DNA from: Euglena gracilis
Taxonomy: Eukaryota
Direction: 5' to 3'
Length of the DNA: 64,000 nt
Assembly (NCBI GenBank): GCA_039621445.1
Contig: CP154954.1
Span: forward strand, 23,386,954-23,450,953
Part shown: positions 1 through 64,000 of the stretch, piece after piece
Position numbering within the stretch: position 1 is the stretch's first letter
Layout of the letters: every line of letters starts with the position of its first letter
Position numbers and translations under genes: made by a program
Notes under the pieces: generated by a model
What the model was told of the DNA's origin: nothing
Databases searched by the model: none
What the model saw: only the letters and a program-made list of their open reading frames with translations

Positions 1-922
1 TTCCCGCGAAAATTTTTCAGATTCGCGAATGTCGCGATCTGAATCGCGGAAATCACGATCGGAATCATGATTACCATGATTTCCGCCCGCGAAAATTTTT
101 CAGATTCGCGAATGTCGCGATCTGAATCGCGGAAATCGCGATCGGAATCATGATTACCATGATTTCCGTCGCATTTCTCGCGAAAATTTTTCAGATCCGC
201 GAATGTCGCGATCTGAATCGCGGAAATCGCGATCGGAATCATGATTACCATGATTTCCGTCGCATTTTCATGCGAAAATTTTTCAGATCCGCGAATGTCG
301 CGATCTGAATCGCGGAAATCGCGATCGGAATCATGATTACCATGATTTCCGTCGCATTTCCCGCGAAAATTTTTCAGATGCGCGAATGTCGCGATCTGAA
401 TCGCGGAAATCGCGATCGGAATCATGATTACCATGATTTCCGTCGCATTTCCCGCGAAAATTTTTCAGATTCGCGAATGTCGCGATCTGAATCGCGGAAA
501 TCGCGATCGGAATCATGATTACCATGATTTCCGTCGCATTTCCCGCGAAAATTTTTCAGATTCGCGAATGTCGCGATCTGAATCGCGGAAATCGCGATCG
601 GAATCATGATTACCATGATTTCCGTCGCATTTCCCGCCAAAATTTTTCAGATTCGCGAATGTCGCGATCTGAATCGCGGAAATCGCGATCGGAATCATGA
701 TTACCATGATTTCCGTCGCATTTCCCGCGAAAATTTTTCAGATTCGCGAATGTCGCGATCTGAATCGCGGAAATCGCGATCGGAATCATGATTACCATGA
801 TTTCCGTCGCATTTCCCGCGAAAATTTTTCAGATCCGCGAATGTCGCGATCTGAATCGCGGAAATCGCGATCGGAATCATGATTACCATGATTTCCGTCG
901 CATTTCCCACGAAAATTTTTCA
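1..922 (+). repeat. 91-bp tandem satellite, about 10 units, runs off the left window edge
   Basis: Unit GATCGGAATCATGATTACCATGATTTCCGTCGCATTTCCCGCGAAAATTTTTCAGATTCGCGAATGTCGCGATCTGAATCGCGGAAATCGC repeats head to tail; ORF-track starts recur every 91 nt (333, 424, 515, 606, 697, 788). Confidence 0.97.
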
Positions 923-3834
923 ACAGGCCCAGACCGTTACAGTTTGCGTGTGAGGTTGGATTGGCTGATCGTCTTTCCCCGTCTGTGGACCACCAGCGAT
1001 CTTGATGACTCAAATGACTCCCTGTCGGACTATTATTCTTGTGCTGCCACAAAAAATTTCCACATGGCAGAAACAGTTGGCACCATACACCTCCGCACTG
1101 CATGCCCACACGGGGGGAAGAAGCCGGAAGACGCATATCTGAAGACGGGGCGAGGTGATTCCCTGACAACAATGGGTGATGTGGAAACCAATCCAGGCCC
1201 GCTGACGGCATTTAATGGACCCTGTGGTGAAGTCATGGATCTATTGGACCAACTTGTTGCCATGAACATGACTGATTTCTTTCGGATCAAGGCTAAAATA
1301 CCACTGCGGCAAGGCCCCGATGGCTCCTCCCGTTCACTTCTTCCCAGAGCTACATACTGGCTGAAATGCACTTTGTGTGACATTGAAACCATCACTGCCT
1401 CGGCAGGTTGGTGCCTGCACCACAGGGAAACCTGCCCTGTTTTTTCAGCCACAGTATATCCATCTACTGAGACAGCAAAAGTACACTCCGTAACAAGCCG
1501 AGGATACCCCCAAGAACAAGCTCGGGAAAGGTTTTCAGAAGGACACCAGCCGAATGGAAGGGGGGAACGAATCACCACCCATGGTGACGTCCAAACACAA
1601 CCAGGGCCCATCTACTTCCGTCTGGCCACCATGGAAAGACCGACAATCCCTATCCCCAGGGGATTTCAAGAAAATTTCATTCGGCACAGACTGCTGGCGA
1701 GCCTTCAAGAGGTGGATGCAGAACTTCAAACTTTCCGAGACACCTTCCCTTCCGATGTCCTTGTTGAGGACGCTACCGTCTATGAGCTCACCGAATGTTG
1801 GGAAGTTTTGAGAGGAGTTCTGTTTGTGCTCATAGGGCTATGGCCACATCGACCACCACGTCACGACTCCCCATCGAGTGTGCATGCCATTATGTGGTTG
1901 CTGACCTGTTTATGGTCCGAAGTATGCAACATCGGCGAGGCCTTTCACTTCTACCTGCCCCCTATTCACCTAATGGCACTACCCAACGTTCTCCGGCCGA
2001 GAGGCACTTTCCCCAGAGTACCTCCAACGGAGCCCTCCTCGTCCGACCTCTGCCCATTGAATGTACACACCGTTGATATCCTGGACATCATGGCCTTGTT
2101 ACGTCCGACAAGATCAGTAGTTTCAGTTGACCGTCACATCCGGAGGGCACGACGGACAGCACAAAGACGACCAAACCACCAACGAGGTGACATAGGCCGT
2201 AACAACGCTGTCATAGCCGAGAGGCCCACACACCAAGATGTCACACTTTGTGGTGACGTTCACCTCGAGCCAGGACCTATTTACGGATAACCCCTCGTGA
2301 AGGACCCCTATCCCTGCGACCTAGCACCCGGCCCCATTGCCGACGACCAACCAACCAACCAGGGCCTTCTAAGTTGTCAGATGTGGCCCCAGGGCACGCC
2401 AACCACGTACGGCAACCGATTGACCACGAAAAAACGCGGTATGGGTACAGTCCTCCCCGATGTGGCAGGGGCAAAAGCCTTGCCAGTTGTGGCGACATTG
2501 AAAGCAACCCAGGTCCCACAGAAACCCGCCCTCCCCAGCAGGAGGACGTCGAAATGGCCTCAGCCGCACAGACCTTTGCTGTGCCGCCGACGGAGGTACC
2601 ACTCCTTGGATCTTGGTTTCCAATGCACTCAACGCCGCTGTTCTCGCCTACTTTGTCCCAGGCTATAATGCCGTTTCCCAGTTTGAACGGGGGCCCCGGG
2701 GCACCTGCAGCAGAACAAATCATGGTCATTGACGAACTAGAGTCCCGGGTGCGCTCAGCGATTTCCGAAATTCACGGGTGTGCGCCACAGGGCCAGGGGT
2801 TGATTGAGAATTTTGTGCCGTCCTCACCACAAGGGCAAGAGCAAGAATGCCAAAATGGTCGAAGGCCGCAGCCCCCCGTGGTTCCAGCACTAGCGCAGTC
2901 CTCGATGAACGCTGATACGCTGCAAGTCACTCCCTTCTCGCAACCTTGCCCAGCAATGCAGCCATCTTGGGAAGAAATTTCCCAAGACACTCGGGGCACG
3001 TTGGTCCATATCCCACGGGGAGCGTTGCGAAACGTTGGGCTCGCCTTCTGCAGCACCCTCAGTCGCTTTGTGTCAAAGCCAGGATGGGAGACCCTACACG
3101 CACTTTGGTGCTTCCCAAAAGCTGTGCTTGCTCCATTGAAGCGGAGCGGGAAAAGCCATTGGGCTGCAGTTGGACGGAAAATTACTGAGAGAGCCAATGC
3201 CTACCTCAACCGGTCCACAGAAGATTCGTGGGATGAGACTCGCCAAATTCGTGATGCACAAAACCCAAAGAAGAGAACACGAAGTCAGACAAAAAATTTC
3301 GATGCTGAAAGCCAAGAAAGATTGTGCAACCGTGTTCAAAGCCTTGTCAGCCATGGGGCGGTCAGTAAAGCCTGCCGCATGCTGACTTCTGATGGAATCC
3401 AAGATGCAGACGACCCGCTAATCTTGGAACGGTTGGCTGCCTTGCACCCTCCTGAACCCCAACCTGGAAGGCAAAATCTGCCTCCGGACTTCCCTCGCCT
3501 CGAATTCGATCTCAGTGAAGATGCAACCAGGGAGCGCCTAATTCAAATACGGAAAGCAGTCATGTCTTTCCCGAAGGAGTCCTCACCAGGACCGTCTGGA
3601 CTTCGTCCAGATCATCTTAAAGACATGCTCTCTGATCCCCTGGGGACACAATCAGAACAACTCCTCACAATTTTGGACCAATTCTTCCGAACATGTTTGA
3701 CAAACGGAAACCACAACTCTGCGGCATGGATTTTCGCTGGTGCCCGTTTGACTCCTCTTCAAAAACCCTGCAATCCAAGCGAAAACCTTGATGAGCTTGG
3801 CAATACCAACCCCATTCATGACCCAAAGAAGGAT
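923..3834 (+). pseudogene. 5' part of the CRE-like ORF: 2A-like peptides, a Cys/His zinc-finger-like segment and pre-RT region
   Basis: ORFs 788..2290, 2297..2668 (same frame, across a stop) and 2374..3888 (frameshift). Motifs GDVETNPGP, GDVQTQPGP, GDVHLEPGP, GDIESNPGP and CTLC...HHRETC. Confidence 0.8.
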
Positions 3835-4474
3835 AGTTTCCTGAATGGTGTTGTTTTTTGCCCAGCCTTCACTCCCGGGGGTCCGTGAGGGGGTACCGGC
3901 GGGGTGGGGGGTAGGCGCGATGGGCTCTGGGGAGAGGGGTAGGTTCGGGATACTCCCCTTCCCACGTAGGATTTTTTCCCGGGGACCGAAGGCCCTCCTT
4001 TTTGGGGAGTGGTTGGAGGGGGGAGTCCGGCTTGGCGTCCCTTCTGGCAGTGGGGGGGTTTAGGAAAAGGCCTGGTTAGCCTCCCCTAGGCTTCAGATAC
4101 CCCAGCACCAACACCTTTTTGGCTTGTACTGCTCTCCTGCGCCAGCAGATAGCCAATCTTTTTTGTAATCTTTTGCTTGCTCCGCCCTTGGGATTTTGAT
4201 TTTCTTGAACTTTTGCACTTTCTTGGCTCCAGTGCCTTTCCTTGAATTCCCTTGAAATTCCTTGAAAATTGATATAATTTGACCTTGGTCTTGATTCAGC
4301 AAGCACAATCTTGAATTGAAACCATAGATAAGAAAGAGGGAGCCTGCAGTAAAAAACAGAACAGTTAGAGAGCGGTTTGCGCTATTTTGATGCTAAATTA
4401 GCGCAGTGGTTCGCTATATACAACAGCAGGCTGTAATAGTGGCAATAGAAGGTGCAGCGGCCGGTCCGCCAACT
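3835..4474 (-). repeat. 3' LTR of element A (640 bp)
   Basis: Matches 15698-16336 except for 4 substitutions and a 1-nt homopolymer indel seen by eye; termini AGTT...AACT. Confidence 0.97.
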
Positions 4475-4485
4475 CTCCCCTTCCT
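4475..4485 (-). promoter_or_regulatory. Polypurine tract of element A
   Basis: Minus strand AGGAAGGGGAG directly precedes the 3' LTR. Confidence 0.85.
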
Positions 4486-4779
4486 CGGCCTTGCCTCCGG
4501 CTGCCGGGCCTGGCCGCTGCCTCTCTCGCCCCCCTGCCACAGGAGCCTGGCCGGGGCTCCCCGGTCCTTCGTTGCGCCGCTGCCTGGCGTGCCGGCTGCG
4601 GGCGGGCTCCTGTGGTCCGGGTTGGGGTGGACGCCAGCCAATCCCTGGCCGTGCTCCGCAGGCGTTCGGTGAGCGTCGCTGCTGACGTCGTCCGGCCTTG
4701 CGGGCTGGCCTCAGGAATTGGCTGGGCTCGGGCTTTGGCTCTCCTTGGCGCTCCTTGGTGGGTGGTCTTGTCTGGGTTC

Positions 4780-5530
4780 GGTGCCCCCCCCCCCCCTTTG
4801 GGGCTGACGGTCCCCCTGGCCGCCGTTTTTTTTTTTTTTGCCGGCCCCCCTGGGCCGTGCGTGCCCCCCCCCCCGGGTGGTCTTGGGCGGCCCCCCTGGG
4901 CCGCTTTTCGGCGCCTCCCCCCCTGGGGTCTGGGCGGCCCCCCTGGGCCGGTTTTCGGCGCCCCCCCCCCCTGGGGTCTTGGGCGGCCCCCCTGGGCCGT
5001 TTTTCTGCCCCCTCCCCCCCCCCGCGGGGCGGTGGGGGGCCCCCCCTCGGCCGCTCCTTGGGTTCCCCCCCCCCCGGGTGTGGGCGCGGCCCCTTGGCCG
5101 CTTTTTTTTTTTTTTTTTCCGGCCCCCCTGGGCCGTTCGTGCCCCCCCCCCCCCCCGGGTGGTTTTGGGGGGCCCCCCCGGGCCGCTTTTGCGCCCCCCC
5201 CCCCTGGGTCTGGGCGGCCCCCCTGGGCCGCTTTTCGGCGCCCCCCCCCCCCTGGGGTCTGGGCGGCCCCCCTGGGCCGTTTTTTCCCCCCCCCCCCCCC
5301 CCCGGGGTCTGGGCGGCCCCCCTGGGCCGCTCTTAGGCGCCCCCCCCCCCCCGGGTGTGGGCGCGGCCCCCTGGCCGCTTTTTTTTTTTTTTTTTGCCGG
5401 CCCCCCTGGGCCATGCGTGCCCCCCCGCCGGGGTGGTCTTGGGCGGCCCCCCTGCCGCTCTTGGGTGCCCCCGGTCCGGGTCCTTTGGTCTTCCCTGGGT
5501 CCCCTGGGCCCCCCCGGGGTCGGTTGGGTT
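4780..5530. repeat. GC-rich ~40-45 bp minisatellite in the 3' non-coding region of element A
   Basis: Recurrent GGGCGGCCCCCCTGGGCCGCTTTT...CCCCCCCC units with variable homopolymer lengths; base calls may be noisy. Confidence 0.75.
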
Positions 5531-5846
5531 TCCCCCCTTGGGTCCCCTTTCTTTCTCCTTTCCTCTCCTTCTTTGCTCGCCTCTCCCCGGGGCTTTCGCC
5601 CCCGTGCTTCGTCGCTCTCCTCTCCTCTCCTCTCTCTCTCCTCTCTGGGCTCTCTCCGGTCTCCCTTCTCCTGGCTCGGCCTCGGCCGGGCTCACCGTGG
5701 CTCAGCCTTGGTTGGGGAAGAGAAGGGAGGGGTGGCACACCAGTAAGAGGTTGGGTTGGTGGGTGAGAGCCTCCACAGTATCCATCAGGTCAGTAGGGGG
5801 TGAGCCAGCTGCCGCCGACATCACCGCATCTCCTCACGACGACAGC

Positions 5847-8800
5847 TCAGCTCCTGCGCGCGCGCTGCCAGCCGCCTGTCCTGAGCGTCGAAGGAGAGGG
5901 GAAGGAACAGAAAGATGAACTGGAACACGACCACCATGGAGAAAATCCCAGGTTGACGCCAGGCCTTTTCCATTTCCCCATGGGGTGTGGGCAGGGGGCG
6001 GGGGTGGCCTCCTTGTTGGGAAGGAAGGGCCGGGTCGCACCGTGGCCATGCAGGGGCACGCCTCCGGTGGTGGTGCCCCCTCGCCGCAGGGACGGGTCAT
6101 GGGGGTGCACGGGAACGGGGCCCCCTGGTGGGAGGGGGGGATCCCGAGCTGGGGCGTCCCTGCGGGTCGACACGCGGGGGCGGCGACCTCTACCCGTGGG
6201 GGCAGGGGAGACTCGGGGACCGGGTCTCTGAGGTACGCCTGGACTGCGGGGTGGGTACGCGTGTGATATGGGGAGTGATGGGGTGGTGGACGGTGGAGCT
6301 GGGGCAAGGGAAGCGCGGGAGAGCACATCCCTCGCAGACGCGGATCGCACGGAGACGGGGCGCTTGCCGCTCGCGGGCTGCCGGTGGACCCTGACCGGGT
6401 ACCTGGGGTGGGCCGCTTGTTGGGGACCCGCCGGGCCAACATCTCCTCCGTCTTCTTGGTCTCGATCTCCTTCGTCTCCTCCATCACCTTCATCATCGTC
6501 TCCAGCAGAATCATCACCTTCTCGACATACATCTCCGTCCTCGGGGTCCTGCCACATCCACTCCTCTGGTGGCTCCTCCCAGGACAGCCCAAACTCCTTC
6601 TCCTTCTCCTTCTCGATCTCCACAGCGTGGCAGATGGCGATGTGGGCTTCCTCCGGGAACCTCGAAAGGTACTTCATGATGTCCTCCTTGATGTCGTGCT
6701 CGACGAAGTACGACACGATGGGGGAGGCGTACCGGTGGAAGAAGTGCCGCAGCGGCTCCCACGTCTTCTCCTCGTACCCCAGCCACTTGACGAGGAACTC
6801 GAGGTCGCCGTTGGCATCGCGCCGGTGGGTGACCACCGCCTCCACTTCCCACTCGTCCAGCCGGGAACCCTCCTCCGGCCTGGATTGGCGGAAGTGGAAG
6901 AGACGGAGCGGTGGCCCCATGAGGGCTGGATCGTGGCGGTAGCTCTTGATTTGAGATCGGTGGGCCACCTGCTTCCGGCCATCCTCCATCTGGAGCACGT
7001 ACGTGTGCTCACTGGTGCGCTCTGCCACCACGCACGGCCCGATCCAGTACGTCTCCAGCTTCTCGCCGGTGCGGGTGCGCGGGCGGAGATACCAGACCTT
7101 GTCGTTGATCTCCAGCTCCGGCAGCTCTTTCCTCCTCTTGTTGACCGCCTCGGCTGTCTTGGCGTGCTCCTCGTTCAGGATCTTCGCAACACGATGATCG
7201 ATGTCCTGCATGCGCTCGAAGAAGGCCACCGCGTCCTCGGCCCGCGTGGGCGGCTGGTACGGCACCCCGCCATACCACCGCTCGCGGCCGAAGAGCACCT
7301 GGAAGGGGCTCAGGCCGCTGGGCCCAGCACTGTCGTGCAGGGTCCGCAGGGCCCGCGGCAGCGCCTCCGGCCACTCCACGCCCTCCGCCGCCTTCATCTT
7401 CCTCAGCCGCTTCTGGATCTGCGCGCCGAGGACCTCCGCACGGGCGTTGCCCTCGTGGTGGTATGCTTGGGAGAAGGCATGGCGCACCCCCAGTCTTGCA
7501 CACATTGCCCTCCACCAGGCCCCCACGAAGTGGGGGCCCCGGTCCGACGTGATGACGCTTGGCACGCCGAACTGCGCCCACTGCTCATACATAGCCTTAG
7601 CCACCGCCTCCGCCGTTAGCCCGCGGGTGTGGTGCACGGTTGCGATCGCCCAGCCGGAGTGCCGATCGATGCATGCTGCGAACACGTTCACCAGCTTGCC
7701 GCCCTCCACCTCCACCTCCGGCATCTGGAACAGATCCACGCTCACCGAACACATCACATGGGGCGGCACTGGCGTGGGCGTGATGCGGAGCCGGAGGGGT
7801 TGGTGGGGGTGCTCTGACGCCTGACAGAACTCACACACGGCCAGAATCTTGCCCGCCAGCTCGCGTGCTCGGGAGGGCACCGCAAACTGGAAGTTCCGGC
7901 TGGCCTCATCGAGGAGGCGCTCACCACCGACGTGCCCCGACGCCCGGTGCTGCTCTCGGATTGCCCGCTCGGTCAGGGCATCCGGCACGCACCAGACGGA
8001 ATCCTTCACCAGCTTGCCTGCCTCCTTCCGGTAGCCGGTGGGCCATGGCCGGCCGCGCTTGATGGCCTGCCACGGCTCTTTGAACGTTGGGCACTTCTCA
8101 TACGCCTCACTCCAGTCCATCGCCATCAGGTCCTGGTCCTCTTCTTGCGGGGCTGCGGCCGGGGTGGCTGCAGCTGGCGGCACGGCGGCTGCCACAGGCG
8201 GCACGGCGGCTGCCACCGGCGGCACGGCGGGAGGGCTGGGGTGCCCCCCCACCTTGGGTGGGCCGGCCGACGGCACCGCTCCTTCGGCTGGCTTCTTTGG
8301 GACGACGGTAACGAGCGGGGTGGCGACGGCCTGGCTTCGGGTTGTCACGGCGATCGCTGCGGACGGTAGGATGCTGCGTGCGCTGGCCGCGGGCGGGGAC
8401 GATGCTTGCTCGGCGGACGGGGATCGCACGGCGGGTGCTGCTGCCGGTGCCGCTGCTGGCCGTACGGAAAACCGCACGGTGCGTGGTGTGGCGGGCTGCT
8501 GCTGCTGCTTGGGCTGCGCGGACAACGCCGGGTGCTGCGGCTGCTCGGGCTGCCCGGGCGATGCCAGCGCTGTCGCACTGGGCACTCGCACGGTCGGTGC
8601 TGCAGTCGCAGCCGGCGCGGTGGGGTGCGGTGGGGGCGGCGGTCGGATTGCCGGACTTCCGGCTGCCGGAATCCCGGCGGGCGCCACCTCGGATGCCGGT
8701 GTCCCGGCCGATGCCGCCGTGGCTGCCGGTGTCCCGGCTGGCGACGATGGGGATGCCGCATTTGCGGTCGGGAGGGGGCACACCTTGTCCACCGGGTGTA

Positions 8801-11800
8801 CTGCCTTCGGGCAGCTGCGCTCCGCGGCCTTCTCCTCTCGGATCTGCTGCTCCATCTCCTCGGCGTCCGCTGCCGTCCCGTGCCAGCAGGAGTCTCGGTA
8901 CTCCTGGCTGGCCGGGTACGCCCACCGCGACAGCGCGTCCCCCACCTCGTTCTTCTCCCCCGGCACGTACACCACCTCCACCATGTGCTCGTTCAGCTTG
9001 GAGTGCCACCTCGCCCGCCGGCCTTGCGGTCCCGCTCCTCGGGCGACGTGCTCCTTGTACCAGCTTTCCAGGGACCGGTGGTCCGTCAGCACCAGCACCT
9101 TCTGCCCGGTGATGTAGCCGCCCCACTTGTCCAGCGCGCTCACCACCGCGTACGTCTCCTTGTAGCTGGTGTCCCACCGCAGCCGCTGCCCCTCCGTCAG
9201 CTTCCTGCTCATGAAGCCCACCGCCACCGACGCCCCGGGCTTCAGGAGCTCCTCCACCGAGGGGATGCCCTCCACCTTCGGCAGCTGCTCCAGCACGGCG
9301 CCCACCGCGTAATCGGAGGCGTCTGTGCGGAGCACGAACGGCTTGTTCATGTCCACGTGCCACAGCTCCAGGTCCGCCACCAGCGCTGCCTTCAGCTTCT
9401 CGAACGCCTCCAGCTCGGCCGCGGACCACACGATGGGGTGCTTGCTGCCCGCCCGGGACAAATCCCGTGGTAGCTTCAGCTTCTCCTGCAAGGGGGCGGC
9501 CAGCTCCGAGTACATACGTACATACCCCGAATAATAATTGCAGAGGCCGAGAAAGGCGCGCAAACTCGTCACATTGGCCGGGGGTTGCCACCGCTGCACC
9601 GCCGCCAGCTTGCCGCTCGCGGGCACGCGCTTGCCCTCCCCCAGCACGTGCCCCACGAACTCCGCCCTCTTGCGGAACAGCTGCGCCTTCTTCTTATCCG
9701 CCACCCACCGATCCGCCTCCAGCGCCCGCAGGGTCTCACGCAGATCCCCCGCGTGCCGCCTGATCAGCTCCTCGTCGCTCCACCCCGGCAGCCGCCTCGT
9801 GCTCACCAGGATGTCGTCGAAGTAGGGGTGGGTGTGGGCGGAGACGTTGCGGCAGGTCGCGTCGATGTCCCTCTGGAGCAGCGCCGGACCGACGTTGATG
9901 CCCTGGGGCCAAACAGTCCACTGCCAGAGGCCGCCGGGCAGGTGGATGTTGGTGATGGGTCGGCTTTCCTCCGCCATGGCCACCTGGTGGAAGGCGTCCC
10001 GCAGGTCCACCGTCGAGAAGATCTCGCACTTCGCCTGCTCGCTCACGATGTCCTCCGTCAGCGGTAGGGGGTAGGAGTCCATCTGCAGCATCTTGTTGGT
10101 CAAGCTGTAGTCGCACACCAGCCTCCACTTGCCCGACTTCTTGCGGATGGGGAAGGCGGCCGCCCTCCACGGCCCCCGCCCCGCCTCCAGCTTGCCGTCC
10201 GCCAGGCACTCCCGCTCCATCTCCCTCAGGGCCTCCAGCCGCTCGCCCTTGAGGTTGATGATCCGGCCCACCACCGGGGTTGCTCCCGGCTTCAGCCTCA
10301 GCACCGCCTTCCCATGGGTGCCCCGCGCCGGGGGACACGGCCACACCCGCTCTCGGAACACCCGGCCTTCGAACTCGTTGATGATCTCGTCCCGCAGCTG
10401 CCGCGCCAAGGGATGGTCGACGTCGTCTTCTGTCTCCACTACCCCTCGCACCGCCTTCGCCGCTTCTTCGGCCTCCTTCAGCATCATCGCCACCTCTCGG
10501 ACTGCAGCCTCGTCCGTGGTCAGCTGCCGCATCTTCTTCACCGTGGAGAGGTAGCCGTCCAGCTCGTCTTCGTCTTCATCGCCATCTTCCTCCTTCTTCT
10601 CTTCGTCTCCACGCCGCCTCAGGATCCACTTGGGGTCCGCGTGGAGCTGCAAGGTGTCGCGCCATGGCTGGACATCCAGCCGGTTCTCCCGGAGCCACGG
10701 ATACCCCAGAATCAAATCCGTGCTGATGCAGCCGTCGTACGCCACCACCTTCGTCGTCCACGTCCTCGGTCTCCGCTCCTCGTCGTCGGTCTGGGCCGCG
10801 AAGGACAGCTTCAGCTCTGCTTCTCGTTGTCCTCCGGGTAGTGCTTCTCCGCTCACCGTGCGCAGCACCAAGGGTCTTGTTGCCGCGTGGAACACCGACT
10901 CCGGGAACAGCTCCTTCTTCACGAGGGAGGTCTGCGCCCCCGTATCGATCAAGGCTTTCGCCTGGATCTTCATCCCGCCTGCCTCCACCTCCACGTCCAT
11001 CAGCAGCTGGTAGCACCCCCCACGGTGCTCCATCCGGCCGACCGTGAACGGCCGGTTCGGGAGGTGCTGCCACGGCCGCACCACCACCTTCCGCACCTTC
11101 TTCGCCTCCTCCGCCGCCGCCACTTCTTCCCGTGCCTTCTCCCCCAGGCACAGGTACCGCACCACCCCCTCCGGGATGCGGTAGGCCTCCTCCCTTGTGC
11201 ACCTGCGCTCGCCGCCACTGCCTCCCAGCTGCAGCCGATGTCGTCGTACGCCGTCTGGTCCTTCCACCATGCTGCCGCACTTCCCACCACAGATGACGTC
11301 GTCCAGCTCCTTCGCCATCGCATCGCTGACCCAGAAACGGGTCGGCTTGCGATACCCGTATTCCGCGAAGCGGCAGTAGTCGATATCCACGTACCGCACT
11401 CCGCGCAGGACTCGTCGCCACCGCAGCAAGCCGAACCTCGGGTTTTCAATCCACCACCGCGTAGGCGCCAAGTACTCCACCAGCTCCCTCGTGGCCTTCA
11501 CCACCGCGTCCGCCATGCGGAGCCTCCTCTTGCGGGTGGTGAGGGCTGCGGAGTACTCGGTACAGGGCGGGGACGCCGCGATGACCTCGAAGTAGCCGGG
11601 AGCGTACTGTTCCCAGTACCTCCACTTCCTCACGTCGGCCACGATGTCCGGCTTCCACTTCTCGTCCCAGTCCACGCTGATCACCTTGAAGCCCATCTTC
11701 TCCAGCGCTCTTCTGACACTGCCCGTTCCGGAGAACAGGTCCAGCGCCCATCTTTCCTTCTCTTCCTTTGCCGCCTTCTTCACCGGCTCTTTCTTCTCCT

Positions 11801-12452
11801 TCTTCGCCGGTGCTTTCTTCACCTCCTTCGCCGGTGCTTGTCTTTCTTGTGGTGGTGTCTTGTGGAGACTTGGTGATGCCTTCGGTGATGACGTTGTCGG
11901 TGTTGTTGATGGCGATGACGTCGATGCTGTCTTCGTTGCCGATGCCGTCGGCGTTGATGTGGTCGATGATGTCTTCGTTGCCGACGCCGTCGGCGTTGAT
12001 GAGGGCGATGATGTCACCTTCGCCTTCGGCACGCTCGGTGATGTTGATGGGGACGATGGTGTCGGCTTCGCCTTCGACACCTGCCGTAGGCAGGGTCTCT
12101 CCCCTTCCTTTGGAGACTTCCTGCCTCTTCTCTTTCTTTGGACCAGCCGCCATCCTTCTTCTTCATACTCCACCGCTCTTACCAGCCTCGTCCCTGGTGC
12201 GGATGTCAGCTGGGGGGTTGACTGCCGGTCCAGGCCCTTCCCCTTCACCTGGACGGCCCCGTCATTGCTGCGTCGATGTCGTCCCGGCCGCTTCTCCTTT
12301 GCCGGAACCTTTCTCGCCGCCTTTGCCTTTCCCCTTACCCTTGCCTTTGCCTTTTCCACCATCTTTCCCCTTGGCTTCGCCGCCTTTGCCGGTCCATCCT
12401 TCATTCCACGGCTGCTGGTTGCCTTTGCCTCGGCCAGCCCAGCCTTGGGCAT
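5847..12452 (-). CDS. pol: Pol polyprotein of element A: C5-MTase, aspartic protease, RT, RNase H, Pro/Ala-rich linker, integrase, chromodomain
   Basis: Uninterrupted 2201-aa ORF with LDLFSGTG/SPPC/ENP (MTase), LIDTGA (PR), WRLVCDY, DLRDAFHQ, YFDD (RT), TDASDYAVGAVL, TDH (RH), H..GH...C..C, SVDLF, SDRG, RAE (IN), WEVEAVV...FLVKWLGY..KTWEP (chromo). True start uncertain. Confidence 0.96.
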   Translation of the reverse strand: MPKAGLAEAKATSSRGMKDGPAKAAKPRGKMVEKAKARVRGKAKAARKVPAKEKRPGRHRRSNDGAVQVKGKGLDRQSTPQLTSAPGTRLVRAVEYEEEGWRLVQRKRRGRKSPKEGERPCLRQVSKAKPTPSSPSTSPSVPKAKVTSSPSSTPTASATKTSSTTSTPTASATKTASTSSPSTTPTTSSPKASPSLHKTPPQERQAPAKEVKKAPAKKEKKEPVKKAAKEEKERWALDLFSGTGSVRRALEKMGFKVISVDWDEKWKPDIVADVRKWRYWEQYAPGYFEVIAASPPCTEYSAALTTRKRRLRMADAVVKATRELVEYLAPTRWWIENPRFGLLRWRRVLRGVRYVDIDYCRFAEYGYRKPTRFWVSDAMAKELDDVICGGKCGSMVEGPDGVRRHRLQLGGSGGERRCTREEAYRIPEGVVRYLCLGEKAREEVAAAEEAKKVRKVVVRPWQHLPNRPFTVGRMEHRGGCYQLLMDVEVEAGGMKIQAKALIDTGAQTSLVKKELFPESVFHAATRPLVLRTVSGEALPGGQREAELKLSFAAQTDDEERRPRTWTTKVVAYDGCISTDLILGYPWLRENRLDVQPWRDTLQLHADPKWILRRRGDEEKKEEDGDEDEDELDGYLSTVKKMRQLTTDEAAVREVAMMLKEAEEAAKAVRGVVETEDDVDHPLARQLRDEIINEFEGRVFRERVWPCPPARGTHGKAVLRLKPGATPVVGRIINLKGERLEALREMERECLADGKLEAGRGPWRAAAFPIRKKSGKWRLVCDYSLTNKMLQMDSYPLPLTEDIVSEQAKCEIFSTVDLRDAFHQVAMAEESRPITNIHLPGGLWQWTVWPQGINVGPALLQRDIDATCRNVSAHTHPYFDDILVSTRRLPGWSDEELIRRHAGDLRETLRALEADRWVADKKKAQLFRKRAEFVGHVLGEGKRVPASGKLAAVQRWQPPANVTSLRAFLGLCNYYSGYVRMYSELAAPLQEKLKLPRDLSRAGSKHPIVWSAAELEAFEKLKAALVADLELWHVDMNKPFVLRTDASDYAVGAVLEQLPKVEGIPSVEELLKPGASVAVGFMSRKLTEGQRLRWDTSYKETYAVVSALDKWGGYITGQKVLVLTDHRSLESWYKEHVARGAGPQGRRARWHSKLNEHMVEVVYVPGEKNEVGDALSRWAYPASQEYRDSCWHGTAADAEEMEQQIREEKAAERSCPKAVHPVDKVCPLPTANAASPSSPAGTPAATAASAGTPASEVAPAGIPAAGSPAIRPPPPPHPTAPAATAAPTVRVPSATALASPGQPEQPQHPALSAQPKQQQQPATPRTVRFSVRPAAAPAAAPAVRSPSAEQASSPPAASARSILPSAAIAVTTRSQAVATPLVTVVPKKPAEGAVPSAGPPKVGGHPSPPAVPPVAAAVPPVAAAVPPAAATPAAAPQEEDQDLMAMDWSEAYEKCPTFKEPWQAIKRGRPWPTGYRKEAGKLVKDSVWCVPDALTERAIREQHRASGHVGGERLLDEASRNFQFAVPSRARELAGKILAVCEFCQASEHPHQPLRLRITPTPVPPHVMCSVSVDLFQMPEVEVEGGKLVNVFAACIDRHSGWAIATVHHTRGLTAEAVAKAMYEQWAQFGVPSVITSDRGPHFVGAWWRAMCARLGVRHAFSQAYHHEGNARAEVLGAQIQKRLRKMKAAEGVEWPEALPRALRTLHDSAGPSGLSPFQVLFGRERWYGGVPYQPPTRAEDAVAFFERMQDIDHRVAKILNEEHAKTAEAVNKRRKELPELEINDKVWYLRPRTRTGEKLETYWIGPCVVAERTSEHTYVLQMEDGRKQVAHRSQIKSYRHDPALMGPPLRLFHFRQSRPEEGSRLDEWEVEAVVTHRRDANGDLEFLVKWLGYEEKTWEPLRHFFHRYASPIVSYFVEHDIKEDIMKYLSRFPEEAHIAICHAVEIEKEKEKEFGLSWEEPPEEWMWQDPEDGDVCREGDDSAGDDDEGDGGDEGDRDQEDGGDVGPAGPQQAAHPRYPVRVHRQPASGKRPVSVRSASARDVLSRASLAPAPPSTTPSLPISHAYPPRSPGVPQRPGPRVSPAPTGRGRRPRVSTRRDAPARDPPLPPGGPVPVHPHDPSLRRGGTTTGGVPLHGHGATRPFLPNKEATPAPCPHPMGKWKRPGVNLGFSPWWSCSSSSFCSFPSPSTLRTGGWQRARRS
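11149..11750 (-). other. DNA cytosine-5 methyltransferase-like domain within pol of element A
   Basis: Motif I ALDLFSGTGS, II/III VISVDWD...VADV, IV AASPPCTEYS with the catalytic PC, VI WIENP, VIII-like YRKPTRFW, X-like RIPEGVV. Confidence 0.9.
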
Positions 12453-15126
12453 CGTTGGAGTCCTTGGTCTCGTCCACCTTCTTCGCTTCTCCTTCCTTTT
12501 CTTTCTTCACCGCTTCCTTCTTCACTTCCTTGATGTTGGACTCCTCCTGGACTCCTTGATTGGCCTTGGTGTCGGTCTCGTCATCTTCATCTTCGACATC
12601 CACTTCCCGCTGCCATCTTGTGGGTGCCGCCGGTTTGCGGTGGGCCGGCTCGGGGTCGCCCATGGTGGCGGCCCGCTGGTCCACCCTCAGCCACCGCACC
12701 ATGAGGTCGTTGACTTGGGTGGCGGTGAACTCCACGGTGTCCGGGGCCACCCGGACCTCCACCAGACAGCTTCTGCCGGTCGTACACCACCTTGATGGCC
12801 GCCCGGTGGTCATCGTCCGCCGAGACCACCTTGATTCTTCTGCCTTGACGATCCACTTTCTTCGGCACGACGCCCGTCTCCTCCACCACCATCTCCGTCG
12901 CCTCCGCCACCGTCACATCCTCCGGTAGGCCTTCCAGGACCAGCGCCGCGTGGTCACGGCGCCGATCCTCTTCATGGGCCAGCCGCTTCCTCCATGGCTG
13001 ACCCAGCTGGTCCACCACCAGGCGGGCTAGCTCCACGTCCGTCACCGATATGCATCGCTGGGGGGGGGGGGAGGGGGAGGGGGGGGGGCGGGGTGTGGGG
13101 GTGGGGTTGGGCGGGTGTGGGGGCTTGTGGGTACGGGGGGGGTGGAGGGGGGGGGGCTTTCTTTCTTTCGGGGGGGGGGGGGGTGGGGGGGGGGGGGGGG
13201 GGGGGGGGGGTGGGGGGGGGGGGCGGGGGGGGGGGGGGGGGACAGCGCCTTGGCGTTGGCGAAGTACTCCCGCCACTCGCGCTCCATCAGCTTGCCCCGC
13301 GTCACCACCTTGAGGTGACGGAGCTTCCTTCGTAGTGCTTCTCGGTCGTCTCCACCCAGCTCCAGGTCCAGCCTCGCCCACAGCTCCTCGAACGGCATCT
13401 CGGGGTAGGTCTCCACCATCAGGTCGATGTGCAACGCCGTCGCCTCGTCCACCGTACTCCGCAGCAGCGCCACCCACTGCGCCTCGCTGAGGAGGGGGAC
13501 CATCCCCTCCACCTCGCGGAGGTAGGGGAGCCACCGCCGCCTCCATTGGGGCCAGTCCTCGGCGTTACCCGAGAACCGGCCCGGATGCCTCCCCCCGAGC
13601 GCATCCAGGAGGTGCGGTGGCAGGATCTGCAGCTGGGGAGCCCCCAACGGCAGGGTGGTTGCTTGGACTTCTCGGATGGCGGTTCCCCTCACGGGTGCGG
13701 GCACGCTCGCCCCCGCACGCATGGGGGCGGCGGTGCTGGCGGGTCGCGATGCCGGTGCATATGGATGCGACGACAGTGCGGACTGCTGCACTTGCGCGCG
13801 GGACGGTTGCGGATGGGATGGTGCACGTTGGGCCGCGGAGGACGACGGTGGACGCTGGGACACGGACAGCGGCTCTGCTCGGATGACAGCGGTGCTCGGT
13901 CACCGGGGAAATGCATATGCGGATTGCGGCATGGATATCCCTTCCCTTGCCGGGCGCGCGGTGGTTGACGATGAGGACCGCTCAGCCGGGGCTCGGGCCG
14001 CCCCCGCCGAAGCAGGCTGGGGGGCAGACTGGCAGGGATCGGCTGCCCTTCGGGTTGGCGGCGTGGTCTGAGCCGCCGAGGACACCGGGGGTCCCCCGGC
14101 TTGGCGGAGACTGGACATCTTGACAGACCACTGCTTGATCTCCTCCTTCGCCATCTGAATCTCCCTGAACAGCGCCGTCACCACTTGGTCCACTTCCCGG
14201 AGGGCCTTCTCCAAGTACACCCTGCACTTGCCCTCCAACTCCACGGAAATCCGGTCGGCCAGCTTGTTGAAATACTGTACCTGCAACGCCGGGATCTCGG
14301 TCTTGGAGTTGAGCTCCATCCGCTGCAGTCGCTCCTCCATCTGCCGCACCACCGTGGCGATCTCCTCCCGCGTCACCATGGCTCCCCGGAGACGGGCCAC
14401 CTCCACTGCCGTTTCCGGGTCCACCACCCGGGCCGCACCCTCGCCGGGGCCGGCACGCACCATCGCCGTCAAGCCTTGCACCTCTGCCTCGCGGCATCGG
14501 TGCTCAGCCTGCACGGCGGCGATTGCTTGGGCCGCCTCATCCGCCGCCTTTCGGGCGGCCGCCTTGGCTTGCGCCACTTGGCCCTCGAGCCGTCCGTGCT
14601 GGGCTTGGATGGTCTCCATGAACTGCGCGATGACCTTGCCTTGCCCCTCCGCAACTTGCCGATAGGCCGCCGCGGACGCATCCTTCGTGGCCTTGATCTC
14701 CTTGTCCATCTCCTCCAGCGCCGCGGTTGGCCAGTCATCCCACATCTCCCGGGTGCGGTTGCCCAGGAGGTCGAGCTGGGCCACCACCTGCCCGAGACTC
14801 GCCTCCACGGCGTCGATGCGGCTCGTCAACCACACCGCCACCGCCTCCGACACCCCGGGATACTCGTCCTGCATGGGCTGGTCTTGTACCGGGACTTCAT
14901 CCCCGGCACCAATCTCCTCCTGGTACATCTCGGGGGCCATATCTTCCTCGTATCCCTCACCTGCGGGCTCCGCCTCGTCGTACATCTCGAGGGTCTGCTC
15001 GTACGTCTCCTCTGCCTGGTCATACTCCACACCCGCCGCGTCCTCGTCCATCTCATCCACAATCCTTGGCATCTTGAGCGGCCGGTGGGGCGATGAGGCT
15101 TCGGAAAAGGGGTTCGTTCCCCCCAC
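12262..15126 (-). CDS. gag: Gag-like region of element A, in several frames as assembled
   Basis: ORFs 13900..15126 (acidic N-terminus, coiled-coil-like), 13042..13863 (FSGNAEDWPQWRRRW, capsid-like and resembling WDGDPTTWRQFFRDW in element B gag) and 12262..12813 (GK-rich tail). Disrupted by a G-run stretch at about 13055-13240. Confidence 0.7.
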
Positions 15127-15686
15127 ACCCTTTGATCCCCCTTGCGGCTCCCTCTGGGGGTGGTGGTGGGGGAGAACAGCAGCGCCGCTCCCGCCGCGGC
15201 CAGCAGCGGGAAGCGGGCCCGCAGCGGCGTGGCGTCCCGCGGGGACTCCAGCTCCGGCAGCTGGAGCGGCACCAGCGCGAACGCCGCCGCGGTCGCCGCC
15301 GCGGACGCCGCCGCGGACCCCCCCGGGGACGGCGTGGCTGCTGGGGTGGTGCGCAGGGAGTGGGACAGGTACGAGGGTGGGGATGGGGTGGACAGGATGG
15401 GAAATGTGAGCTGGAGTGGGAATGGGAGCTGGGGGTTTGGGCTTATCGCCTTTTCTTGAGCGGGGCTAGGTGGGGAAATGGGGGATTCTTTTTCTGCTGT
15501 GCACGCTGAGGGGGACTGAGCAGCGGCATGCGTGTGCGGGGGATTGGGATTGGGTATGGGGCGGTCTTTTTCATTTGGGGGAGTCCCATGGTGGGGGACA
15601 CCCACCACCGGGGCGGGGTGAGCCTGGGGAGCCGGATCCATCTTGTCGGTGTGATTTGTTCCCAGGAAATTTTGTTCTGTGAAAAA

Positions 15687-15698
15687 CCTCTGCTACCA
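15687..15698 (-). promoter_or_regulatory. Primer-binding site complementary to initiator tRNA-Met, overlapping the LTR by 1 nt
   Basis: Minus strand TGGTAGCAGAGG directly after the 5' LTR; complementary to the ...CCUCUGCUACCA 3' end found in many eukaryotic tRNA-iMet. Confidence 0.88.
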
Positions 15699-16336
15699 GT
15701 TTCCCGAATGGTGTTGTTTTTGCCCAGCCTTCACTCCCGGGGGTCCGTGAGGGGGTACCGGCGGGGTGGGGGGTAGGCGCGATGGGCTCTGGGGAGAGGG
15801 GTAGGTTCGGGATACTCCCCTTCCCACGTAGGATTTTTTCCCGGGGACCGAAGGCCCTCCTTTTTGGGGAGTGGTTGGAGGGGGGAGTCCGGCTTGGCGT
15901 CCCTTCCGGCAGTGGGGGGGTTTAGGAAAAGGCCTGGTTAGCCTCCCCTAGGCTTCAGATACCCCAGCACCAACACCTTTTTGGCTTGTACTGCTCTCCT
16001 GCGCCAGCAGATAGCCAATCTTTTTTGTAATCTTTTGCTTGCTCCGCCCTTGGGATTTTGATTTTCTTGAACTTTTGCACTTTCTTGGCTCCAGTGCCTT
16101 TCCTTGAATTCCCTTGAAATTCCTTGAAAATTGATATAATTTGACCTTGGTCTTGATTCAGCAGGCACAATCTTGAATTGAAACCATAGATAAGAAAGAG
16201 GGAGCCTGCAGTAAAAAACAGAACAGTTAGAGAGCGGTTTGCGCTATTTTGATGCTGAATTAGCGCAGTGGTTCGCTATATACAACAGCAGGCTGTAATA
16301 GTGGCAATAGAAGGTGCAGCGGCCGGTCCGCCAACT
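15698..16336 (-). repeat. 5' LTR of element A (639 bp)
   Basis: Direct repeat of 3835-4474. Confidence 0.97.
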
Positions 16337-18406
16337 GGATGGCACGCGACCAATTGCAGCTGGGGAATGCCTGCGCCGATTGGTGGGCAAATATTTGATG
16401 AGGCACCCAAACATCAGGGACCGCCTTAAAGAACTGCAGCCACTACAATGCGGTGTAGGGGTCCAGGGGGCATGTGAACTCATTGCTATGGGACTGCAGC
16501 AAGAAGTAAATCACCTGCACATGCAACAGGACAGCACCTGGTCTTTGTTACAGGTAGATTTCAGCAATGCTTTTAATTGCGTAAAAACAAAGACAGTCCT
16601 TGCTGAAGTGCCTAAACGCTGCCCGGAGGCGTACGTTTGGTTCGAGAGTTGCTACGCCGAACACAGCCCGCTCTTTTGTGGGTCATCACACCTTCGGGGT
16701 GCCTCTGGCGTACAACAAGGGGACCCTTGTGGCCCAGCCGGATTCGCCTTGGCGTTGCAATCTCTCGTCGAGTCCTTGCAAGACGTGGTGCCACTGCAAT
16801 TGTGGTATTTGGATGATGGACACATCCTGGGAACCCTCCCACAATTACATGCAGCAATTACAGAAATTCAACGACAGGGGACGCTACTAGGCATACACCT
16901 CAACGCAAAAAAATGCCGCCTGTGGGGCCCTGCAGCAACAGAAGCCAATCGTGCTGAAATGCCGCCAAACAGCCCACTTCGTGCAGTCCCAATCGTGAAC
17001 TACTCCCCTAATTCTGGTGTACGGGCCCTGGGAATCTCGGTATGCCATCCACAAAGCGGTGGCTTTGCGGGGGAAAGTGTCGGCTGAACGTGCAACAGGT
17101 GTGCAGAAAGCTTGCCGGGCCCTTTTGAACCTGCCGCAAGCCCATATTCAGTTCTGTCTCTTACGAACGTGCCTAGATGCATGCAAAGTTAATGACCTCG
17201 TGCGTGCAACAGAACTGGGGCAGGCAAATGACGCATGTGCTCTGTTGACCAAAGAAATCAGGAACACAATGAGCAACATTGTTGGATCCCCAATCGATGA
17301 CAACCAATGGGCTCAGGCCACCCTACCCGTGCGTCATGGCGGACTCGGAATTCGGGACCCATCACTGGAACGTCTCCCAGCACGTATATCCGGCATTGTG
17401 ACGTTTGTCAGCAATGGCAGACGCACCCTGGGCCTGGCAGACCGAGGAGTACCGAAAGACACTGCGGAGTTCCTGTCCTCTGCCAACTCCATCCTCGAAG
17501 GAACTCCCCCAACGCAAACATGGGCCGCGGATGTATCACTGCTGAACGAAGCCCAAAGCCCTCACATTCAACAGAAGTGGTGGGGTGAATGCTTTGCGAA
17601 ACAACGACAAAAAGTATTATCCTCTAACCTTCACGGTCAAGACGCCGTCCGGTTCGCAAGCCAACAGCGGCCCCACGCAATGGCCTGGGCTTCTGTCACA
17701 CCATCCTCTGGACTGAAAACATTGGTCGCTTCTGCCGAATTCAAAGGATTTCTAAAGTGGTCACTGGGAGCACCAGTTTGTCCACCAACGGGATCAACGT
17801 GCCCACGCTGCACCAAGCCAATGGACAACCTGGGTAATCACCTTGTATGCTGCAGCTCAAATGGCATCACGCGGCGACATGGTGCAATCCAGGAATTTGT
17901 GTTCCAACTGGCACATGATGCTGGGTTTACTGCAAAAAAAAGAACAAGGAGGTCCAGAGAGAACACGCCCGGGCGATCTCCTCATCAGCAGACTTGACGC
18001 CAATGGTCCTGGAGCAGTGGATATCACAGTGAGACACACAGCAGCACCGTACAGACCGTTGCGTGACACAGCTGAACTAACTTAATAGTATGAACGCCAA
18101 GAGAAGGAAAAACATTCAAAATATGACGCCACATGTGGGAGGATGGGATGGACCTGCATTCCATTTGTTGTTGACTGCTATGGCGGCCTAGGCCAAGAAG
18201 CGCTAACCTTAATGTCAACACTGATGAAACTTCTCCTCGGTCAACAAGATGCATGGTCAAAACGCAAAACTGAAGCCGACACATGGCAACTTCTATCAAT
18301 AACTGTTGCGCGAGAGATCGCGCGACAAGTAATCTGGGGACGGTATGCAGGCAACGACACAGATCCAGAAGTAACCAACACCATACACCAGCCGTATTGT
18401 CTGTAA
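16337..18406 (+). pseudogene. RT, zinc knuckle and restriction-like endonuclease of the CRE-like element
   Basis: ORF pieces 16314..17087, 17017..17997, 17843..18085 and 18143..18406, joined by two frameshifts and an in-frame stop; YLDD catalytic motif; PD-(D/E)xK-type RLE motif. Confidence 0.9.
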
Positions 18407-20219
18407 AGAAGACCACTACGACCCCTAGACCCAGAACAAACAATTGTCCTTAAACCATCCACAACTCGTCAAAAAAGTAAACAACGGTACCCAACCATCA
18501 GCAACCTGTGTCTCACATTGGCAAGAGAAGTGGCCCGCCAGCTGACTTGAGGAACAGTGGCGGAGCCATCTGGAACGGTGGATCCCACCACCCATTGCCC
18601 ATATGAAACGGAGTGAGCAATTTGACCGCAGGGCCGAAGACGCCATGACACACCAACCATACGCATAACCAACCACGAGACTAATTAAACCAAAAAAACA
18701 AGCAAATCACACCTTGCAACGAATGGACCAAGTCTACAAAGACGTCCAAACCCTTACCTCACCGAAAACAGAGCCTTCCCTGCGCCAACTCTCCAAAACC
18801 AAAACTTGTCGCAGCCACAACCTCAACACCCAACAGTCCCCATGGCCGTTCCATTGAACCTTCCCTGCCGCTGTACACTTTCCTCTCACACTCGCTATCC
18901 CCCCTCCGAACTGTGCCCTTCACCGCCGTTCTACTTCACCCTCGCCTCTCCCCCCTCCCACCTTGAGAACTTGCTATGTGCATTACTCTCACCCGCACAG
19001 GACTTCGGCTCGGAGTGATCCTCTTGAGTTTCAAAAAAACTTCCCCTCAGCCTGCACCCCTCTCACGACACTTGAAGCTTCCCGCCCTTCGCCTTCCGGG
19101 TTTCCTGGGAACCGGATGACACCCTCAGCCATTACCTTATCCACGGGGTCTCCCCATCTGTGCATAGCCTTCCCCCTCCTACACTTCAAATCCAGTAGGC
19201 TGCGCCACTGGTCGGTGGATTCGGTTCGCCCCACCACCGTCTTTGAGGATGCTGGGTTTCGGGGGGTTATTATTATAACGGCCAGAGGCAATTATTGATT
19301 TGGGACACCCGGGTGCTTGTGTAACAGAAAGTGTAAACAGGCATCATACTCTCTCTGTAGCGACACAAACAAGAGTATGGACGATCCCGAACCAGACGAT
19401 CGTCGAGACCGGGGTAAACGAGGCCCGCCACAAGAACGACCCCCTCCAGGACCCCCAGAGGGTCAACCGCCCACCAAGCGGGCCAAGCCGGCGCCGCCTA
19501 CACAACGCGCCTTATCGGTGAGCTCCTCCTCACCCAGTTCGACGTCCTCTTCGTCAACATCATTGACATCATCCAGTACAGCCCCCAGCCCATCTGCCTC
19601 CTCCTCTTCCCCCTCCCTGGCTGCTGCTCCCTCCCAGGTTGAGCGCGCCATGGGTATGGGTGCCGCCGGGGGGTACACCCTGCCAGGCGACCCTTGGGTC
19701 CCCCTGCCAGCCAGCACCCCCAGCTGACCCCTGGCATCCCCTGCAAAACCCAACTGCCAGCTGCAGCATATCAAGTTGTCCCTCAACAGGTGAAGCCTCC
19801 CAGCCACCGTGCCCCTAAGGGTCCCTCTGGCCCTCCCCTACAGGCTGCCCCCTCCCCCATCAGGCCCCCCTGTCCCATCAGGCCAAGGCCCACAGACAGC
19901 CCCAGTCCAAGGCCCCCCTGCCCCCCCCCCAGGCCAAGGCCCACAGACCACCCTTGTCCTTCCCACCAGCTGCCTCTTCCACTGGGACAGTACCAGCACC
20001 TGTGCCCCAGAGGATCTGGAAAGATGCCAGGGAACCACTGAGTGGTCGACATCTGCGAGAAGTCCCCTCAGTTTCAGGTGATTTTTTTGTTCCACAGGTC
20101 AAAACCCTATGGATCTACCCCCTCAGATCCTGTGTGGGCCCTGTGGGGTCCACCTGTGGATCACCCCAGGAGCCCCCCAGCTACTCCACAGGGCACTCCC
20201 AGAAGCCCTCCCCCTTCAT

Positions 20220-21600
20220 AGCACGTGAATATTACCGCGGCCTGCGCCTGGAGTTTCTCCAGCAGTGGGTAATACTTCCACTGGATTCCCAGTGCTCTGA
20301 TGGAATACATGTGCGTGAAGATTTCCTTCAGCTGTGCTACGAACGTTTCGTCGTCGGCACATGTATTCATACAGTCGATGTAGGTCAGACCGTTTCGGTC
20401 GGTAAAAATCCCAAAGTTCTGGCAGGGGTATCCCAACCAGAACCACAGCTCCCAGAAACCGGACATCTGGTCCAGGACGACTTCATCCGAATGAGGGCAT
20501 CCCTTAAACGCATGGAGTTCGGCACAGTAGAAAAATCGTTTGCAGTGATTGTACATACGATTATGCACCACTTCGAGCACCGCTTCCGGTGGTCGGTGGA
20601 TCACGTTGCCTGCACGTGTAAACTTATGGAGATCCTCGTCGATGTTCGACCAGATCTCCTCAAGGTAATCGAATACCACGGCAACGTCATAGTCCTTTGT
20701 TTTCGAAGGTTCGGCGGCTTTTCCGCCTTTTGCTGCTGGGGGTCCGGCAGATTTTCCGCCTTTGCCTGGAGCTGGCCATGCGGCTTTTCCGCCTTTGCCA
20801 GGTGGGGCTTTGCCACCTTTCTCATGGCCTTTTCCTTTCCCCTTACCCTTCCTTGCCTTTTCATTTACTCTTACCCTTCGAGTTAGACAGCCATTCGAAT
20901 GTCGCCCAGTAATCCCAGTATTCTGTGTCTTCCGCAGTATATACCGGGTAAGTCACGGATTCCGTGCTGGGCGTCCGAGCAAATTCCTGTTCAGCGTCAC
21001 CACCATTCAAGTAAACCGGTGCGACCGGGGGTGGTCGGGTTTCCCGACGTACCCGTTCTGCCGTCACATCTGGCGCGGGCGAAGTTTCCTCGTCAGCGTC
21101 GACGTACATCGCCGTGGGCGGATTTTCCGACCTAGGCGAGCGGCGCTGTGGCTGCGGCGTCAGATTTTCCGGGCCGCGGTCACGCTTGCCGGCGGCAGAG
21201 CTTGTGGGTCGTGCCGATGGCGCTTCCGCCACAGCAACACCCCGCTGTCCCGCATGTTGACTGGATCGTGAGGGAGCTGGGACTCCGGTGAGAGCCGTCA
21301 CAGCAGCATCATACTGCTGGCGCTCTTCCATCGTCATTTCCGCCCGGGCAGGGTATCCCTGTCCGGCGGAAACAGGGGGCTGACGTGCGATTTGTCTCTG
21401 GATCGTCACAGCATATTCACACTGTTGACGCTCCTCCTCGGTATCGAACGGCCGACCAGTCCACGGGTTGACGGGTTTATCCCGTACCTGTGGGACCGGC
21501 GCCGTACGAGGCGCTGCCGCGGCTTCCCGCGGACGAGCGCTCCGGGCACTGTCAGACGTCGAGGGAGGGTTTCCTTCCGCGTGGCGTCTTGGCAGAGGGT
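20220..21600 (-). pseudogene. Truncated, frameshifted homologue of the element-B third ORF (ORF3 copy 2)
   Basis: ORFs 20861..21796 and 20161..20679 share ENLTPQP.R.SPR, AGN....PP.AV..VV and GFWELWFWLGYPCQN.G.F.D with ORF 34859..38227. Confidence 0.85.
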
Positions 21601-21617
21601 CAGGTATGGTATGGTGG

Positions 21618-23597
21618 GGTCGCTGAGCTCTTATCTCTTTAGAGTAAGAGCGAAGCTTACCACCGGGGCCGGAGGGGGTCGGACCCCCCGCCCCCCCCCC
21701 GCCCCGCCCGCCCCCCCCCCCCCCCCCCCCCGCCCCCCCCTGAGTAGGTCCGGGCCCCCGAGGATTATCGATGTGATTGGATTTCGTGGCCCCCAAAGTG
21801 AATGGCCTCTAGGTTAGGGGACGACCCCTAGTTTCTCCAGAGCCCTTAGGTTACCCGCAGCTCCCCGCCAGTCCGGAGATATGGCCCGAGCAAAAAAGTT
21901 GTCTGCCGTTTTTTTTTCTGGGGATATTTCAGGGTCATTTTGGGGTCAAAAAATCGAAAAATTTAAAAATATCTCGAAAACGCCGCGGAGTTGCAAAAAA
22001 GTAAAGAGGACGTCATTCCTCAACTTTGGGAGCCCAATCGATCGCTATGCGCGGTTTGGGACGACTCCCCGCCTAGCCCGAGAATACGGCTGTTTTGGGG
22101 TTTTGGGCCAGTTTTGCCAGTTTCGGCCATTTTGGGCCCGTTCGGGGCCCGAAACCGTAATTTGCCCGTATCTCGTGCTAGACGGGAGTTGGAACCCAAA
22201 CCAGGGGGTCAATCATTAGGTTTAGGGGGGGGGTTGACCGTTTTTTGGGGTTCCCGGGGTCTGGTTGTGCCATTTTGGGCCATTTTTGGGTATTCGGGGA
22301 CCCCTGCGGGGGTTCGAGGGCCGTCGGGCTGGGGGTCCAAAAATCGAAAAATTCAAAATATCTCGAAAACGCCGCGGAGTTGAGGAAAAGTGATGGCGAC
22401 CTCATTTGACGACCTTGGAACGCCTGATCGATCCCTATGCGCGCTTTGGGCCAACTCCTCGCCTAGCCCGAGATACGGCCGTTTTGCGGCTTTTGGGCCA
22501 GTTTGGCCAGTTCTGGCTGTTTTGGGGCCCGAAACCGTAAATTGGCCGTATCTCGGGCTACACGTGGAGTTGGGACCCAAATCAGGGGGTCAACCATTGG
22601 TTTAAGGGGAGGTTTTGACCGTATTTTGGGGTTCACGGGGCCGGGTTGTGTGCGATTTTGTGCCAGTTTTGAGCCACTTGGGCGATTTTGGGCCAGTTTT
22701 GGCTGTTCGGGGACCCCACCGGGCGGCGTGAGGGCGGCTGGGCGATGGGGGGTCGGGTGGCAGGTCGGGACCCAAAATTTTGAAAACATTTTTTTCGCTC
22801 AAAAATACTTTTTTTCACTTCAGAACATCAAAAAAGTGTTTTTGAGAGAGAAAAAATTTTCCGACCCGGACCCCCCCCCGTGGCTGCGGCCCACCCCACT
22901 GGCCGGTGGACTTAGCCATTTTTGGGTCAAAAAGTCAAAAAAATTCAAATTTTTTTTTGCCCAAAACCATGTTTTTTGACCTCCCGGACCCGAAAAAAGT
23001 GTTCTCGACCCAAAAATGAACGTTTTTCGACCCGCCAGCGCCCCGTTTTGGGCCGCCAACCCATTGACTTTGGGTCAAAACCGGGCCAAAAAAGTCGAAA
23101 AAAATCGAAACATTTTTTTTGCCTGAAACGACGTTTTTTGGCCTCCCGGACCCAGAAAAACTGTTTTTGAGCCGAAAACGAGCGTTTTTAGACCATCAGT
23201 GCCCCATTTTGGTACGCCAACCCATTGACTTTCGGTCAAAACCCGGTCAAAAAAGTCGAAAAAAAATTGAAAAATTTTTTTTGCCCGAAACGCTGTTTTT
23301 TGGGCCTCCAGAACCCAGAAAACCCGTTTTTTTAGCCAAAAATGAGCGATTTTTGACCCCTTGGCCCCTCGTTTCGGGCCCAAAACCCTTGCATTTCAGT
23401 CCAAAGAGCTCCACGGAGTGGCTGGGCCGGGCCGCCGGGCCGCTGGCCGGGCCGGGCCGCCGGTCAGCCGGCCCGCCGGCCGGGCCGGGCCGCCAGCCGG
23501 GCCGGGCCGGGCTGGGCCGCCGGGCCGCCGAGCCGGGCCGGGCCGGGTCGCCGAGCCGCGGTGGTCTTCCAAAGAGCTCAGCTCTACGTCACACCCT
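21618..23597. mobile_element. Non-autonomous repeat with a terminal hairpin, 11-bp subterminal inverted repeats and internal tandem repeats (Helentron/DINE-like)
   Basis: Starts GGTCGCTGAGCTCTTATCTCTTTAGAGTAAGAGC; inverted AAGAGCTCAGC at about 23572-23582; ~390-bp internal duplication (about 21940 vs 22335); (GCCGG)n tract at 23420-23555. Confidence 0.6.
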
Positions 23598-24170
23598 GGT
23601 CGCTGAGCTCTTATCTCTTTAGAGTAAGAGCGAAGCTTACCACCGGGCCCCGAGCCCCCCCCTGACCCCCCCCGCCCCCCGCCCCCCCCCCCTGAGTAGG
23701 CTCGGGCACCCCAGGATTATCGATGTGACCTGATTTCCGGACCCGAGAAGTTAATAGCCTATGGGTTAGGAGAGGATCCCTAGTTTCTCCAGAGCCCTCA
23801 ATTTGCCCGCAACTCCCCGCCAGTCCGGAGATATGGCTTGAGCAAAAAAGTTGTCTACCGTTTTTTTCCAAAGAAATTTTGTTGGACCGGCAAAAGGGCC
23901 ATTTTTGGGGGTCAAAAAATGGAAAAAATTAAAATATGTCGAAAACGCTGGGGAGTTGAGAAAAAGTAAAGAGTACCTCATTCCACAACTTTGGGAGGCG
24001 GACGGACGGACGGACGGACGGCTGGTGAAAAAAGCGAAGGTCCGGACGGACGGCTGACCTTGTGGGCTTGGTCCAGACGGCTGAAGAAGATGCACTTGGT
24101 CCAGCTAGCCGGCTGGCCGGCTGGCCGGCTGGCCGGCTGGCCGGCTAGCCGGGGTCTTTGGAAGCGCAGG
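23598..24170. mobile_element. Second, shorter member of the same repeat family
   Basis: First ~50 nt identical to 21618 onward and similar for about 400 nt; then (GACG)n and (GCCGGCTG)n tracts. Right end approximate. Confidence 0.65.
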
Positions 24171-24615
24171 CTAAGGGCAAGAAAGGTCGCGTAGATCTCC
24201 AAACGGAAGTAACGGTCCAGATCTCCACACAACATGTCAGATCTTTTGTACGATGTCCGCTGAGCTGCCCCGTACTGCAAGGTTCGTATCAGTGTGTACC
24301 AGGCGTATGCTTCTGTCCCCTTCCGTTGAGGAAGTTAGGATCGAAGCAGATCCTATTAGGATCTCCTAATGGGTGCCCCTTCTCTCTCCACAGGTGGTAT
24401 TCTTTTATATTCTTCTTTATACCTTTTCCTTCCTTTCCCTCGGACCGGACTTGGTTATCCAGTCCGTCCTCCCTGCATTGCCCTGTGCTTTGCTTCTTGG
24501 GAAGTGGGAAAAGGGATTTTCTGTTACTCTGATTTTCAGTTCCCAAGTAGGTGCGCCAAGGCGAAAGCGAAGGCTTTTGGGAATTGGGAAAGGGGAATTG
24601 GGAATCAGACGTACA
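24170..24615 (+). repeat. 5' LTR of element B (5'-truncated)
   Basis: Ends in CA two nt before a PBS; 24293-24615 is homologous to the reverse complement of sequences starting at 39010 and 42937 (CCACAGGTGGTATTC, AAGTAGGT.CGC, TGTGTACCAGGC). Confidence 0.75.
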
Positions 24616-24778
24616 CTTGGTAGCAGATTGGTTACGATCCTATACATACTTCACAGAAAGAAAGGCTACCAGGTATTACACTTGGTAGCAGATTAGGTCA
24701 CGATCCTACACATACAGCCCGTTTAGAAAGAAACGCTACCAGGTATTACACTTGGTAGCAGATTGGTTCGATCCTACG
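24612..24778 (+). promoter_or_regulatory. Three tandem tRNA-iMet primer-binding-site units
   Basis: TACACTTGGTAGCAGATT...CGATCCTA occurs three times, with TGG at 24618, 24683 and 24753. Confidence 0.85.
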
Positions 24779-24966
24779 CTGACTGGCAGCGGAGGGCCCC
24801 TGCACCGTTTATACACGGTCGCAGCGTCAGCTCCCGGCTTCTAGTCAACGTCTAAGCAGACGAGCAGGCTCCGGAAGGCTCTGTACGGTATTACCTGTTA
24901 CAACCCTTCTGGTGCCAGCACAACTGCTTAGTTTTGTGGGTTTTTGCTGTTTTTGTCATCAGAAAG

Positions 24967-27900
24967 ATGCAAAGCACAGGCCCCAACCATCAATTCAATT
25001 ATGCCTTATTACAGGCATCATTGCAAGACATTGACCAAGAAAATGGGGATTGGAAGCTTTTATGTGAAAGTGCTTCCAGTTCCCACGCCGATGAGGCACA
25101 ATTGGTTCAATTGTCACAATTGCAACACTTGTCATCATTGACAGTGGTCGGCGATGAGCCCTCCACATCATTGGCTTCAGAGGCTAATGCGGCCTCTTCC
25201 GCACTCACCTTGCCACAACGGGGGTATTCGCCTCTGTCTGCGGCAATGGTGCAGCTGCGCACACCGGAGAGACCCGTGGTGATTCCGCCACTGGGCTTCT
25301 CTGGTGATGGTGGGCTGGAAACCCCGTGTTTCTTTCAACCACCACCCGTTCTTCCACCGGCAAGCCCTTACAGAGCTTTGCCACCACCACCCGATCTTGG
25401 GTGCTATCCCGCACTACCTTGGCAACCGGAGACTCGCCTAGTGGTACCAGAATTCTCTGGTACGTCCCAACCCATGGATGGCTATGGGAAGAGCACTGGG
25501 GAGCTCCTCACTGCTGAGGATGTACAGGATATGGTTGCTCGGCTTCCAGGGGATCACCCCCTTGTGAGGCAGTTCAACCATGTGCAACAATGCGTTGCAG
25601 ATTGTGCAACCGCACTCAACAAAGTGCTCCAGTTTGATGAGGACAACCAAAAACATGTCTTCACCAAGCTGGAATACTGCTGGAATTACTTGCAGGAAGT
25701 TGGCAAATATTGCCAGAGGAATTTCGAAAGTGCGGGTATTGACCTTGCAAACTTTCGGGAAACCTTTGACAAAATGTGCCAACAACTCCCGCAAAACTTC
25801 CGGCAAATTGGTGAATGCATGCATGAAGCGGAAACCCGGAATGACTCCAAGTTTCTGCACTTGCATGACTCACTACAATATTTATCGGGACAAATGGAGT
25901 CCTTTTTATCCGCGTTGTCGCATTTGCAACAACAGTTGCATGCACGAGATTCCTCGTCTGCAACATCCAGCAGTGGTGGACTTGTGTCTATGGACCATTT
26001 CACCACATTGTCCGCAACTTTCCATGAATCGCAACACCGCATTATGCAGTTGTGCGATGAAACGGAAAAGTTTCGGCAATTTCAGTCACAAGCCAACGAG
26101 AATTTTGCTCCCCACACGTATCTGCGGCAGTTGGAGGAGCGACTTTCCTGTTTGGAGCAGAAAACCTGGTATTGTGACGCACATCGGGTTGGTTTATCCA
26201 ATCTGAGCGCGAAAGTCGCGGAAGTAGCACAACGGCAGGATTCCCTGCAGTTGCAGTTGCAATCCGACATTGGCGGGATTAACTCGGCCATTGCGGGGTT
26301 GCAACAAAGCTATTCCGCACCTTCCCACCGAGTTCCGGACATTAGCGGTATTCAGACTGCTATTGGGGAACTCCAGACCCGGTATGCATCGGTGTCTACC
26401 AAAGTAACGGAAATGCAGTCTCTACCTGCAGGTTCCAGGACCCAGATTACCGAGAACCCTGATTTCAAGGCATTTTATGACAACATGCTCACTAACAATC
26501 GGGAAACCTTGCAAGATTTCTGCAACAGCCTATTACGGCTTGAGGAATCGGTGAATCGGAATGCCCGATCCACGCAAGGTGAGATTACCAGGTTGGATGA
26601 GCGAATTTCCGCGTTGTTGGATAAGCCACAATTCGGAAATTTGCCCGTGGGTACCACAACCGCGTTGTCGGATAACCCTGCACCGGTTGCACCCACCCCC
26701 ACACCAACCAAGACATCACCTTTGCAGATTCTCTCAAATGCTGTAAAAGCATTAATGGGACAACTCCAATTATTGCGTAAGTCTCACGGGAAACTTGTCC
26801 AAGATGTTACCGGAATTTCCGAAAGGATTCTGCACTTGGATGACCTTTCCCGTTACCGCAAGCGTATTCGCGCTTTGGAGGATGAAGTTGACCGTATTTG
26901 CGGCCAACTCCAACTCGTTGAGCATTTGGAGCAAAGTGTGCATGACGTGACTGTGGGTTTGGATAATGTGTCCAACCAACAGCGGGTTTCACACCGCAAT
27001 TCGGCAGTATGCATTGCCGAAGATGCGCCAAATGTTCCAGAGTCGCGTTTCCATAACCCGGCTCTGGGTGCACATGCACCACCACCACCCGTTTCCCGAG
27101 TGTCACAATCCGCGATTCCGCGAACTGTGCCACCATTGGCCTTGTTCACAACACAAACCCAGTTTTCGGATGAATTTCCCATTACGGGAACCGAATTTTC
27201 GGAAAACACGGCGATTCTGCCAAGTCTCCACCAAGAAATCCATCATTCCATGCTTGTGCGTGGAATGAGCCAAACCCGTACACCGGGAGTTGGTCACATG
27301 TTCCATGCGCGACATACCCCCACACCGGAGAGTCCCCCTACTACGGGTGACCAACAGGGTTTGCGACCGGATTTCCGGTACCAGGATTCACCCTCACCAG
27401 AAATTTCGCGATTCCGACAAGAATCCGGAAAGGATACGCTTGGTGCTCGAGCGTACCCAGGCCCAAAACCGCGGAATACCACCGAGGGTCATTGGGTTTC
27501 TCAGAAAGACTTCAAGGGCACCATCGCAATCGCGAATAAGGTGAAACCCCAATGGGACGGTGATCCAACCACATGGAGACAGTTTTTCCGGGACTGGGAG
27601 TATTACTGGGCATTGAAAGGTCCAACCCAGGACACAAACACGGAGGTGATCAAGATGGAATTCATCGATTGCCTCCCTAGGGATGAGAAGGAGCGCGCGC
27701 GACAACTTGTCATTCGCTACCGCGTTTCCTTTGATGACCTGGTAGAGCAATACGCTTCCACCAGTTCAAGTTTGGTCGCTAGGATTACCCTGGAGACCAA
27801 GTGGCGGCAATGCGCCCCACCCGATCGGAAGTGGAAGTCCATTGACCTTTGGTATGCCAAATGGTTAGGACTTGCCGCTGAAGTGGATGAACTCAGTGAA

Positions 27901-28731
27901 AAGCAAATGCGCGAACAGTTTGATGCTGTTCTCATGCATTTCACGCCTAGCCTCATCAAGGATATCCACCGTGAGGAGTTGGCGAGTCACTCATTGACTC
28001 TTGACCAACGCTGGAACTACGTTTCTAAGCAATTGAAGCTCTCACAGCTTCTTGGTCAGATTCAATCCGCGTATAACGCACACCCAACCGCTGGAATACC
28101 GGCTGGTTCGGTGAACGCATTGCAAAAATCACCGGTTTCACCCACTTCACCAACCACGGGATCGAAAACGCGATACCCGCGTTCTTCGGACCAAGCCACG
28201 AATAAAGTGTGCTTTTTGTGCAACAAATCGGGACATATGTCTCGGGAATGTCCTAATCCTGAAGTGCGTAAGCGTATTCAGAGTCCGCGAGGCTCGACCT
28301 CATCACGGGGTTCGGGTTCCTCCGCGTTTTCACGCCAATCGGGCAATTCACGGTCATCGGGTCCCCGTTCCGGTGGTATTAGCCCCCGGATCCCGTTCCG
28401 CGATGAGCGGAAACACGGTACCCCTCGGGGTAGGTCACCCGGTGCCCCGGCCAAGAAGCGTGATTCTCATCGCGAGACATCGCGATCGCGTTCGCGAAGC
28501 GGATCATCCTCTTCGCGATCCTCATCGGGAAAACCCCGGTACACCGGTCATGGTCGACGGGATATCCGGTCACCACGACGGTTTGACGGGAAATCGGGAA
28601 ACCGATCCCCCCGTTACCCAGAATCGCGACACAAATCTCGGTGTTCGCTTTGTGGATCACCACTCATCCAAATGTCCGCGTTCTCGTTCTCCCCTCCCTG
28701 GCCAACGTCATCGCGGTATGAATCGCGGTGA
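24967..28731 (+). CDS. gag: Gag of element B (coiled-coil-like N-terminus, capsid-like region, CCHC zinc knuckle, RS-rich tail)
   Basis: ORF 24934..28731, first ATG at 24967; CFLCNKSGHMSREC; PQWDGDPTTWRQFFRDW. Confidence 0.85.
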   Translation: MQSTGPNHQFNYALLQASLQDIDQENGDWKLLCESASSSHADEAQLVQLSQLQHLSSLTVVGDEPSTSLASEANAASSALTLPQRGYSPLSAAMVQLRTPERPVVIPPLGFSGDGGLETPCFFQPPPVLPPASPYRALPPPPDLGCYPALPWQPETRLVVPEFSGTSQPMDGYGKSTGELLTAEDVQDMVARLPGDHPLVRQFNHVQQCVADCATALNKVLQFDEDNQKHVFTKLEYCWNYLQEVGKYCQRNFESAGIDLANFRETFDKMCQQLPQNFRQIGECMHEAETRNDSKFLHLHDSLQYLSGQMESFLSALSHLQQQLHARDSSSATSSSGGLVSMDHFTTLSATFHESQHRIMQLCDETEKFRQFQSQANENFAPHTYLRQLEERLSCLEQKTWYCDAHRVGLSNLSAKVAEVAQRQDSLQLQLQSDIGGINSAIAGLQQSYSAPSHRVPDISGIQTAIGELQTRYASVSTKVTEMQSLPAGSRTQITENPDFKAFYDNMLTNNRETLQDFCNSLLRLEESVNRNARSTQGEITRLDERISALLDKPQFGNLPVGTTTALSDNPAPVAPTPTPTKTSPLQILSNAVKALMGQLQLLRKSHGKLVQDVTGISERILHLDDLSRYRKRIRALEDEVDRICGQLQLVEHLEQSVHDVTVGLDNVSNQQRVSHRNSAVCIAEDAPNVPESRFHNPALGAHAPPPPVSRVSQSAIPRTVPPLALFTTQTQFSDEFPITGTEFSENTAILPSLHQEIHHSMLVRGMSQTRTPGVGHMFHARHTPTPESPPTTGDQQGLRPDFRYQDSPSPEISRFRQESGKDTLGARAYPGPKPRNTTEGHWVSQKDFKGTIAIANKVKPQWDGDPTTWRQFFRDWEYYWALKGPTQDTNTEVIKMEFIDCLPRDEKERARQLVIRYRVSFDDLVEQYASTSSSLVARITLETKWRQCAPPDRKWKSIDLWYAKWLGLAAEVDELSEKQMREQFDAVLMHFTPSLIKDIHREELASHSLTLDQRWNYVSKQLKLSQLLGQIQSAYNAHPTAGIPAGSVNALQKSPVSPTSPTTGSKTRYPRSSDQATNKVCFLCNKSGHMSRECPNPEVRKRIQSPRGSTSSRGSGSSAFSRQSGNSRSSGPRSGGISPRIPFRDERKHGTPRGRSPGAPAKKRDSHRETSRSRSRSGSSSSRSSSGKPRYTGHGRRDIRSPRRFDGKSGNRSPRYPESRHKSRCSLCGSPLIQMSAFSFSPPWPTSSRYESR

Positions 28732-28978
28732 CAAGGGTCACTCCTCCAACCGCCATAAAGTCGGTTTCAAGATATCTTGTTTGGAGGATGACACCCCGGC
28801 TTCGGGCAGGGAGGGGGATGAGACCACGGATACCGACTTCGATGAGGCCCGCATGGCGGTGCGCACGTTGAAATCTGTTTATAGCTCTAAAAGGCCCATA
28901 GCCGGCTATTCGGCCGGTTCGTACCTGGAGTAGGGGAGCCCGAGGTCCGAGGGCACGGACCTCTGGGCTGATGAACAG

Positions 28979-31900
28979 ATGGAGGTAGGACCTGATCAAC
29001 CCTGCCCCCCCTGCCCATCTGCCTTTCTGGTCGGTACCTGGAAAATGTTCGGGTCCCCCACCCCCCACTCCAACTTTCCGCTCGGAATGTTGTGCAAAGT
29101 AGGAAAGGGTTCATGGGAAAGCTGGCAAGAAAATATATTTTCGCCAGACCCTTCACTTTGCTTACCACCCATGGAACTTTTGGTCCAAGCGGAAATCAGA
29201 ATCCAAAACTTTTGTGCAAAAGTCAAAATTCTCATTGACACTGGTTGTCGCATTGCACTACTTTTTTGGTTCGGGTTGATACCAACCCCCCTCTTGGTGA
29301 AAGCCAAGAAGCCGATCAAAATTACGACGGCAGACAACACCCCCATGTGCAGTGGTGACTTGGGATGCTTTTTGGACATTGTCCTACCCCTCATCCCCAA
29401 GCACCACTCACACCCCCCCCAACCGCAAAATTTTCCGGATACCTGGGGATACGAATCTGGAATCCATGGTTCTGACGTAATTCTGGGATACCCCTTTTTA
29501 CGTCAGCACCGGCTGGTAGTGGATTGCCACTCCCACGGTTTGCGCACATCACCATTCTCTTCATTGTCCCCCAAACCTTCATCACAGGTGGCGTCAACCG
29601 CGACGACCACCAATTTTTCCACACCGTTTTCAAAAACTTTTACCCCGTTACCAACCACACCAACCAACGTTTTCCACACCGGGTGTACCGAGAAAGTTCA
29701 CCCCCTGCCCATTGACACACCAACTTCCGTTCCCCATGAGGCAGGGCAAGCGAGTAGCGGTACCCCCCTCGTTCCACTGTGTTACAAGACGAAAGCCCAA
29801 AGGCCTGAAGTTATAACGGTGTCGAGTAGTCGCCCAGCTGCACTAATACCCCGTTTTCCACCAGATGTATCGCTTTCAGATACATCTGTACACCCCCCAG
29901 CAGCTACAAAAGCGCATCCCAACTTTTACACACACCCTCACCAGACCAACATGCGCGACCAGGACACTTCCTTCCAATGTGTGCACTGTAGGAGAATTTC
30001 CGCCCAGCCAGATTTCGATTGTGGATGTCTAGTCCAAACACCAACACTAATCCCGATTTCGCGTAACCATACACTTGGTTGCGGTTCGCAATGCACGACC
30101 GTACATCAAGTGCTCCAACAACGAGGTATTGCCTTGTTGTTTGGGACCGCGAAATCCGTGTCACACACCTCCCCCACCTCCATCTGGCATGATATGGACT
30201 GGGTATGCACCCATCCAAACCATCAACCCTTGGGAATGCCCCTAGGGAGTGTGGATGACACACCCTTGACCTATGTTTGCGGATCCCTAAATTGCGTCAC
30301 CAGTCTTCAACCCGCGAACCAGGTCAATAGATACGCGATGCGCGTATGGAACGCATTTAATTTTGGTCAATATCATATTTTGGAGGGATGGTTCTCCAAA
30401 ATCGCGGTTTTGGCTGATTCCTTCGATTTGTCGTTGGAAATTGATGCGGTTTCATCAAAAGCGCATGCGCGCTTGTCGCGATATTGGTCGCGACATTCCA
30501 ACGCGTTTCAAAATTTTGGGGTGATACGGTGCTCTGGATGCACCCTCCCCCAAAACTTATCCCGGATGTGGTGGAGAAAATCCTCCGCAATGAAGCGCGA
30601 GGAGCTCTCCTCATACCCGTCAATCCGAATGCGGATTGGTTTCACCAACTATCCGATGTGTGTTTTCAGTGGTGCGATTTACCCGCTGATGTACCACTTT
30701 TTGAGGATTTTTGTGGTATATTATTACCACCTGTAAAAGAAATCATTTTTCGCGTTTGTTTCTTCGACGCATTCGGAATATCCGATGTGCGTGTGCCAAG
30801 ATGCCTTGGTACCAATGGGGATGCCACACCCTCAACGCAGATTTCTGCGGTCATTGAGAGTGCGGACCAACACCCCAAGTCTGCTGACTATTGTTCGCGA
30901 ATTACTCGCGAATTTCATGGTGTACTGGATAACCCAGTATACGCCTGTGACATCGACCCCGCGATTCGCGGTCCGTTCGGTGTTTGCAAAATCGAGCTCA
31001 AGGATGGCGCTAAACCCATGCACCGGAAATTCCTCCGTTGTTCGGGTGAACGCGAACAGGCTCTCAACGAGATGATTGAGAAGCTCATCCAGCGGAACTG
31101 AATTATCCCTTCCAAGAGCGAATGGACATCACAAGCTTTTGTGGTGCCCAAACCCGCTGACCAGTCTGGTCAGAAGAAGTGGAGACTAGTGCTGGATTAC
31201 CGGTACCTGAACTCCCAAACGAAGGATGACCCCTTCCCGTTACCGCTGATCGAGGATTTGATCACCAAACAATTGGATAACCGGTTGTGGTCAATATTTG
31301 ATCTGGAAGACGGTTTCCATCAGATGCATTTGCATCCTGATTCGCAACCATACACGGCATTCGTGACATCCAAGGGTGTGTACCAATGGACGGTACTCCC
31401 CATGGGTGTTAAGAATGGCCCAGCCATGTTTCAACGCATGATCCAGTGGGTTTTGCGCGATTTACCGTTTGCTCTGGTGTACATCGATGATGTACTGGTG
31501 GGAACCCAACTGCCATCCGCGAAATCGGGCGAGGATATCCTCGACCCGCATTATCGCGATGTGCGCGCGGTTTTATCCGCGTTCCAAAAGCACGTGCTTT
31601 TTGTGAAGGGTTCCAAAATGCACCTGTTTTGCAAAATTATTAAGTTTTGCGGGCATATCCTGAACAACGGGCAGCGTAAAGCCGCACCCAGTAAGATGGG
31701 GGCCATTAAGAAATGGACTCCTGAGGTCATTAAGACCTTAACGCATTTAAAGGGATCCTTTTGGGTTAGCCCAATATTACGCGATTTACATGAAAGATTT
31801 CGCGAAAATCGCGGTACCCCTAACCCGACAACTCAAAAATCGGACACCCGATAACGCAAAAGTCATTTGGGATGACCAAATGCGCGAGGCCTTGAATAAA

Positions 31901-34046
31901 ATCAAGGACTTGCTGCTCGAGAACGTGGTTCTCGATATCGCGGATCCATATAAACCGTATGTCCTGGAGGTCGACAGCAGCGATTACGCTGTTGGCGGAG
32001 TTCTTAGCCAGCATAATGCGGCGAATGAACTCCGACCTGTGGCTTTCTTCAGCAGGAAGCTACAGGACGAAAACGGGAAAGGACAGGTTAAATGGAGCAT
32101 TCGCGAAAAGGAGACATGTGCCATTGTGCTTTTTCTCCAGAAATTCCGCAGCTGGATAGCCAGCAGCTTGGTCCAGATACTCGTATTGACGGATCATGAG
32201 AGCCTTCAACACTGGTATACCGAGGACCTAAACAAGGCCATGTCATCAGTGGGCAGAAGATGCCGATGGCATGAGTTCTTGAGCCAGTTTAACCTGGTGG
32301 TTATCTATACCCCAGGTCACACGCAAGAAGTAGCGGATCCTCTCAGCCGAGCCCCCTGGTATTATCCTGGGAACGCGGATGAGGGTGATGCGACTTTTCA
32401 TGGCAGCCATGAGGCTGACCAGTTCGCACGTCGATCCGACGCTGCGGACAACATGCTCGATTCACTACCCGTTTCCCGGGGGTATCGCAGCATCGCCATT
32501 TCACCATTGCGTGGAAGGCGCCGGCGTGGACGCACTGCCGGACCCCGTCGCAGTACGCGTACGGAAACTCCTACCCCCCTATTTTTCCGCGAATGGGATT
32601 ATTCGCGTGACCCTATATATAGTACCATTGTGAACAGACTTCGTAATGGTGAATCCATGAGAATTCCTCTCTATCACCATTGCGGCTTATTTTCCTTAAT
32701 GATTCTGGTTATAAATATTGTATACCCCAAGACCTGGTTGATGATGTGATTTTGAGCTATCACAACCATGGTCACCCTGGGGCCCCCAAACTTCTTTCAC
32801 TGGTGGGTCGCAGATATTGCACAACCCTGAGTGAAAAAGAATTATTTTCGCGCTGTTTGCGAATTTCGCAAAGGTGCCAAATTTGTCAGGCTGTAAAACC
32901 GCGCAGAGGTACCCCCCCTGGTACGATGGACTTTTTCACCGTACCACCAGACATCTTTACGTCCCTCTGCATGGATTTTCTCGAACTTGAACCTTGCAAA
33001 GGATCAGATGACAAAATTTACGATTACGTTTTTGTTGTCGTCTGTCGGCTGAGTGAGTACATAGTAGCCATTCCATGCCGGAAAGCAGGGTTGACAGCCC
33101 AAATTTTGGCATCCATATTCCTGGAGAAATGTATCTGCTTAATGGGTTTACCGAACGAAATCGTGAGTGATCAAGATCACTTGATCTCTTCGCGGTTCTT
33201 CACAACTTTGTGCGGTTTACTCGGCATTGAGCAGCATTTTTCCATTATATACCGCCCGAAAGGCAATGGTAGAGCCGAGGCAGCCGTGAAATCCGTTGTC
33301 AATATGTTTCGCCTTTCACTGCTGACTCGGGTAAGAATTGGTTATCCGTTCTTCATTGGTGTTTATTTTACATCAATACCTTGCCATGGTTGGTATTACC
33401 ACACTCACCGTACAAAATTGTTTTCGGACGAGACCCTCCGGCCATAGGGGATATCCCCTCGGAGAGATCCGCCCGAAGTAGCGTCAGCTGTGAAGCGTGG
33501 TTTGCAGAAGTGGAATCACTCCGCTCTGCAGTCCAATCACGTATCACAGAAAATCATTCCAACAAACGGAAATCGTTTTTACAAAACATCAACACACCTG
33601 TGTATAGTCCAGGTGACCGCGTGTGGGTACGGAATAACCGCACCCGCATGCAATCTTCCAAGCTAGATCCTCTTTGGCTCGGCCCATGCGAAATCTTGGA
33701 GAGGTTAGGTAGTAGCGGGCGATATAAAGTTGCCGTGCCCAACGGGATTGAGGACGTCCATATGGACGACTTCAAACCGTACCTAAGCCCCCCAGACGGA
33801 AAAGCTATCCCCTGCCTGTATTTCCAGCCCCGTTCCAGATTACCTGAAACGGACGACTTTGTGGTCGATAAGATAATAGACCACAAGGTCGACAGGGGTG
33901 TGCACTACTGGAAAGTTCGCTGGAAAGGGTATGGGCCAGAGGAGGACACTTGGGAACCAGCATCCAGTTTTGTTGGATATATCCAGCAGGATTGGAAGCT
34001 GTGGAACAAGCGCAACAACATAGACATAAACATAAACACTTTCTGA
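28979..34046 (+). pseudogene. pol: Pol of element B: PR, insert, adenine MTase, RT, RNase H, integrase, chromodomain; frameshifted
   Basis: ILIDTG (28979..30736); WRLVLDYRYLN, DLEDGFHQ, YIDD (31141..31854); DSSDYAVGGVL, TDH (31790..32749); HNHGH..CQIC, MDF, SDQD, RAE (32680..33447); [10 protein letters not shown]...[16 protein letters not shown] (33381..34046). TGA at 31099 and at least four frame changes. Confidence 0.93.
30360..30770 (+). other. DIRS-type (phage Dam-like) N6-adenine methyltransferase domain within pol of element B
   Basis: EIDAVSSKAHARLSRYWS..SNAF, frameshift near 30510, then W....LWMHPPPKLIPDVVEKI....ARGALLIP......WFHQL. This matches the D.FAS..N.....Y.S / DAF...W / xPP..LI..V+.KI / ..+.P.W....W pattern. 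Confidence 0.8.
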
Positions 34047-34243
34047 AACTATTTCGTTTTGGAGAATGTATGTGTTTTTTGTGAATGTTTCGCGTTTATG
34101 ACCCCCCCCTGCACTTCCTTATTTCTGTATCTTTCTCGCAGAGTTTTTGATTAAGATAGAAGCCTTGCTTTTTCAGTGCACCAGCACTCAAAGCGACTGA
34201 CAACAAGGTTACCCTTAGTTGTCGTCGTCGTTCGGGTAGCATC

Positions 34244-37200
34244 ATGCTGCCGGGGCGCGGACCTGGACCAGGTCCACCATGGCCACAGCCTTCTGGCGCG
34301 CCATACCCCCAGTACCCTCAGTATGCTGAGGCCCCGATTCCAGGTGCCCCACATGCTGAGAGGGTTTCAGCCCCGGTATTCGCCACGGCTACTAGCAGCC
34401 GGTCCGCATATGCGGTGCCAGATGCACCTGCCGTCCAGCAGCCGGCACCTCAGCCACCAGCGCAGCGCAGATCGCGCCTGCCCCCGTATGCAGGAGAGAT
34501 GATCTTCCGCACTACGGAGACGTTGGAGCGGGCGATGCGTATGTGCGCACACCCCCCAACGGAGCCCTTTATGCAAGCCCTTTGGGATGCATACTGTGCT
34601 CAGTTGTTGGTGGTAGCCAACACCCGGTGGCTCAGTGGTGTCCCTGTGGTCAAGCCCTGATGACGGGGAGACGGTATTTCTCGTCGGCATCCGATTCCGG
34701 ATTCGAGCCTGGCGAGACAATGATGGACCTGGGCGTGTATGTGCCGCCCATGCTGCAAACGCAGACGCCGGTGGGATCCCACACCGTGCATATGTGTGAG
34801 CACACGCCCCCACCGGTAGGTGAACCTGTGCATGTCCCACCTGGGATGACGAGAATTTTTGCTCGCCCGCCCTCGCCGCAGCGAATGCCGCCGCGCGAGC
34901 CGCCAGCGGAGCAATTTGTCTCGCAGTACGCGACGCACGCACGCGGATTACCCGCGCGGCGCACGCGTGCTCCCAGCTGGACAGTCGGACGTGCCCCCTG
35001 AGGCATACGTCCAACACATGTTCATGCACTGGATGCCACAGGCATTACCGGTTGCCCCTGTCCCTGGCGTTGAGCCACGGCGACAGGTGGAGCCCATAGT
35101 GGTGGAGGATGAACCTCCCCACCGTGTGCCAGCCCGACCGCCCAGTGCAGCCCCTGTCCAGACTGGGGATATTCCCCGTCGGCAGGAAACTCCCTACTAT
35201 TACATGGCACCTCCGGGAACCGAGCAGGATGAGCTTGCTCGGCACTTCCTGCAGGAGCCAGCACTCGCGTCTGAAGAGCACCGGTCGAGGTATTACGCCT
35301 CTCTGGCTGCCCTTCAGGGCCGTGGATACACCCCCTACCATCCGTACCAGCCGCAGCTGCGGGTGGCAACCCCGGTATTACCCGGTGAGCCCCCGGCAGG
35401 TGTGGCAGTATTACCTGCCACCCTGAAGCGCGACAGGACTACGGAGAACCTTACCCCACAGCCCAGGCGACCCAGCCCACGGGACGCGGAAGGCGGTGTG
35501 GCAATGCAGGTGGAAGCCAGCCAGGATACCCCGACTGGACGACCACCGGCAGAGGCACAGGTGGCGATGAGCCGTCCTGTTGCCGCTATGCCACCGCCGA
35601 TCCCTCCGGTATGGAAGGAGCCGCGACCCCCTGCGTCGAAGCCAAGCCCACGCCAGACTCCTAGCCAGCGCCCAGCCACGCCATCACCACGACGTGCAGC
35701 GGAGCGGCCAGGTCCCTCCCAGGAGATGGAATTGGAAGGAACCGAACCGACTCCGGCGGCACCGAGCGCCCGACCCTCTGGTATTCGCCAGACGGGAAAG
35801 GACACAGGCAAGGCCGAGGGCAAAGGCAAGGGAGAAGGCAAAGGCGTGGCCGTCAAAGGGAAGGGTGAGGGTAAAGGTAAGGGAACAGCACGTGAGGAGG
35901 AAGAGGAACCAGCTGAAGTCCTCTCGGACTTTGAGCATATGCTCAGGTTCAAGGAGGAGCTGGAGGACGAAGGCTGGCGAATGCAGCATGATTACCATGT
36001 TGCAGGAAACCGCCCCGTCACCCCTCCACAAGCAGTCATCGATGTGGTATTACGCCACACCGAGAACAGAGTCAGACTGTTCCATTACGGAATAGATCTG
36101 TACGCCATCGAAGGTGAAGGTGGCAGACCCTTGCTGGATGCCCAGCCTGGTTTCTGGGAGCTCTGGTTTTGGCTGGGATACCCCTGCCAGAACTGGGGTC
36201 TCTTCAGCGACTCCACTGGTCGCAGTTACCTGCACCAGTTGGGATTTCGGGACCAGCGTGTGTTGGCCCGAAGGCTGAAGGCAATCTTCGACTGTATTCA
36301 TACAGTCGGACCCCTCGGTGTGCAGTGGGAAATCTACCCACTACACCCTGACATCGAACGCCTGATCGAGGTGTTGTGGTGCAACAACCTCCAGGTGTGG
36401 CTGGTGAGCCATTACGGCTCCACCTTCCGCGTTAAGCGTGTTTCCCTGGCTTACCCGCAGAGGTATGACCTCTGCTGTAAGTACTGCCGGCAGGAATTTC
36501 CTGTCGAGTTCTGGGGATTCGGCGTGCGCGGAAGTCCTCCACCGCCTCGTGATAACCCGGGCGTGGAGATGGGACGCCGCATGCTTATGCATGTGTGCCG
36601 CGACGCCCCGGATGTCCAGGGCAAAAGTCGCCGCGTCCACAAGCAGCGTATTTTTATGCTGCAGCAGTTCTGGTGGCGAGCCTGGACCACCTATGTCATG
36701 GAGGTGTATATACATCTCCGTGACCCCCAGGACGATAGGCCTGGTATGGAAAGCCTGCCACCGGATTACGGTGACGCCATCGAGGGTCCTCGTCGTCGGA
36801 TTCTCGGCCACCTGCGCCCCAACTGGCACCTGGCTGATATCAGCCTGCAGGAACATTTGCGGCGACAGTTTGGCGGTACCCTCGACCGGGAGGTATTCCT
36901 TCCGCTGATGTGTCACCCGGAGGCCATCCTCGAACAGCGTATGCCGATTCTGGCATGCGTTCAGGAGTTCGAGGAGGGCTTTTTCGAGGTCTGGGAAGAC
37001 ACGCGTTACCGCGGCTTCCTGGGCCCGAACAGGCCTGCCAACGCCTGGGTGCAGCCATCATGGCCGCCACCCTGGCCCAACAGCGCCAGCAGCAGTACGC
37101 TGGCCTTTTACAGGCTGGCGGATGCCCAGGGATGCCGATGGCACCCCGACGATCCTCGTTCGCCCGAGGATCTGCGCGCCTTCATCGCCCCAGAGGATGA

Positions 37201-39009
37201 ACCTCTGGCGCGCAGGAGACGGGAGGCGTCAGTCGCTTCCAGCACCGCGATTCCGCGGCGGGAGGAACGCGACCGCAGCCCCTCCGTCACCATCCTGGAG
37301 GCAGCGCCGCCGTCTCCGACAGGAACGGCTGTATCCTTCGTCTCTGCCCCGCGAGAGGCAAGGGAACGATCGGTTTCCCCGGCCTCCGCGGCGGCTCCCG
37401 TCTGTCCACCGGTAGGTGGAGACCAGGAACTCCCTGAGGAGGAAGGTGAGAACGTGGAGGATATCCTCTACGACGCTCTGCCTGCTCCGGCACAGCCTAG
37501 GCCAGACGGAGCACCCGCAGGGGATATACCTGTGGCTGCTACGCCTGTTCCAACGGCTGAGCCTCCAGCCGAGGTGACTGGTATGGTCGTCGAGGATATC
37601 CTCGAAGAACCTGCCAGTCCCACAGCACGCACCTCGTTAGGAGGCCGTGTGCTCGGCGCCGTAGTCACCGGCATTACTGCCGTGGCTGCTGCACTAACGC
37701 CGCGGGGTGGAGGCGTAGCACAAAGCTCCGCCGCCGAGGTCGTGGAGACACCAGATGTCGGTGTCCCCACACCCCCATCTCCGGCAGCAGTGCAACCACC
37801 TTCAGGGGATGAACCCCAGCCGACAGAGCCATCTGTCGCACCGGCTACCGCGGAGGAGCAACCTCCTGTAGCACCTGCGCCAGCGGTTGTGGAGGATCAA
37901 CCTCCTAGACCGGATGTCGAAATGGAAGTGGAGGAGATACCCCCACGACCACCGACACCGCGCAGGGTCCCTGCCGTCCCGAGGACAATGTCAGAGTTTC
38001 TGGGAGTGCCAGCACCTGTGGAAGCACCGATTCCGGTGACGACCACAGTGCTACGCCTCGTCGGACAGGATGAACCTGCCCGGCGACGGCCGGCTGAACA
38101 ACCTCGGGAACGAGTGCCGACCCCTCGGAGCGTCATGCGTGACCCAGCGGTCAGTATGCCCGCTTCGCCCAGACGGCAAGCGTCTACTCCGGCACCATCG
38201 GCTCCTGATACCAGGAGTAAGCCGTAGGCATCGCCTCCTGATTCCGGGAGGGCGAAGCCGAAAGGAGGCAAACCGGGTGCTGCACCCTGTAAGCCCCCTG
38301 CCAAAGGCGGTGATGGTAAACCACCACCGAAAGGTGGCGCTGGATGTCAGACTGGCGGACAGCCGAAAGGCCCTACGACAATGCACGACTATTCGGCCGT
38401 TGCATCGTCCGGGTACGGCCAGAGCAAACCGAAAGGTAAGGCTCGTGGCCGACAGGCCCAATCTTCCGCCGGATCGACGGACGAGGAGCAGGATGAACCT
38501 GCTTCACCTCCTGTGTCTGCGGATGCCCATCTATGGACTCAGGATATCCTGACCAGACTAGGCACCGTGGAAGAGAGGACGAAGAAACTGGCTGCTATTA
38601 GGCACTAAAAAGGGTCACTGAATCGATGGATTCAGCCCCTCTTCGTCCGGAGAGAACCTTTCCACTATGTCCCGGAACATACCTGGACATTCTGGAATAG
38701 GCGCTCACCCAGAGTACTGGCACAGTACTTTGGCGAGGACTGCGTGTTGGATTTCCAGCACGGCACGTCCTTTGCCTGGACGTGCACCGTGTGCCACCAT
38801 GTGCGGCACAGCCAACCGCTTGTGCATGTGTGTAAGCGGCAGGTGCAACCCTCGTGGTTCCATCACAGGGCATATGTGCCGAACTGTGTAGCGCTCGTAT
38901 GTGGCGAGTGCCTGAACGCCTGGAAGCACAGCTTGAACTACTCATACAGTGAGAATGCTCACGACAGGGATATCCCTGCCTTGTGCATCAACTGTATAGG
39001 GGCCAAGAG
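34244..39009 (+). pseudogene. ORF3 of element B: very large unknown protein with Pro-rich linkers, a Trp-rich globular domain and Cys/His clusters
   Basis: ORF pieces 34244..34660, 34543..35001, 34859..38227 (TAG where a paralogue has Gln), 38381..38608 and 38744..39034; cut at 39010 by an inverted LTR. Confidence 0.75.
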
Positions 39010-40070
39010 TGTACGTCCAAGGACTTCCCTTTGACCCCTTTTGTCCCGGAAAAGCCTGTTTTGCTTTCTCCTGGTGCGCACCTACTTAGGTGAATAAAAA
39101 TCCTTGGAGTAACAAAGCCCTTTTCCCCAATTCCCCTATGCTAAGGCAGAGCACAAGGCAAGTCGCTGTGTAAGGATTTTCCTTCACAGTCGTGTTCAGT
39201 CCTTTCAGAGGTTTATCCTCTTACTTCAAAACAGTCAAAATGTGAAGAATAGAATAAGGAATACCACCTGTGGGGGAAGGAGAGAAAAGTGCTGACGTGT
39301 CCAGGGGCAGATCCCGGAAGGGTCTGCCACGATCCTACCAGCTGTGGTTTTCCACAGTGGTGCGACCGTCACAGAACCCACTCTGCAGATATCCTACAGA
39401 GCTGGGACGTGCCTGGTACACATCCCCCTCCCAGGGCTACGCCCGATTTCCTTCATGGACCAGGGATTCCCAGGTCCAGTCAGGATATCTGACGCTTCCC
39501 CGTTGAGGTTCACTACTACTCCATTCGGTGTCTCTCCTTTCCGCACAGTGGCATCCACCCAAATCCCAAAAACGCGCAAAAGGTTAGCCGCGTTTCGCGG
39601 TTACCTATTAGCCGTTTAGGCTAAGGTGGGGTGTGAAAAAGCCCACTGTAGGATACGGGGCTGGGCAGGTTTCATGACAAAGTGTCCCATCCACCCACTT
39701 TGGGTGTGCCAAAGGCAGGCGGGGTTGGTCAAGCGTATTCGCTGAAAACCCGAGGGGAGAGGTGTGGAAGGGGGGGGGCAGGCTCCTATCCTGGTAATAC
39801 CCGGATAGGGCTCCTAGGCGGTCATATCCGCACTAGGAAACAAAAGCCTACTTACAAAACCGACTGCCGGCGACAGCTTTGCGGGGGTGGGGGGAAAGTA
39901 GGGAGGAGAGGGGGGCTGGCTTACGCCAGAACAGAATTTTTGCTGTCTGGCAGCCTTAAGGGGCCTTAGGGACGAAAAGTGACAACTTGGCCTATTATTA
40001 TGGCGTGCGCGCTGTGTGCTGTGTGTCACTTAGCGGCTTGCCAGGTTTCCCGGCTGCCAAGGTCTTCACA
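39010..40070 (-). repeat. Diverged LTR of the element-B family in reverse orientation
   Basis: Begins TGTACGTC (reverse complement of the LTR end GACGTACA); shares blocks with 42937 onward (CGCCTGGTACACATCCCCCTCCCAGGGC-like, CCCATCCACCCA.TTTGGGTGTGCCAAAGGCA, CTGCCGGCGACAGC). Right end approximate. Confidence 0.7.
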
Positions 40071-40322
40071 GCAGCAGCTCCTTCACGACGCAATAAGAGG
40101 CGATTACCTCTTGCAGACAGCTTCCGTCCGCATGGCCATTGGTATAGGGGTGGCGGGGGGGGTCATGGATGCTTCCATCCAGAGCGCAGAGTGTGTGTCA
40201 CAGACCCAGGGTCATCCCAGGGCTGTTTAGCGATTTCCGCTACCAGTGTGTATATAGTATATGGGTGTCCAGGCTCCATGAAAGCACTGACCTTACATGG
40301 GCCTGGTAATGCCGTTTCGGCG

Positions 40323-42929
40323 TTACATCCGTTCCAGCCGCCAATAATCATGGCGGGAGTCCAAGGGATCTTCCACAAGGACCATCTGGAATTGTGGTGT
40401 TGGTGGCCTATCTACGAGCCAGGTTTCTGGCGATTCGTATTCGAAGTCAGGTACCACCCAGTCCCGAACCCATCCTTCGGGGACTGTCTGCTTGGTTGCG
40501 CTCGCTCTTTCCGCGAGGAACCACTGCAGCTTCTCCCAGAATTTCCTGGGCAGAGTGGCTGGCCAGATGAAGTAGTTCATCCGTGGATGATTGGCTGACA
40601 CCTGCGGGGCATTCCCCGGGTGGAAGTCAATTGGCATGTCATACGCACATTCCGCGCCGACTGTATGGGGTCGTAATACGGCCCCAAGCCAGTCTTTCCA
40701 GGTCATCCCGTGGTTTTCGGGTGGCCATTGTGGCAGACACCAGCGACCGTTTCGGTCCTGGGTTTGGAACAGGCGAAAAAGTATCTTTTCCCTGTCCGCA
40801 GTCTCCCAGAGGTAAGGTAATCTTACCCCTGCTTCCTCAGCCGCGAGGCGTATCGCCCCACTGTCGACCTGCCAGCCACGGGCCATTCCCCTGTGGCGGT
40901 AGTTGTACAGCTTGAGGTTGGAGTACTTGAAAAAATCCTTGTACTTTTTGTGCAAGGTTGAGTATTCCTCCAGTGGCTTCTGGGCACTTGGCACGATTGT
41001 GCGAACTGCGCCTTCCGCAGTTTGCCAGAAGGTACCTCGAAGGCAATTGACGCAGAGTATCGGTACATTCGTACCGTCTCTCTCTGTGTAGCTAAATTTG
41101 TGTTTGTGGGTCCAACTGTCCACGCACTTGGCGCATACCAAGGCGGCACAGTTGGGGATGTATACATCCTTGTGGAACGATTTCCGATCCACAGGGTTGC
41201 ACACATGGACGAGGAGTAATCCCAAGTCAGGTGCACTGTTATACATCTTGTGGCATACAGTGCAAAGCCACACAAAACGGTTTTCCGTTGTTTTGTAGAT
41301 GAGGAATTCCTCACCGAAGTATTGGGCCAAAACACGGGGGGATCTGGAATTGTAATAATTCCAGGACACGTTCTGATCAAAGGACCATTTTCGGCCTTGA
41401 CAGAACAGTGGCTCAATCCACCGGTTGAGGCATTGCTGTGTCCTCAGTTTGTGGTCGATCATCATGTACCTGTTTTTCAGGTCATGAATCTCAGGATCAT
41501 CCTGATTGACCGCGTTCCAGTCGATGACAACTTCGTCTTCCGAAGGTGTCTCGGCTGCTGAGGCGCGGGATTTTCCCTGCCCCTTTGACGAAGGTTTCGG
41601 CTGTGAGGTTTTCCCATAGCCGGATGGTGTGACGTGCGTGAATCCTTGTCCCGAGGTTGATCCCCGAGAAGAGGATGCAGCACTCTGGCCGCCAGCACCA
41701 CTACCGCCTTTCGGTGGGGGCTGATCACCAGGTTTCGGTGTGGGCTTACAAGGTGCGGCGCCCGGCTTTGATTTTGCAGGGGCCTTCGGACTTCCGGTTT
41801 CCGGAGCATCCGAGGGCCGTCGATCGGCGTCGCGTTTGCTTGCCCAGGTGCGTGGTGACGCTTGGGACTGGGGTCTTCTCCCCGACACCGAGCGTCGTTG
41901 ACCTTCAGCAGGGGTTTCCCCAGCTGAGGGTCGTCCTACGCGTTCTCTCGCGCCTTCCGTGGGTTTCCCAGTGGCAGCCGTGGGGGATGGTGTGGGTGTA
42001 GGCTTGGCTGGCGCACTTCGCGCTGGTTCAGCCTGTGGTGGGGGTATGGTCGTCCGCTCGGCCTGTTTTTCAGGCGCCGGTGTCCGTGTGCCTGAATACT
42101 TTGGTACAGTGGCTGTGGATGTGCGCTGAGGTGCGGGTTCATCCCGTGCCTCGGCTGGCGCTACCGGTGCTGATACAGGTTCATCCCGTACTGGCACGGT
42201 TGTTGTTGTCTCCACTGCGATTGCTGTCTGTTCGCCTTCCGTCCGTGTCGCTTCCGACACCGGCAATGGCGCCGCCGCTGGGGGAGGGTCATCCTCCACC
42301 ATGGCTGTTGTGTCATGTGTGTCTTCCGCCGGCTGGGCAGTTTCCGCCGCACCTGTGGAAGAACTGGCCGCAGTGCCACGTGGAGTGACAACTGCGATCA
42401 GTGACCGCAAACCACCGAGTACGCGTCCGCCCAGCGAGGTGCGCCGTTCAGGTTCTTCACCTGAGGTGGGCTCCTCCGGTGGCTCCTCTGTCGACGGGGT
42501 TTCCCCTGAAACAGGGAGCTTGAGGCGTAATACCTCAGGCGTGTGGGGTACCGTCTCCGGCGGGTTTTCCCGTGGAGGGGTCGGTACACCTGTCGTACTC
42601 AGTGAGGTGGGTGACTGTGGGACAGGTGTCATTTCACCTGCCGGCGACCCTGGGCGCTGGGCAGTTTCTGCCACAGTGTCCAGCATCACGACAGATGGGC
42701 TACGGGTTTCCCGTGCCGGAGGTTCCGCTGGCTGAGGTTCATCCTCGGCCATGGGGACCGTGTCTTCCTCCTCCTCCGCTTCCGGAGGATAGTCCTCTGT
42801 GTGGAGTTGTGCTGCAGTACGCGGGTCTTTTCCGCTTCTGTAGCACCCTTGTGCGTCGGACAGGCGGTAAAAGCTTATACTTTCACTCCTGTCAGAGTTG
42901 TGGTATGGGGGCGGCCACGACGCTCTCAC
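40323..42929 (-). CDS. C-terminal ~870 aa of an ORF3 homologue (copy 3), open to its stop codon, 5'-truncated
   Basis: SWPPP..NS......FYRL.DAQGC, RTSLGGRVLG, KPGAAPCKP, PRVLAQYFGE, W.CTVCH...LVHVC...Y.PNC.ALVC..C and LC.NC are shared with 34859-39009. Confidence 0.85.
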   Translation of the reverse strand: MRASWPPPYHNSDRSESISFYRLSDAQGCYRSGKDPRTAAQLHTEDYPPEAEEEEDTVPMAEDEPQPAEPPARETRSPSVVMLDTVAETAQRPGSPAGEMTPVPQSPTSLSTTGVPTPPRENPPETVPHTPEVLRLKLPVSGETPSTEEPPEEPTSGEEPERRTSLGGRVLGGLRSLIAVVTPRGTAASSSTGAAETAQPAEDTHDTTAMVEDDPPPAAAPLPVSEATRTEGEQTAIAVETTTTVPVRDEPVSAPVAPAEARDEPAPQRTSTATVPKYSGTRTPAPEKQAERTTIPPPQAEPARSAPAKPTPTPSPTAATGKPTEGARERVGRPSAGETPAEGQRRSVSGRRPQSQASPRTWASKRDADRRPSDAPETGSPKAPAKSKPGAAPCKPTPKPGDQPPPKGGSGAGGQSAASSSRGSTSGQGFTHVTPSGYGKTSQPKPSSKGQGKSRASAAETPSEDEVVIDWNAVNQDDPEIHDLKNRYMMIDHKLRTQQCLNRWIEPLFCQGRKWSFDQNVSWNYYNSRSPRVLAQYFGEEFLIYKTTENRFVWLCTVCHKMYNSAPDLGLLLVHVCNPVDRKSFHKDVYIPNCAALVCAKCVDSWTHKHKFSYTERDGTNVPILCVNCLRGTFWQTAEGAVRTIVPSAQKPLEEYSTLHKKYKDFFKYSNLKLYNYRHRGMARGWQVDSGAIRLAAEEAGVRLPYLWETADREKILFRLFQTQDRNGRWCLPQWPPENHGMTWKDWLGAVLRPHTVGAECAYDMPIDFHPGNAPQVSANHPRMNYFIWPATLPRKFWEKLQWFLAERASATKQTVPEGWVRDWVVPDFEYESPETWLVDRPPTPQFQMVLVEDPLDSRHDYWRLERM

Positions 42930-42936
42930 CCAGCAG

Positions 42937-43910
42937 TGTCCGTCTGATCTTCCCTTTTCCCCAAAAAGCCTCGCTTTCGCCCTGGTGCGGACCTACTTAG
43001 GGAAGAGAAAATCAGAGTAACGAAAAACCCTTTTCCCAACTTCCCGAGAAGCAAAGCACAGAGAGAGGATGGGAAAGGATAACGGACTATAATAAGTCCG
43101 AGGAAGAAAGGGAAAAAAAATATAAAGAATACCACCTGTGGAGAGAGAAAGGGGGAGTGACAAGATCCTAATAGGATCTGCTCTCATGCCTACTTCCTTA
43201 TCAGGAGGGCAGAGATCATACGCCTGGTACACATCCCCCTCCCAGGGCAATGCCCGATTTCCCTTCTGGACCAGGCATTCTGGTCAAAGAGATGCCGGAC
43301 ACAGACCTAGTCTGTGGGAGGTGTACCCTGACGCATTCTCAGGGTCCCCTTTCCATCGCACAGGGGTCCACTCAAAAACGCGAAAGGGAGGGGAACCCAA
43401 ACAGCCAAAAACGCGCAAAACGGTTTCACCTATTTTGCCAGGCTTATGGGTATAGTATATTACAGCCCGCTGGGGAAAATGGGGCTGGCAGGTTTCCTTG
43501 CTCAGCAAACCCATCCACCCAGTTTGGGTGTGCCAAAGGCACTTGGGGTTGGGTCCATGGGCATTGCAGGAAATCCCATGGGGAGGGTGTGGAAGGAGGG
43601 GGCCTCTGACCAGTCAAACCTGGGCATGGAGCATGGCCAGTCAAACCTGACCACGCAAAAGAAAAATCTTACTCTACAAAAACAACTGCCGGCGACAGCA
43701 TTTTGCCCCTGGGGGAAAGCAGAGAGGAGTGGGGGGTTGGCTTAGGCCGGAAAAGTTGTGCTTCTCTGGCAGCCTTAAGGCCTCAAACGGCCAAAAAGAA
43801 AAAGGAAAGGAAAATATGGGCCTTCGGCCCAGTGCGCTGCGTGTCGCACGCTCGCGAGAAGGGAGAGGGGAGAGGGGTGTGCGTGCATGCGCACGGAATC
43901 CTGCACATGG
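42937..43910 (-). repeat. Another diverged LTR of the element-B family in reverse orientation
   Basis: Begins TGTCCGTCTGAT; its reverse complement aligns by eye with 24293-24615. Right end approximate. Confidence 0.75.
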
Positions 43911-43929
43911 CAGCATCCCGGTGGGGACT

Positions 43930-45290
43930 TACTAGCGGCGAATACCGCAAAAGTTCTTCAAAACAACTGTTCGGGCGAATACCCGAAGCAGGGTAGAGGA
44001 CAGAAAATCTGCCCTTAGGAGTGGTGTATACCACCGAATCAGGCGAATACCTGATACTCGCTCGTACGAAACGAAGCGAGGGTGAATTCACTGACTCAAT
44101 GATCCTTTTTGCTGCGTAATAGCAGCCAGCTGTGTCGTCCGTGTTTCCACGGAGCCTACGCTGGGGAGGCCATCCTGGAGCCAGAGATGGGCGTCCGGAA
44201 ACACGGAGGTGAGGCGGGTTTCGTCTCCACCTACTCCATCGCTGTCGCGGTAGGGTAGGATTCGGCCTGTCGGCCACAAGCATCACCTTTCGGTTTGTCC
44301 TGACCGGACGATGCGACGGCTGAATAGTCGTGCATCGTCGCAGGGCCTTTCGGCTGTCCGACAGTCTGGCCTGTTGCGCCACCTCTCGGTGGTGGTGTTT
44401 CATCACCGGCTTTGGCAGGGGGCTTACAGGGTGCAGCTCCAGGTTTGCCTCCTTTGGGATTCGCGCTCCCGGAATCAGGAGGCGACGCCTGCGGCTTACT
44501 CCTGGTATCAGGAGCAAATGACGCCGTAACAGACGGTTGCCGTCTTAGCGAAGCGGGCATAATGACCGCTGGGTCGCTCAGGACGCTCTGAGGGGTCGGC
44601 ACTTGTTCATCGGGCTGTTCAGCCGGCCGTCGTCGAGCAGGGTCATCCTGACTAACGGGGCGTGGCGCTGTGGTCGTCACCGGAATCGGTGCTTCCACAG
44701 GCGCTGACATTTTCATGAACTCAGCCGTCCTCCTCCATACCGCAAGGATCCTGTGCGGTGTCGGTGGTCGTGGGGGAATCACCTCCACTTCCATCTCGAC
44801 ATTCGGTTGAGGAGGTTCATCCTCCTCGACTGCCTTTGCCACTGCCACAGGAGGTTGTTCCTCCGTCGTAGCCGGTGCGACAGATGTCTCTGTCGGCTGG
44901 GGTTCATCCCCTGATGGTGGTTGCACCGCCGGAGGTGGGGGTGTGGGGGCACCGGCATCCGGTGTCTCCACGAGCTTGGTGGCGGAGCCTGATGCTACGC
45001 TTCCACGGCGTTAGTGCAGCAGCCACAGCAGTAATGCCAGTGACCACGGGGCCGAGCACACAGCCTCGTAATAAGGTGTGTGCTGTGGGCTGGCAGGTTC
45101 CTCGAGGGCATCCTCGATGACCATACCAGTCACCTCGGCTTGAGGCTCAGCCATCGGGACAGGCGTTGCAGCCAGGTGTATCCCTTGTGGGTACTTCGTC
45201 TGCCCGCGGCTGTGCCGGAGCAGGCAGAGCATCGTACAGGATATCCCGACGACCTCACCCTGCTCCTGGGACATTCCCCATGTCCACCTT
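43930..45290 (-). pseudogene. Internal fragment of ORF3 (copy 4), closely related to about 37430-38700
   Basis: ORF 44231..44971 VQPPSGDEPQPTE.SVAPAT.EEQPPVA...APVEAPIPVTTT...PARRRPAEQP...APDTRSKP is nearly colinear with the 34859 ORF. Confidence 0.9.
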
Positions 45291-45345
45291 TCGGTGGATA
45301 AAGGGAATTTGAAAAATGTGGAAGAAAAAGCGACAGACGTTCATG

Positions 45346-46070
45346 GTGATCATGACTCCGCTGGCAGCTACCGCGATTAAGATCATGAACACTCACGAAT
45401 CTGAAAAAAAAAATTTTTTCGCGAGAAGTACGACGGATATCCTGGTAATCAGGATTCTGATCGCGATTTGTGCGCTTCAGATGACGAACGTTCACAAATC
45501 TGAAAAATGTTGCAGGAAATGCGACGGAAATCATGGTAATCATGATTCCAATCGCGATTTCCGCGATTCAGATCGCGGCATTCGCGAGTCTGAAAAATTT
45601 TTGCGGGAAATGCGACGGAAATCATGGTAATCATGACTCCGATCGCGATTTCCGCGATTCAGATCGCGGCGTTCGCGAATCTGAAAAATTTTCGCGGGAA
45701 ATGCGACGGAAATCATGGTAATCATGATTCCGATCGCGATTTCCGCGATTGAGATTGCGACATTCGCGAATCTTAAAAATTTTCGAAGGAAATGCGACGG
45801 AAATCATGGTAATCATGATTCCGATCGCGATTTCCGCGAATCAGATCACGACATTCGCGGATCTGAAAAATTTTCGCAGGAAATGCTACGGAAATCATGG
45901 TAATCATGATTCCGATCGCGATTTCCGCGATTCAGATCGCGGCATTCGCGAATCTGAAAAATTTTCGCGGGAAATGCGACGGAAATCATGGTAATCATGA
46001 TTCCGATCACGATTTCCGCGATTCAGATCGCGACCTTCGCGAATCTGAAAAATTCTCGCGGGAAATGCGA
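45346..46070 (-). repeat. Reverse-orientation array of the same 91-bp satellite, about 8 units, more diverged at its left end
   Basis: GCGACGGAAATCATGGTAATCATGATTCCGATCGCGATTTCCGCGATTCAGAT is the reverse complement of the unit at 1-922. Confidence 0.95.
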
Positions 46071-46419
46071 GAAATATGACCAATGGGAAGAGCACTTGCA
46101 TTGAGACCAGGTGTGCTTCCACTTGGGTTGGTGGGCAGGGTTTTAGACTAATGCCATCCATAAAAAGTTACGACACGGTCCTAATTGACCACGTTGTCCA
46201 ATACGTGCATGTACATGTACACATATGCACATATATGTGGTACTCACACTGATGTAGGGGGTTGCACTCAACGGGGCTGACTATGCAAACCTTAGAGACA
46301 TCAGGCAATTCGTGAGCAAAAGTCTTCCAACCGTTTCTAAAAAAAAGTTTCCCTTGACGACCTGCCGGGCAACGGGCACACGCACCTCCAATCTTTGGGA
46401 GGTGGAGCCAGTCTGCAAA

Positions 46420-63440
<17,021 letters not shown>

Positions 63441-63472
63441 GCCGGCCCTGGGGGGGGCAAGTGAGGGAGGAG

Positions 63473-63743
63473 CAGGGGCTTTTTTTTTTTTAAAGACCGG
63501 GGGGTCCCCCCCCCCCCCTGGGGCCCCGGGGGGGGGGGTCCCGGGGGACCCACCACTTTCCCCCCCAAAAATGGCCCAAAAATTGTGAAAAATTAAAAAT
63601 AGCACCCTTTTCATTTTTTTTGTGCCTTTGGCGCCGAAAAGTATTTCCCCCCCCCCCATGGGGCAACCCCCCGGGGGGGGGGCGTGGGGCTCGGACCCAC
63701 CCACCCACCCCGCCCCGGGGTCGAAGAGAAAAAAAAACCCCGG
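63473..63743. mobile_element. hAT-type MITE
   Basis: CAGGGGCTTTTTTT ... AAAAAAACCCCGG imperfect TIR with an 8-bp TSD GGGAGGAG (63465-63472, 63744-63751). Confidence 0.75.
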
Positions 63744-64000
63744 GGGAGGAGGGGCGGCCGGCCCCACCAGGCATCGGCGTGGCAGACAGGCATCGGCGGG
63801 CATCACCGGCAAAATACTTCATTTCCAGCGCACGCGGACATGTGCACAGGTTTTTCATATGAGAAGCTGTCTCCAGCAAAGTATATTGAGGGGGGTGGCA
63901 GCTGTGGGGAGAATGCACCACAGTGCCAAAATAAGCCATCAAAAAAAAAAAAAAAAATAGGGGAAACTGAGCACATCTTGGACAACATCCACACCAAAAA

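Follow-up and report, generated by a model that had tools for sequence, protein, structure and literature searches.

A damaged R2-like element in the window

The window (the whole 64 kb stretch of DNA analyzed here) carries at 923-3834, on the plus strand, the left part of a 5'-truncated non-LTR element, which consists of a leader and the N-terminal part of a reverse transcriptase (RT) protein. The N-terminal domain of this protein, which also has a restriction-like endonuclease (RLE), occupies 2518-3834 (plus strand) and reaches RT motif 1; 918 proteins matched residues ~200-525 of the ORF at 2257-3885 at E<=0.001. At this point the element is interrupted by a nested Ty3/gypsy-type LTR retrotransposon of 12.5 kb on the minus strand (3835-16340; RVT_1, RNase H, rve and Chromo), an insertion that is not part of the element. 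Its LTRs (3835-4474 and 15698-16336) are identical at 621 of 625 positions, and a GGAT target duplication lies at 3831-3834 and 16337-16340. The rest of the element protein (RT, linker, CCHC and RLE) follows at 16341-18406 on the plus strand with the in-frame junction ..HDPKKD / GTRPIAAGE.., and two contigs of DNA run X8 pass from 3834 directly into the sequence of 16341 without the LTR insertion. In this right part RVT_1 was detected in a continuous frame at 16311-17084 (E 6.7e-13), frameshifts lie near 17065 and 17950, stops lie at 18083-18088, and tblastn of the relatives P0005, P0069 and P0008 gave three successive frames. A further frame break is located at 2279-2290 (plus strand), where one base fewer than in the other copies after 2283 leads to a TAA stop at 2288-2290. 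With its 5' truncation, three frameshifts, stops and nested LTR element, this copy is dead and cannot express anything.

The truncated 5' end adjoins an unstranded array of a 91-bp satellite (86-922, 9.2 units, Tandem Repeats Finder), which lies outside the element; 5' of 923, other copies have non-satellite, element-like sequence (loose ends, four contigs of DNA run X1). We considered the satellite as a specific insertion target, and this was unsupported, since a second array of this satellite (45415-46080, minus strand) adjoins no element. Rfam and tRNA scans of the whole window gave no RNA family and no tRNA.

RLE-type elements are defined by a PD-(D/E)xK restriction-like endonuclease that comes after a CCHC motif near the C-terminus. 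The original prediction had assigned the leader to an element of this type, and the assignment is supported by RVT_1, by the CCHC and endonuclease motifs and by a confident structural model of a relative, whose best Foldseek matches are R2 proteins. The CCHC and RPxD..D.T(V) endonuclease motifs are kept in 19 relatives, with the pattern CxxC-x7-GDH-x3-C, RH, E, RP(A/G)D..A(V/L)D(V/L)T(V), K, and are present but frameshifted in the window, where the endonuclease motif reads RPGDLLIS..AVDITV. Using the AF2 model of the full-length relative P0069 (pLDDT 83.7), Foldseek returned R2 proteins at all of ranks 1-7 (E 2.5e-21 to 8.5e-18); LINE-1 ORF2p RTs were also matched, and R2 and LINE-1 together range from E 2.5e-21 to 1e-11. 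The R2 chains align to residues 125-1037 of the model (702-745 residues, Z 16-21), whereas the LINE-1 ORF2p alignments mostly end near residue 830 and start from ORF2p residue ~248, without the EN domain. Three LINE-1 ORF2p alignments slightly exceed R2 in VIA Z (22.6-23.8), over the RT core at residues 89-830 only. No Exo_endo_phos family, the sign of an APE endonuclease, was found at E<=0.01 in the window ORFs or in 15 relatives. A PDB sequence search with P0027 gave marginal LINE-1 ORF2p matches alone (E 0.02), and an Atlas search with the RT N-domain gave no clear taxon.

The identification of the element as an R2-like, RLE-type non-LTR retrotransposon is therefore supported. It shares with R2 (R2Bm 8gh6/8ibw, R2Tg 9nl3/9dou, R2Pm 9nl2) the top Foldseek ranks, the longest structural alignments, which extend into the C-terminal CCHC and RLE region, and the single ORF, but the sequence identity is only 13-16% and no rDNA target is seen here. 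We know of no 2A leader or accessory proteins in R2. The CRE clade of RLE elements comprises CRE1, CRE2, SLACS and CZAR, which target spliced-leader RNA genes; for a truncated copy, the lack of any Rfam RNA family in the window does not decide whether it belongs there.

Four 2A-like motifs and the modules between them

All four 2A-like motifs that had been predicted, with ends at 1201, 1609, 2278 and 2517, are present on the plus strand. Judged by the core octapeptide D(V/I)ExNPGP (PMC12846837), they fall into two kinds, as anticipated. First, motif 1 (1148-1201, GRGDSLTTMGDVETNPGP) and motif 4 (2464-2517, GRGKSLASCGDIESNPGP), the latter immediately 5' of the RT protein, are T2A-like with canonical cores, DVETNPGP at 1178-1201 and DIESNPGP at 2494-2517, each preceded by G; the upstream context GRGxSLxxxG is common to both and to the T2A-type profile of the relatives. 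Second, motif 2 (1556-1609, GRGERITTHGDVQTQPGP) and motif 3 (2234-2278, QDVTLCGDVHLEPGP) are variants that fail the octapeptide with DVQTQPGP and DVHLEPGP; core positions 14 and 16 deviate in both, being Q and Q in motif 2 and H and E in motif 3. A six-frame search of the 64 kb window for GD[VI]xxxPGP gave four matches, all of them these motifs, and when 1141-2517 was shuffled 2000 times by mononucleotide the pattern never appeared. Relaxing it to D[VI]xxxPGP adds one match in the window (23094-23162), with a stop immediately upstream, and a loose core pattern had no match in the six frames of 671,815 bases from 80 loci with unrelated leaders.

Motifs 1-3 share the open frame 764-2290, which the TAA at 2288-2290 closes, and motif 4 sits in the next frame (2257-3888). 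There is coding sequence on both sides of the motifs, and motif 4 is displaced by the one-base gap, which is absent from other copies: the extra base after 2283 was found in X8 at a depth of 1764/1764 (one contig), and loose contig ends occur at 2281 (three contigs in X1, one in X8). This additional base brings motifs 3 and 4 of these copies into a shared frame with the RT.

The element family is high-copy, as 1513 contigs of DNA run X1 and 681 of X8 lie on 900-3900. The aligned contigs show indels at five positions: 985, 2283, 2428, 3241 and 3854. Among the 40 base differences listed (there are 77 further), one lies in a motif core, at 2272 in motif 3, and is synonymous; motif 2 has no difference among these 40. 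None of the 31 contig pieces listed, of 2227, spans two motifs, and the single-ORF reading of the window subfamily rests on local junctions because the contig pieces are short. Thirteen RNA contigs from a leaf litter metagenome library, mostly 95-99% identical, cover parts of 1199-3427 excluding 1405-2313, which leaves transcription unproven. A second copy, P0001, is 92% identical over 227 aa and reaches ~196 aa further upstream; it shares the finger module and the variant form of motif 2 with the window copy, but its motif 1 reads NPGL and it is frameshifted. In the near-length protein search P0001 was the only relative of the window leader, and there was none among longer or shorter proteins or metagenome contigs.

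The peptides between the motifs are close in size to the predicted ones (~135 aa, Cys/His finger-like, and ~220 aa): we found 136 aa for the first, which contains CxxC..HHxxxC, and 223 aa for the second. The first is a zinc-finger-like module at 1202-1555 (plus strand; CTLC..x16..HHRETC), which aligns with 2A-flanked modules of P0001, P0152, P0029, P0046, P0026 and P0030. The second, at 1610-2233 (plus strand), amounts to 223 aa together with motif 3 and has no indel rows in the aligned contigs. HMM searches, which the original prediction had proposed, gave no Pfam family for either module, at E<=1 in the case of the finger. For the 223-aa module PHROGs and NCBIfam also gave no family, and the Atlas gave no usable match. 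This module resembles the methyltransferase module of P0046 in length and position. Its derivation from a decayed Dam methyltransferase was rejected, since an HMM of the methyltransferase module of nine relatives aligns with its 2A tail alone and no family match was obtained. In one multiple alignment, unrelated regions of the relatives were aligned onto the 223-aa module.

Between motifs 3 and 4 lies a spacer of ~60 aa in the frame of motif 4 (2284-2463, plus strand). A possible broken fifth 2A had been proposed within it, at 2363-2393, and we rejected this candidate: it requires a frameshift, it has no N-P-G-P, and no aligned contig has an indel there. At most it may be an old 2A relic; neighboring 2As in the relatives are separated by spacers of 22-54 aa.

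Relatives with several 2A motifs and a Dam-like module

The motifs recur in other copies and in relatives, and the leader is linked to the RT by single ORFs in the relatives and by the shared frame in the copies. In 19 relatives the leader that precedes the conserved N-domain measures at least 200 aa; 14 of these 19 have a 2A motif and nine have at least two (2-4), with two same-cluster pairs included in the counts. For example, P0152 and P0046 have four and P0026 and P0029 have three, and leader, RT and RLE lie in one ORF in P0026 (1805 aa) and P0027 (1273 aa). In these relatives a single ORF holds a Dam-like adenine methyltransferase, a CxxC..HxxC finger and the RT-RLE protein, with 2A motifs placed between the first two and the last. 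The final motif before the RT, GRG.L..GD.E.NPGP, is invariant in eight relatives whose overall identity is no more than 31-44%, and it is canonical in 8/9 elements compared. When the profile of the relatives was searched against the whole PDB, it matched only T2A remnants on recombinant proteins (7p2p_B, E 2.3e-5; 8ut1_A), and in IMG/VR it also matched permutotetravirus-like contigs that carry this motif. None of 80 distant relatives (metagenome loci, 24-45% identity) has any 2A, so 2A does not characterize the wider RT family as a whole.

The methyltransferase module of the relatives is recognizable by family HMMs and a catalytic motif. PF05869 was at or above the cut-off in 5/8 relatives and at E<0.01 in 7/8, phrog_111 was found in 7/7, and TIGR01712 was found in 7/7, over ~50 residues only and far under the equivalog cut-off. 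The motif NPPF, of the type (D/N)PP(Y/F), is invariant in 10/10 relatives. In the model of P0078, residues 1-135 have a pLDDT of mostly 60-90 with a dip to ~45-50 at residues 31-50. Its closest structural matches, all of them weak (Z 4.6-5.8, Foldseek E 0.047), are to adenine-N6 methyltransferases, namely CAPAM, which is a cap-adenosine methyltransferase, KsgA/Erm and E. coli Dam. A phage-Dam-like domain family has been traced through eukaryotic retrotransposons of the DIRS and Ty3/gypsy-like LTR classes (bioRxiv 10.64898/2026.05.21.726589). The DIRS and DAM-LTR elements described there share this domain family with the relatives reported here, whose phage-Dam-like domain has NPPF, but the latter are R2-like non-LTR elements, in which the Dam domain would be a separate, 2A-bounded product. 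The terms '2A peptide', 'self-cleaving' and 'skipping' do not occur in the text of that preprint. Unlike its relatives, the window copy itself has no detectable Dam module.

A putative StopGo polyprotein and its relation to known 2A systems

We consider it likely that the region 1141-2517 represents the leader of a dead R2-like copy from a very abundant family whose working members have a long ORF divided by T2A-type StopGo peptides. At each ..NPG/P, the ribosome would free the nascent chain without a Gly-Pro bond and then resume. The products would be, in order, an N-terminal protein (lost here through the 5' truncation), a CCHC-like zinc-finger protein of ~136 aa, a protein of ~223 aa, a short spacer, and an RT-endonuclease of ~1100 aa with an initial Pro. 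Efficient separation would be expected at the canonical motifs 1 and 4, and probably partial or no separation at the variant motifs 2 (Q14/Q16) and 3 (H14/E16), so that fused as well as free middle products would be formed. Natural H14 and H16 variants are >95% active and E14Q retains 26-56% (PMC12846837), and N16A abolishes 2A activity (bioRxiv 10.64898/2026.09.24.754024). In the relatives, this scheme would yield the finger module again, along with the Dam-like adenine-N6 methyltransferase. Skipping, its efficiency at each site and the roles of the freed proteins in this family are what we infer from sequence. The predicted release of several accessory proteins from one ORF, in the manner of a polyprotein, gains comparative support, as the relatives combine 2-4 motifs with RT-RLE in single ORFs and other copies have motif 3, motif 4 and RT in a shared frame.

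An alternative, which we regard as unlikely, is that the motifs are attenuators that throttle RT synthesis by reduction or stalling, with leader and RT left largely fused. In reporter assays, 2A-like peptides from retrotransposons frequently work badly: in the passages available from recent preprints, a 2026 high-throughput screen recorded reduced abundance for 70% of ORF1p-linked 2A-like peptides and, in place of skipping, for 59% of ORF2p-linked ones (bioRxiv 10.64898/2026.06.17.732966), and highly active 2As were found in only 43/580 RT-element contigs, or 7.4% (bioRxiv 10.64898/2026.09.24.754024). The non-canonical motifs 2 and 3 would fit such a role as well. However, the full T2A-type peptide is matched by motifs 1 and 4 and by most motifs of the relatives, and GRGSLLTCGDVEENPG of P0046 is identical to the T2A remnant on PDB chains. 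Remnants of this kind are left behind by the efficient separation of T2A in expression constructs. Also against attenuation, the motifs are placed exactly between folded modules, in low-confidence linkers, and back-to-back doublets (22-47 aa apart) would be a plausible insurance for separation; tandem 2As have been described in viruses (bioRxiv 10.64898/2026.09.24.754024).

It is much less probable again that the leader is a functionless passenger, such as a captured fragment of an RNA-virus polyprotein or a set of neutrally decaying 2A relics. The same 2A type in permutotetravirus-like contigs, the degraded appearance of motifs 2 and 3 and the 223-aa module without detectable relatives would agree with it. 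In contrast, relatives that are 25-31% identical to the ORF 2257-3885 retain 2As at module boundaries, the final motif before the RT is invariant, and the finger module is conserved across relatives; in addition, searches of the leader and the relatives for viral domains (RdRp, capsid) gave nothing at E<=0.01, and the variants are common to family copies, not private to the window copy. Chance similarity or an assembly chimera, for which the shortness of the motifs is the sole point in favor, is already refuted by the other copies (several independent DNA runs have contigs of the same sequence), by the 672 kb of control loci and by the shuffles, with no other GD[VI]xxxPGP in the window.

Beyond the division of the ORF by StopGo peptides, we put forward a wider scenario tentatively, as a possibility that we would not yet favor. 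An R2-like, RLE-type lineage may have made its single ORF a polyprotein of the viral kind, in which StopGo acts at as many as four sites or perhaps five; the final site would stay strictly canonical, whereas those upstream would drift toward H/Q variants. Accessory proteins (the Dam-like methyltransferase, the zinc finger, and further modules swapped between sublineages) and RT-endonuclease would thereby be made in set ratios from one mRNA, and the cassette, of the permutotetravirus (T2A) type, would point to an exchange of 2A-bounded modules between RNA viruses and retrotransposons.

Among known systems, 2As of APE-type non-LTR elements have been described in L1Tc/ingi of trypanosomes (Heras 2006, as cited) and in Rex1, CR1, L2, Crack and others (PMC3708506, PMC3894237). 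As described in the passages available, these elements likewise have a StopGo peptide near the N-terminus of an RT-bearing ORF, are ORF1-less, and free the RT from an upstream product, but they have an APE endonuclease and one 2A, whereas the element here is RLE/R2-like with four motifs and the 2-4 motifs of its relatives delimit accessory proteins. In the same passages, the 'ancient' REL-endo elements are presented as plain single-ORF elements (PMC3708506, PMC3894237). The T2A of permutotetraviruses is of the same peptide type (GRGSLLTCGDVEENPGP-like), and the multi-2A polyproteins of RNA viruses, with up to 5-7 2As in picornaviruses (PMC11512398; bioRxiv 10.64898/2026.09.24.754024), are described with the same two layouts, namely motifs between functional regions and back-to-back doublets. 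Permutotetraviruses and picornaviruses differ in being RNA viruses with RdRp and capsid, whereas this is a chromosomal retrotransposon of very high copy with RT and restriction-like endonuclease.

Surveys of 2025-26 reported 2A in hundreds of non-LTR-like contigs (PMC12338488; bioRxiv 10.64898/2026.06.17.732966; bioRxiv 10.64898/2026.09.24.754024). The parts of these surveys that we draw on describe accessory domains (DUBs, PPR) N-terminal of 2A in ORF2p-like proteins, including Dualen/RandI and a Symbiodinium protein, a 'distributed arrangement' of 2As across ORFs, and 'up to three instances' of 2A in eukaryotic genes (PMC12338488). RLE-type elements and methyltransferase or zinc-finger cargo do not occur in these passages, and the supplementary tables may list family members. 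The original prediction, which did not recognize such release as described for the CRE group, is less new than it supposed, because 2A in non-LTR-like elements was already reported. The family described here extends what those passages report with the RLE type and four motifs.

In the classic account, as given in the passages available (PMC3708506, PMC3894237), 2A belongs to RNA viruses and to APE-type LINEs, which are 'young' and have a single motif each. Of the cellular uses of StopGo that we came across, the most extensive is in the 'ancient' RLE/R2-like branch, with four motifs per ORF against the 'up to three' in the survey text (PMC12338488). If the StopGo reading is true, the family would provide a natural, genome-encoded T2A-like set with successfully amplified H/Q/E core variants, which could be used to map the core changes that the eukaryotic ribosome tolerates. 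Single-ORF retrotransposons could then gain and shuffle accessory proteins, for example an adenine methyltransferase, without a second ORF or a protease. It would also join two lines of work of 2026, on 2A in RT elements and on Dam-like methyltransferases in retrotransposons, which do not mention each other in the available texts. In addition to the T2A-type motifs, a W.RDL..DG-type (class B-like) motif also occurs in the relatives P0058 and P0045.

The 2A motifs and the state of the copy

Four 2A (StopGo)-like motifs are present in the plus-strand translation of the element's leader, exactly where the original prediction had placed them. Motif 1 (GRGDSLTTMGDVETNPGP, 1148-1201), motif 2 (GRGERITTHGDVQTQPGP, 1556-1609) and motif 3 (QDVTLCGDVHLEPGP, 2234-2278) share one frame, that of ORF 764-2290 (stop TAA, 2288-2290), and motif 4 (GRGKSLASCGDIESNPGP, 2464-2517) lies in ORF 2257-3888. 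In six frames of the 64 kb window, the pattern GD[VI]xxxPGP has four matches, which are motifs 1-4; it was absent from 2000 shuffles of 1141-2517, and a loose 2A core pattern had no match in 80 other loci totalling 671,815 bases. The 2A feature is real, and as a whole it had been interpreted correctly. Motifs 1 and 4 match the core D(V/I)ExNPGP, and motifs 2 and 3 each depart from it at core positions 14 and 16 (numbered within the 2A peptide). A suggested fifth motif at 2363-2393 was not counted, because it requires a frame change, lacks NPGP and falls where contigs of other copies have no indel.

To compare the window's copy with others, contigs of two DNA runs and of two further runs, RNA or possibly RNA, were aligned to 900-3900 at an identity of at least 85%. 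Sequencing runs X1 and X8 contributed 1513 and 681 contigs, respectively, so the family is very abundant in the organism of those runs. One X8 contig (depth 1764/1764) has an extra base after 2283, which in other copies brings motif 3 into frame with motif 4 and the RT; three X1 contigs and one X8 contig have loose ends at 2281. Two X8 contigs join 3834 directly to the sequence found at 16341, and the LTR insertion is therefore absent from other copies. Four X1 contigs carry non-satellite sequence ahead of 923, and P0001, a second copy with the same leader, has a longer N-terminus that agrees with them; thus, the window's copy is 5'-truncated against a 91-bp satellite array (86-922, 9.2 units, 98% matches), which adjoins the truncated end. 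A second array of this satellite lies on the minus strand at 45415-46080, and no Rfam family matches it. Of the 40 base differences listed (77 more lie outside the listing), one hits a motif core, at 2272, and is synonymous. The contigs are short: among the 31 listed pieces (of 2227), no piece spans two motifs. At the protein level, P0001 is the sole relative of the window's leader (208/227 identical) and is itself damaged: its motif 1 reads NPGL, and its frame shifts after residue 423.

Class of the host element

ORF 2257-3888 terminates within the nested LTR retrotransposon; once the insertion is removed, the frame is unbroken across it (..HDPKKD/GTRPIAAGE..), and the continuation ORF matches RVT_1 (E 6.7e-13). 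Further downstream, the frame shifts near 17065 and again near 17950, and stop codons lie at 18083-18088. The C-terminal part shows CxxC..H..C followed by RPGDLLIS..AVDITV, which align with the strongly conserved CCHC, RH, E, RP(A/G)D, A(V/L)D(V/L)T(V), K block of 19 relatives. The full-length relative P0069 was modelled from a 17-sequence alignment (pLDDT 83.7, pTM 0.82). With this model, R2 retrotransposon proteins filled the first seven Foldseek ranks (E 2.5e-21 to 8.5e-18), and LINE-1 ORF2p ranked below them (E 2.4e-14 or weaker). In a second structural comparison, R2 chains aligned over 702-745 residues (Z 16.3-21.2), starting at about residue 111-193 and reaching the model's final residue, whereas ORF2p aligned well only over 89-830 (568 residues, Z up to 23.8), although one ORF2p row, 8uw3, extended to residue 1036 at Z 16.4. 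Domain searches of the window's ORFs and relatives found no APE domain. Because of the CCHC and restriction-like endonuclease (RLE) motifs, the R2-first structural matches and the missing APE domain, the element is an RLE-type non-LTR retrotransposon, and the class originally proposed, also consistent with RVT_1, was borne out at that level.

In the portions available of two 2013 papers, APE-type elements are described with one N-terminal 2A and REL-endo elements as plain single-ORF elements (PMC3708506, PMC3894237); in contrast, this RLE-type element and its relatives carry up to four. The available text of Rao et al. 2025 (PMC12338488) gives 'up to three instances' of 2A for a eukaryotic gene and reports dinoflagellate peptides of class B. 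DUB or PPR domains precede 2A in ORF2p-like proteins, including Dualen/RandI, in a preprint whose accessible text never uses 'methyltransferase' or 'zinc finger' (bioRxiv 2026.06.17.732966). In another, 2A is reported from 580 contigs of RT elements, and about 79% of these contigs are non-LTR-like (bioRxiv 2026.09.24.754024). Dam-like methyltransferases of DIRS and LTR retrotransposons are the subject of a third, whose accessible text contains no '2A peptide', 'self-cleaving' or 'skipping' (bioRxiv 10.64898/2026.05.21.726589). No paper in our literature search, as far as its accessible text goes, links 2A with RLE-type elements or methyltransferase cargo, and survey supplementary tables may list such elements.

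Leader modules and predicted 2A activity

With ORF 2257-3885 as the query, HMMER retrieved 918 proteins at E<=0.001 (matched residues about 200-525), and the best 150 of them are the basis of the family counts. A 2A-like motif occurs in 19 of 151 proteins. Among 155 proteins, 19 have a leader of 200 aa or more ahead of the conserved domain, and of these 14 have at least one motif and nine at least two; these 19 include two same-cluster pairs (P0020/P0152 and P0027/P0154). P0152 and P0046 have four 2As, and P0026 and P0029 have three. The motifs sit between modules, namely a predicted Dam-like methyltransferase, a CxxC..HxxC finger that aligns with window 1202-1555, spacers of 22-54 aa separating neighbouring 2As, and the RT-RLE; module order varies, and in P0026 and P0027 all modules through the RLE lie in a single ORF. 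The final motif is invariant in eight relatives that are 31-44% identical overall, and the non-canonical cores H14, H16, Q14 and N12 occur chiefly at upstream sites. 2A is not a trait of the wider RT family: none was seen in 80 metagenome loci that are 24-45% identical. Relatives P0106, P0070, P0008 and P0127 share the N-domain and RT but lack 2A; upstream, a PHD finger is present in P0106 and a C2H2 finger in P0070, so the accessory N-terminal parts of this RT family are highly variable. A distant relative of the RT N-domain that lacks 2A is present in dozens of copies (L005-L079) on long contigs of one public record set (WLWD01..., WLWI01..., up to 355 kb), which suggests that such elements form a large family in another eukaryote.

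Judged from sequence, the relatives' module is a putative Dam-like adenine methyltransferase: PF05869 reaches its cut-off in 5/8 relatives, phrog_111 and TIGR01712 match partially in 7/7, and NPPF is invariant in 10/10. In the model of relative P0078 (overall pLDDT 53.5; residues 1-135 mostly 60-90 with a dip at 31-50; 2A linker below 50), the nearest folds are the adenine-N6 methyltransferases CAPAM (cap-specific), KsgA/Erm, E. coli, DpnM and T4 Dam, with weak matches (Foldseek E 0.047, Z 4.6-5.8), so Dam-family membership rests on the sequence matches. In P0078, P0151 and P0041 the methyltransferase is followed, with no 2A between, by a second, small cysteine motif (CPRC..W.WPWDCP), for which a beta-rich domain is predicted (about 175-225 in P0078, pLDDT about 57-80). 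The window's own 223-aa module was excluded as a Dam-like methyltransferase by domain and profile searches, and no other search recognised it.

In working copies, one mRNA would be translated through the entire ORF, and at each NPG/P the nascent chain would be let go before translation resumes, giving an N-terminal protein, a finger protein, the 223-aa protein, a spacer and the RT-RLE protein. According to the available text of one study (PMC12846837), natural variants with H14 or H16 have >95% activity and E14Q has 26-56%; N16A is stated to kill activity (bioRxiv 2026.09.24.754024). From these activities, skipping is expected at motifs 1 and 4, and little or none at motifs 2 and 3, which would leave a fused middle product. 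Two screens, as far as their text is accessible, caution that retrotransposon 2As are often weak or output-lowering: highly active peptides occur in only 43 of the 580 RT-element contigs (bioRxiv 2026.09.24.754024), and 59% of ORF2p-linked peptides have a 'reduction' outcome (bioRxiv 2026.06.17.732966).

Among all PDB sequences, the only matches of a profile of eight relatives are tails, ..GSGEGRGSLLTCGDVEENPG, at the C-termini of recombinant proteins (7p2p_B, E 2.3e-5; 8ut1_A), which we take to be T2A remnants of expression constructs; over 16 residues, the last motif of P0046 is identical to this tail. The same profile matches IMG/VR contigs bearing GRGSLVTCGDVEENPGP or RGSLLTCGDVESNPGP, and a W.RDL..DG-type motif is also present in two relatives. 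T2A-type peptides nearly identical to the family's motif occur in contig L081 (3738-3842), with permutotetravirus RdRp and A21 capsid domains, and in L082 (390-440), where the A21 capsid is the sole domain match.

Other repeats in the window

Transposable elements appear to make up most of the window. The nested Ty3/gypsy-type element (3835-16336, minus strand) is young, as its LTRs (3835-4474 and 15698-16336) are identical at 621/625 compared bases and a GGAT target duplication flanks it (3831-3834 and 16337-16340). Its minus-strand internal pol ORF (2219 aa) encodes RVT_1, RNase H, rve and Chromo domains and, before the protease, a C5 cytosine methyltransferase-like stretch (10971-11810) with DLFSGTGS, PPC and ENP motifs recognised by visual inspection; there PF00145 reaches only 19 bits (E 0.001), under the cut-off of 22. 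In this, the element is reminiscent of the methyltransferase-bearing retrotransposons reportedly described by de Mendoza and colleagues. Inside the same element, 4783-5452 contains GC-rich tandem repeats (49-bp and 278-bp) that include long tracts of C and T; the long ORFs to which they give rise, in several frames, are spurious. A second Ty3/gypsy-like element on the plus strand (24856-34046) has zf-CCHC, RVT_1, RNase H, integrase and chromodomain matches spread over several frames.

Follow-up and report, generated by a model that had tools for sequence, protein, structure and literature searches.

Two related Ty3/gypsy chromoviruses of Euglena gracilis with different methyltransferase-like domains in their polyproteins

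The analyzed window, a 64,000-nt stretch of Euglena gracilis contig CP154954.1, contains two Ty3/gypsy chromoviruses, here called element A and element B. Both carry Pfam RVT_1, RNase H, rve and Chromo matches, and both are real elements as the original prediction had held. The prediction had spread them over 5847-34046, while the actual extents are 3835-16336 for A and 24291-34046 for B. The window is repeat-dense, and element A lies inserted within another RT-bearing element. The features of element A are as follows.

3831..3834, no strand: left copy GGAT of the target site duplication (TSD), directly adjoining the element end
3835-16336, minus strand: element A, whole, Ty3/gypsy chromovirus with paired LTRs
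3835..4474, minus strand: 3' LTR, 640 bp, termini AGTT...AACT (LTR pair match)
4475..4486, minus strand: polypurine tract (PPT), purine-only 12-mer (minus strand) abutting the 3' LTR
5847..12506, minus strand: pol frame P0001, 2219 aa open (open reading frame and Pfam)
6750..6851, minus strand: chromodomain (Chromo E 3.7e-7, aa 1886-1919)
7458..7703, minus strand: integrase core (rve E 9.7e-11, aa 1602-1683)
8988..9428, minus strand: RNase H (RT_RNaseH E 1.4e-21; RT_RNaseH_2 E 5.7e-18)
9645..10148, minus strand: reverse transcriptase (Pfam RVT_1 E 2e-22, aa 787-954)
10707..10991, minus strand: aspartic protease, LIDTGA (DTG motif; Pfam RVP weak, E 0.0066, aa 506-554)
11148..11747, minus strand: predicted C5-cytosine methyltransferase (DNMT) domain, P0001 aa 254-453 (motifs, profiles, AF2 model)
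12507..15686, minus strand: gag region, coiled-coil-like N-terminal part and capsid-like core
15687..15698, minus strand: primer-binding site (PBS) TGGTAGCAGAGG, 12 nt, directly inside the 5' LTR boundary
15698..16336, minus strand: 5' LTR (LTR pair match)
16337..16340, no strand: right TSD copy GGAT, directly adjoining the element end

Element A is a young, recently inserted and near-intact chromovirus copy. Its paired LTRs are 99.2% identical over 640 bp (3835-4474 versus 15698-16336), the 4-bp duplication GGAT abuts both termini, and PBS and PPT are both present; the PBS sequence TGGTAGCAGAGG has a single match in the whole window, which is the element A site. P0001 is arranged as a basic, low-complexity N-terminus, DNMT, protease (PR), RT, RNase H, integrase (IN), chromodomain and a long acidic, Pro-rich tail. 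The gag region gave no Pfam match, and no CCHC motif was seen in it. Gag is interrupted by an in-frame stop (13900-13902), and its frame changes within a poly-Pro tract, therefore this copy may not be autonomous.

The DNMT domain is located N-terminal to the protease, where a C5-methyltransferase had been predicted. It displays the motifs FSGTGS (I), SPPCTEYS (IV, with the catalytic Cys), ENP (VI) and RKPTR (VIII-like) and ends in a YRIPxxVV helix. The large target recognition domain (TRD) is replaced by a short Cys/His-rich segment, with about 40-50 residues, including conserved Cys/His, between RKPTR and the C-terminal helix. PF00145 covered only motifs I-IV and scored 19.4 bits (E 8e-4), below the Pfam cut-off of 22 bits, while all four homologues rescanned (P0009, P0017, P0013 and P0006) passed it with 24.4-28.2 bits. 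Among 2693 scored candidates, 25 matched the domain at E<=1e-3, all of them long proteins. In the precomputed Pfam lists, retroelement RT, RNase H or IN domains were present in 24 of these 25 and PF00145 in seven; the weakest match, P0029, had PF07727 as its sole listed Pfam. An alignment of 20 sequences, 39-61% identical, kept every catalytic motif: P61 and C62 (the PC dipeptide) and E101 were invariant, and F5, S6, T8, G9 and N102 were conserved in at least 90% of the rows. When the family profile was compared with PDB, 30 of the 34 sequences at E<=1 were C5-methyltransferases; the best was DNMT2 (9.2e-5), whose catalytic motifs I, IV and VI align with those of element A. The AF2 model (pLDDT 93.7) matched DIM2, DNMT3A/B/C, MET1, DNMT1, M.HaeIII and M.HhaI in Foldseek; the top matches listed were all DNA C5-methyltransferases (E 5e-7 to 6e-6, probability 1.0), with a query TM of 0.5-0.62. 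Element A is predicted to carry a compact C5-cytosine methyltransferase domain, with all catalytic motifs present and a DNMT fold modeled with confidence.

Element B is a dead, decayed and 3'-truncated copy of a sister family to element A. Its features are as follows.

24291-34046, plus strand: element B, full extent, Ty3/gypsy chromovirus, 3'-truncated
24291..24617, plus strand: 5' LTR, ~327 bp, unpaired in the window, termini AGTGT...ACACT
24618..24775, plus strand: three tandem PBS-like repeats (start TGGTAGCAGATTGGTT), each complementary to a tRNA 3' end
24856..28731, plus strand: gag frame P0002, 1291 aa, long coiled-coil-like N-terminus, CCHC zinc knuckle at aa 1118-1134
29171..29545, plus strand: protease, LIDTGC (motif; tblastn with P0043 aa 79-201)
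30326..30780, plus strand: Dam-like (PF05869-related) domain between PR and RT (HMM from relatives, tblastn)
31099..31101, plus strand: in-frame stop between the Dam-like domain and RT
31147..31662, plus strand: reverse transcriptase (RVT_1 E 1.2e-27)
31868..32290, plus strand: RNase H, in another frame than RT (Pfam, tblastn)
32722..33258, plus strand: integrase (H2C2 and core), in another frame again (Pfam, tblastn)
33858..33968, plus strand: chromodomain after SH3_Tf2-1, in another frame again (Chromo E 1.2e-10)

Only the 5' LTR and the PBS-like repeats (22-23 nt each) represent the ends of element B; a 3' LTR was searched for across the window and not found. The order is gag, PR, Dam-like domain, RT, RNase H, IN, SH3 and chromodomain. 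The pol region contains at least four frameshifts and one in-frame stop, which splits a single frame into the ORFs 30445-31101 and 31102-31854.

A one-base frameshift near 30510 interrupts the Dam-like domain itself, which has no intact reading frame. An HMM built from relatives matched the window only here, in two neighboring frames (E 3e-14 and 7e-34), and a tblastn search that used P0017's Dam region as query matched element B at E 1e-7. Homology to the Dam domains of related polyproteins is therefore clear. A Pfam scan of the fragments gave no match even at E 10; the closest intact relatives of element B scored 13.2-19.6 bits with PF05869 (cut-off 28.1), which was passed by P0043 (33.5 bits), P0009 and P0013, with P0017 and P0037 slightly below. 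Motif IV reads HPPP in place of the canonical NPP[F/Y/W], and does not fit (D/N)PP(Y/F/W) either. None of the nine scored rows of the 11-row subclade of element B had the canonical motif, compared with 10 of 22 among the remaining rows of B's 49-row clade and 30 of 42 outside that clade. An alignment of 14 Dam-like sequences, 28-46% identical and within long open polyproteins, had 15 invariant positions. We also modeled the domain of P0031, the closest intact relative of element B and not B itself (Dam pLDDT 88.7). Its best matches were the N6-adenine methyltransferases PCIF1 (Z 10.2), METTL5 (8.9), KsgA (8.8), M.BseCI (8.0) and T4 Dam (7.9), although the Z range of 7.5-10.2 for such enzymes can reflect the general class I fold; the best Foldseek match had E 1.4e-3. 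Contigs from other copies are in frame at the Dam break (30511), with 22 loose ends in X1 and three in X14; the RNA evidence consists of contigs from RNA libraries only, in which DNA is possibly present. The adenine methyltransferase predicted after the protease of B thus stands as a Dam-like homologue, while the intact frame and catalytic motif expected of it do not. With motif IV degenerate and the copy dead, element B is not supported as the predicted 6mA writer; in its family the Dam-like domain would more likely be an altered or non-catalytic module.

Elements A and B share the PR-RT-RNase H-IN order and a C-terminal chromodomain, with the domains of B spread over several frames, and their RTs are only 36% identical. 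The post-RNase H stretch YP...HG was seen in the translations of both, as predicted. The similar gag core that had been proposed was not recovered, since tblastn gave no gag similarity at E<=1e-4. A common PBS was confirmed only as far as TGGTAGCAGA, which A contains in one 12-nt site and B in three tandem copies. The primer of both elements would be initiator-Met tRNA; no tRNA gene was found in the window. A six-frame HMM scan detected no DAM remnant in element A and no DNMT remnant in element B, so that neither has both methyltransferase domains, as an EpiLTR by definition would.

In a phylogenetic analysis of RT and RNase H, A and B grouped in a single clade that excluded other gypsy elements and was supported by 100/100 in a careful 88-row tree and by SH-aLRT 100 in a 163-row tree. 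The clade of element B (100/97), the 58-row clade of element A (99/98), a DNMT-containing 44-row clade (96/94) and the DNMT-only 8-row clade of A (100/100) were all well supported. The rows came from three seeded searches (the DNMT, the RT-RNase H of A and the RT of B), therefore the sampling is biased. Among the 61 assessable ingroup rows, 33 had DAM only, 14 both, 11 DNMT only and three neither, where calls of absence depend on gene-prediction start points and 71 of 132 ingroup rows were left unscored because of too short an N-terminus. In the outgroup-rooted tree, DAM before RT was found in all basal ingroup branches and throughout the clade of B (22/22 assessable rows), and DNMT was confined to the 44-row subclade. 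The 8-row subclade of A was nested among dual DNMT+DAM elements and displayed DNMT only in 6/6 assessable rows. Five module orders occurred among the relatives: DAM>DNMT>RT, DNMT>DAM>RT, DNMT>RT>DAM, DNMT>RT and DAM>RT.

The simplest reading of these trees, in which gain versus loss rests on outgroup rooting, is that DAM was ancestral, DNMT was added and DAM was lost in the line of A. We give a probability of roughly 0.75 to this reading, that of a single chromovirus clade with methyltransferase modules. The Dam module between PR and RT would date back to the ancestor of the whole clade; the DNMT module would have been gained later in the larger subclade of A, giving elements with both writers, and Dam would then have been lost in A's own subfamily. 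The subfamily of B appears to have retained the Dam-like domain and lost the canonical catalytic tetrad. If so, A and B are not alternative acquisitions. The DNMT of A would be made as part of Gag-Pol and would probably methylate cytosines either in the DNA reverse-transcribed from the element itself or at the site of insertion, and the integrase chromodomain probably directs integration toward marked chromatin. Of the original interpretation, one lineage shuffling methyltransferase modules around the protease is supported; alternative writers, each separately acquired, are not.

Independent repeated capture of such alternatives, a 5mC writer in A and a 6mA writer in B, as competing systems of self-marking or defence evasion is unlikely. 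The highly variable module order would suit it, as would the second, unrelated gypsy group P0023-P0028, in which a DNMT of the same type sits at the C-terminal end of pol, and the several independent DAM transfers into LTR elements inferred in a preprint (bioRxiv 10.64898/2026.05.21.726589). However, the presence of DAM before RT across the clade of B and in the basal branches of the clade of A, the dual elements, the nesting of A's subclade among them and the degenerate motif IV of B all argue against it.

It is distinctly unlikely that the methyltransferase-like domains have no function and are carried along as decaying relics that play no part in the life cycle of the element. The lost tetrad and low PF05869 scores around B and the sub-threshold PF00145 score of A are what such decay might leave, and according to the same preprint eukaryotic DAMs did not raise 6mA in dam-deficient E. 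coli, therefore the writer role is putative even for copies with the canonical motif. Against this, the catalytic motifs of A's DNMT and the 15 invariant Dam-like positions are kept across divergent sequences, the DNMT fold is confident, and 6mA enrichment on DAM-LTRs is reported in the preprint. That the domain combinations are artefacts of nested insertion or mis-assembly is very improbable. The preprint raises such artefacts for some Euglena elements, and the repeat-dense setting of A, itself within another element, invites the suspicion. However, the DNMT of A lies inside one uninterrupted 2219-aa frame with matched LTRs and TSD outside, and the DNMT>PR>RT layout recurs in at least six independent contigs (P0005, P0006, P0010, P0016, P0195 and element A). 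A separate run also yielded a short DNA contig (X14, record 9) that spans nt 11458-11900 with three differences and takes in part of the DNMT domain together with the adjoining upstream sequence.

Elements A and B can be compared with known retrotransposons that carry methyltransferases. Retrotransposon DNMTs are described as performing de novo CG methylation (PMC5890265). KnitGypsy-Dnmt3 of Klebsormidium nitens resembles A in that an LTR gypsy Pol includes a DNMT whose key catalytic residues are conserved. Its DNMT is a member of the Dnmt3 family (PMC5890265), whereas the EpiLTR DNMT is sister to DNMT4 and a separate acquisition according to the preprint, and the domain of A is only ~200 aa long and has a minimal Cys/His-rich segment where a full TRD would be expected. 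SymbioDIRS-Dnmt3 and SymbioLINE-Dnmt of Symbiodinium also encode a C5-methyltransferase, for which self-methylation of cDNA was proposed (PMC5890265), but they have DIRS and LINE backbones with a tyrosine recombinase or endonuclease and are not LTR elements with integrase and chromodomain. The MT (Dam-like) domain of DIRS elements is the same PF05869-related domain as in B, and according to the preprint the DAMs of LTR elements originated from DIRS elements. In contrast to DIRS, element B has a DDE integrase with chromodomain, LTRs and Dam between PR and RT, and no tyrosine recombinase.

The system had been proposed as undescribed, but DAM-LTRs and EpiLTRs (DAM, DNMT and chromodomain in one LTR element) are already described in the preprint (bioRxiv 10.64898/2026.05.21.726589), and A and B belong to this kind of element. 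The EpiLTRs of the Euglena DAM-LTR group share the Ty3/gypsy chromovirus backbone, the modular and variable domain order, and a DIRS-type Dam and small DNMT both within the polyprotein. Relatives of A (P0009, P0013 and P0017) carry DNMT, DAM and Chromo and are EpiLTRs by definition. Element A differs from these in having DNMT and chromodomain without Dam in any frame, and element B in having the Dam-like domain without DNMT. Like DAM-LTRs, B has its Dam in a chromodomain-bearing Ty3/gypsy element, and its closest relatives are DAM>RT. Asn-Pro-Pro is conserved in almost all DAMs of the preprint, whereas B reads HPPP and its scored subclade members have no NPP[F/Y/W]. Neither a secondary loss of Dam nor an eroded NPP motif is discussed in the main text of the preprint. 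The DNMT-only derivatives and the loss of the catalytic motif in the subfamily of B are modestly new within this described group.

The window is GC-rich eukaryotic DNA that consists almost entirely of repeats. Element A, a chromodomain LTR retrotransposon at 3835-16336, displayed the following features.

Features of element A
3835-4474 and 15698-16336, minus strand: LTR pair, a direct repeat of 640 bp with 99.2% identity (self-comparison)
Both outer sides of the LTRs: 4-bp target duplication GGAT
Directly inside the 5' LTR, minus strand: primer-binding site TGGTAGCAGAGG, the sole such site within the window
Adjoining the 3' LTR, minus strand: polypurine run of 12 nt
12506 to 5847, minus strand: pol open frame of 2219 aa
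Residues 254-453 of the pol frame, N-terminal to the protease: cytosine methyltransferase (DNMT) domain (PF00145, E 8e-4)

The LTRs carried the termini AGTT...AACT, and the pol frame matched RVT_1 (E 2e-22), RNase H (1.4e-21), rve (9.7e-11) and Chromo (3.7e-7) in Pfam, together with a weak protease match. The gag region upstream of pol was interrupted by a single in-frame stop, and its frame changed within a poly-proline tract. Therefore, A is a young Ty3/gypsy chromovirus, intact in pol and possibly impaired in gag. The ~1.4 kb separating the pol stop from the 3' LTR is filled with low-complexity repeats rich in C- and T-runs (4777-5472). The insertion is hosted by another retroelement (764-3888 and 16311-17997): the frame 16311-17087, beginning at the right boundary of A, matched RVT_1 (E 6.7e-13), and on the other flank the frame 2257-3888 continues into the LTR of A. 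The observed/expected CpG ratio was 0.80 in A, 0.92 in B, 0.63-0.79 in the flanks and about 0.5 in the LTRs, giving no clear 5mC footprint in A or B relative to flanks and LTRs.

The DNMT domain of A scored under the PF00145 cut-off (19.4 bits vs 22). Searching the segment against 5.8 billion proteins gave 25 matches among 2693 scored candidates. Of these matches, 24 were retroelement polyproteins for which precomputed Pfam lists give RT/RNase H/IN domains; for the weakest match, P0029, PF07727 alone was listed. PF00145 was listed for 7 and PF05869 for 6 of the 25, and in a Pfam re-scan of matches PF00145 exceeded its cut-off in 4 of 4. When 20 domain sequences sharing 39-61% identity with A were aligned, none deviated at the PC dipeptide, which holds the catalytic Cys, or at the Glu in the ENV-like motif, and at least 90% of the rows retained motif I (FSGTG). 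The A segment as a single sequence returned from the PDB one irrelevant match (E 0.095) and no other; a family profile was needed. The profile retrieved 34 PDB sequences at E<=1, including 30 C5-methyltransferases (best DNMT2, 9.2e-5), with which motifs I, IV and VI aligned. AlphaFold2 modelled the domain from the alignment with a pLDDT of 93.7, and every top Foldseek match listed was a DNA cytosine methyltransferase (E 5e-7 to 6e-6), among them DIM2, DNMT3A/B/C, MET1, DNMT1, M.HaeIII and M.HhaI. At the place occupied by the target-recognition domain in larger enzymes, this compact domain has a short Cys/His-rich segment. Conserved motifs and predicted fold suggest that the C5-methyltransferase domain of A is bona fide and probably active. 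A is a clean, well-delimited young LTR retrotransposon encoding its own cytosine methyltransferase, next to a relative, B, that carries an adenine-type module.

Element B lies on the plus strand and begins with the following features.

Features at the 5' end of element B
24291-24617, plus strand: 5' LTR of 327 bp
24618-24775, plus strand: three tandem PBS-like repeats with a period of about 65-70 bp

Each repeat contains 22-23 nt complementary to a tRNA 3' end, so that B has three PBS-like copies instead of a single PBS. A gag frame of 1291 aa with a CCHC knuckle was present. Aligned with the intact related polyprotein P0032, the pol of B was split into five segments, the breaks lying near 30511, 31757, 32659 and 33321-33336; an in-frame stop was located at 31099-31101, and the chromodomain frame ended at 34046. 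No 3' LTR of B was found in the window by blastn (word size 7) or pattern search. B is a dead, 3'-truncated copy. An inverted B-like LTR piece (42950-43233, 77.5% identity to the B LTR) and a weaker match to the LTR start (39410-39424) bracket an 889-aa frame at 40323-42992 without a Pfam match; this minus-strand segment (39410-43235) is possibly a non-autonomous element related to B.

Several other repeats were observed. A 1125-aa open frame at 34850-38227, also without a Pfam match, and its diverged partial copies at 44492-45245 and 20227-21328 (38-62% protein identity) form an unclassified repeat family. A 91-bp tandem satellite at 1-1013 recurs inverted at 45305-46078 with 85-95% identity. 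Short, diverged and mutually related tandem-repeat arrays at 46722-46903, 54945-55977 and 58439-58983 lie where GC and AT skew are strong. Neither tRNA genes nor Rfam families were found in the window, and 20 other long frames gave just one RVT_1 match and one sub-threshold Peptidase_C70 match in Pfam.

The frame pieces of B (P0003, P0004) had no Pfam match even at E 10. PF05869 is listed for many of the polyproteins with which B grouped by its RT. The Dam region of one related polyprotein, P0017, matched the window at 30529-30723 (E 1e-7), and an HMM of the Dam regions of relatives matched the two adjacent B frames 30326-30514 (E 3e-14) and 30508-30780 (7e-34) and nothing elsewhere in the window. 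The frameshift between them is a copy-specific one-base loss, because contigs of two DNA runs, which match the window from 30511 on and differ in the upstream letters, maintain the reading frame there. The closest intact relatives of B all scored under the PF05869 cut-off of 28.1 bits (P0031 19.6, P0034 16.7, P0032 14.3 and P0035 13.2), while P0043 exceeded it with 33.5 bits. A model of the P0031 Dam domain (pLDDT 88.7), that is, of a relative and not of B itself, was most like N6-adenine methyltransferases: PCIF1 (Z 10.2), METTL5 (8.9), KsgA (8.8), M.BseCI (8.0), T4 Dam (7.9), M.TaqI (7.6) and EcoDam (7.5). The best Foldseek match of this model was weak (E 1.4e-3), and the Dam-family profile had no match among PDB sequences at E<=10.

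Relatives conserve VDAF...W...LW-x-NPP-[F/Y/W] in the Dam alignment, and the catalytic tetrad of B is HPPP. When the tetrad was aligned to NPPF and scored row by row, none of the nine scored rows of the 11-row subclade containing B was canonical; the variants were HPPA, HPPS, HPPL, HPPP, NPPI, NPPV and NPSL. The sister of this subclade, P0043, has NPPF, and the canonical tetrad was found in 10 of 22 rows in the rest of the 49-row B clade and in 30 of 42 remaining tree rows. The Dam domain displayed 15 invariant positions across 14 sequences, within polyproteins of 1200-1800 aa. Judged from these alignments, the B subfamily has probably lost adenine methylation while retaining the Dam fold. The original prediction had B as a 6mA writer, which is at odds with the tetrads and with the dead state of the copy.

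A and B were 36% identical in RT and 27-35% in other pol segments. The description of both as methyltransferase-bearing chromodomain elements largely held; the similar gag proposed with it did not, tblastn finding no gag similarity between them at E<=1e-4. Trees of A, B and public relatives were calculated from RT plus RNase H blocks, the relatives being sampled with three seeds (A DNMT, B RT and A RT-RNase H). In a 163-row tree, from which 71 proteins were excluded for short RT coverage or as surplus outgroups, A and B shared a clade of 132 rows that excluded 31 other gypsy rows (SH-aLRT 100). A careful 88-row tree gave the same split (100/100), in accordance with the predicted shared modular lineage, and module orders within it varied. 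The B clade (49 rows, support 98; 18 rows and 100/97 in the careful tree) had DAM before RT in all 22 assessable rows. Its sister is the A clade (99/98), whose basal groups likewise showed DAM>RT. Within the ingroup, DNMT was confined to one 44-row subclade (96/94) with the orders DAM>DNMT>RT, DNMT>DAM>RT, DNMT>RT>DAM and DNMT>RT. In the 8-row subclade of A (100/100), all 6 assessable rows had DNMT without DAM; this subclade grouped with dual elements, P0014, P0017 and P0019 among them. Elements with both writers or neither were looked for and found: of the 61 scorable ingroup rows, 14 carried both modules and 3 carried neither, against 33 with DAM only and 11 with DNMT only. A further 71 ingroup rows were too truncated for module scoring. 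Additional domains were also seen: P0017 carries an RNA-binding domain of the histone-mRNA stem-loop-binding (SLBP) type, located between its DNMT and Dam modules (E 6.4e-23), and precomputed Pfam lists of related gypsy polyproteins include dUTPase (P0075), SET (P0234, P0237) and PHD fingers (P0025, P0026).

The two writers had been proposed as alternative acquisitions. The DAM>RT order in the B clade and in the basal groups of the A clade, and the grouping of the A subclade with dual elements, argue against this. The simplest history suggested by these sequences is that DAM was ancestral, DNMT was added and DAM was then lost in the A line, a history limited by the seeded sampling and the truncated gene models, with a direction that depends on the outgroup root. 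Dam and DNMT would then be successive layers on one backbone in this clade, and an element family can persist after its Dam layer has vanished or the Dam catalytic motif has been lost. A bolder reading, to which we give a probability of about 0.2, is an ongoing turnover of epigenetic modules, from an ancestral Dam writer through Dam+DNMT to the DNMT-only, still mobile A family, with the B subfamily in parallel maintaining a catalytically dead Dam pseudo-enzyme in a new role. Such a domain might bind DNA, RNA:DNA hybrids or 6mA, or might instead recruit a host adenine methyltransferase. If this turnover occurs, retrotransposon methyltransferases would be exchangeable adaptors tracking the host epigenome and not simple writers. 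Self-methylation of new copies by the DNMT and the role of the motif-less Dam domain become testable questions.

The A and B families were both abundant in contigs of sequencing runs compared with the window. For a 4.5-kb piece of A, 0.67-0.76 of the sampled words were present in 14 DNA runs (13 from one organism, 1 from another) and 0.34 in an RNA metatranscriptome. Contigs of RNA libraries (X15, X16) covered parts of both families; DNA carry-over is possible and these contigs are no proof of transcription. In X14, the DNA run of the second organism, a 638-letter contig matched the window from exactly 16337, the right boundary of A, its first 212 letters being without a match in the compared window stretch. 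This contig might be a candidate empty site, in which case the A insertion would be polymorphic.

PMC5890265 reports DNMTs within DIRS, LINE and gypsy elements and shows that such enzymes methylate CG de novo. The system had been put forward as undescribed; a 2026 preprint (bioRxiv 10.64898/2026.05.21.726589) already presents DAM-LTRs, including chromovirus-like ones, and EpiLTRs (DAM + DNMT + chromodomain) in Cymbomonas and Euglena. A full-text literature search on methyltransferase-bearing chromodomain LTR elements in Euglena retrieved, apart from this preprint, a single unrelated paper. The preprint locates the DNMT of the Cymbomonas EpiLTRs at the pol 3' end. This C-terminal layout was found in the outgroup rows P0023-P0028; the ingroup of A and B resembles the Euglena EpiLTRs with their variable layout. 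The main text of the preprint makes no mention of DNMT-only derivatives or of NPP-motif loss. Relative to that main text, these two features are modestly new, and the layering of Dam and DNMT on one backbone refines the published picture.

Follow-up and report, generated by a model that had tools for sequence, protein, structure and literature searches.

Within the window, i. e. the whole stretch of 64,000 nucleotides analyzed here, the end of an LTR and the PBS next to it are present three times in tandem. The host of this array is a Ty3/gypsy chromovirus, an LTR retrotransposon, and the assignment of the repeated unit to a chromovirus in the initial annotation of this DNA is borne out by Pfam matches to RT, RNase H, integrase and a chromodomain. 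The 5' LTR and the coding parts of the element are arranged as follows:

24293-24617, plus strand: 5' LTR of about 325 nt, which starts with TGTGTACC and ends with GTACACT
24967-28731, plus strand: gag-like ORF with its ATG at 24967 and a zinc knuckle close to its end
31102-34046, plus strand: pol in broken frames, as seen from Pfam domain matches
31102-31854, plus strand: RT (Pfam RVT_1, 1.2e-27)
31751-32749, plus strand: RNase H (Pfam RT_RNaseH_2, 2.2e-25)
32653-33447, plus strand: integrase (Pfam rve, 2.8e-08, and Integrase_H2C2)
33273-34046, plus strand: SH3-like domain and chromodomain (Pfam SH3_Tf2-1; Chromo, 1.2e-10)

The order of the pol domains, RT followed by RNase H and integrase with the chromodomain next, is that of a Ty3/gypsy chromovirus. 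In the databases, the top relatives match the RT with 75-89% identity, the nearest ones have the identical set of domains, and the chromovirus family that carries the array is very abundant. The gag-like ORF is very long and coiled-coil-like, and no relatives of it were present among 8000 scored candidates. Two LTRs related to that of the array-bearing copy are located in the window, both on the minus strand (39036-39445 and 42935-43245). Both are preceded by the purine run GGGAGGGGGA and terminate in ACACT, next to which lies unrelated sequence that is not a PBS; the stretch 43233-42935 of the minus strand is 75% identical to the 5' LTR (blastn, 64-kb window). The 3' LTR of the array-bearing copy itself is absent within the 64-kb window, and so is its 3' purine tract.

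The repeated unit combines the LTR end (TACACT) with a PBS that is probably of the initiator-tRNA type. It occurs three times at 24612-24778 with periods of 65 and 70 nt, just as the initial annotation had described it. Tandem Repeats Finder reports the array at 24612-24777 with a period of 70, 2.5 copies, 85% matches, 8% indels and a score of 227. The first two units extend from 24612 to 24676 (65 nt) and from 24677 to 24746 (70 nt), and the third one starts at 24747. Their parts are:

24618-24640, plus strand: PBS1, bipartite and adjoining the LTR, with TGGTAGCAGA (24618-24627), TT and the T-arm box GGTTACGATCC (24630-24640)
24641-24664, plus strand: spacer of unit 1, the variable portion of the unit, with the purine run AGAAAGAAAGG
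24665-24674, plus strand: anti-PBS 1, GCTACCAGGT, an inverted copy of ACTTGGTAGC (inverted repeats I2 and I4)
24677-24706, plus strand: head of unit 2, with the LTR-end copy TACACT (24677-24682), PBS2 TGGTAGCAGA (24683-24692) and the T-arm box GGTCACGATCC (24696-24706)
24735-24744, plus strand: anti-PBS 2, GCTACCAGGT (inverted repeats I3 and I5)
24747-24774, plus strand: head of unit 3, with TACACT (24747-24752), PBS3 TGGTAGCAGA (24753-24762) and the T-arm box GGTTCGATCC (24765-24774), after which the unique leader begins

The word TGGTAGCAGA is found four times in the 64-kb window, three times in the array and once elsewhere; the chance expectation is 0.08, and none of 100 shuffles contained four or more occurrences. 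The alignment of units 1 and 2 has 70 columns, 11 of which differ, and the duplication must therefore be old. None of these differences affects the core, i. e. the LTR end, the PBS and the anti-PBS (0 of 30 columns), as compared to 11 of the 40 non-core columns, the T-arm box included (Fisher p = 0.0016). Recombination could explain the identical 30-nt core instead of selection.

Other copies of the element were studied in contigs of the runs X1, X16, X17 and X20 that matched with a likeness of at least 80%. Run X1 (organism label A), which may be the same sample as the window, provided 7398 such contigs, X16 (label B) 7, X17 (label C) 16, and X20, an RNA library from leaf litter, 12; the contig depths are rough and offer no basis for copy counts. 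Among the matches listed for X1, at least 40 contigs part from the element before 24293 and at least 29 after 24617, as indicated by the contig ends. Moreover, the LTR bins of X1 have about twice the depth of the bins that cover units and leader, in so far as the rough depths can tell, and since this is the case, the units are internal rather than part of the LTR. Judged from the listed contig ends and from the two related LTRs of the window, the LTR ends at 24617, directly before PBS1.

The array is a trait of the family rather than a one-off event: most of the forms seen have two units, and the window copy has three. In X16, one contig of 582 nt leads from the LTR at 24611 directly to 24677 and on to 25104, corresponding to a form with units 2 and 3, and the depth in the bin of the unit-1 body is 0. 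One contig of 716 nt in X20 joins 24664 to 24735, i. e. it represents a form with units 1 and 3, and here the bin 24676-24709 has a depth of 0. In X17, one contig leads from the LTR to a unit-2-type PBS, one from unit 1 to a unit-3-type PBS, and one spans unit 2 to unit 3. Such forms speak against two ideas that would limit the array to the window copy, namely a slippage duplication that happened just once or an artefact of the assembly. It is true that the three-unit form was found only in the window when the window and the four runs are considered, and that short-read contigs break at the 30-nt repeat. However, a single contig spans a two-unit form with an anti-PBS in X16, another one does so in X20, and such forms are bridged in X17, i. 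e. in other studies with other labels, and the divergence of units 1 and 2 shows that the duplication is old. We thus consider a one-off event extremely improbable. According to the initial annotation, a one-off duplication would be indicated by other copies with one PBS and no GCTACCA; instead, copies in X16, X17 and X20 retain at least two PBS along with the anti-PBS. Many three-unit copies in X1 would agree with the depths there. The X20 contig includes U3, since its start coincides with that of the LTR, and for this reason it is not used to claim that the element is transcribed.

Exact scans with the 18-nt word that joins LTR end and PBS hit five metagenome loci and five loci in prokaryote genomes, all of which were rejected as further copies since they are single chance matches that lack any wider likeness. 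In viral contigs, neither this word nor a protein-guided scan gave a hit. The locus L004, which has an LTR-like end and one similar PBS, was rejected as a relative because its proteins have no likeness to those of the chromovirus. A published description of a repeated or tandem PBS array in LTR elements was not found in searches that were swamped by phosphate-buffered saline, which shares the abbreviation, and this gives a weak indication that such an array is absent from print.

The PBS opens with the TGG signature, and the sequence supports a bipartite site of the initiator-tRNA type that resembles the one of Ty1: 10 nt would pair with the tRNA's 3' end, followed by the T-arm box. The match to the tRNA draws on two sources, the PBS that a second LTR element uses and the T-arm motif given in the initial annotation, where this type of PBS had been proposed. 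The second element is unrelated to the chromovirus, its two LTRs have an identical stretch of 300 nt in common, and its PBS, TGGTAGCAGAGG, contains the same TGGTAGCAGA at 15689-15698 of the minus strand. With the complement of the quoted T-arm 11-mer, the box of unit 3 (GGTTCGATCC) lacks one T and otherwise agrees (10 of 11 positions), that of unit 1 has one mismatch, and that of unit 2 has two. These differences presumably sit opposite positions 58-59 of the tRNA. There are no tRNA genes in the 64-kb window and no Rfam matches in it at gathering scores, and a lax Rfam scan of 24500-24900 revealed just two sub-threshold look-alikes. The LTR itself contains TAGGATCG (24337-24344), which could pair with part of the PBS box; this candidate was rejected as a T-arm look-alike. 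Nearly all other copies (101 contigs) carry G rather than C at 24342, and the match is therefore private to the window copy.

The motif GCTACCA is located 11 nt upstream of both PBS2 (24665-24671) and PBS3 (24735-24741). While this spacing is as initially annotated, the complementarity comprises 10 nt rather than 7: GCTACCAGGT and ACTTGGTAGC can form 10 bp (90%) with 5 nt between the arms, and the pairing extends 3 nt into the copy of the LTR end. The hairpin is contained in the 25-nt near-palindrome GCTACCAGGTATTACACTTGGTAGC, which is 80% self-complementary. Alternatively, each anti-PBS can pair with the PBS upstream of it (inverted repeats I2 and I3). The motif had been regarded as a mimic of the tRNA 3' end. 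We prefer a simpler reading, i. e. an inverted copy of the element's own LTR end and PBS, because the pairing goes 3 nt beyond the part that is complementary to the tRNA. The mimic is also disfavored by variation in other copies: a C>T change at 24739 in anti-PBS 2 is present in 26 contigs of X1, which hold about two thirds of the depth of this run, and in every contig that covers the site in X16 and X17, and it takes the motif away from the tRNA 3' end and keeps a wobble pair.

For the hairpins of anti-PBS 1 with PBS2 and of anti-PBS 2 with PBS3, folding energies of -15.3 kcal/mol (z -5.9) and -15.4 kcal/mol (z -6.4), respectively, were predicted, and for both, none of 200 shuffles folded equally well. 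Across three sequence contexts, the predicted probability of the hairpins is 0.88-0.99 (0.99 for the PBS3 hairpin), and the first 7 nt of PBS2 are predicted to be paired with a probability of about 0.9-1.0. The predicted mean probability of being unpaired is 0.36-0.44 for PBS1, 0.21-0.25 for PBS2 and 0.13-0.15 for PBS3. These calculations are in line with the PBS occlusion that the initial annotation had put forward: in the predicted folds, the hairpins occlude PBS2 and PBS3, and PBS1 is the most open of the three sites. On the minus-strand DNA, weaker hairpins are predicted (-6.2 and -6.5 kcal/mol; z -4.1 and -5.4), and the one imperfect pair is a G.U pair on the plus-strand RNA and a mismatch on the minus-strand DNA (-15.3 versus -6.2 kcal/mol). 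Where C>T at 24739 is linked to G>A at 24742, again exactly one wobble is left on the RNA strand. The linked changes merely preserve the pairing by wobble, and by our count 6 of the 10 possible transitions in this arm would do so. Compensatory changes on both sides of one pair were not seen among the contigs of the four runs.

Are the palindromes formed by anti-PBS and PBS a selected element of the leader RNA? Such an element might act as a switch in which one PBS is always open, the first one if the anti-PBS pairs downstream and the last one if it pairs upstream, or as a dimer linkage in which two genomic RNAs are held together by the palindrome, with the PBS copies as mere building material. 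Selection would account for the unchanged core, and both registers exist (I2/I4 and I3/I5). In the isolated unit, the anti-PBS is predicted to fold onto the upstream PBS with -17.8 and -17.6 kcal/mol; in three longer contexts, however, the predicted probability of this upstream register is just 0.00-0.11, which disfavors the switch. For the dimer, the extended duplex of two 35-mers is predicted at -33.4 kcal/mol as compared to -30.6 kcal/mol for two hairpins, but this would be expected for any palindromic hairpin. The imperfect pair that is tolerated on RNA and not on DNA, as well as the linked variants that keep one RNA wobble, would also fit selection on the RNA, even if double changes of the compensatory type are lacking. 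Finally, the layout is retained across three organism labels among the runs, yet persistence in a fast-expanding family requires no selection. The case for a selected element is a matter of prediction, and we regard it as possible, if rather doubtful.

Another link made in the initial annotation, to the self-priming of Tf1 and sushi elements, finds no support. In a Tf1-like scenario with the primer located downstream, the anti-PBS would fold onto the PBS, the RNA would be cut after GCTACCA, and the resulting 3' end would prime the minus strand instead of a tRNA. Each PBS begins with 7 nt to which GCTACCA is exactly complementary, anti-PBS 1 can pair with PBS1 upstream of it (I2), and an end after GCTACCA would begin copying at 24617, i. 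e. at the observed end of the LTR. However, a self-primer of the Tf1 type is absent: the complement between LTR and PBS that defines Tf1 and Tj1 is missing, as no LTR complement to the 14 nt that follow the LTR is longer than 5 nt, a length that 926 of 1000 shuffled LTRs reach as well. Moreover, the T-arm box on all three PBS makes sense only with a tRNA primer, and the pairing continues 3 nt into the LTR-end copy. A cut would also break the genomic RNA in two and cost the progeny the upstream unit, whereas two- and three-unit forms in fact persist. Self-priming is thus very unlikely. In a broader sense, the PBS/anti-PBS modules may be a working RNA device instead of a duplication that is just tolerated, be it a register switch, a palindrome that links genomes, or a downstream self-primer, and this idea as a whole seems unlikely to us. 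As proposed, a register switch with one anti-PBS fewer than PBS copies would gate the start of reverse transcription or shield the sites from silencing by tRNA fragments. To our knowledge, the geometry of an anti-PBS that serves as a downstream self-primer has no counterpart in Tf1.

The segment between the PBS copies could also be a relic of reverse transcription that failed, for instance of an LTR-LTR circle junction, with the hairpin as a by-product. It would then consist of the copy from the tRNA primer, a purine tract and a "mini-LTR" in which about 12 first nucleotides of the LTR are fused to the last 6, and GCTACCA would be derived from the LTR start. In support of this origin, the tail of the unit has TACCAGG and then TAT, to be compared with the LTR start TGTGTACCAGGCGTAT, and the purine run AGAAAGAAAGG precedes the tail just as GGGAGGGGGA precedes the LTR. 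Of 3000 shuffled tails, 33-189 equalled the score of the local alignment, as did 92 and 109 of 3000 random pieces of the window and, in a separate test, 63-181 of 2000 shuffles; with about 1-9% of the controls scoring as well, the likeness is a weak one. The top alignments disagree between the two reference LTRs, the exact common word has just 7 nt, and the commoner variant at 24739/24742 is less similar to the LTR start, yet it still pairs with the PBS. We therefore judge the relic to be quite improbable.

Our preferred reading, to which we give an even chance, is that PBS1 is the working primer site, that the inner copies are masked by the inverted copy of LTR end and PBS, and that template switching alters the number of units. 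The primer tRNA would anneal to PBS1 next to the LTR, with 10 nt bound to its 3' end and the second box bound to its T arm as in Ty1, and minus-strand synthesis would begin there. The LTR would end at 24617 because synthesis of the minus strand starts at PBS1. The hairpins of 10 bp with the anti-PBS are predicted to hold PBS2 and PBS3 shut and would in this way keep the tRNA off the inner sites. The weaker hairpin predicted for the minus-strand DNA may likewise keep the plus-strand strong-stop DNA off these sites. Every junction between units bears an inverted copy of the LTR-end/PBS sequence, and out-of-register template switching by the reverse transcriptase at the identical 30-nt core might generate the forms 1+3, 2+3 and 1+2+3.

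The placement of the primer tRNA sets the end of the LTR, and every copy of a retroelement therefore inherits this choice. A natural and successful family with two or three equivalent primer sites, each equipped with an LTR terminus and a mask, would be a ready-made test system to study how reverse transcriptase and the nucleocapsid protein choose one site, how the mis-landing of plus-strand strong-stop DNA is avoided, and how leader repeats grow and shrink. If the modules are indeed a switch or a dimer linkage, they would be a new kind of leader element for Ty3/gypsy; if they are only a masked relic, they would be a tidy curiosity about template switching. So far, such questions have mainly been addressed with engineered vectors that carry two PBS. 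In retroviral vectors of this kind, Voronin and Pathak (J Virol 2004) reportedly observed frequent initiation at both sites. These vectors likewise have two equivalent PBS on one RNA, but they are artificial and lack the masking inverted repeat.

Among the natural systems, Ty1 provides the closest precedent for the primer site, since the complement of the initiator-tRNA 3' end directly follows the LTR and, after a small loop, the T-arm box, according to the sections cited (PMC5371799, PMC1635307). All three units of the array have this layout, with a putative complement and T-arm box. However, Ty1 is a copia-type element that is described there with one bipartite PBS, whereas PBS and LTR terminus are present in tandem here and the inner copies have an inverted partner. 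In Ty3, a second PBS segment is reported to lie in U3, about 4.8 kb away (PMC5371799, in the part cited). Tf1, Tj1 and sushi have in common with the element described here that they are Ty3/gypsy elements with a chromodomain whose own RNA pairs with the PBS (PMC4600332, PMC6317226); for Tf1 and Tj1, the portions cited locate the complement in that part of the LTR which forms the transcript's 5' end (PMC4600332, PMC5006619). As far as these accounts go, the PBS of those elements matches no tRNA and the self-primer is inside the LTR, whereas the PBS of the array is of the tRNA type, a T-arm box goes with it, and the stretch complementary to it is located between the PBS copies and thus downstream of PBS1. 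In HTLV-1, a local hairpin locks nucleotides of the PBS and blocks the annealing of the primer, similar to what is predicted here; in the excerpt cited, it is the single working PBS that is occluded, and host factors open it (PMC13366004). By contrast, the hairpins predicted for the array cover only the inner PBS copies and leave PBS1 next to the LTR more open. Finally, Gypsy of Drosophila and Ty3 of yeast resemble the array in having more than one tRNA-binding site per genomic RNA. In the passages cited, however, their 5' and 3' PBS are at opposite ends of the RNA and bind different parts of one tRNA (PMC1635307), whereas the sites of the array are near-identical, 65-70 nt apart, and complementary to one and the same part of the tRNA.

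The sequence agrees with the initial annotation that the LTR end and the primer binding site (PBS) of this element are triplicated: Tandem Repeats Finder reported 24612-24777 with a period of 70, 2.5 copies, 85% matches and a score of 227. The array reads ...CAGACGTACACT, then TGGTAGCAGATTGGTTACGATCC, a 24-nt spacer, GCTACCAGGTAT, TACACT-TGGTAGCAGATT..., another spacer, GCTACCAGGTAT and the last copy, TACACT-TGGTAGCAGATTGGTTCGATCC, behind which the sequence is unique. The 10-mer TGGTAGCAGA occurs four times in the 64 kb as compared to 0.08 expected, and none of 100 shuffles contained it at least four times. The first PBS (PBS1) adjoins the LTR, PBS2 and PBS3 lie further inside, and an inverted copy, the anti-PBS, is located at each unit junction (24665-24674 and 24735-24744). 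The pairing between GCTACCA and TGGTAGC that had been proposed is present, but it extends over 10 rather than 7 nt: an inverted-repeat scan aligned GCTACCAGGT with ACTTGGTAGC (90% complementarity, arms 5 nt apart), found a 25-nt piece round each unit boundary to be 80% self-complementary, and gave both flanking PBS as possible partners for each anti-PBS.

By its coding content, the array-bearing element is a Ty3/gypsy chromovirus: Downstream of the array, an open frame of 1291 codons, which contains a zinc knuckle, precedes reverse transcriptase (RT), RNase H, integrase and chromodomain in broken frames. The RT has 156 database relatives at E <= 0.001 among 1040 candidates, the best of which (75-89% identity) come from metagenome contigs and have the identical domain set; for the gag part, no relatives were detectable among 8000 scored candidates. 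The window holds no 3' LTR of this copy, and unrelated sequence follows the chromodomain. The LTRs are:

24293-24617, 5' LTR of the chromovirus
43233-42935, minus strand, related LTR, 75% identical to the 5' LTR
about 39036-39445, minus strand, second related LTR

The two related LTRs (39036-39445 and 42935-43245, minus strand) are diverged members of the superfamily of the 5' LTR. Both start with TGTGTACC and are followed by sequence other than a PBS; since each is preceded by the purine run GGGAGGGGGA and ends in ACACT, they are either relics of LTRs or 3' LTRs. Between them lies a frame of 889 codons without Pfam match (40323-42992). The 5' LTR carries a 17-nt palindrome, AGATCCTATTAGGATCT (24348-24364), which might bind a protein or form an RNA stem. 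It recurs at ~43170 (minus strand) in the related LTR with 75% identity; in about half of the depth of the public sequencing run X1, position 24363 within it is changed. Immediately ahead of PBS1, the 3' end of the LTR contains a long imperfect hairpin (24518-24604), possibly a U5 stem adjoining the primer site; it came up solely as a microRNA-precursor look-alike below threshold (22.9 bits, the gathering score being 63).

Overall, the window gives the impression of mobile elements nested in one another, and no host gene was recognised among the frames scanned. It contains two arrays of a 91-nt satellite (1-1013, 8-10 copies with up to 99% identity, and 45321-46139, 7 copies) as well as long G or C homopolymer runs and CA/GCAC-type simple repeats (13040-13270, 50700-50840, 54980-56000 and 58390-59000). 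A 1125-codon open frame without Pfam match (34850-38227) directly follows the truncated chromovirus; as its end is repeated in inverted orientation with 84% identity (37405-38300 / 45298-44416), it is probably another unclassified repeat.

The PBS copies differ in their predicted accessibility. As RNA, the two anti-PBS/PBS hairpins have predicted energies of -15.3 and -15.4 kcal/mol (z -5.9 and -6.4; 0/200 shuffles as good), and the 205-nt array folds at -61.8 kcal/mol (z -3.4). In contexts of 201, 301 and 521 nt, the predicted probability is 0.88-0.99 for the hairpins and 0.00-0.11 for the upstream pairing register, and the mean unpaired probability of the 10-mer is 0.36-0.44 in PBS1, 0.21-0.25 in PBS2 and 0.13-0.15 in PBS3. 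On minus-strand DNA the predicted hairpins are weaker (-6.2 and -6.5 kcal/mol) because an RNA G.U pair becomes a mismatch. Two RNA copies joined as an extended duplex are predicted at -33.4 kcal/mol, versus -30.6 kcal/mol for two hairpins. A selected role of the array as a dimer linkage or a register switch seems rather unlikely to us.

A second LTR element in the window (~3838-16099, minus strand), which is Ty3/gypsy-like and unrelated to the array chromovirus, bears on the identity of the primer. It looks young, its LTRs have a 300-nt identical stretch (3855-4154 and 15717-16016), and its open frame (5847-12506) comprises 2219 codons. Its PBS, TGGTAGCAGAGG, is single and directly follows the LTR (15687-15698, minus strand), with neither array nor anti-PBS. 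Judging from this PBS, the 3' end of the host primer tRNA is most probably complementary to TGGTAGCAGA or a longer stretch; we take this PBS type to be that of the initiator tRNA, as in many eukaryotes. A putative T-arm box stands 2-3 letters behind each 10-mer of the array. Relative to the complementary sequence of the T-arm 11-mer given in the initial annotation, it shows:

Unit 1, one substitution
Unit 2, two substitutions
Unit 3, one missing T

The variable place presumably lies opposite tRNA positions 58-59 in the standard numbering. In eukaryotic initiator tRNAs, a methyl group at position 58 blocks pairing, and variation exactly opposite 58-59 fits a genuine T-arm contact. Since a contiguous tRNA copy would have two more letters between the boxes, the PBS would be bipartite with a small loop. 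The metagenome contig L004 (3277-3335, minus strand) has an LTR-like purine-rich end, then TACACT and a single TGGTAGCAGATTTG; a search for protein likeness to the array chromovirus found none, and it may be an unrelated element with the same primer.

A link to Tf1/sushi self-priming had also been suggested. Tf1-type self-priming needs a part of the LTR, located at the transcript's 5' end, that is complementary to the PBS (PMC4600332, PMC5006619). The chromovirus LTR differs from that of Tf1 in having no comparable stretch: Its longest complement to the 14 nt after the LTR is 5 nt, and 926/1000 shuffles do as well, which speaks against the link. An 8-nt match between LTR and T-arm box was rejected as private to the window copy, since another letter stands at 24342 in nearly every other copy. 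In theory, cutting behind the anti-PBS could supply PBS1 with a primer. In our reasoning, though, this would sever the genome and cost the progeny the upstream unit, and yet the array persists; we regard such priming as very improbable.

Other copies show that the array is not a one-off duplication. The 1-kb stretch with the array is present in 20/24 listed public runs from 17 studies, and contigs of four runs were compared with the window at at least 80% likeness. In X1 (label A), 7398 contigs fit, indicating that the chromovirus family is very abundant. Divergence points before 24293 (40 contigs) and after 24617 (29 contigs) fix the LTR ends. Depth in the unit and leader bins is roughly half that in the LTR bins, in line with internal units that occur once per element. 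In X16 (label B), one of 7 contigs, 582 nt in length, passes from the LTR at 24611 directly to 24677 and on to 25104, a two-unit form of units 2+3, with zero coverage over the unit-1 body. Of the 12 contigs in X20, an RNA library from leaf litter, one of 716 nt connects 24664 with 24735, a two-unit form of units 1+3, with zero coverage over 24676-24709. Among 16 contigs in X17 (label C), one leads from the LTR into a unit-2-type PBS, a further one from unit 1 into a unit-3-type PBS, and another bridges units 2 and 3. Thus, the normal state of the family is at least two PBS with an anti-PBS between them, the first unit existing as two diverged types. The three-unit form was seen in the window alone among the runs compared, X1 possibly being the window's own sample, and could be a recombinant of these two types. 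Two X1 contigs hint at rare forms with the LTR straight into unit 3; such contigs break at the 30-nt exact repeat.

Units 1 and 2 differ in 0/30 columns of a core comprising the LTR end, the first 12 nt of the PBS and the anti-PBS, versus 11/40 others (Fisher p = 0.0016). The second anti-PBS of other copies has two changes, C>T (24739) and G>A (24742), in about the same X1 contigs (26 and 27, respectively; about two thirds and slightly over half of the depth), in all covering contigs of X16 and X17, and in none of X20. One change turns G-C into G.U and the other G.U into A-U, so that the stem keeps nine Watson-Crick pairs and one wobble. This pattern fits an RNA stem without proving it: The two positions do not pair with one another, and 6/10 possible transitions in this arm would keep pairing by our own count. 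C>T at 24739 also shifts the anti-PBS motif away from the tRNA 3' end.

As to the origin, each unit boundary is the centre of a near-perfect palindrome, which suggests that the element copied its own LTR-end/PBS in inverted orientation during reverse transcription. The unit tail, preceded by a purine run, has TACCAGG...TAT in common with the LTR start, and we considered the unit as a relic of an LTR-LTR junction retaining tRNA and purine-tract primers. The controls failed to support this idea: 63-181/2000 and 33-189/3000 shuffles and 92-109/3000 random window pieces scored as well, and the best alignments of tail and LTR start were mutually inconsistent. As the most probable account, we propose that PBS1 would be the working bipartite initiator-tRNA site, that hairpins would keep the inner PBS copies shut, so that the tRNA and, less strongly, plus-strand strong-stop DNA would be kept from landing there, and that out-of-register template switching at the identical core would change the unit number, giving the forms 1+3, 2+3 and 1+2+3. 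To this joint account we give even chances.

Engineered vectors with two PBS reportedly exist. Coarse literature searches found no natural tandem array of complete PBS modules with LTR terminus and inverted mask. Its components have counterparts: Self-priming is known in Tf1/Tj1 (PMC4600332), Gypsy has two distant PBS (PMC1635307), and the working PBS of HTLV-1 is buried in a hairpin (PMC13366004). Bipartite PBS are known in Ty1 and Ty3 (PMC1635307, PMC5371799), and the array units would share the layout with a small loop described for Ty1 (PMC5371799, PMC1635307).
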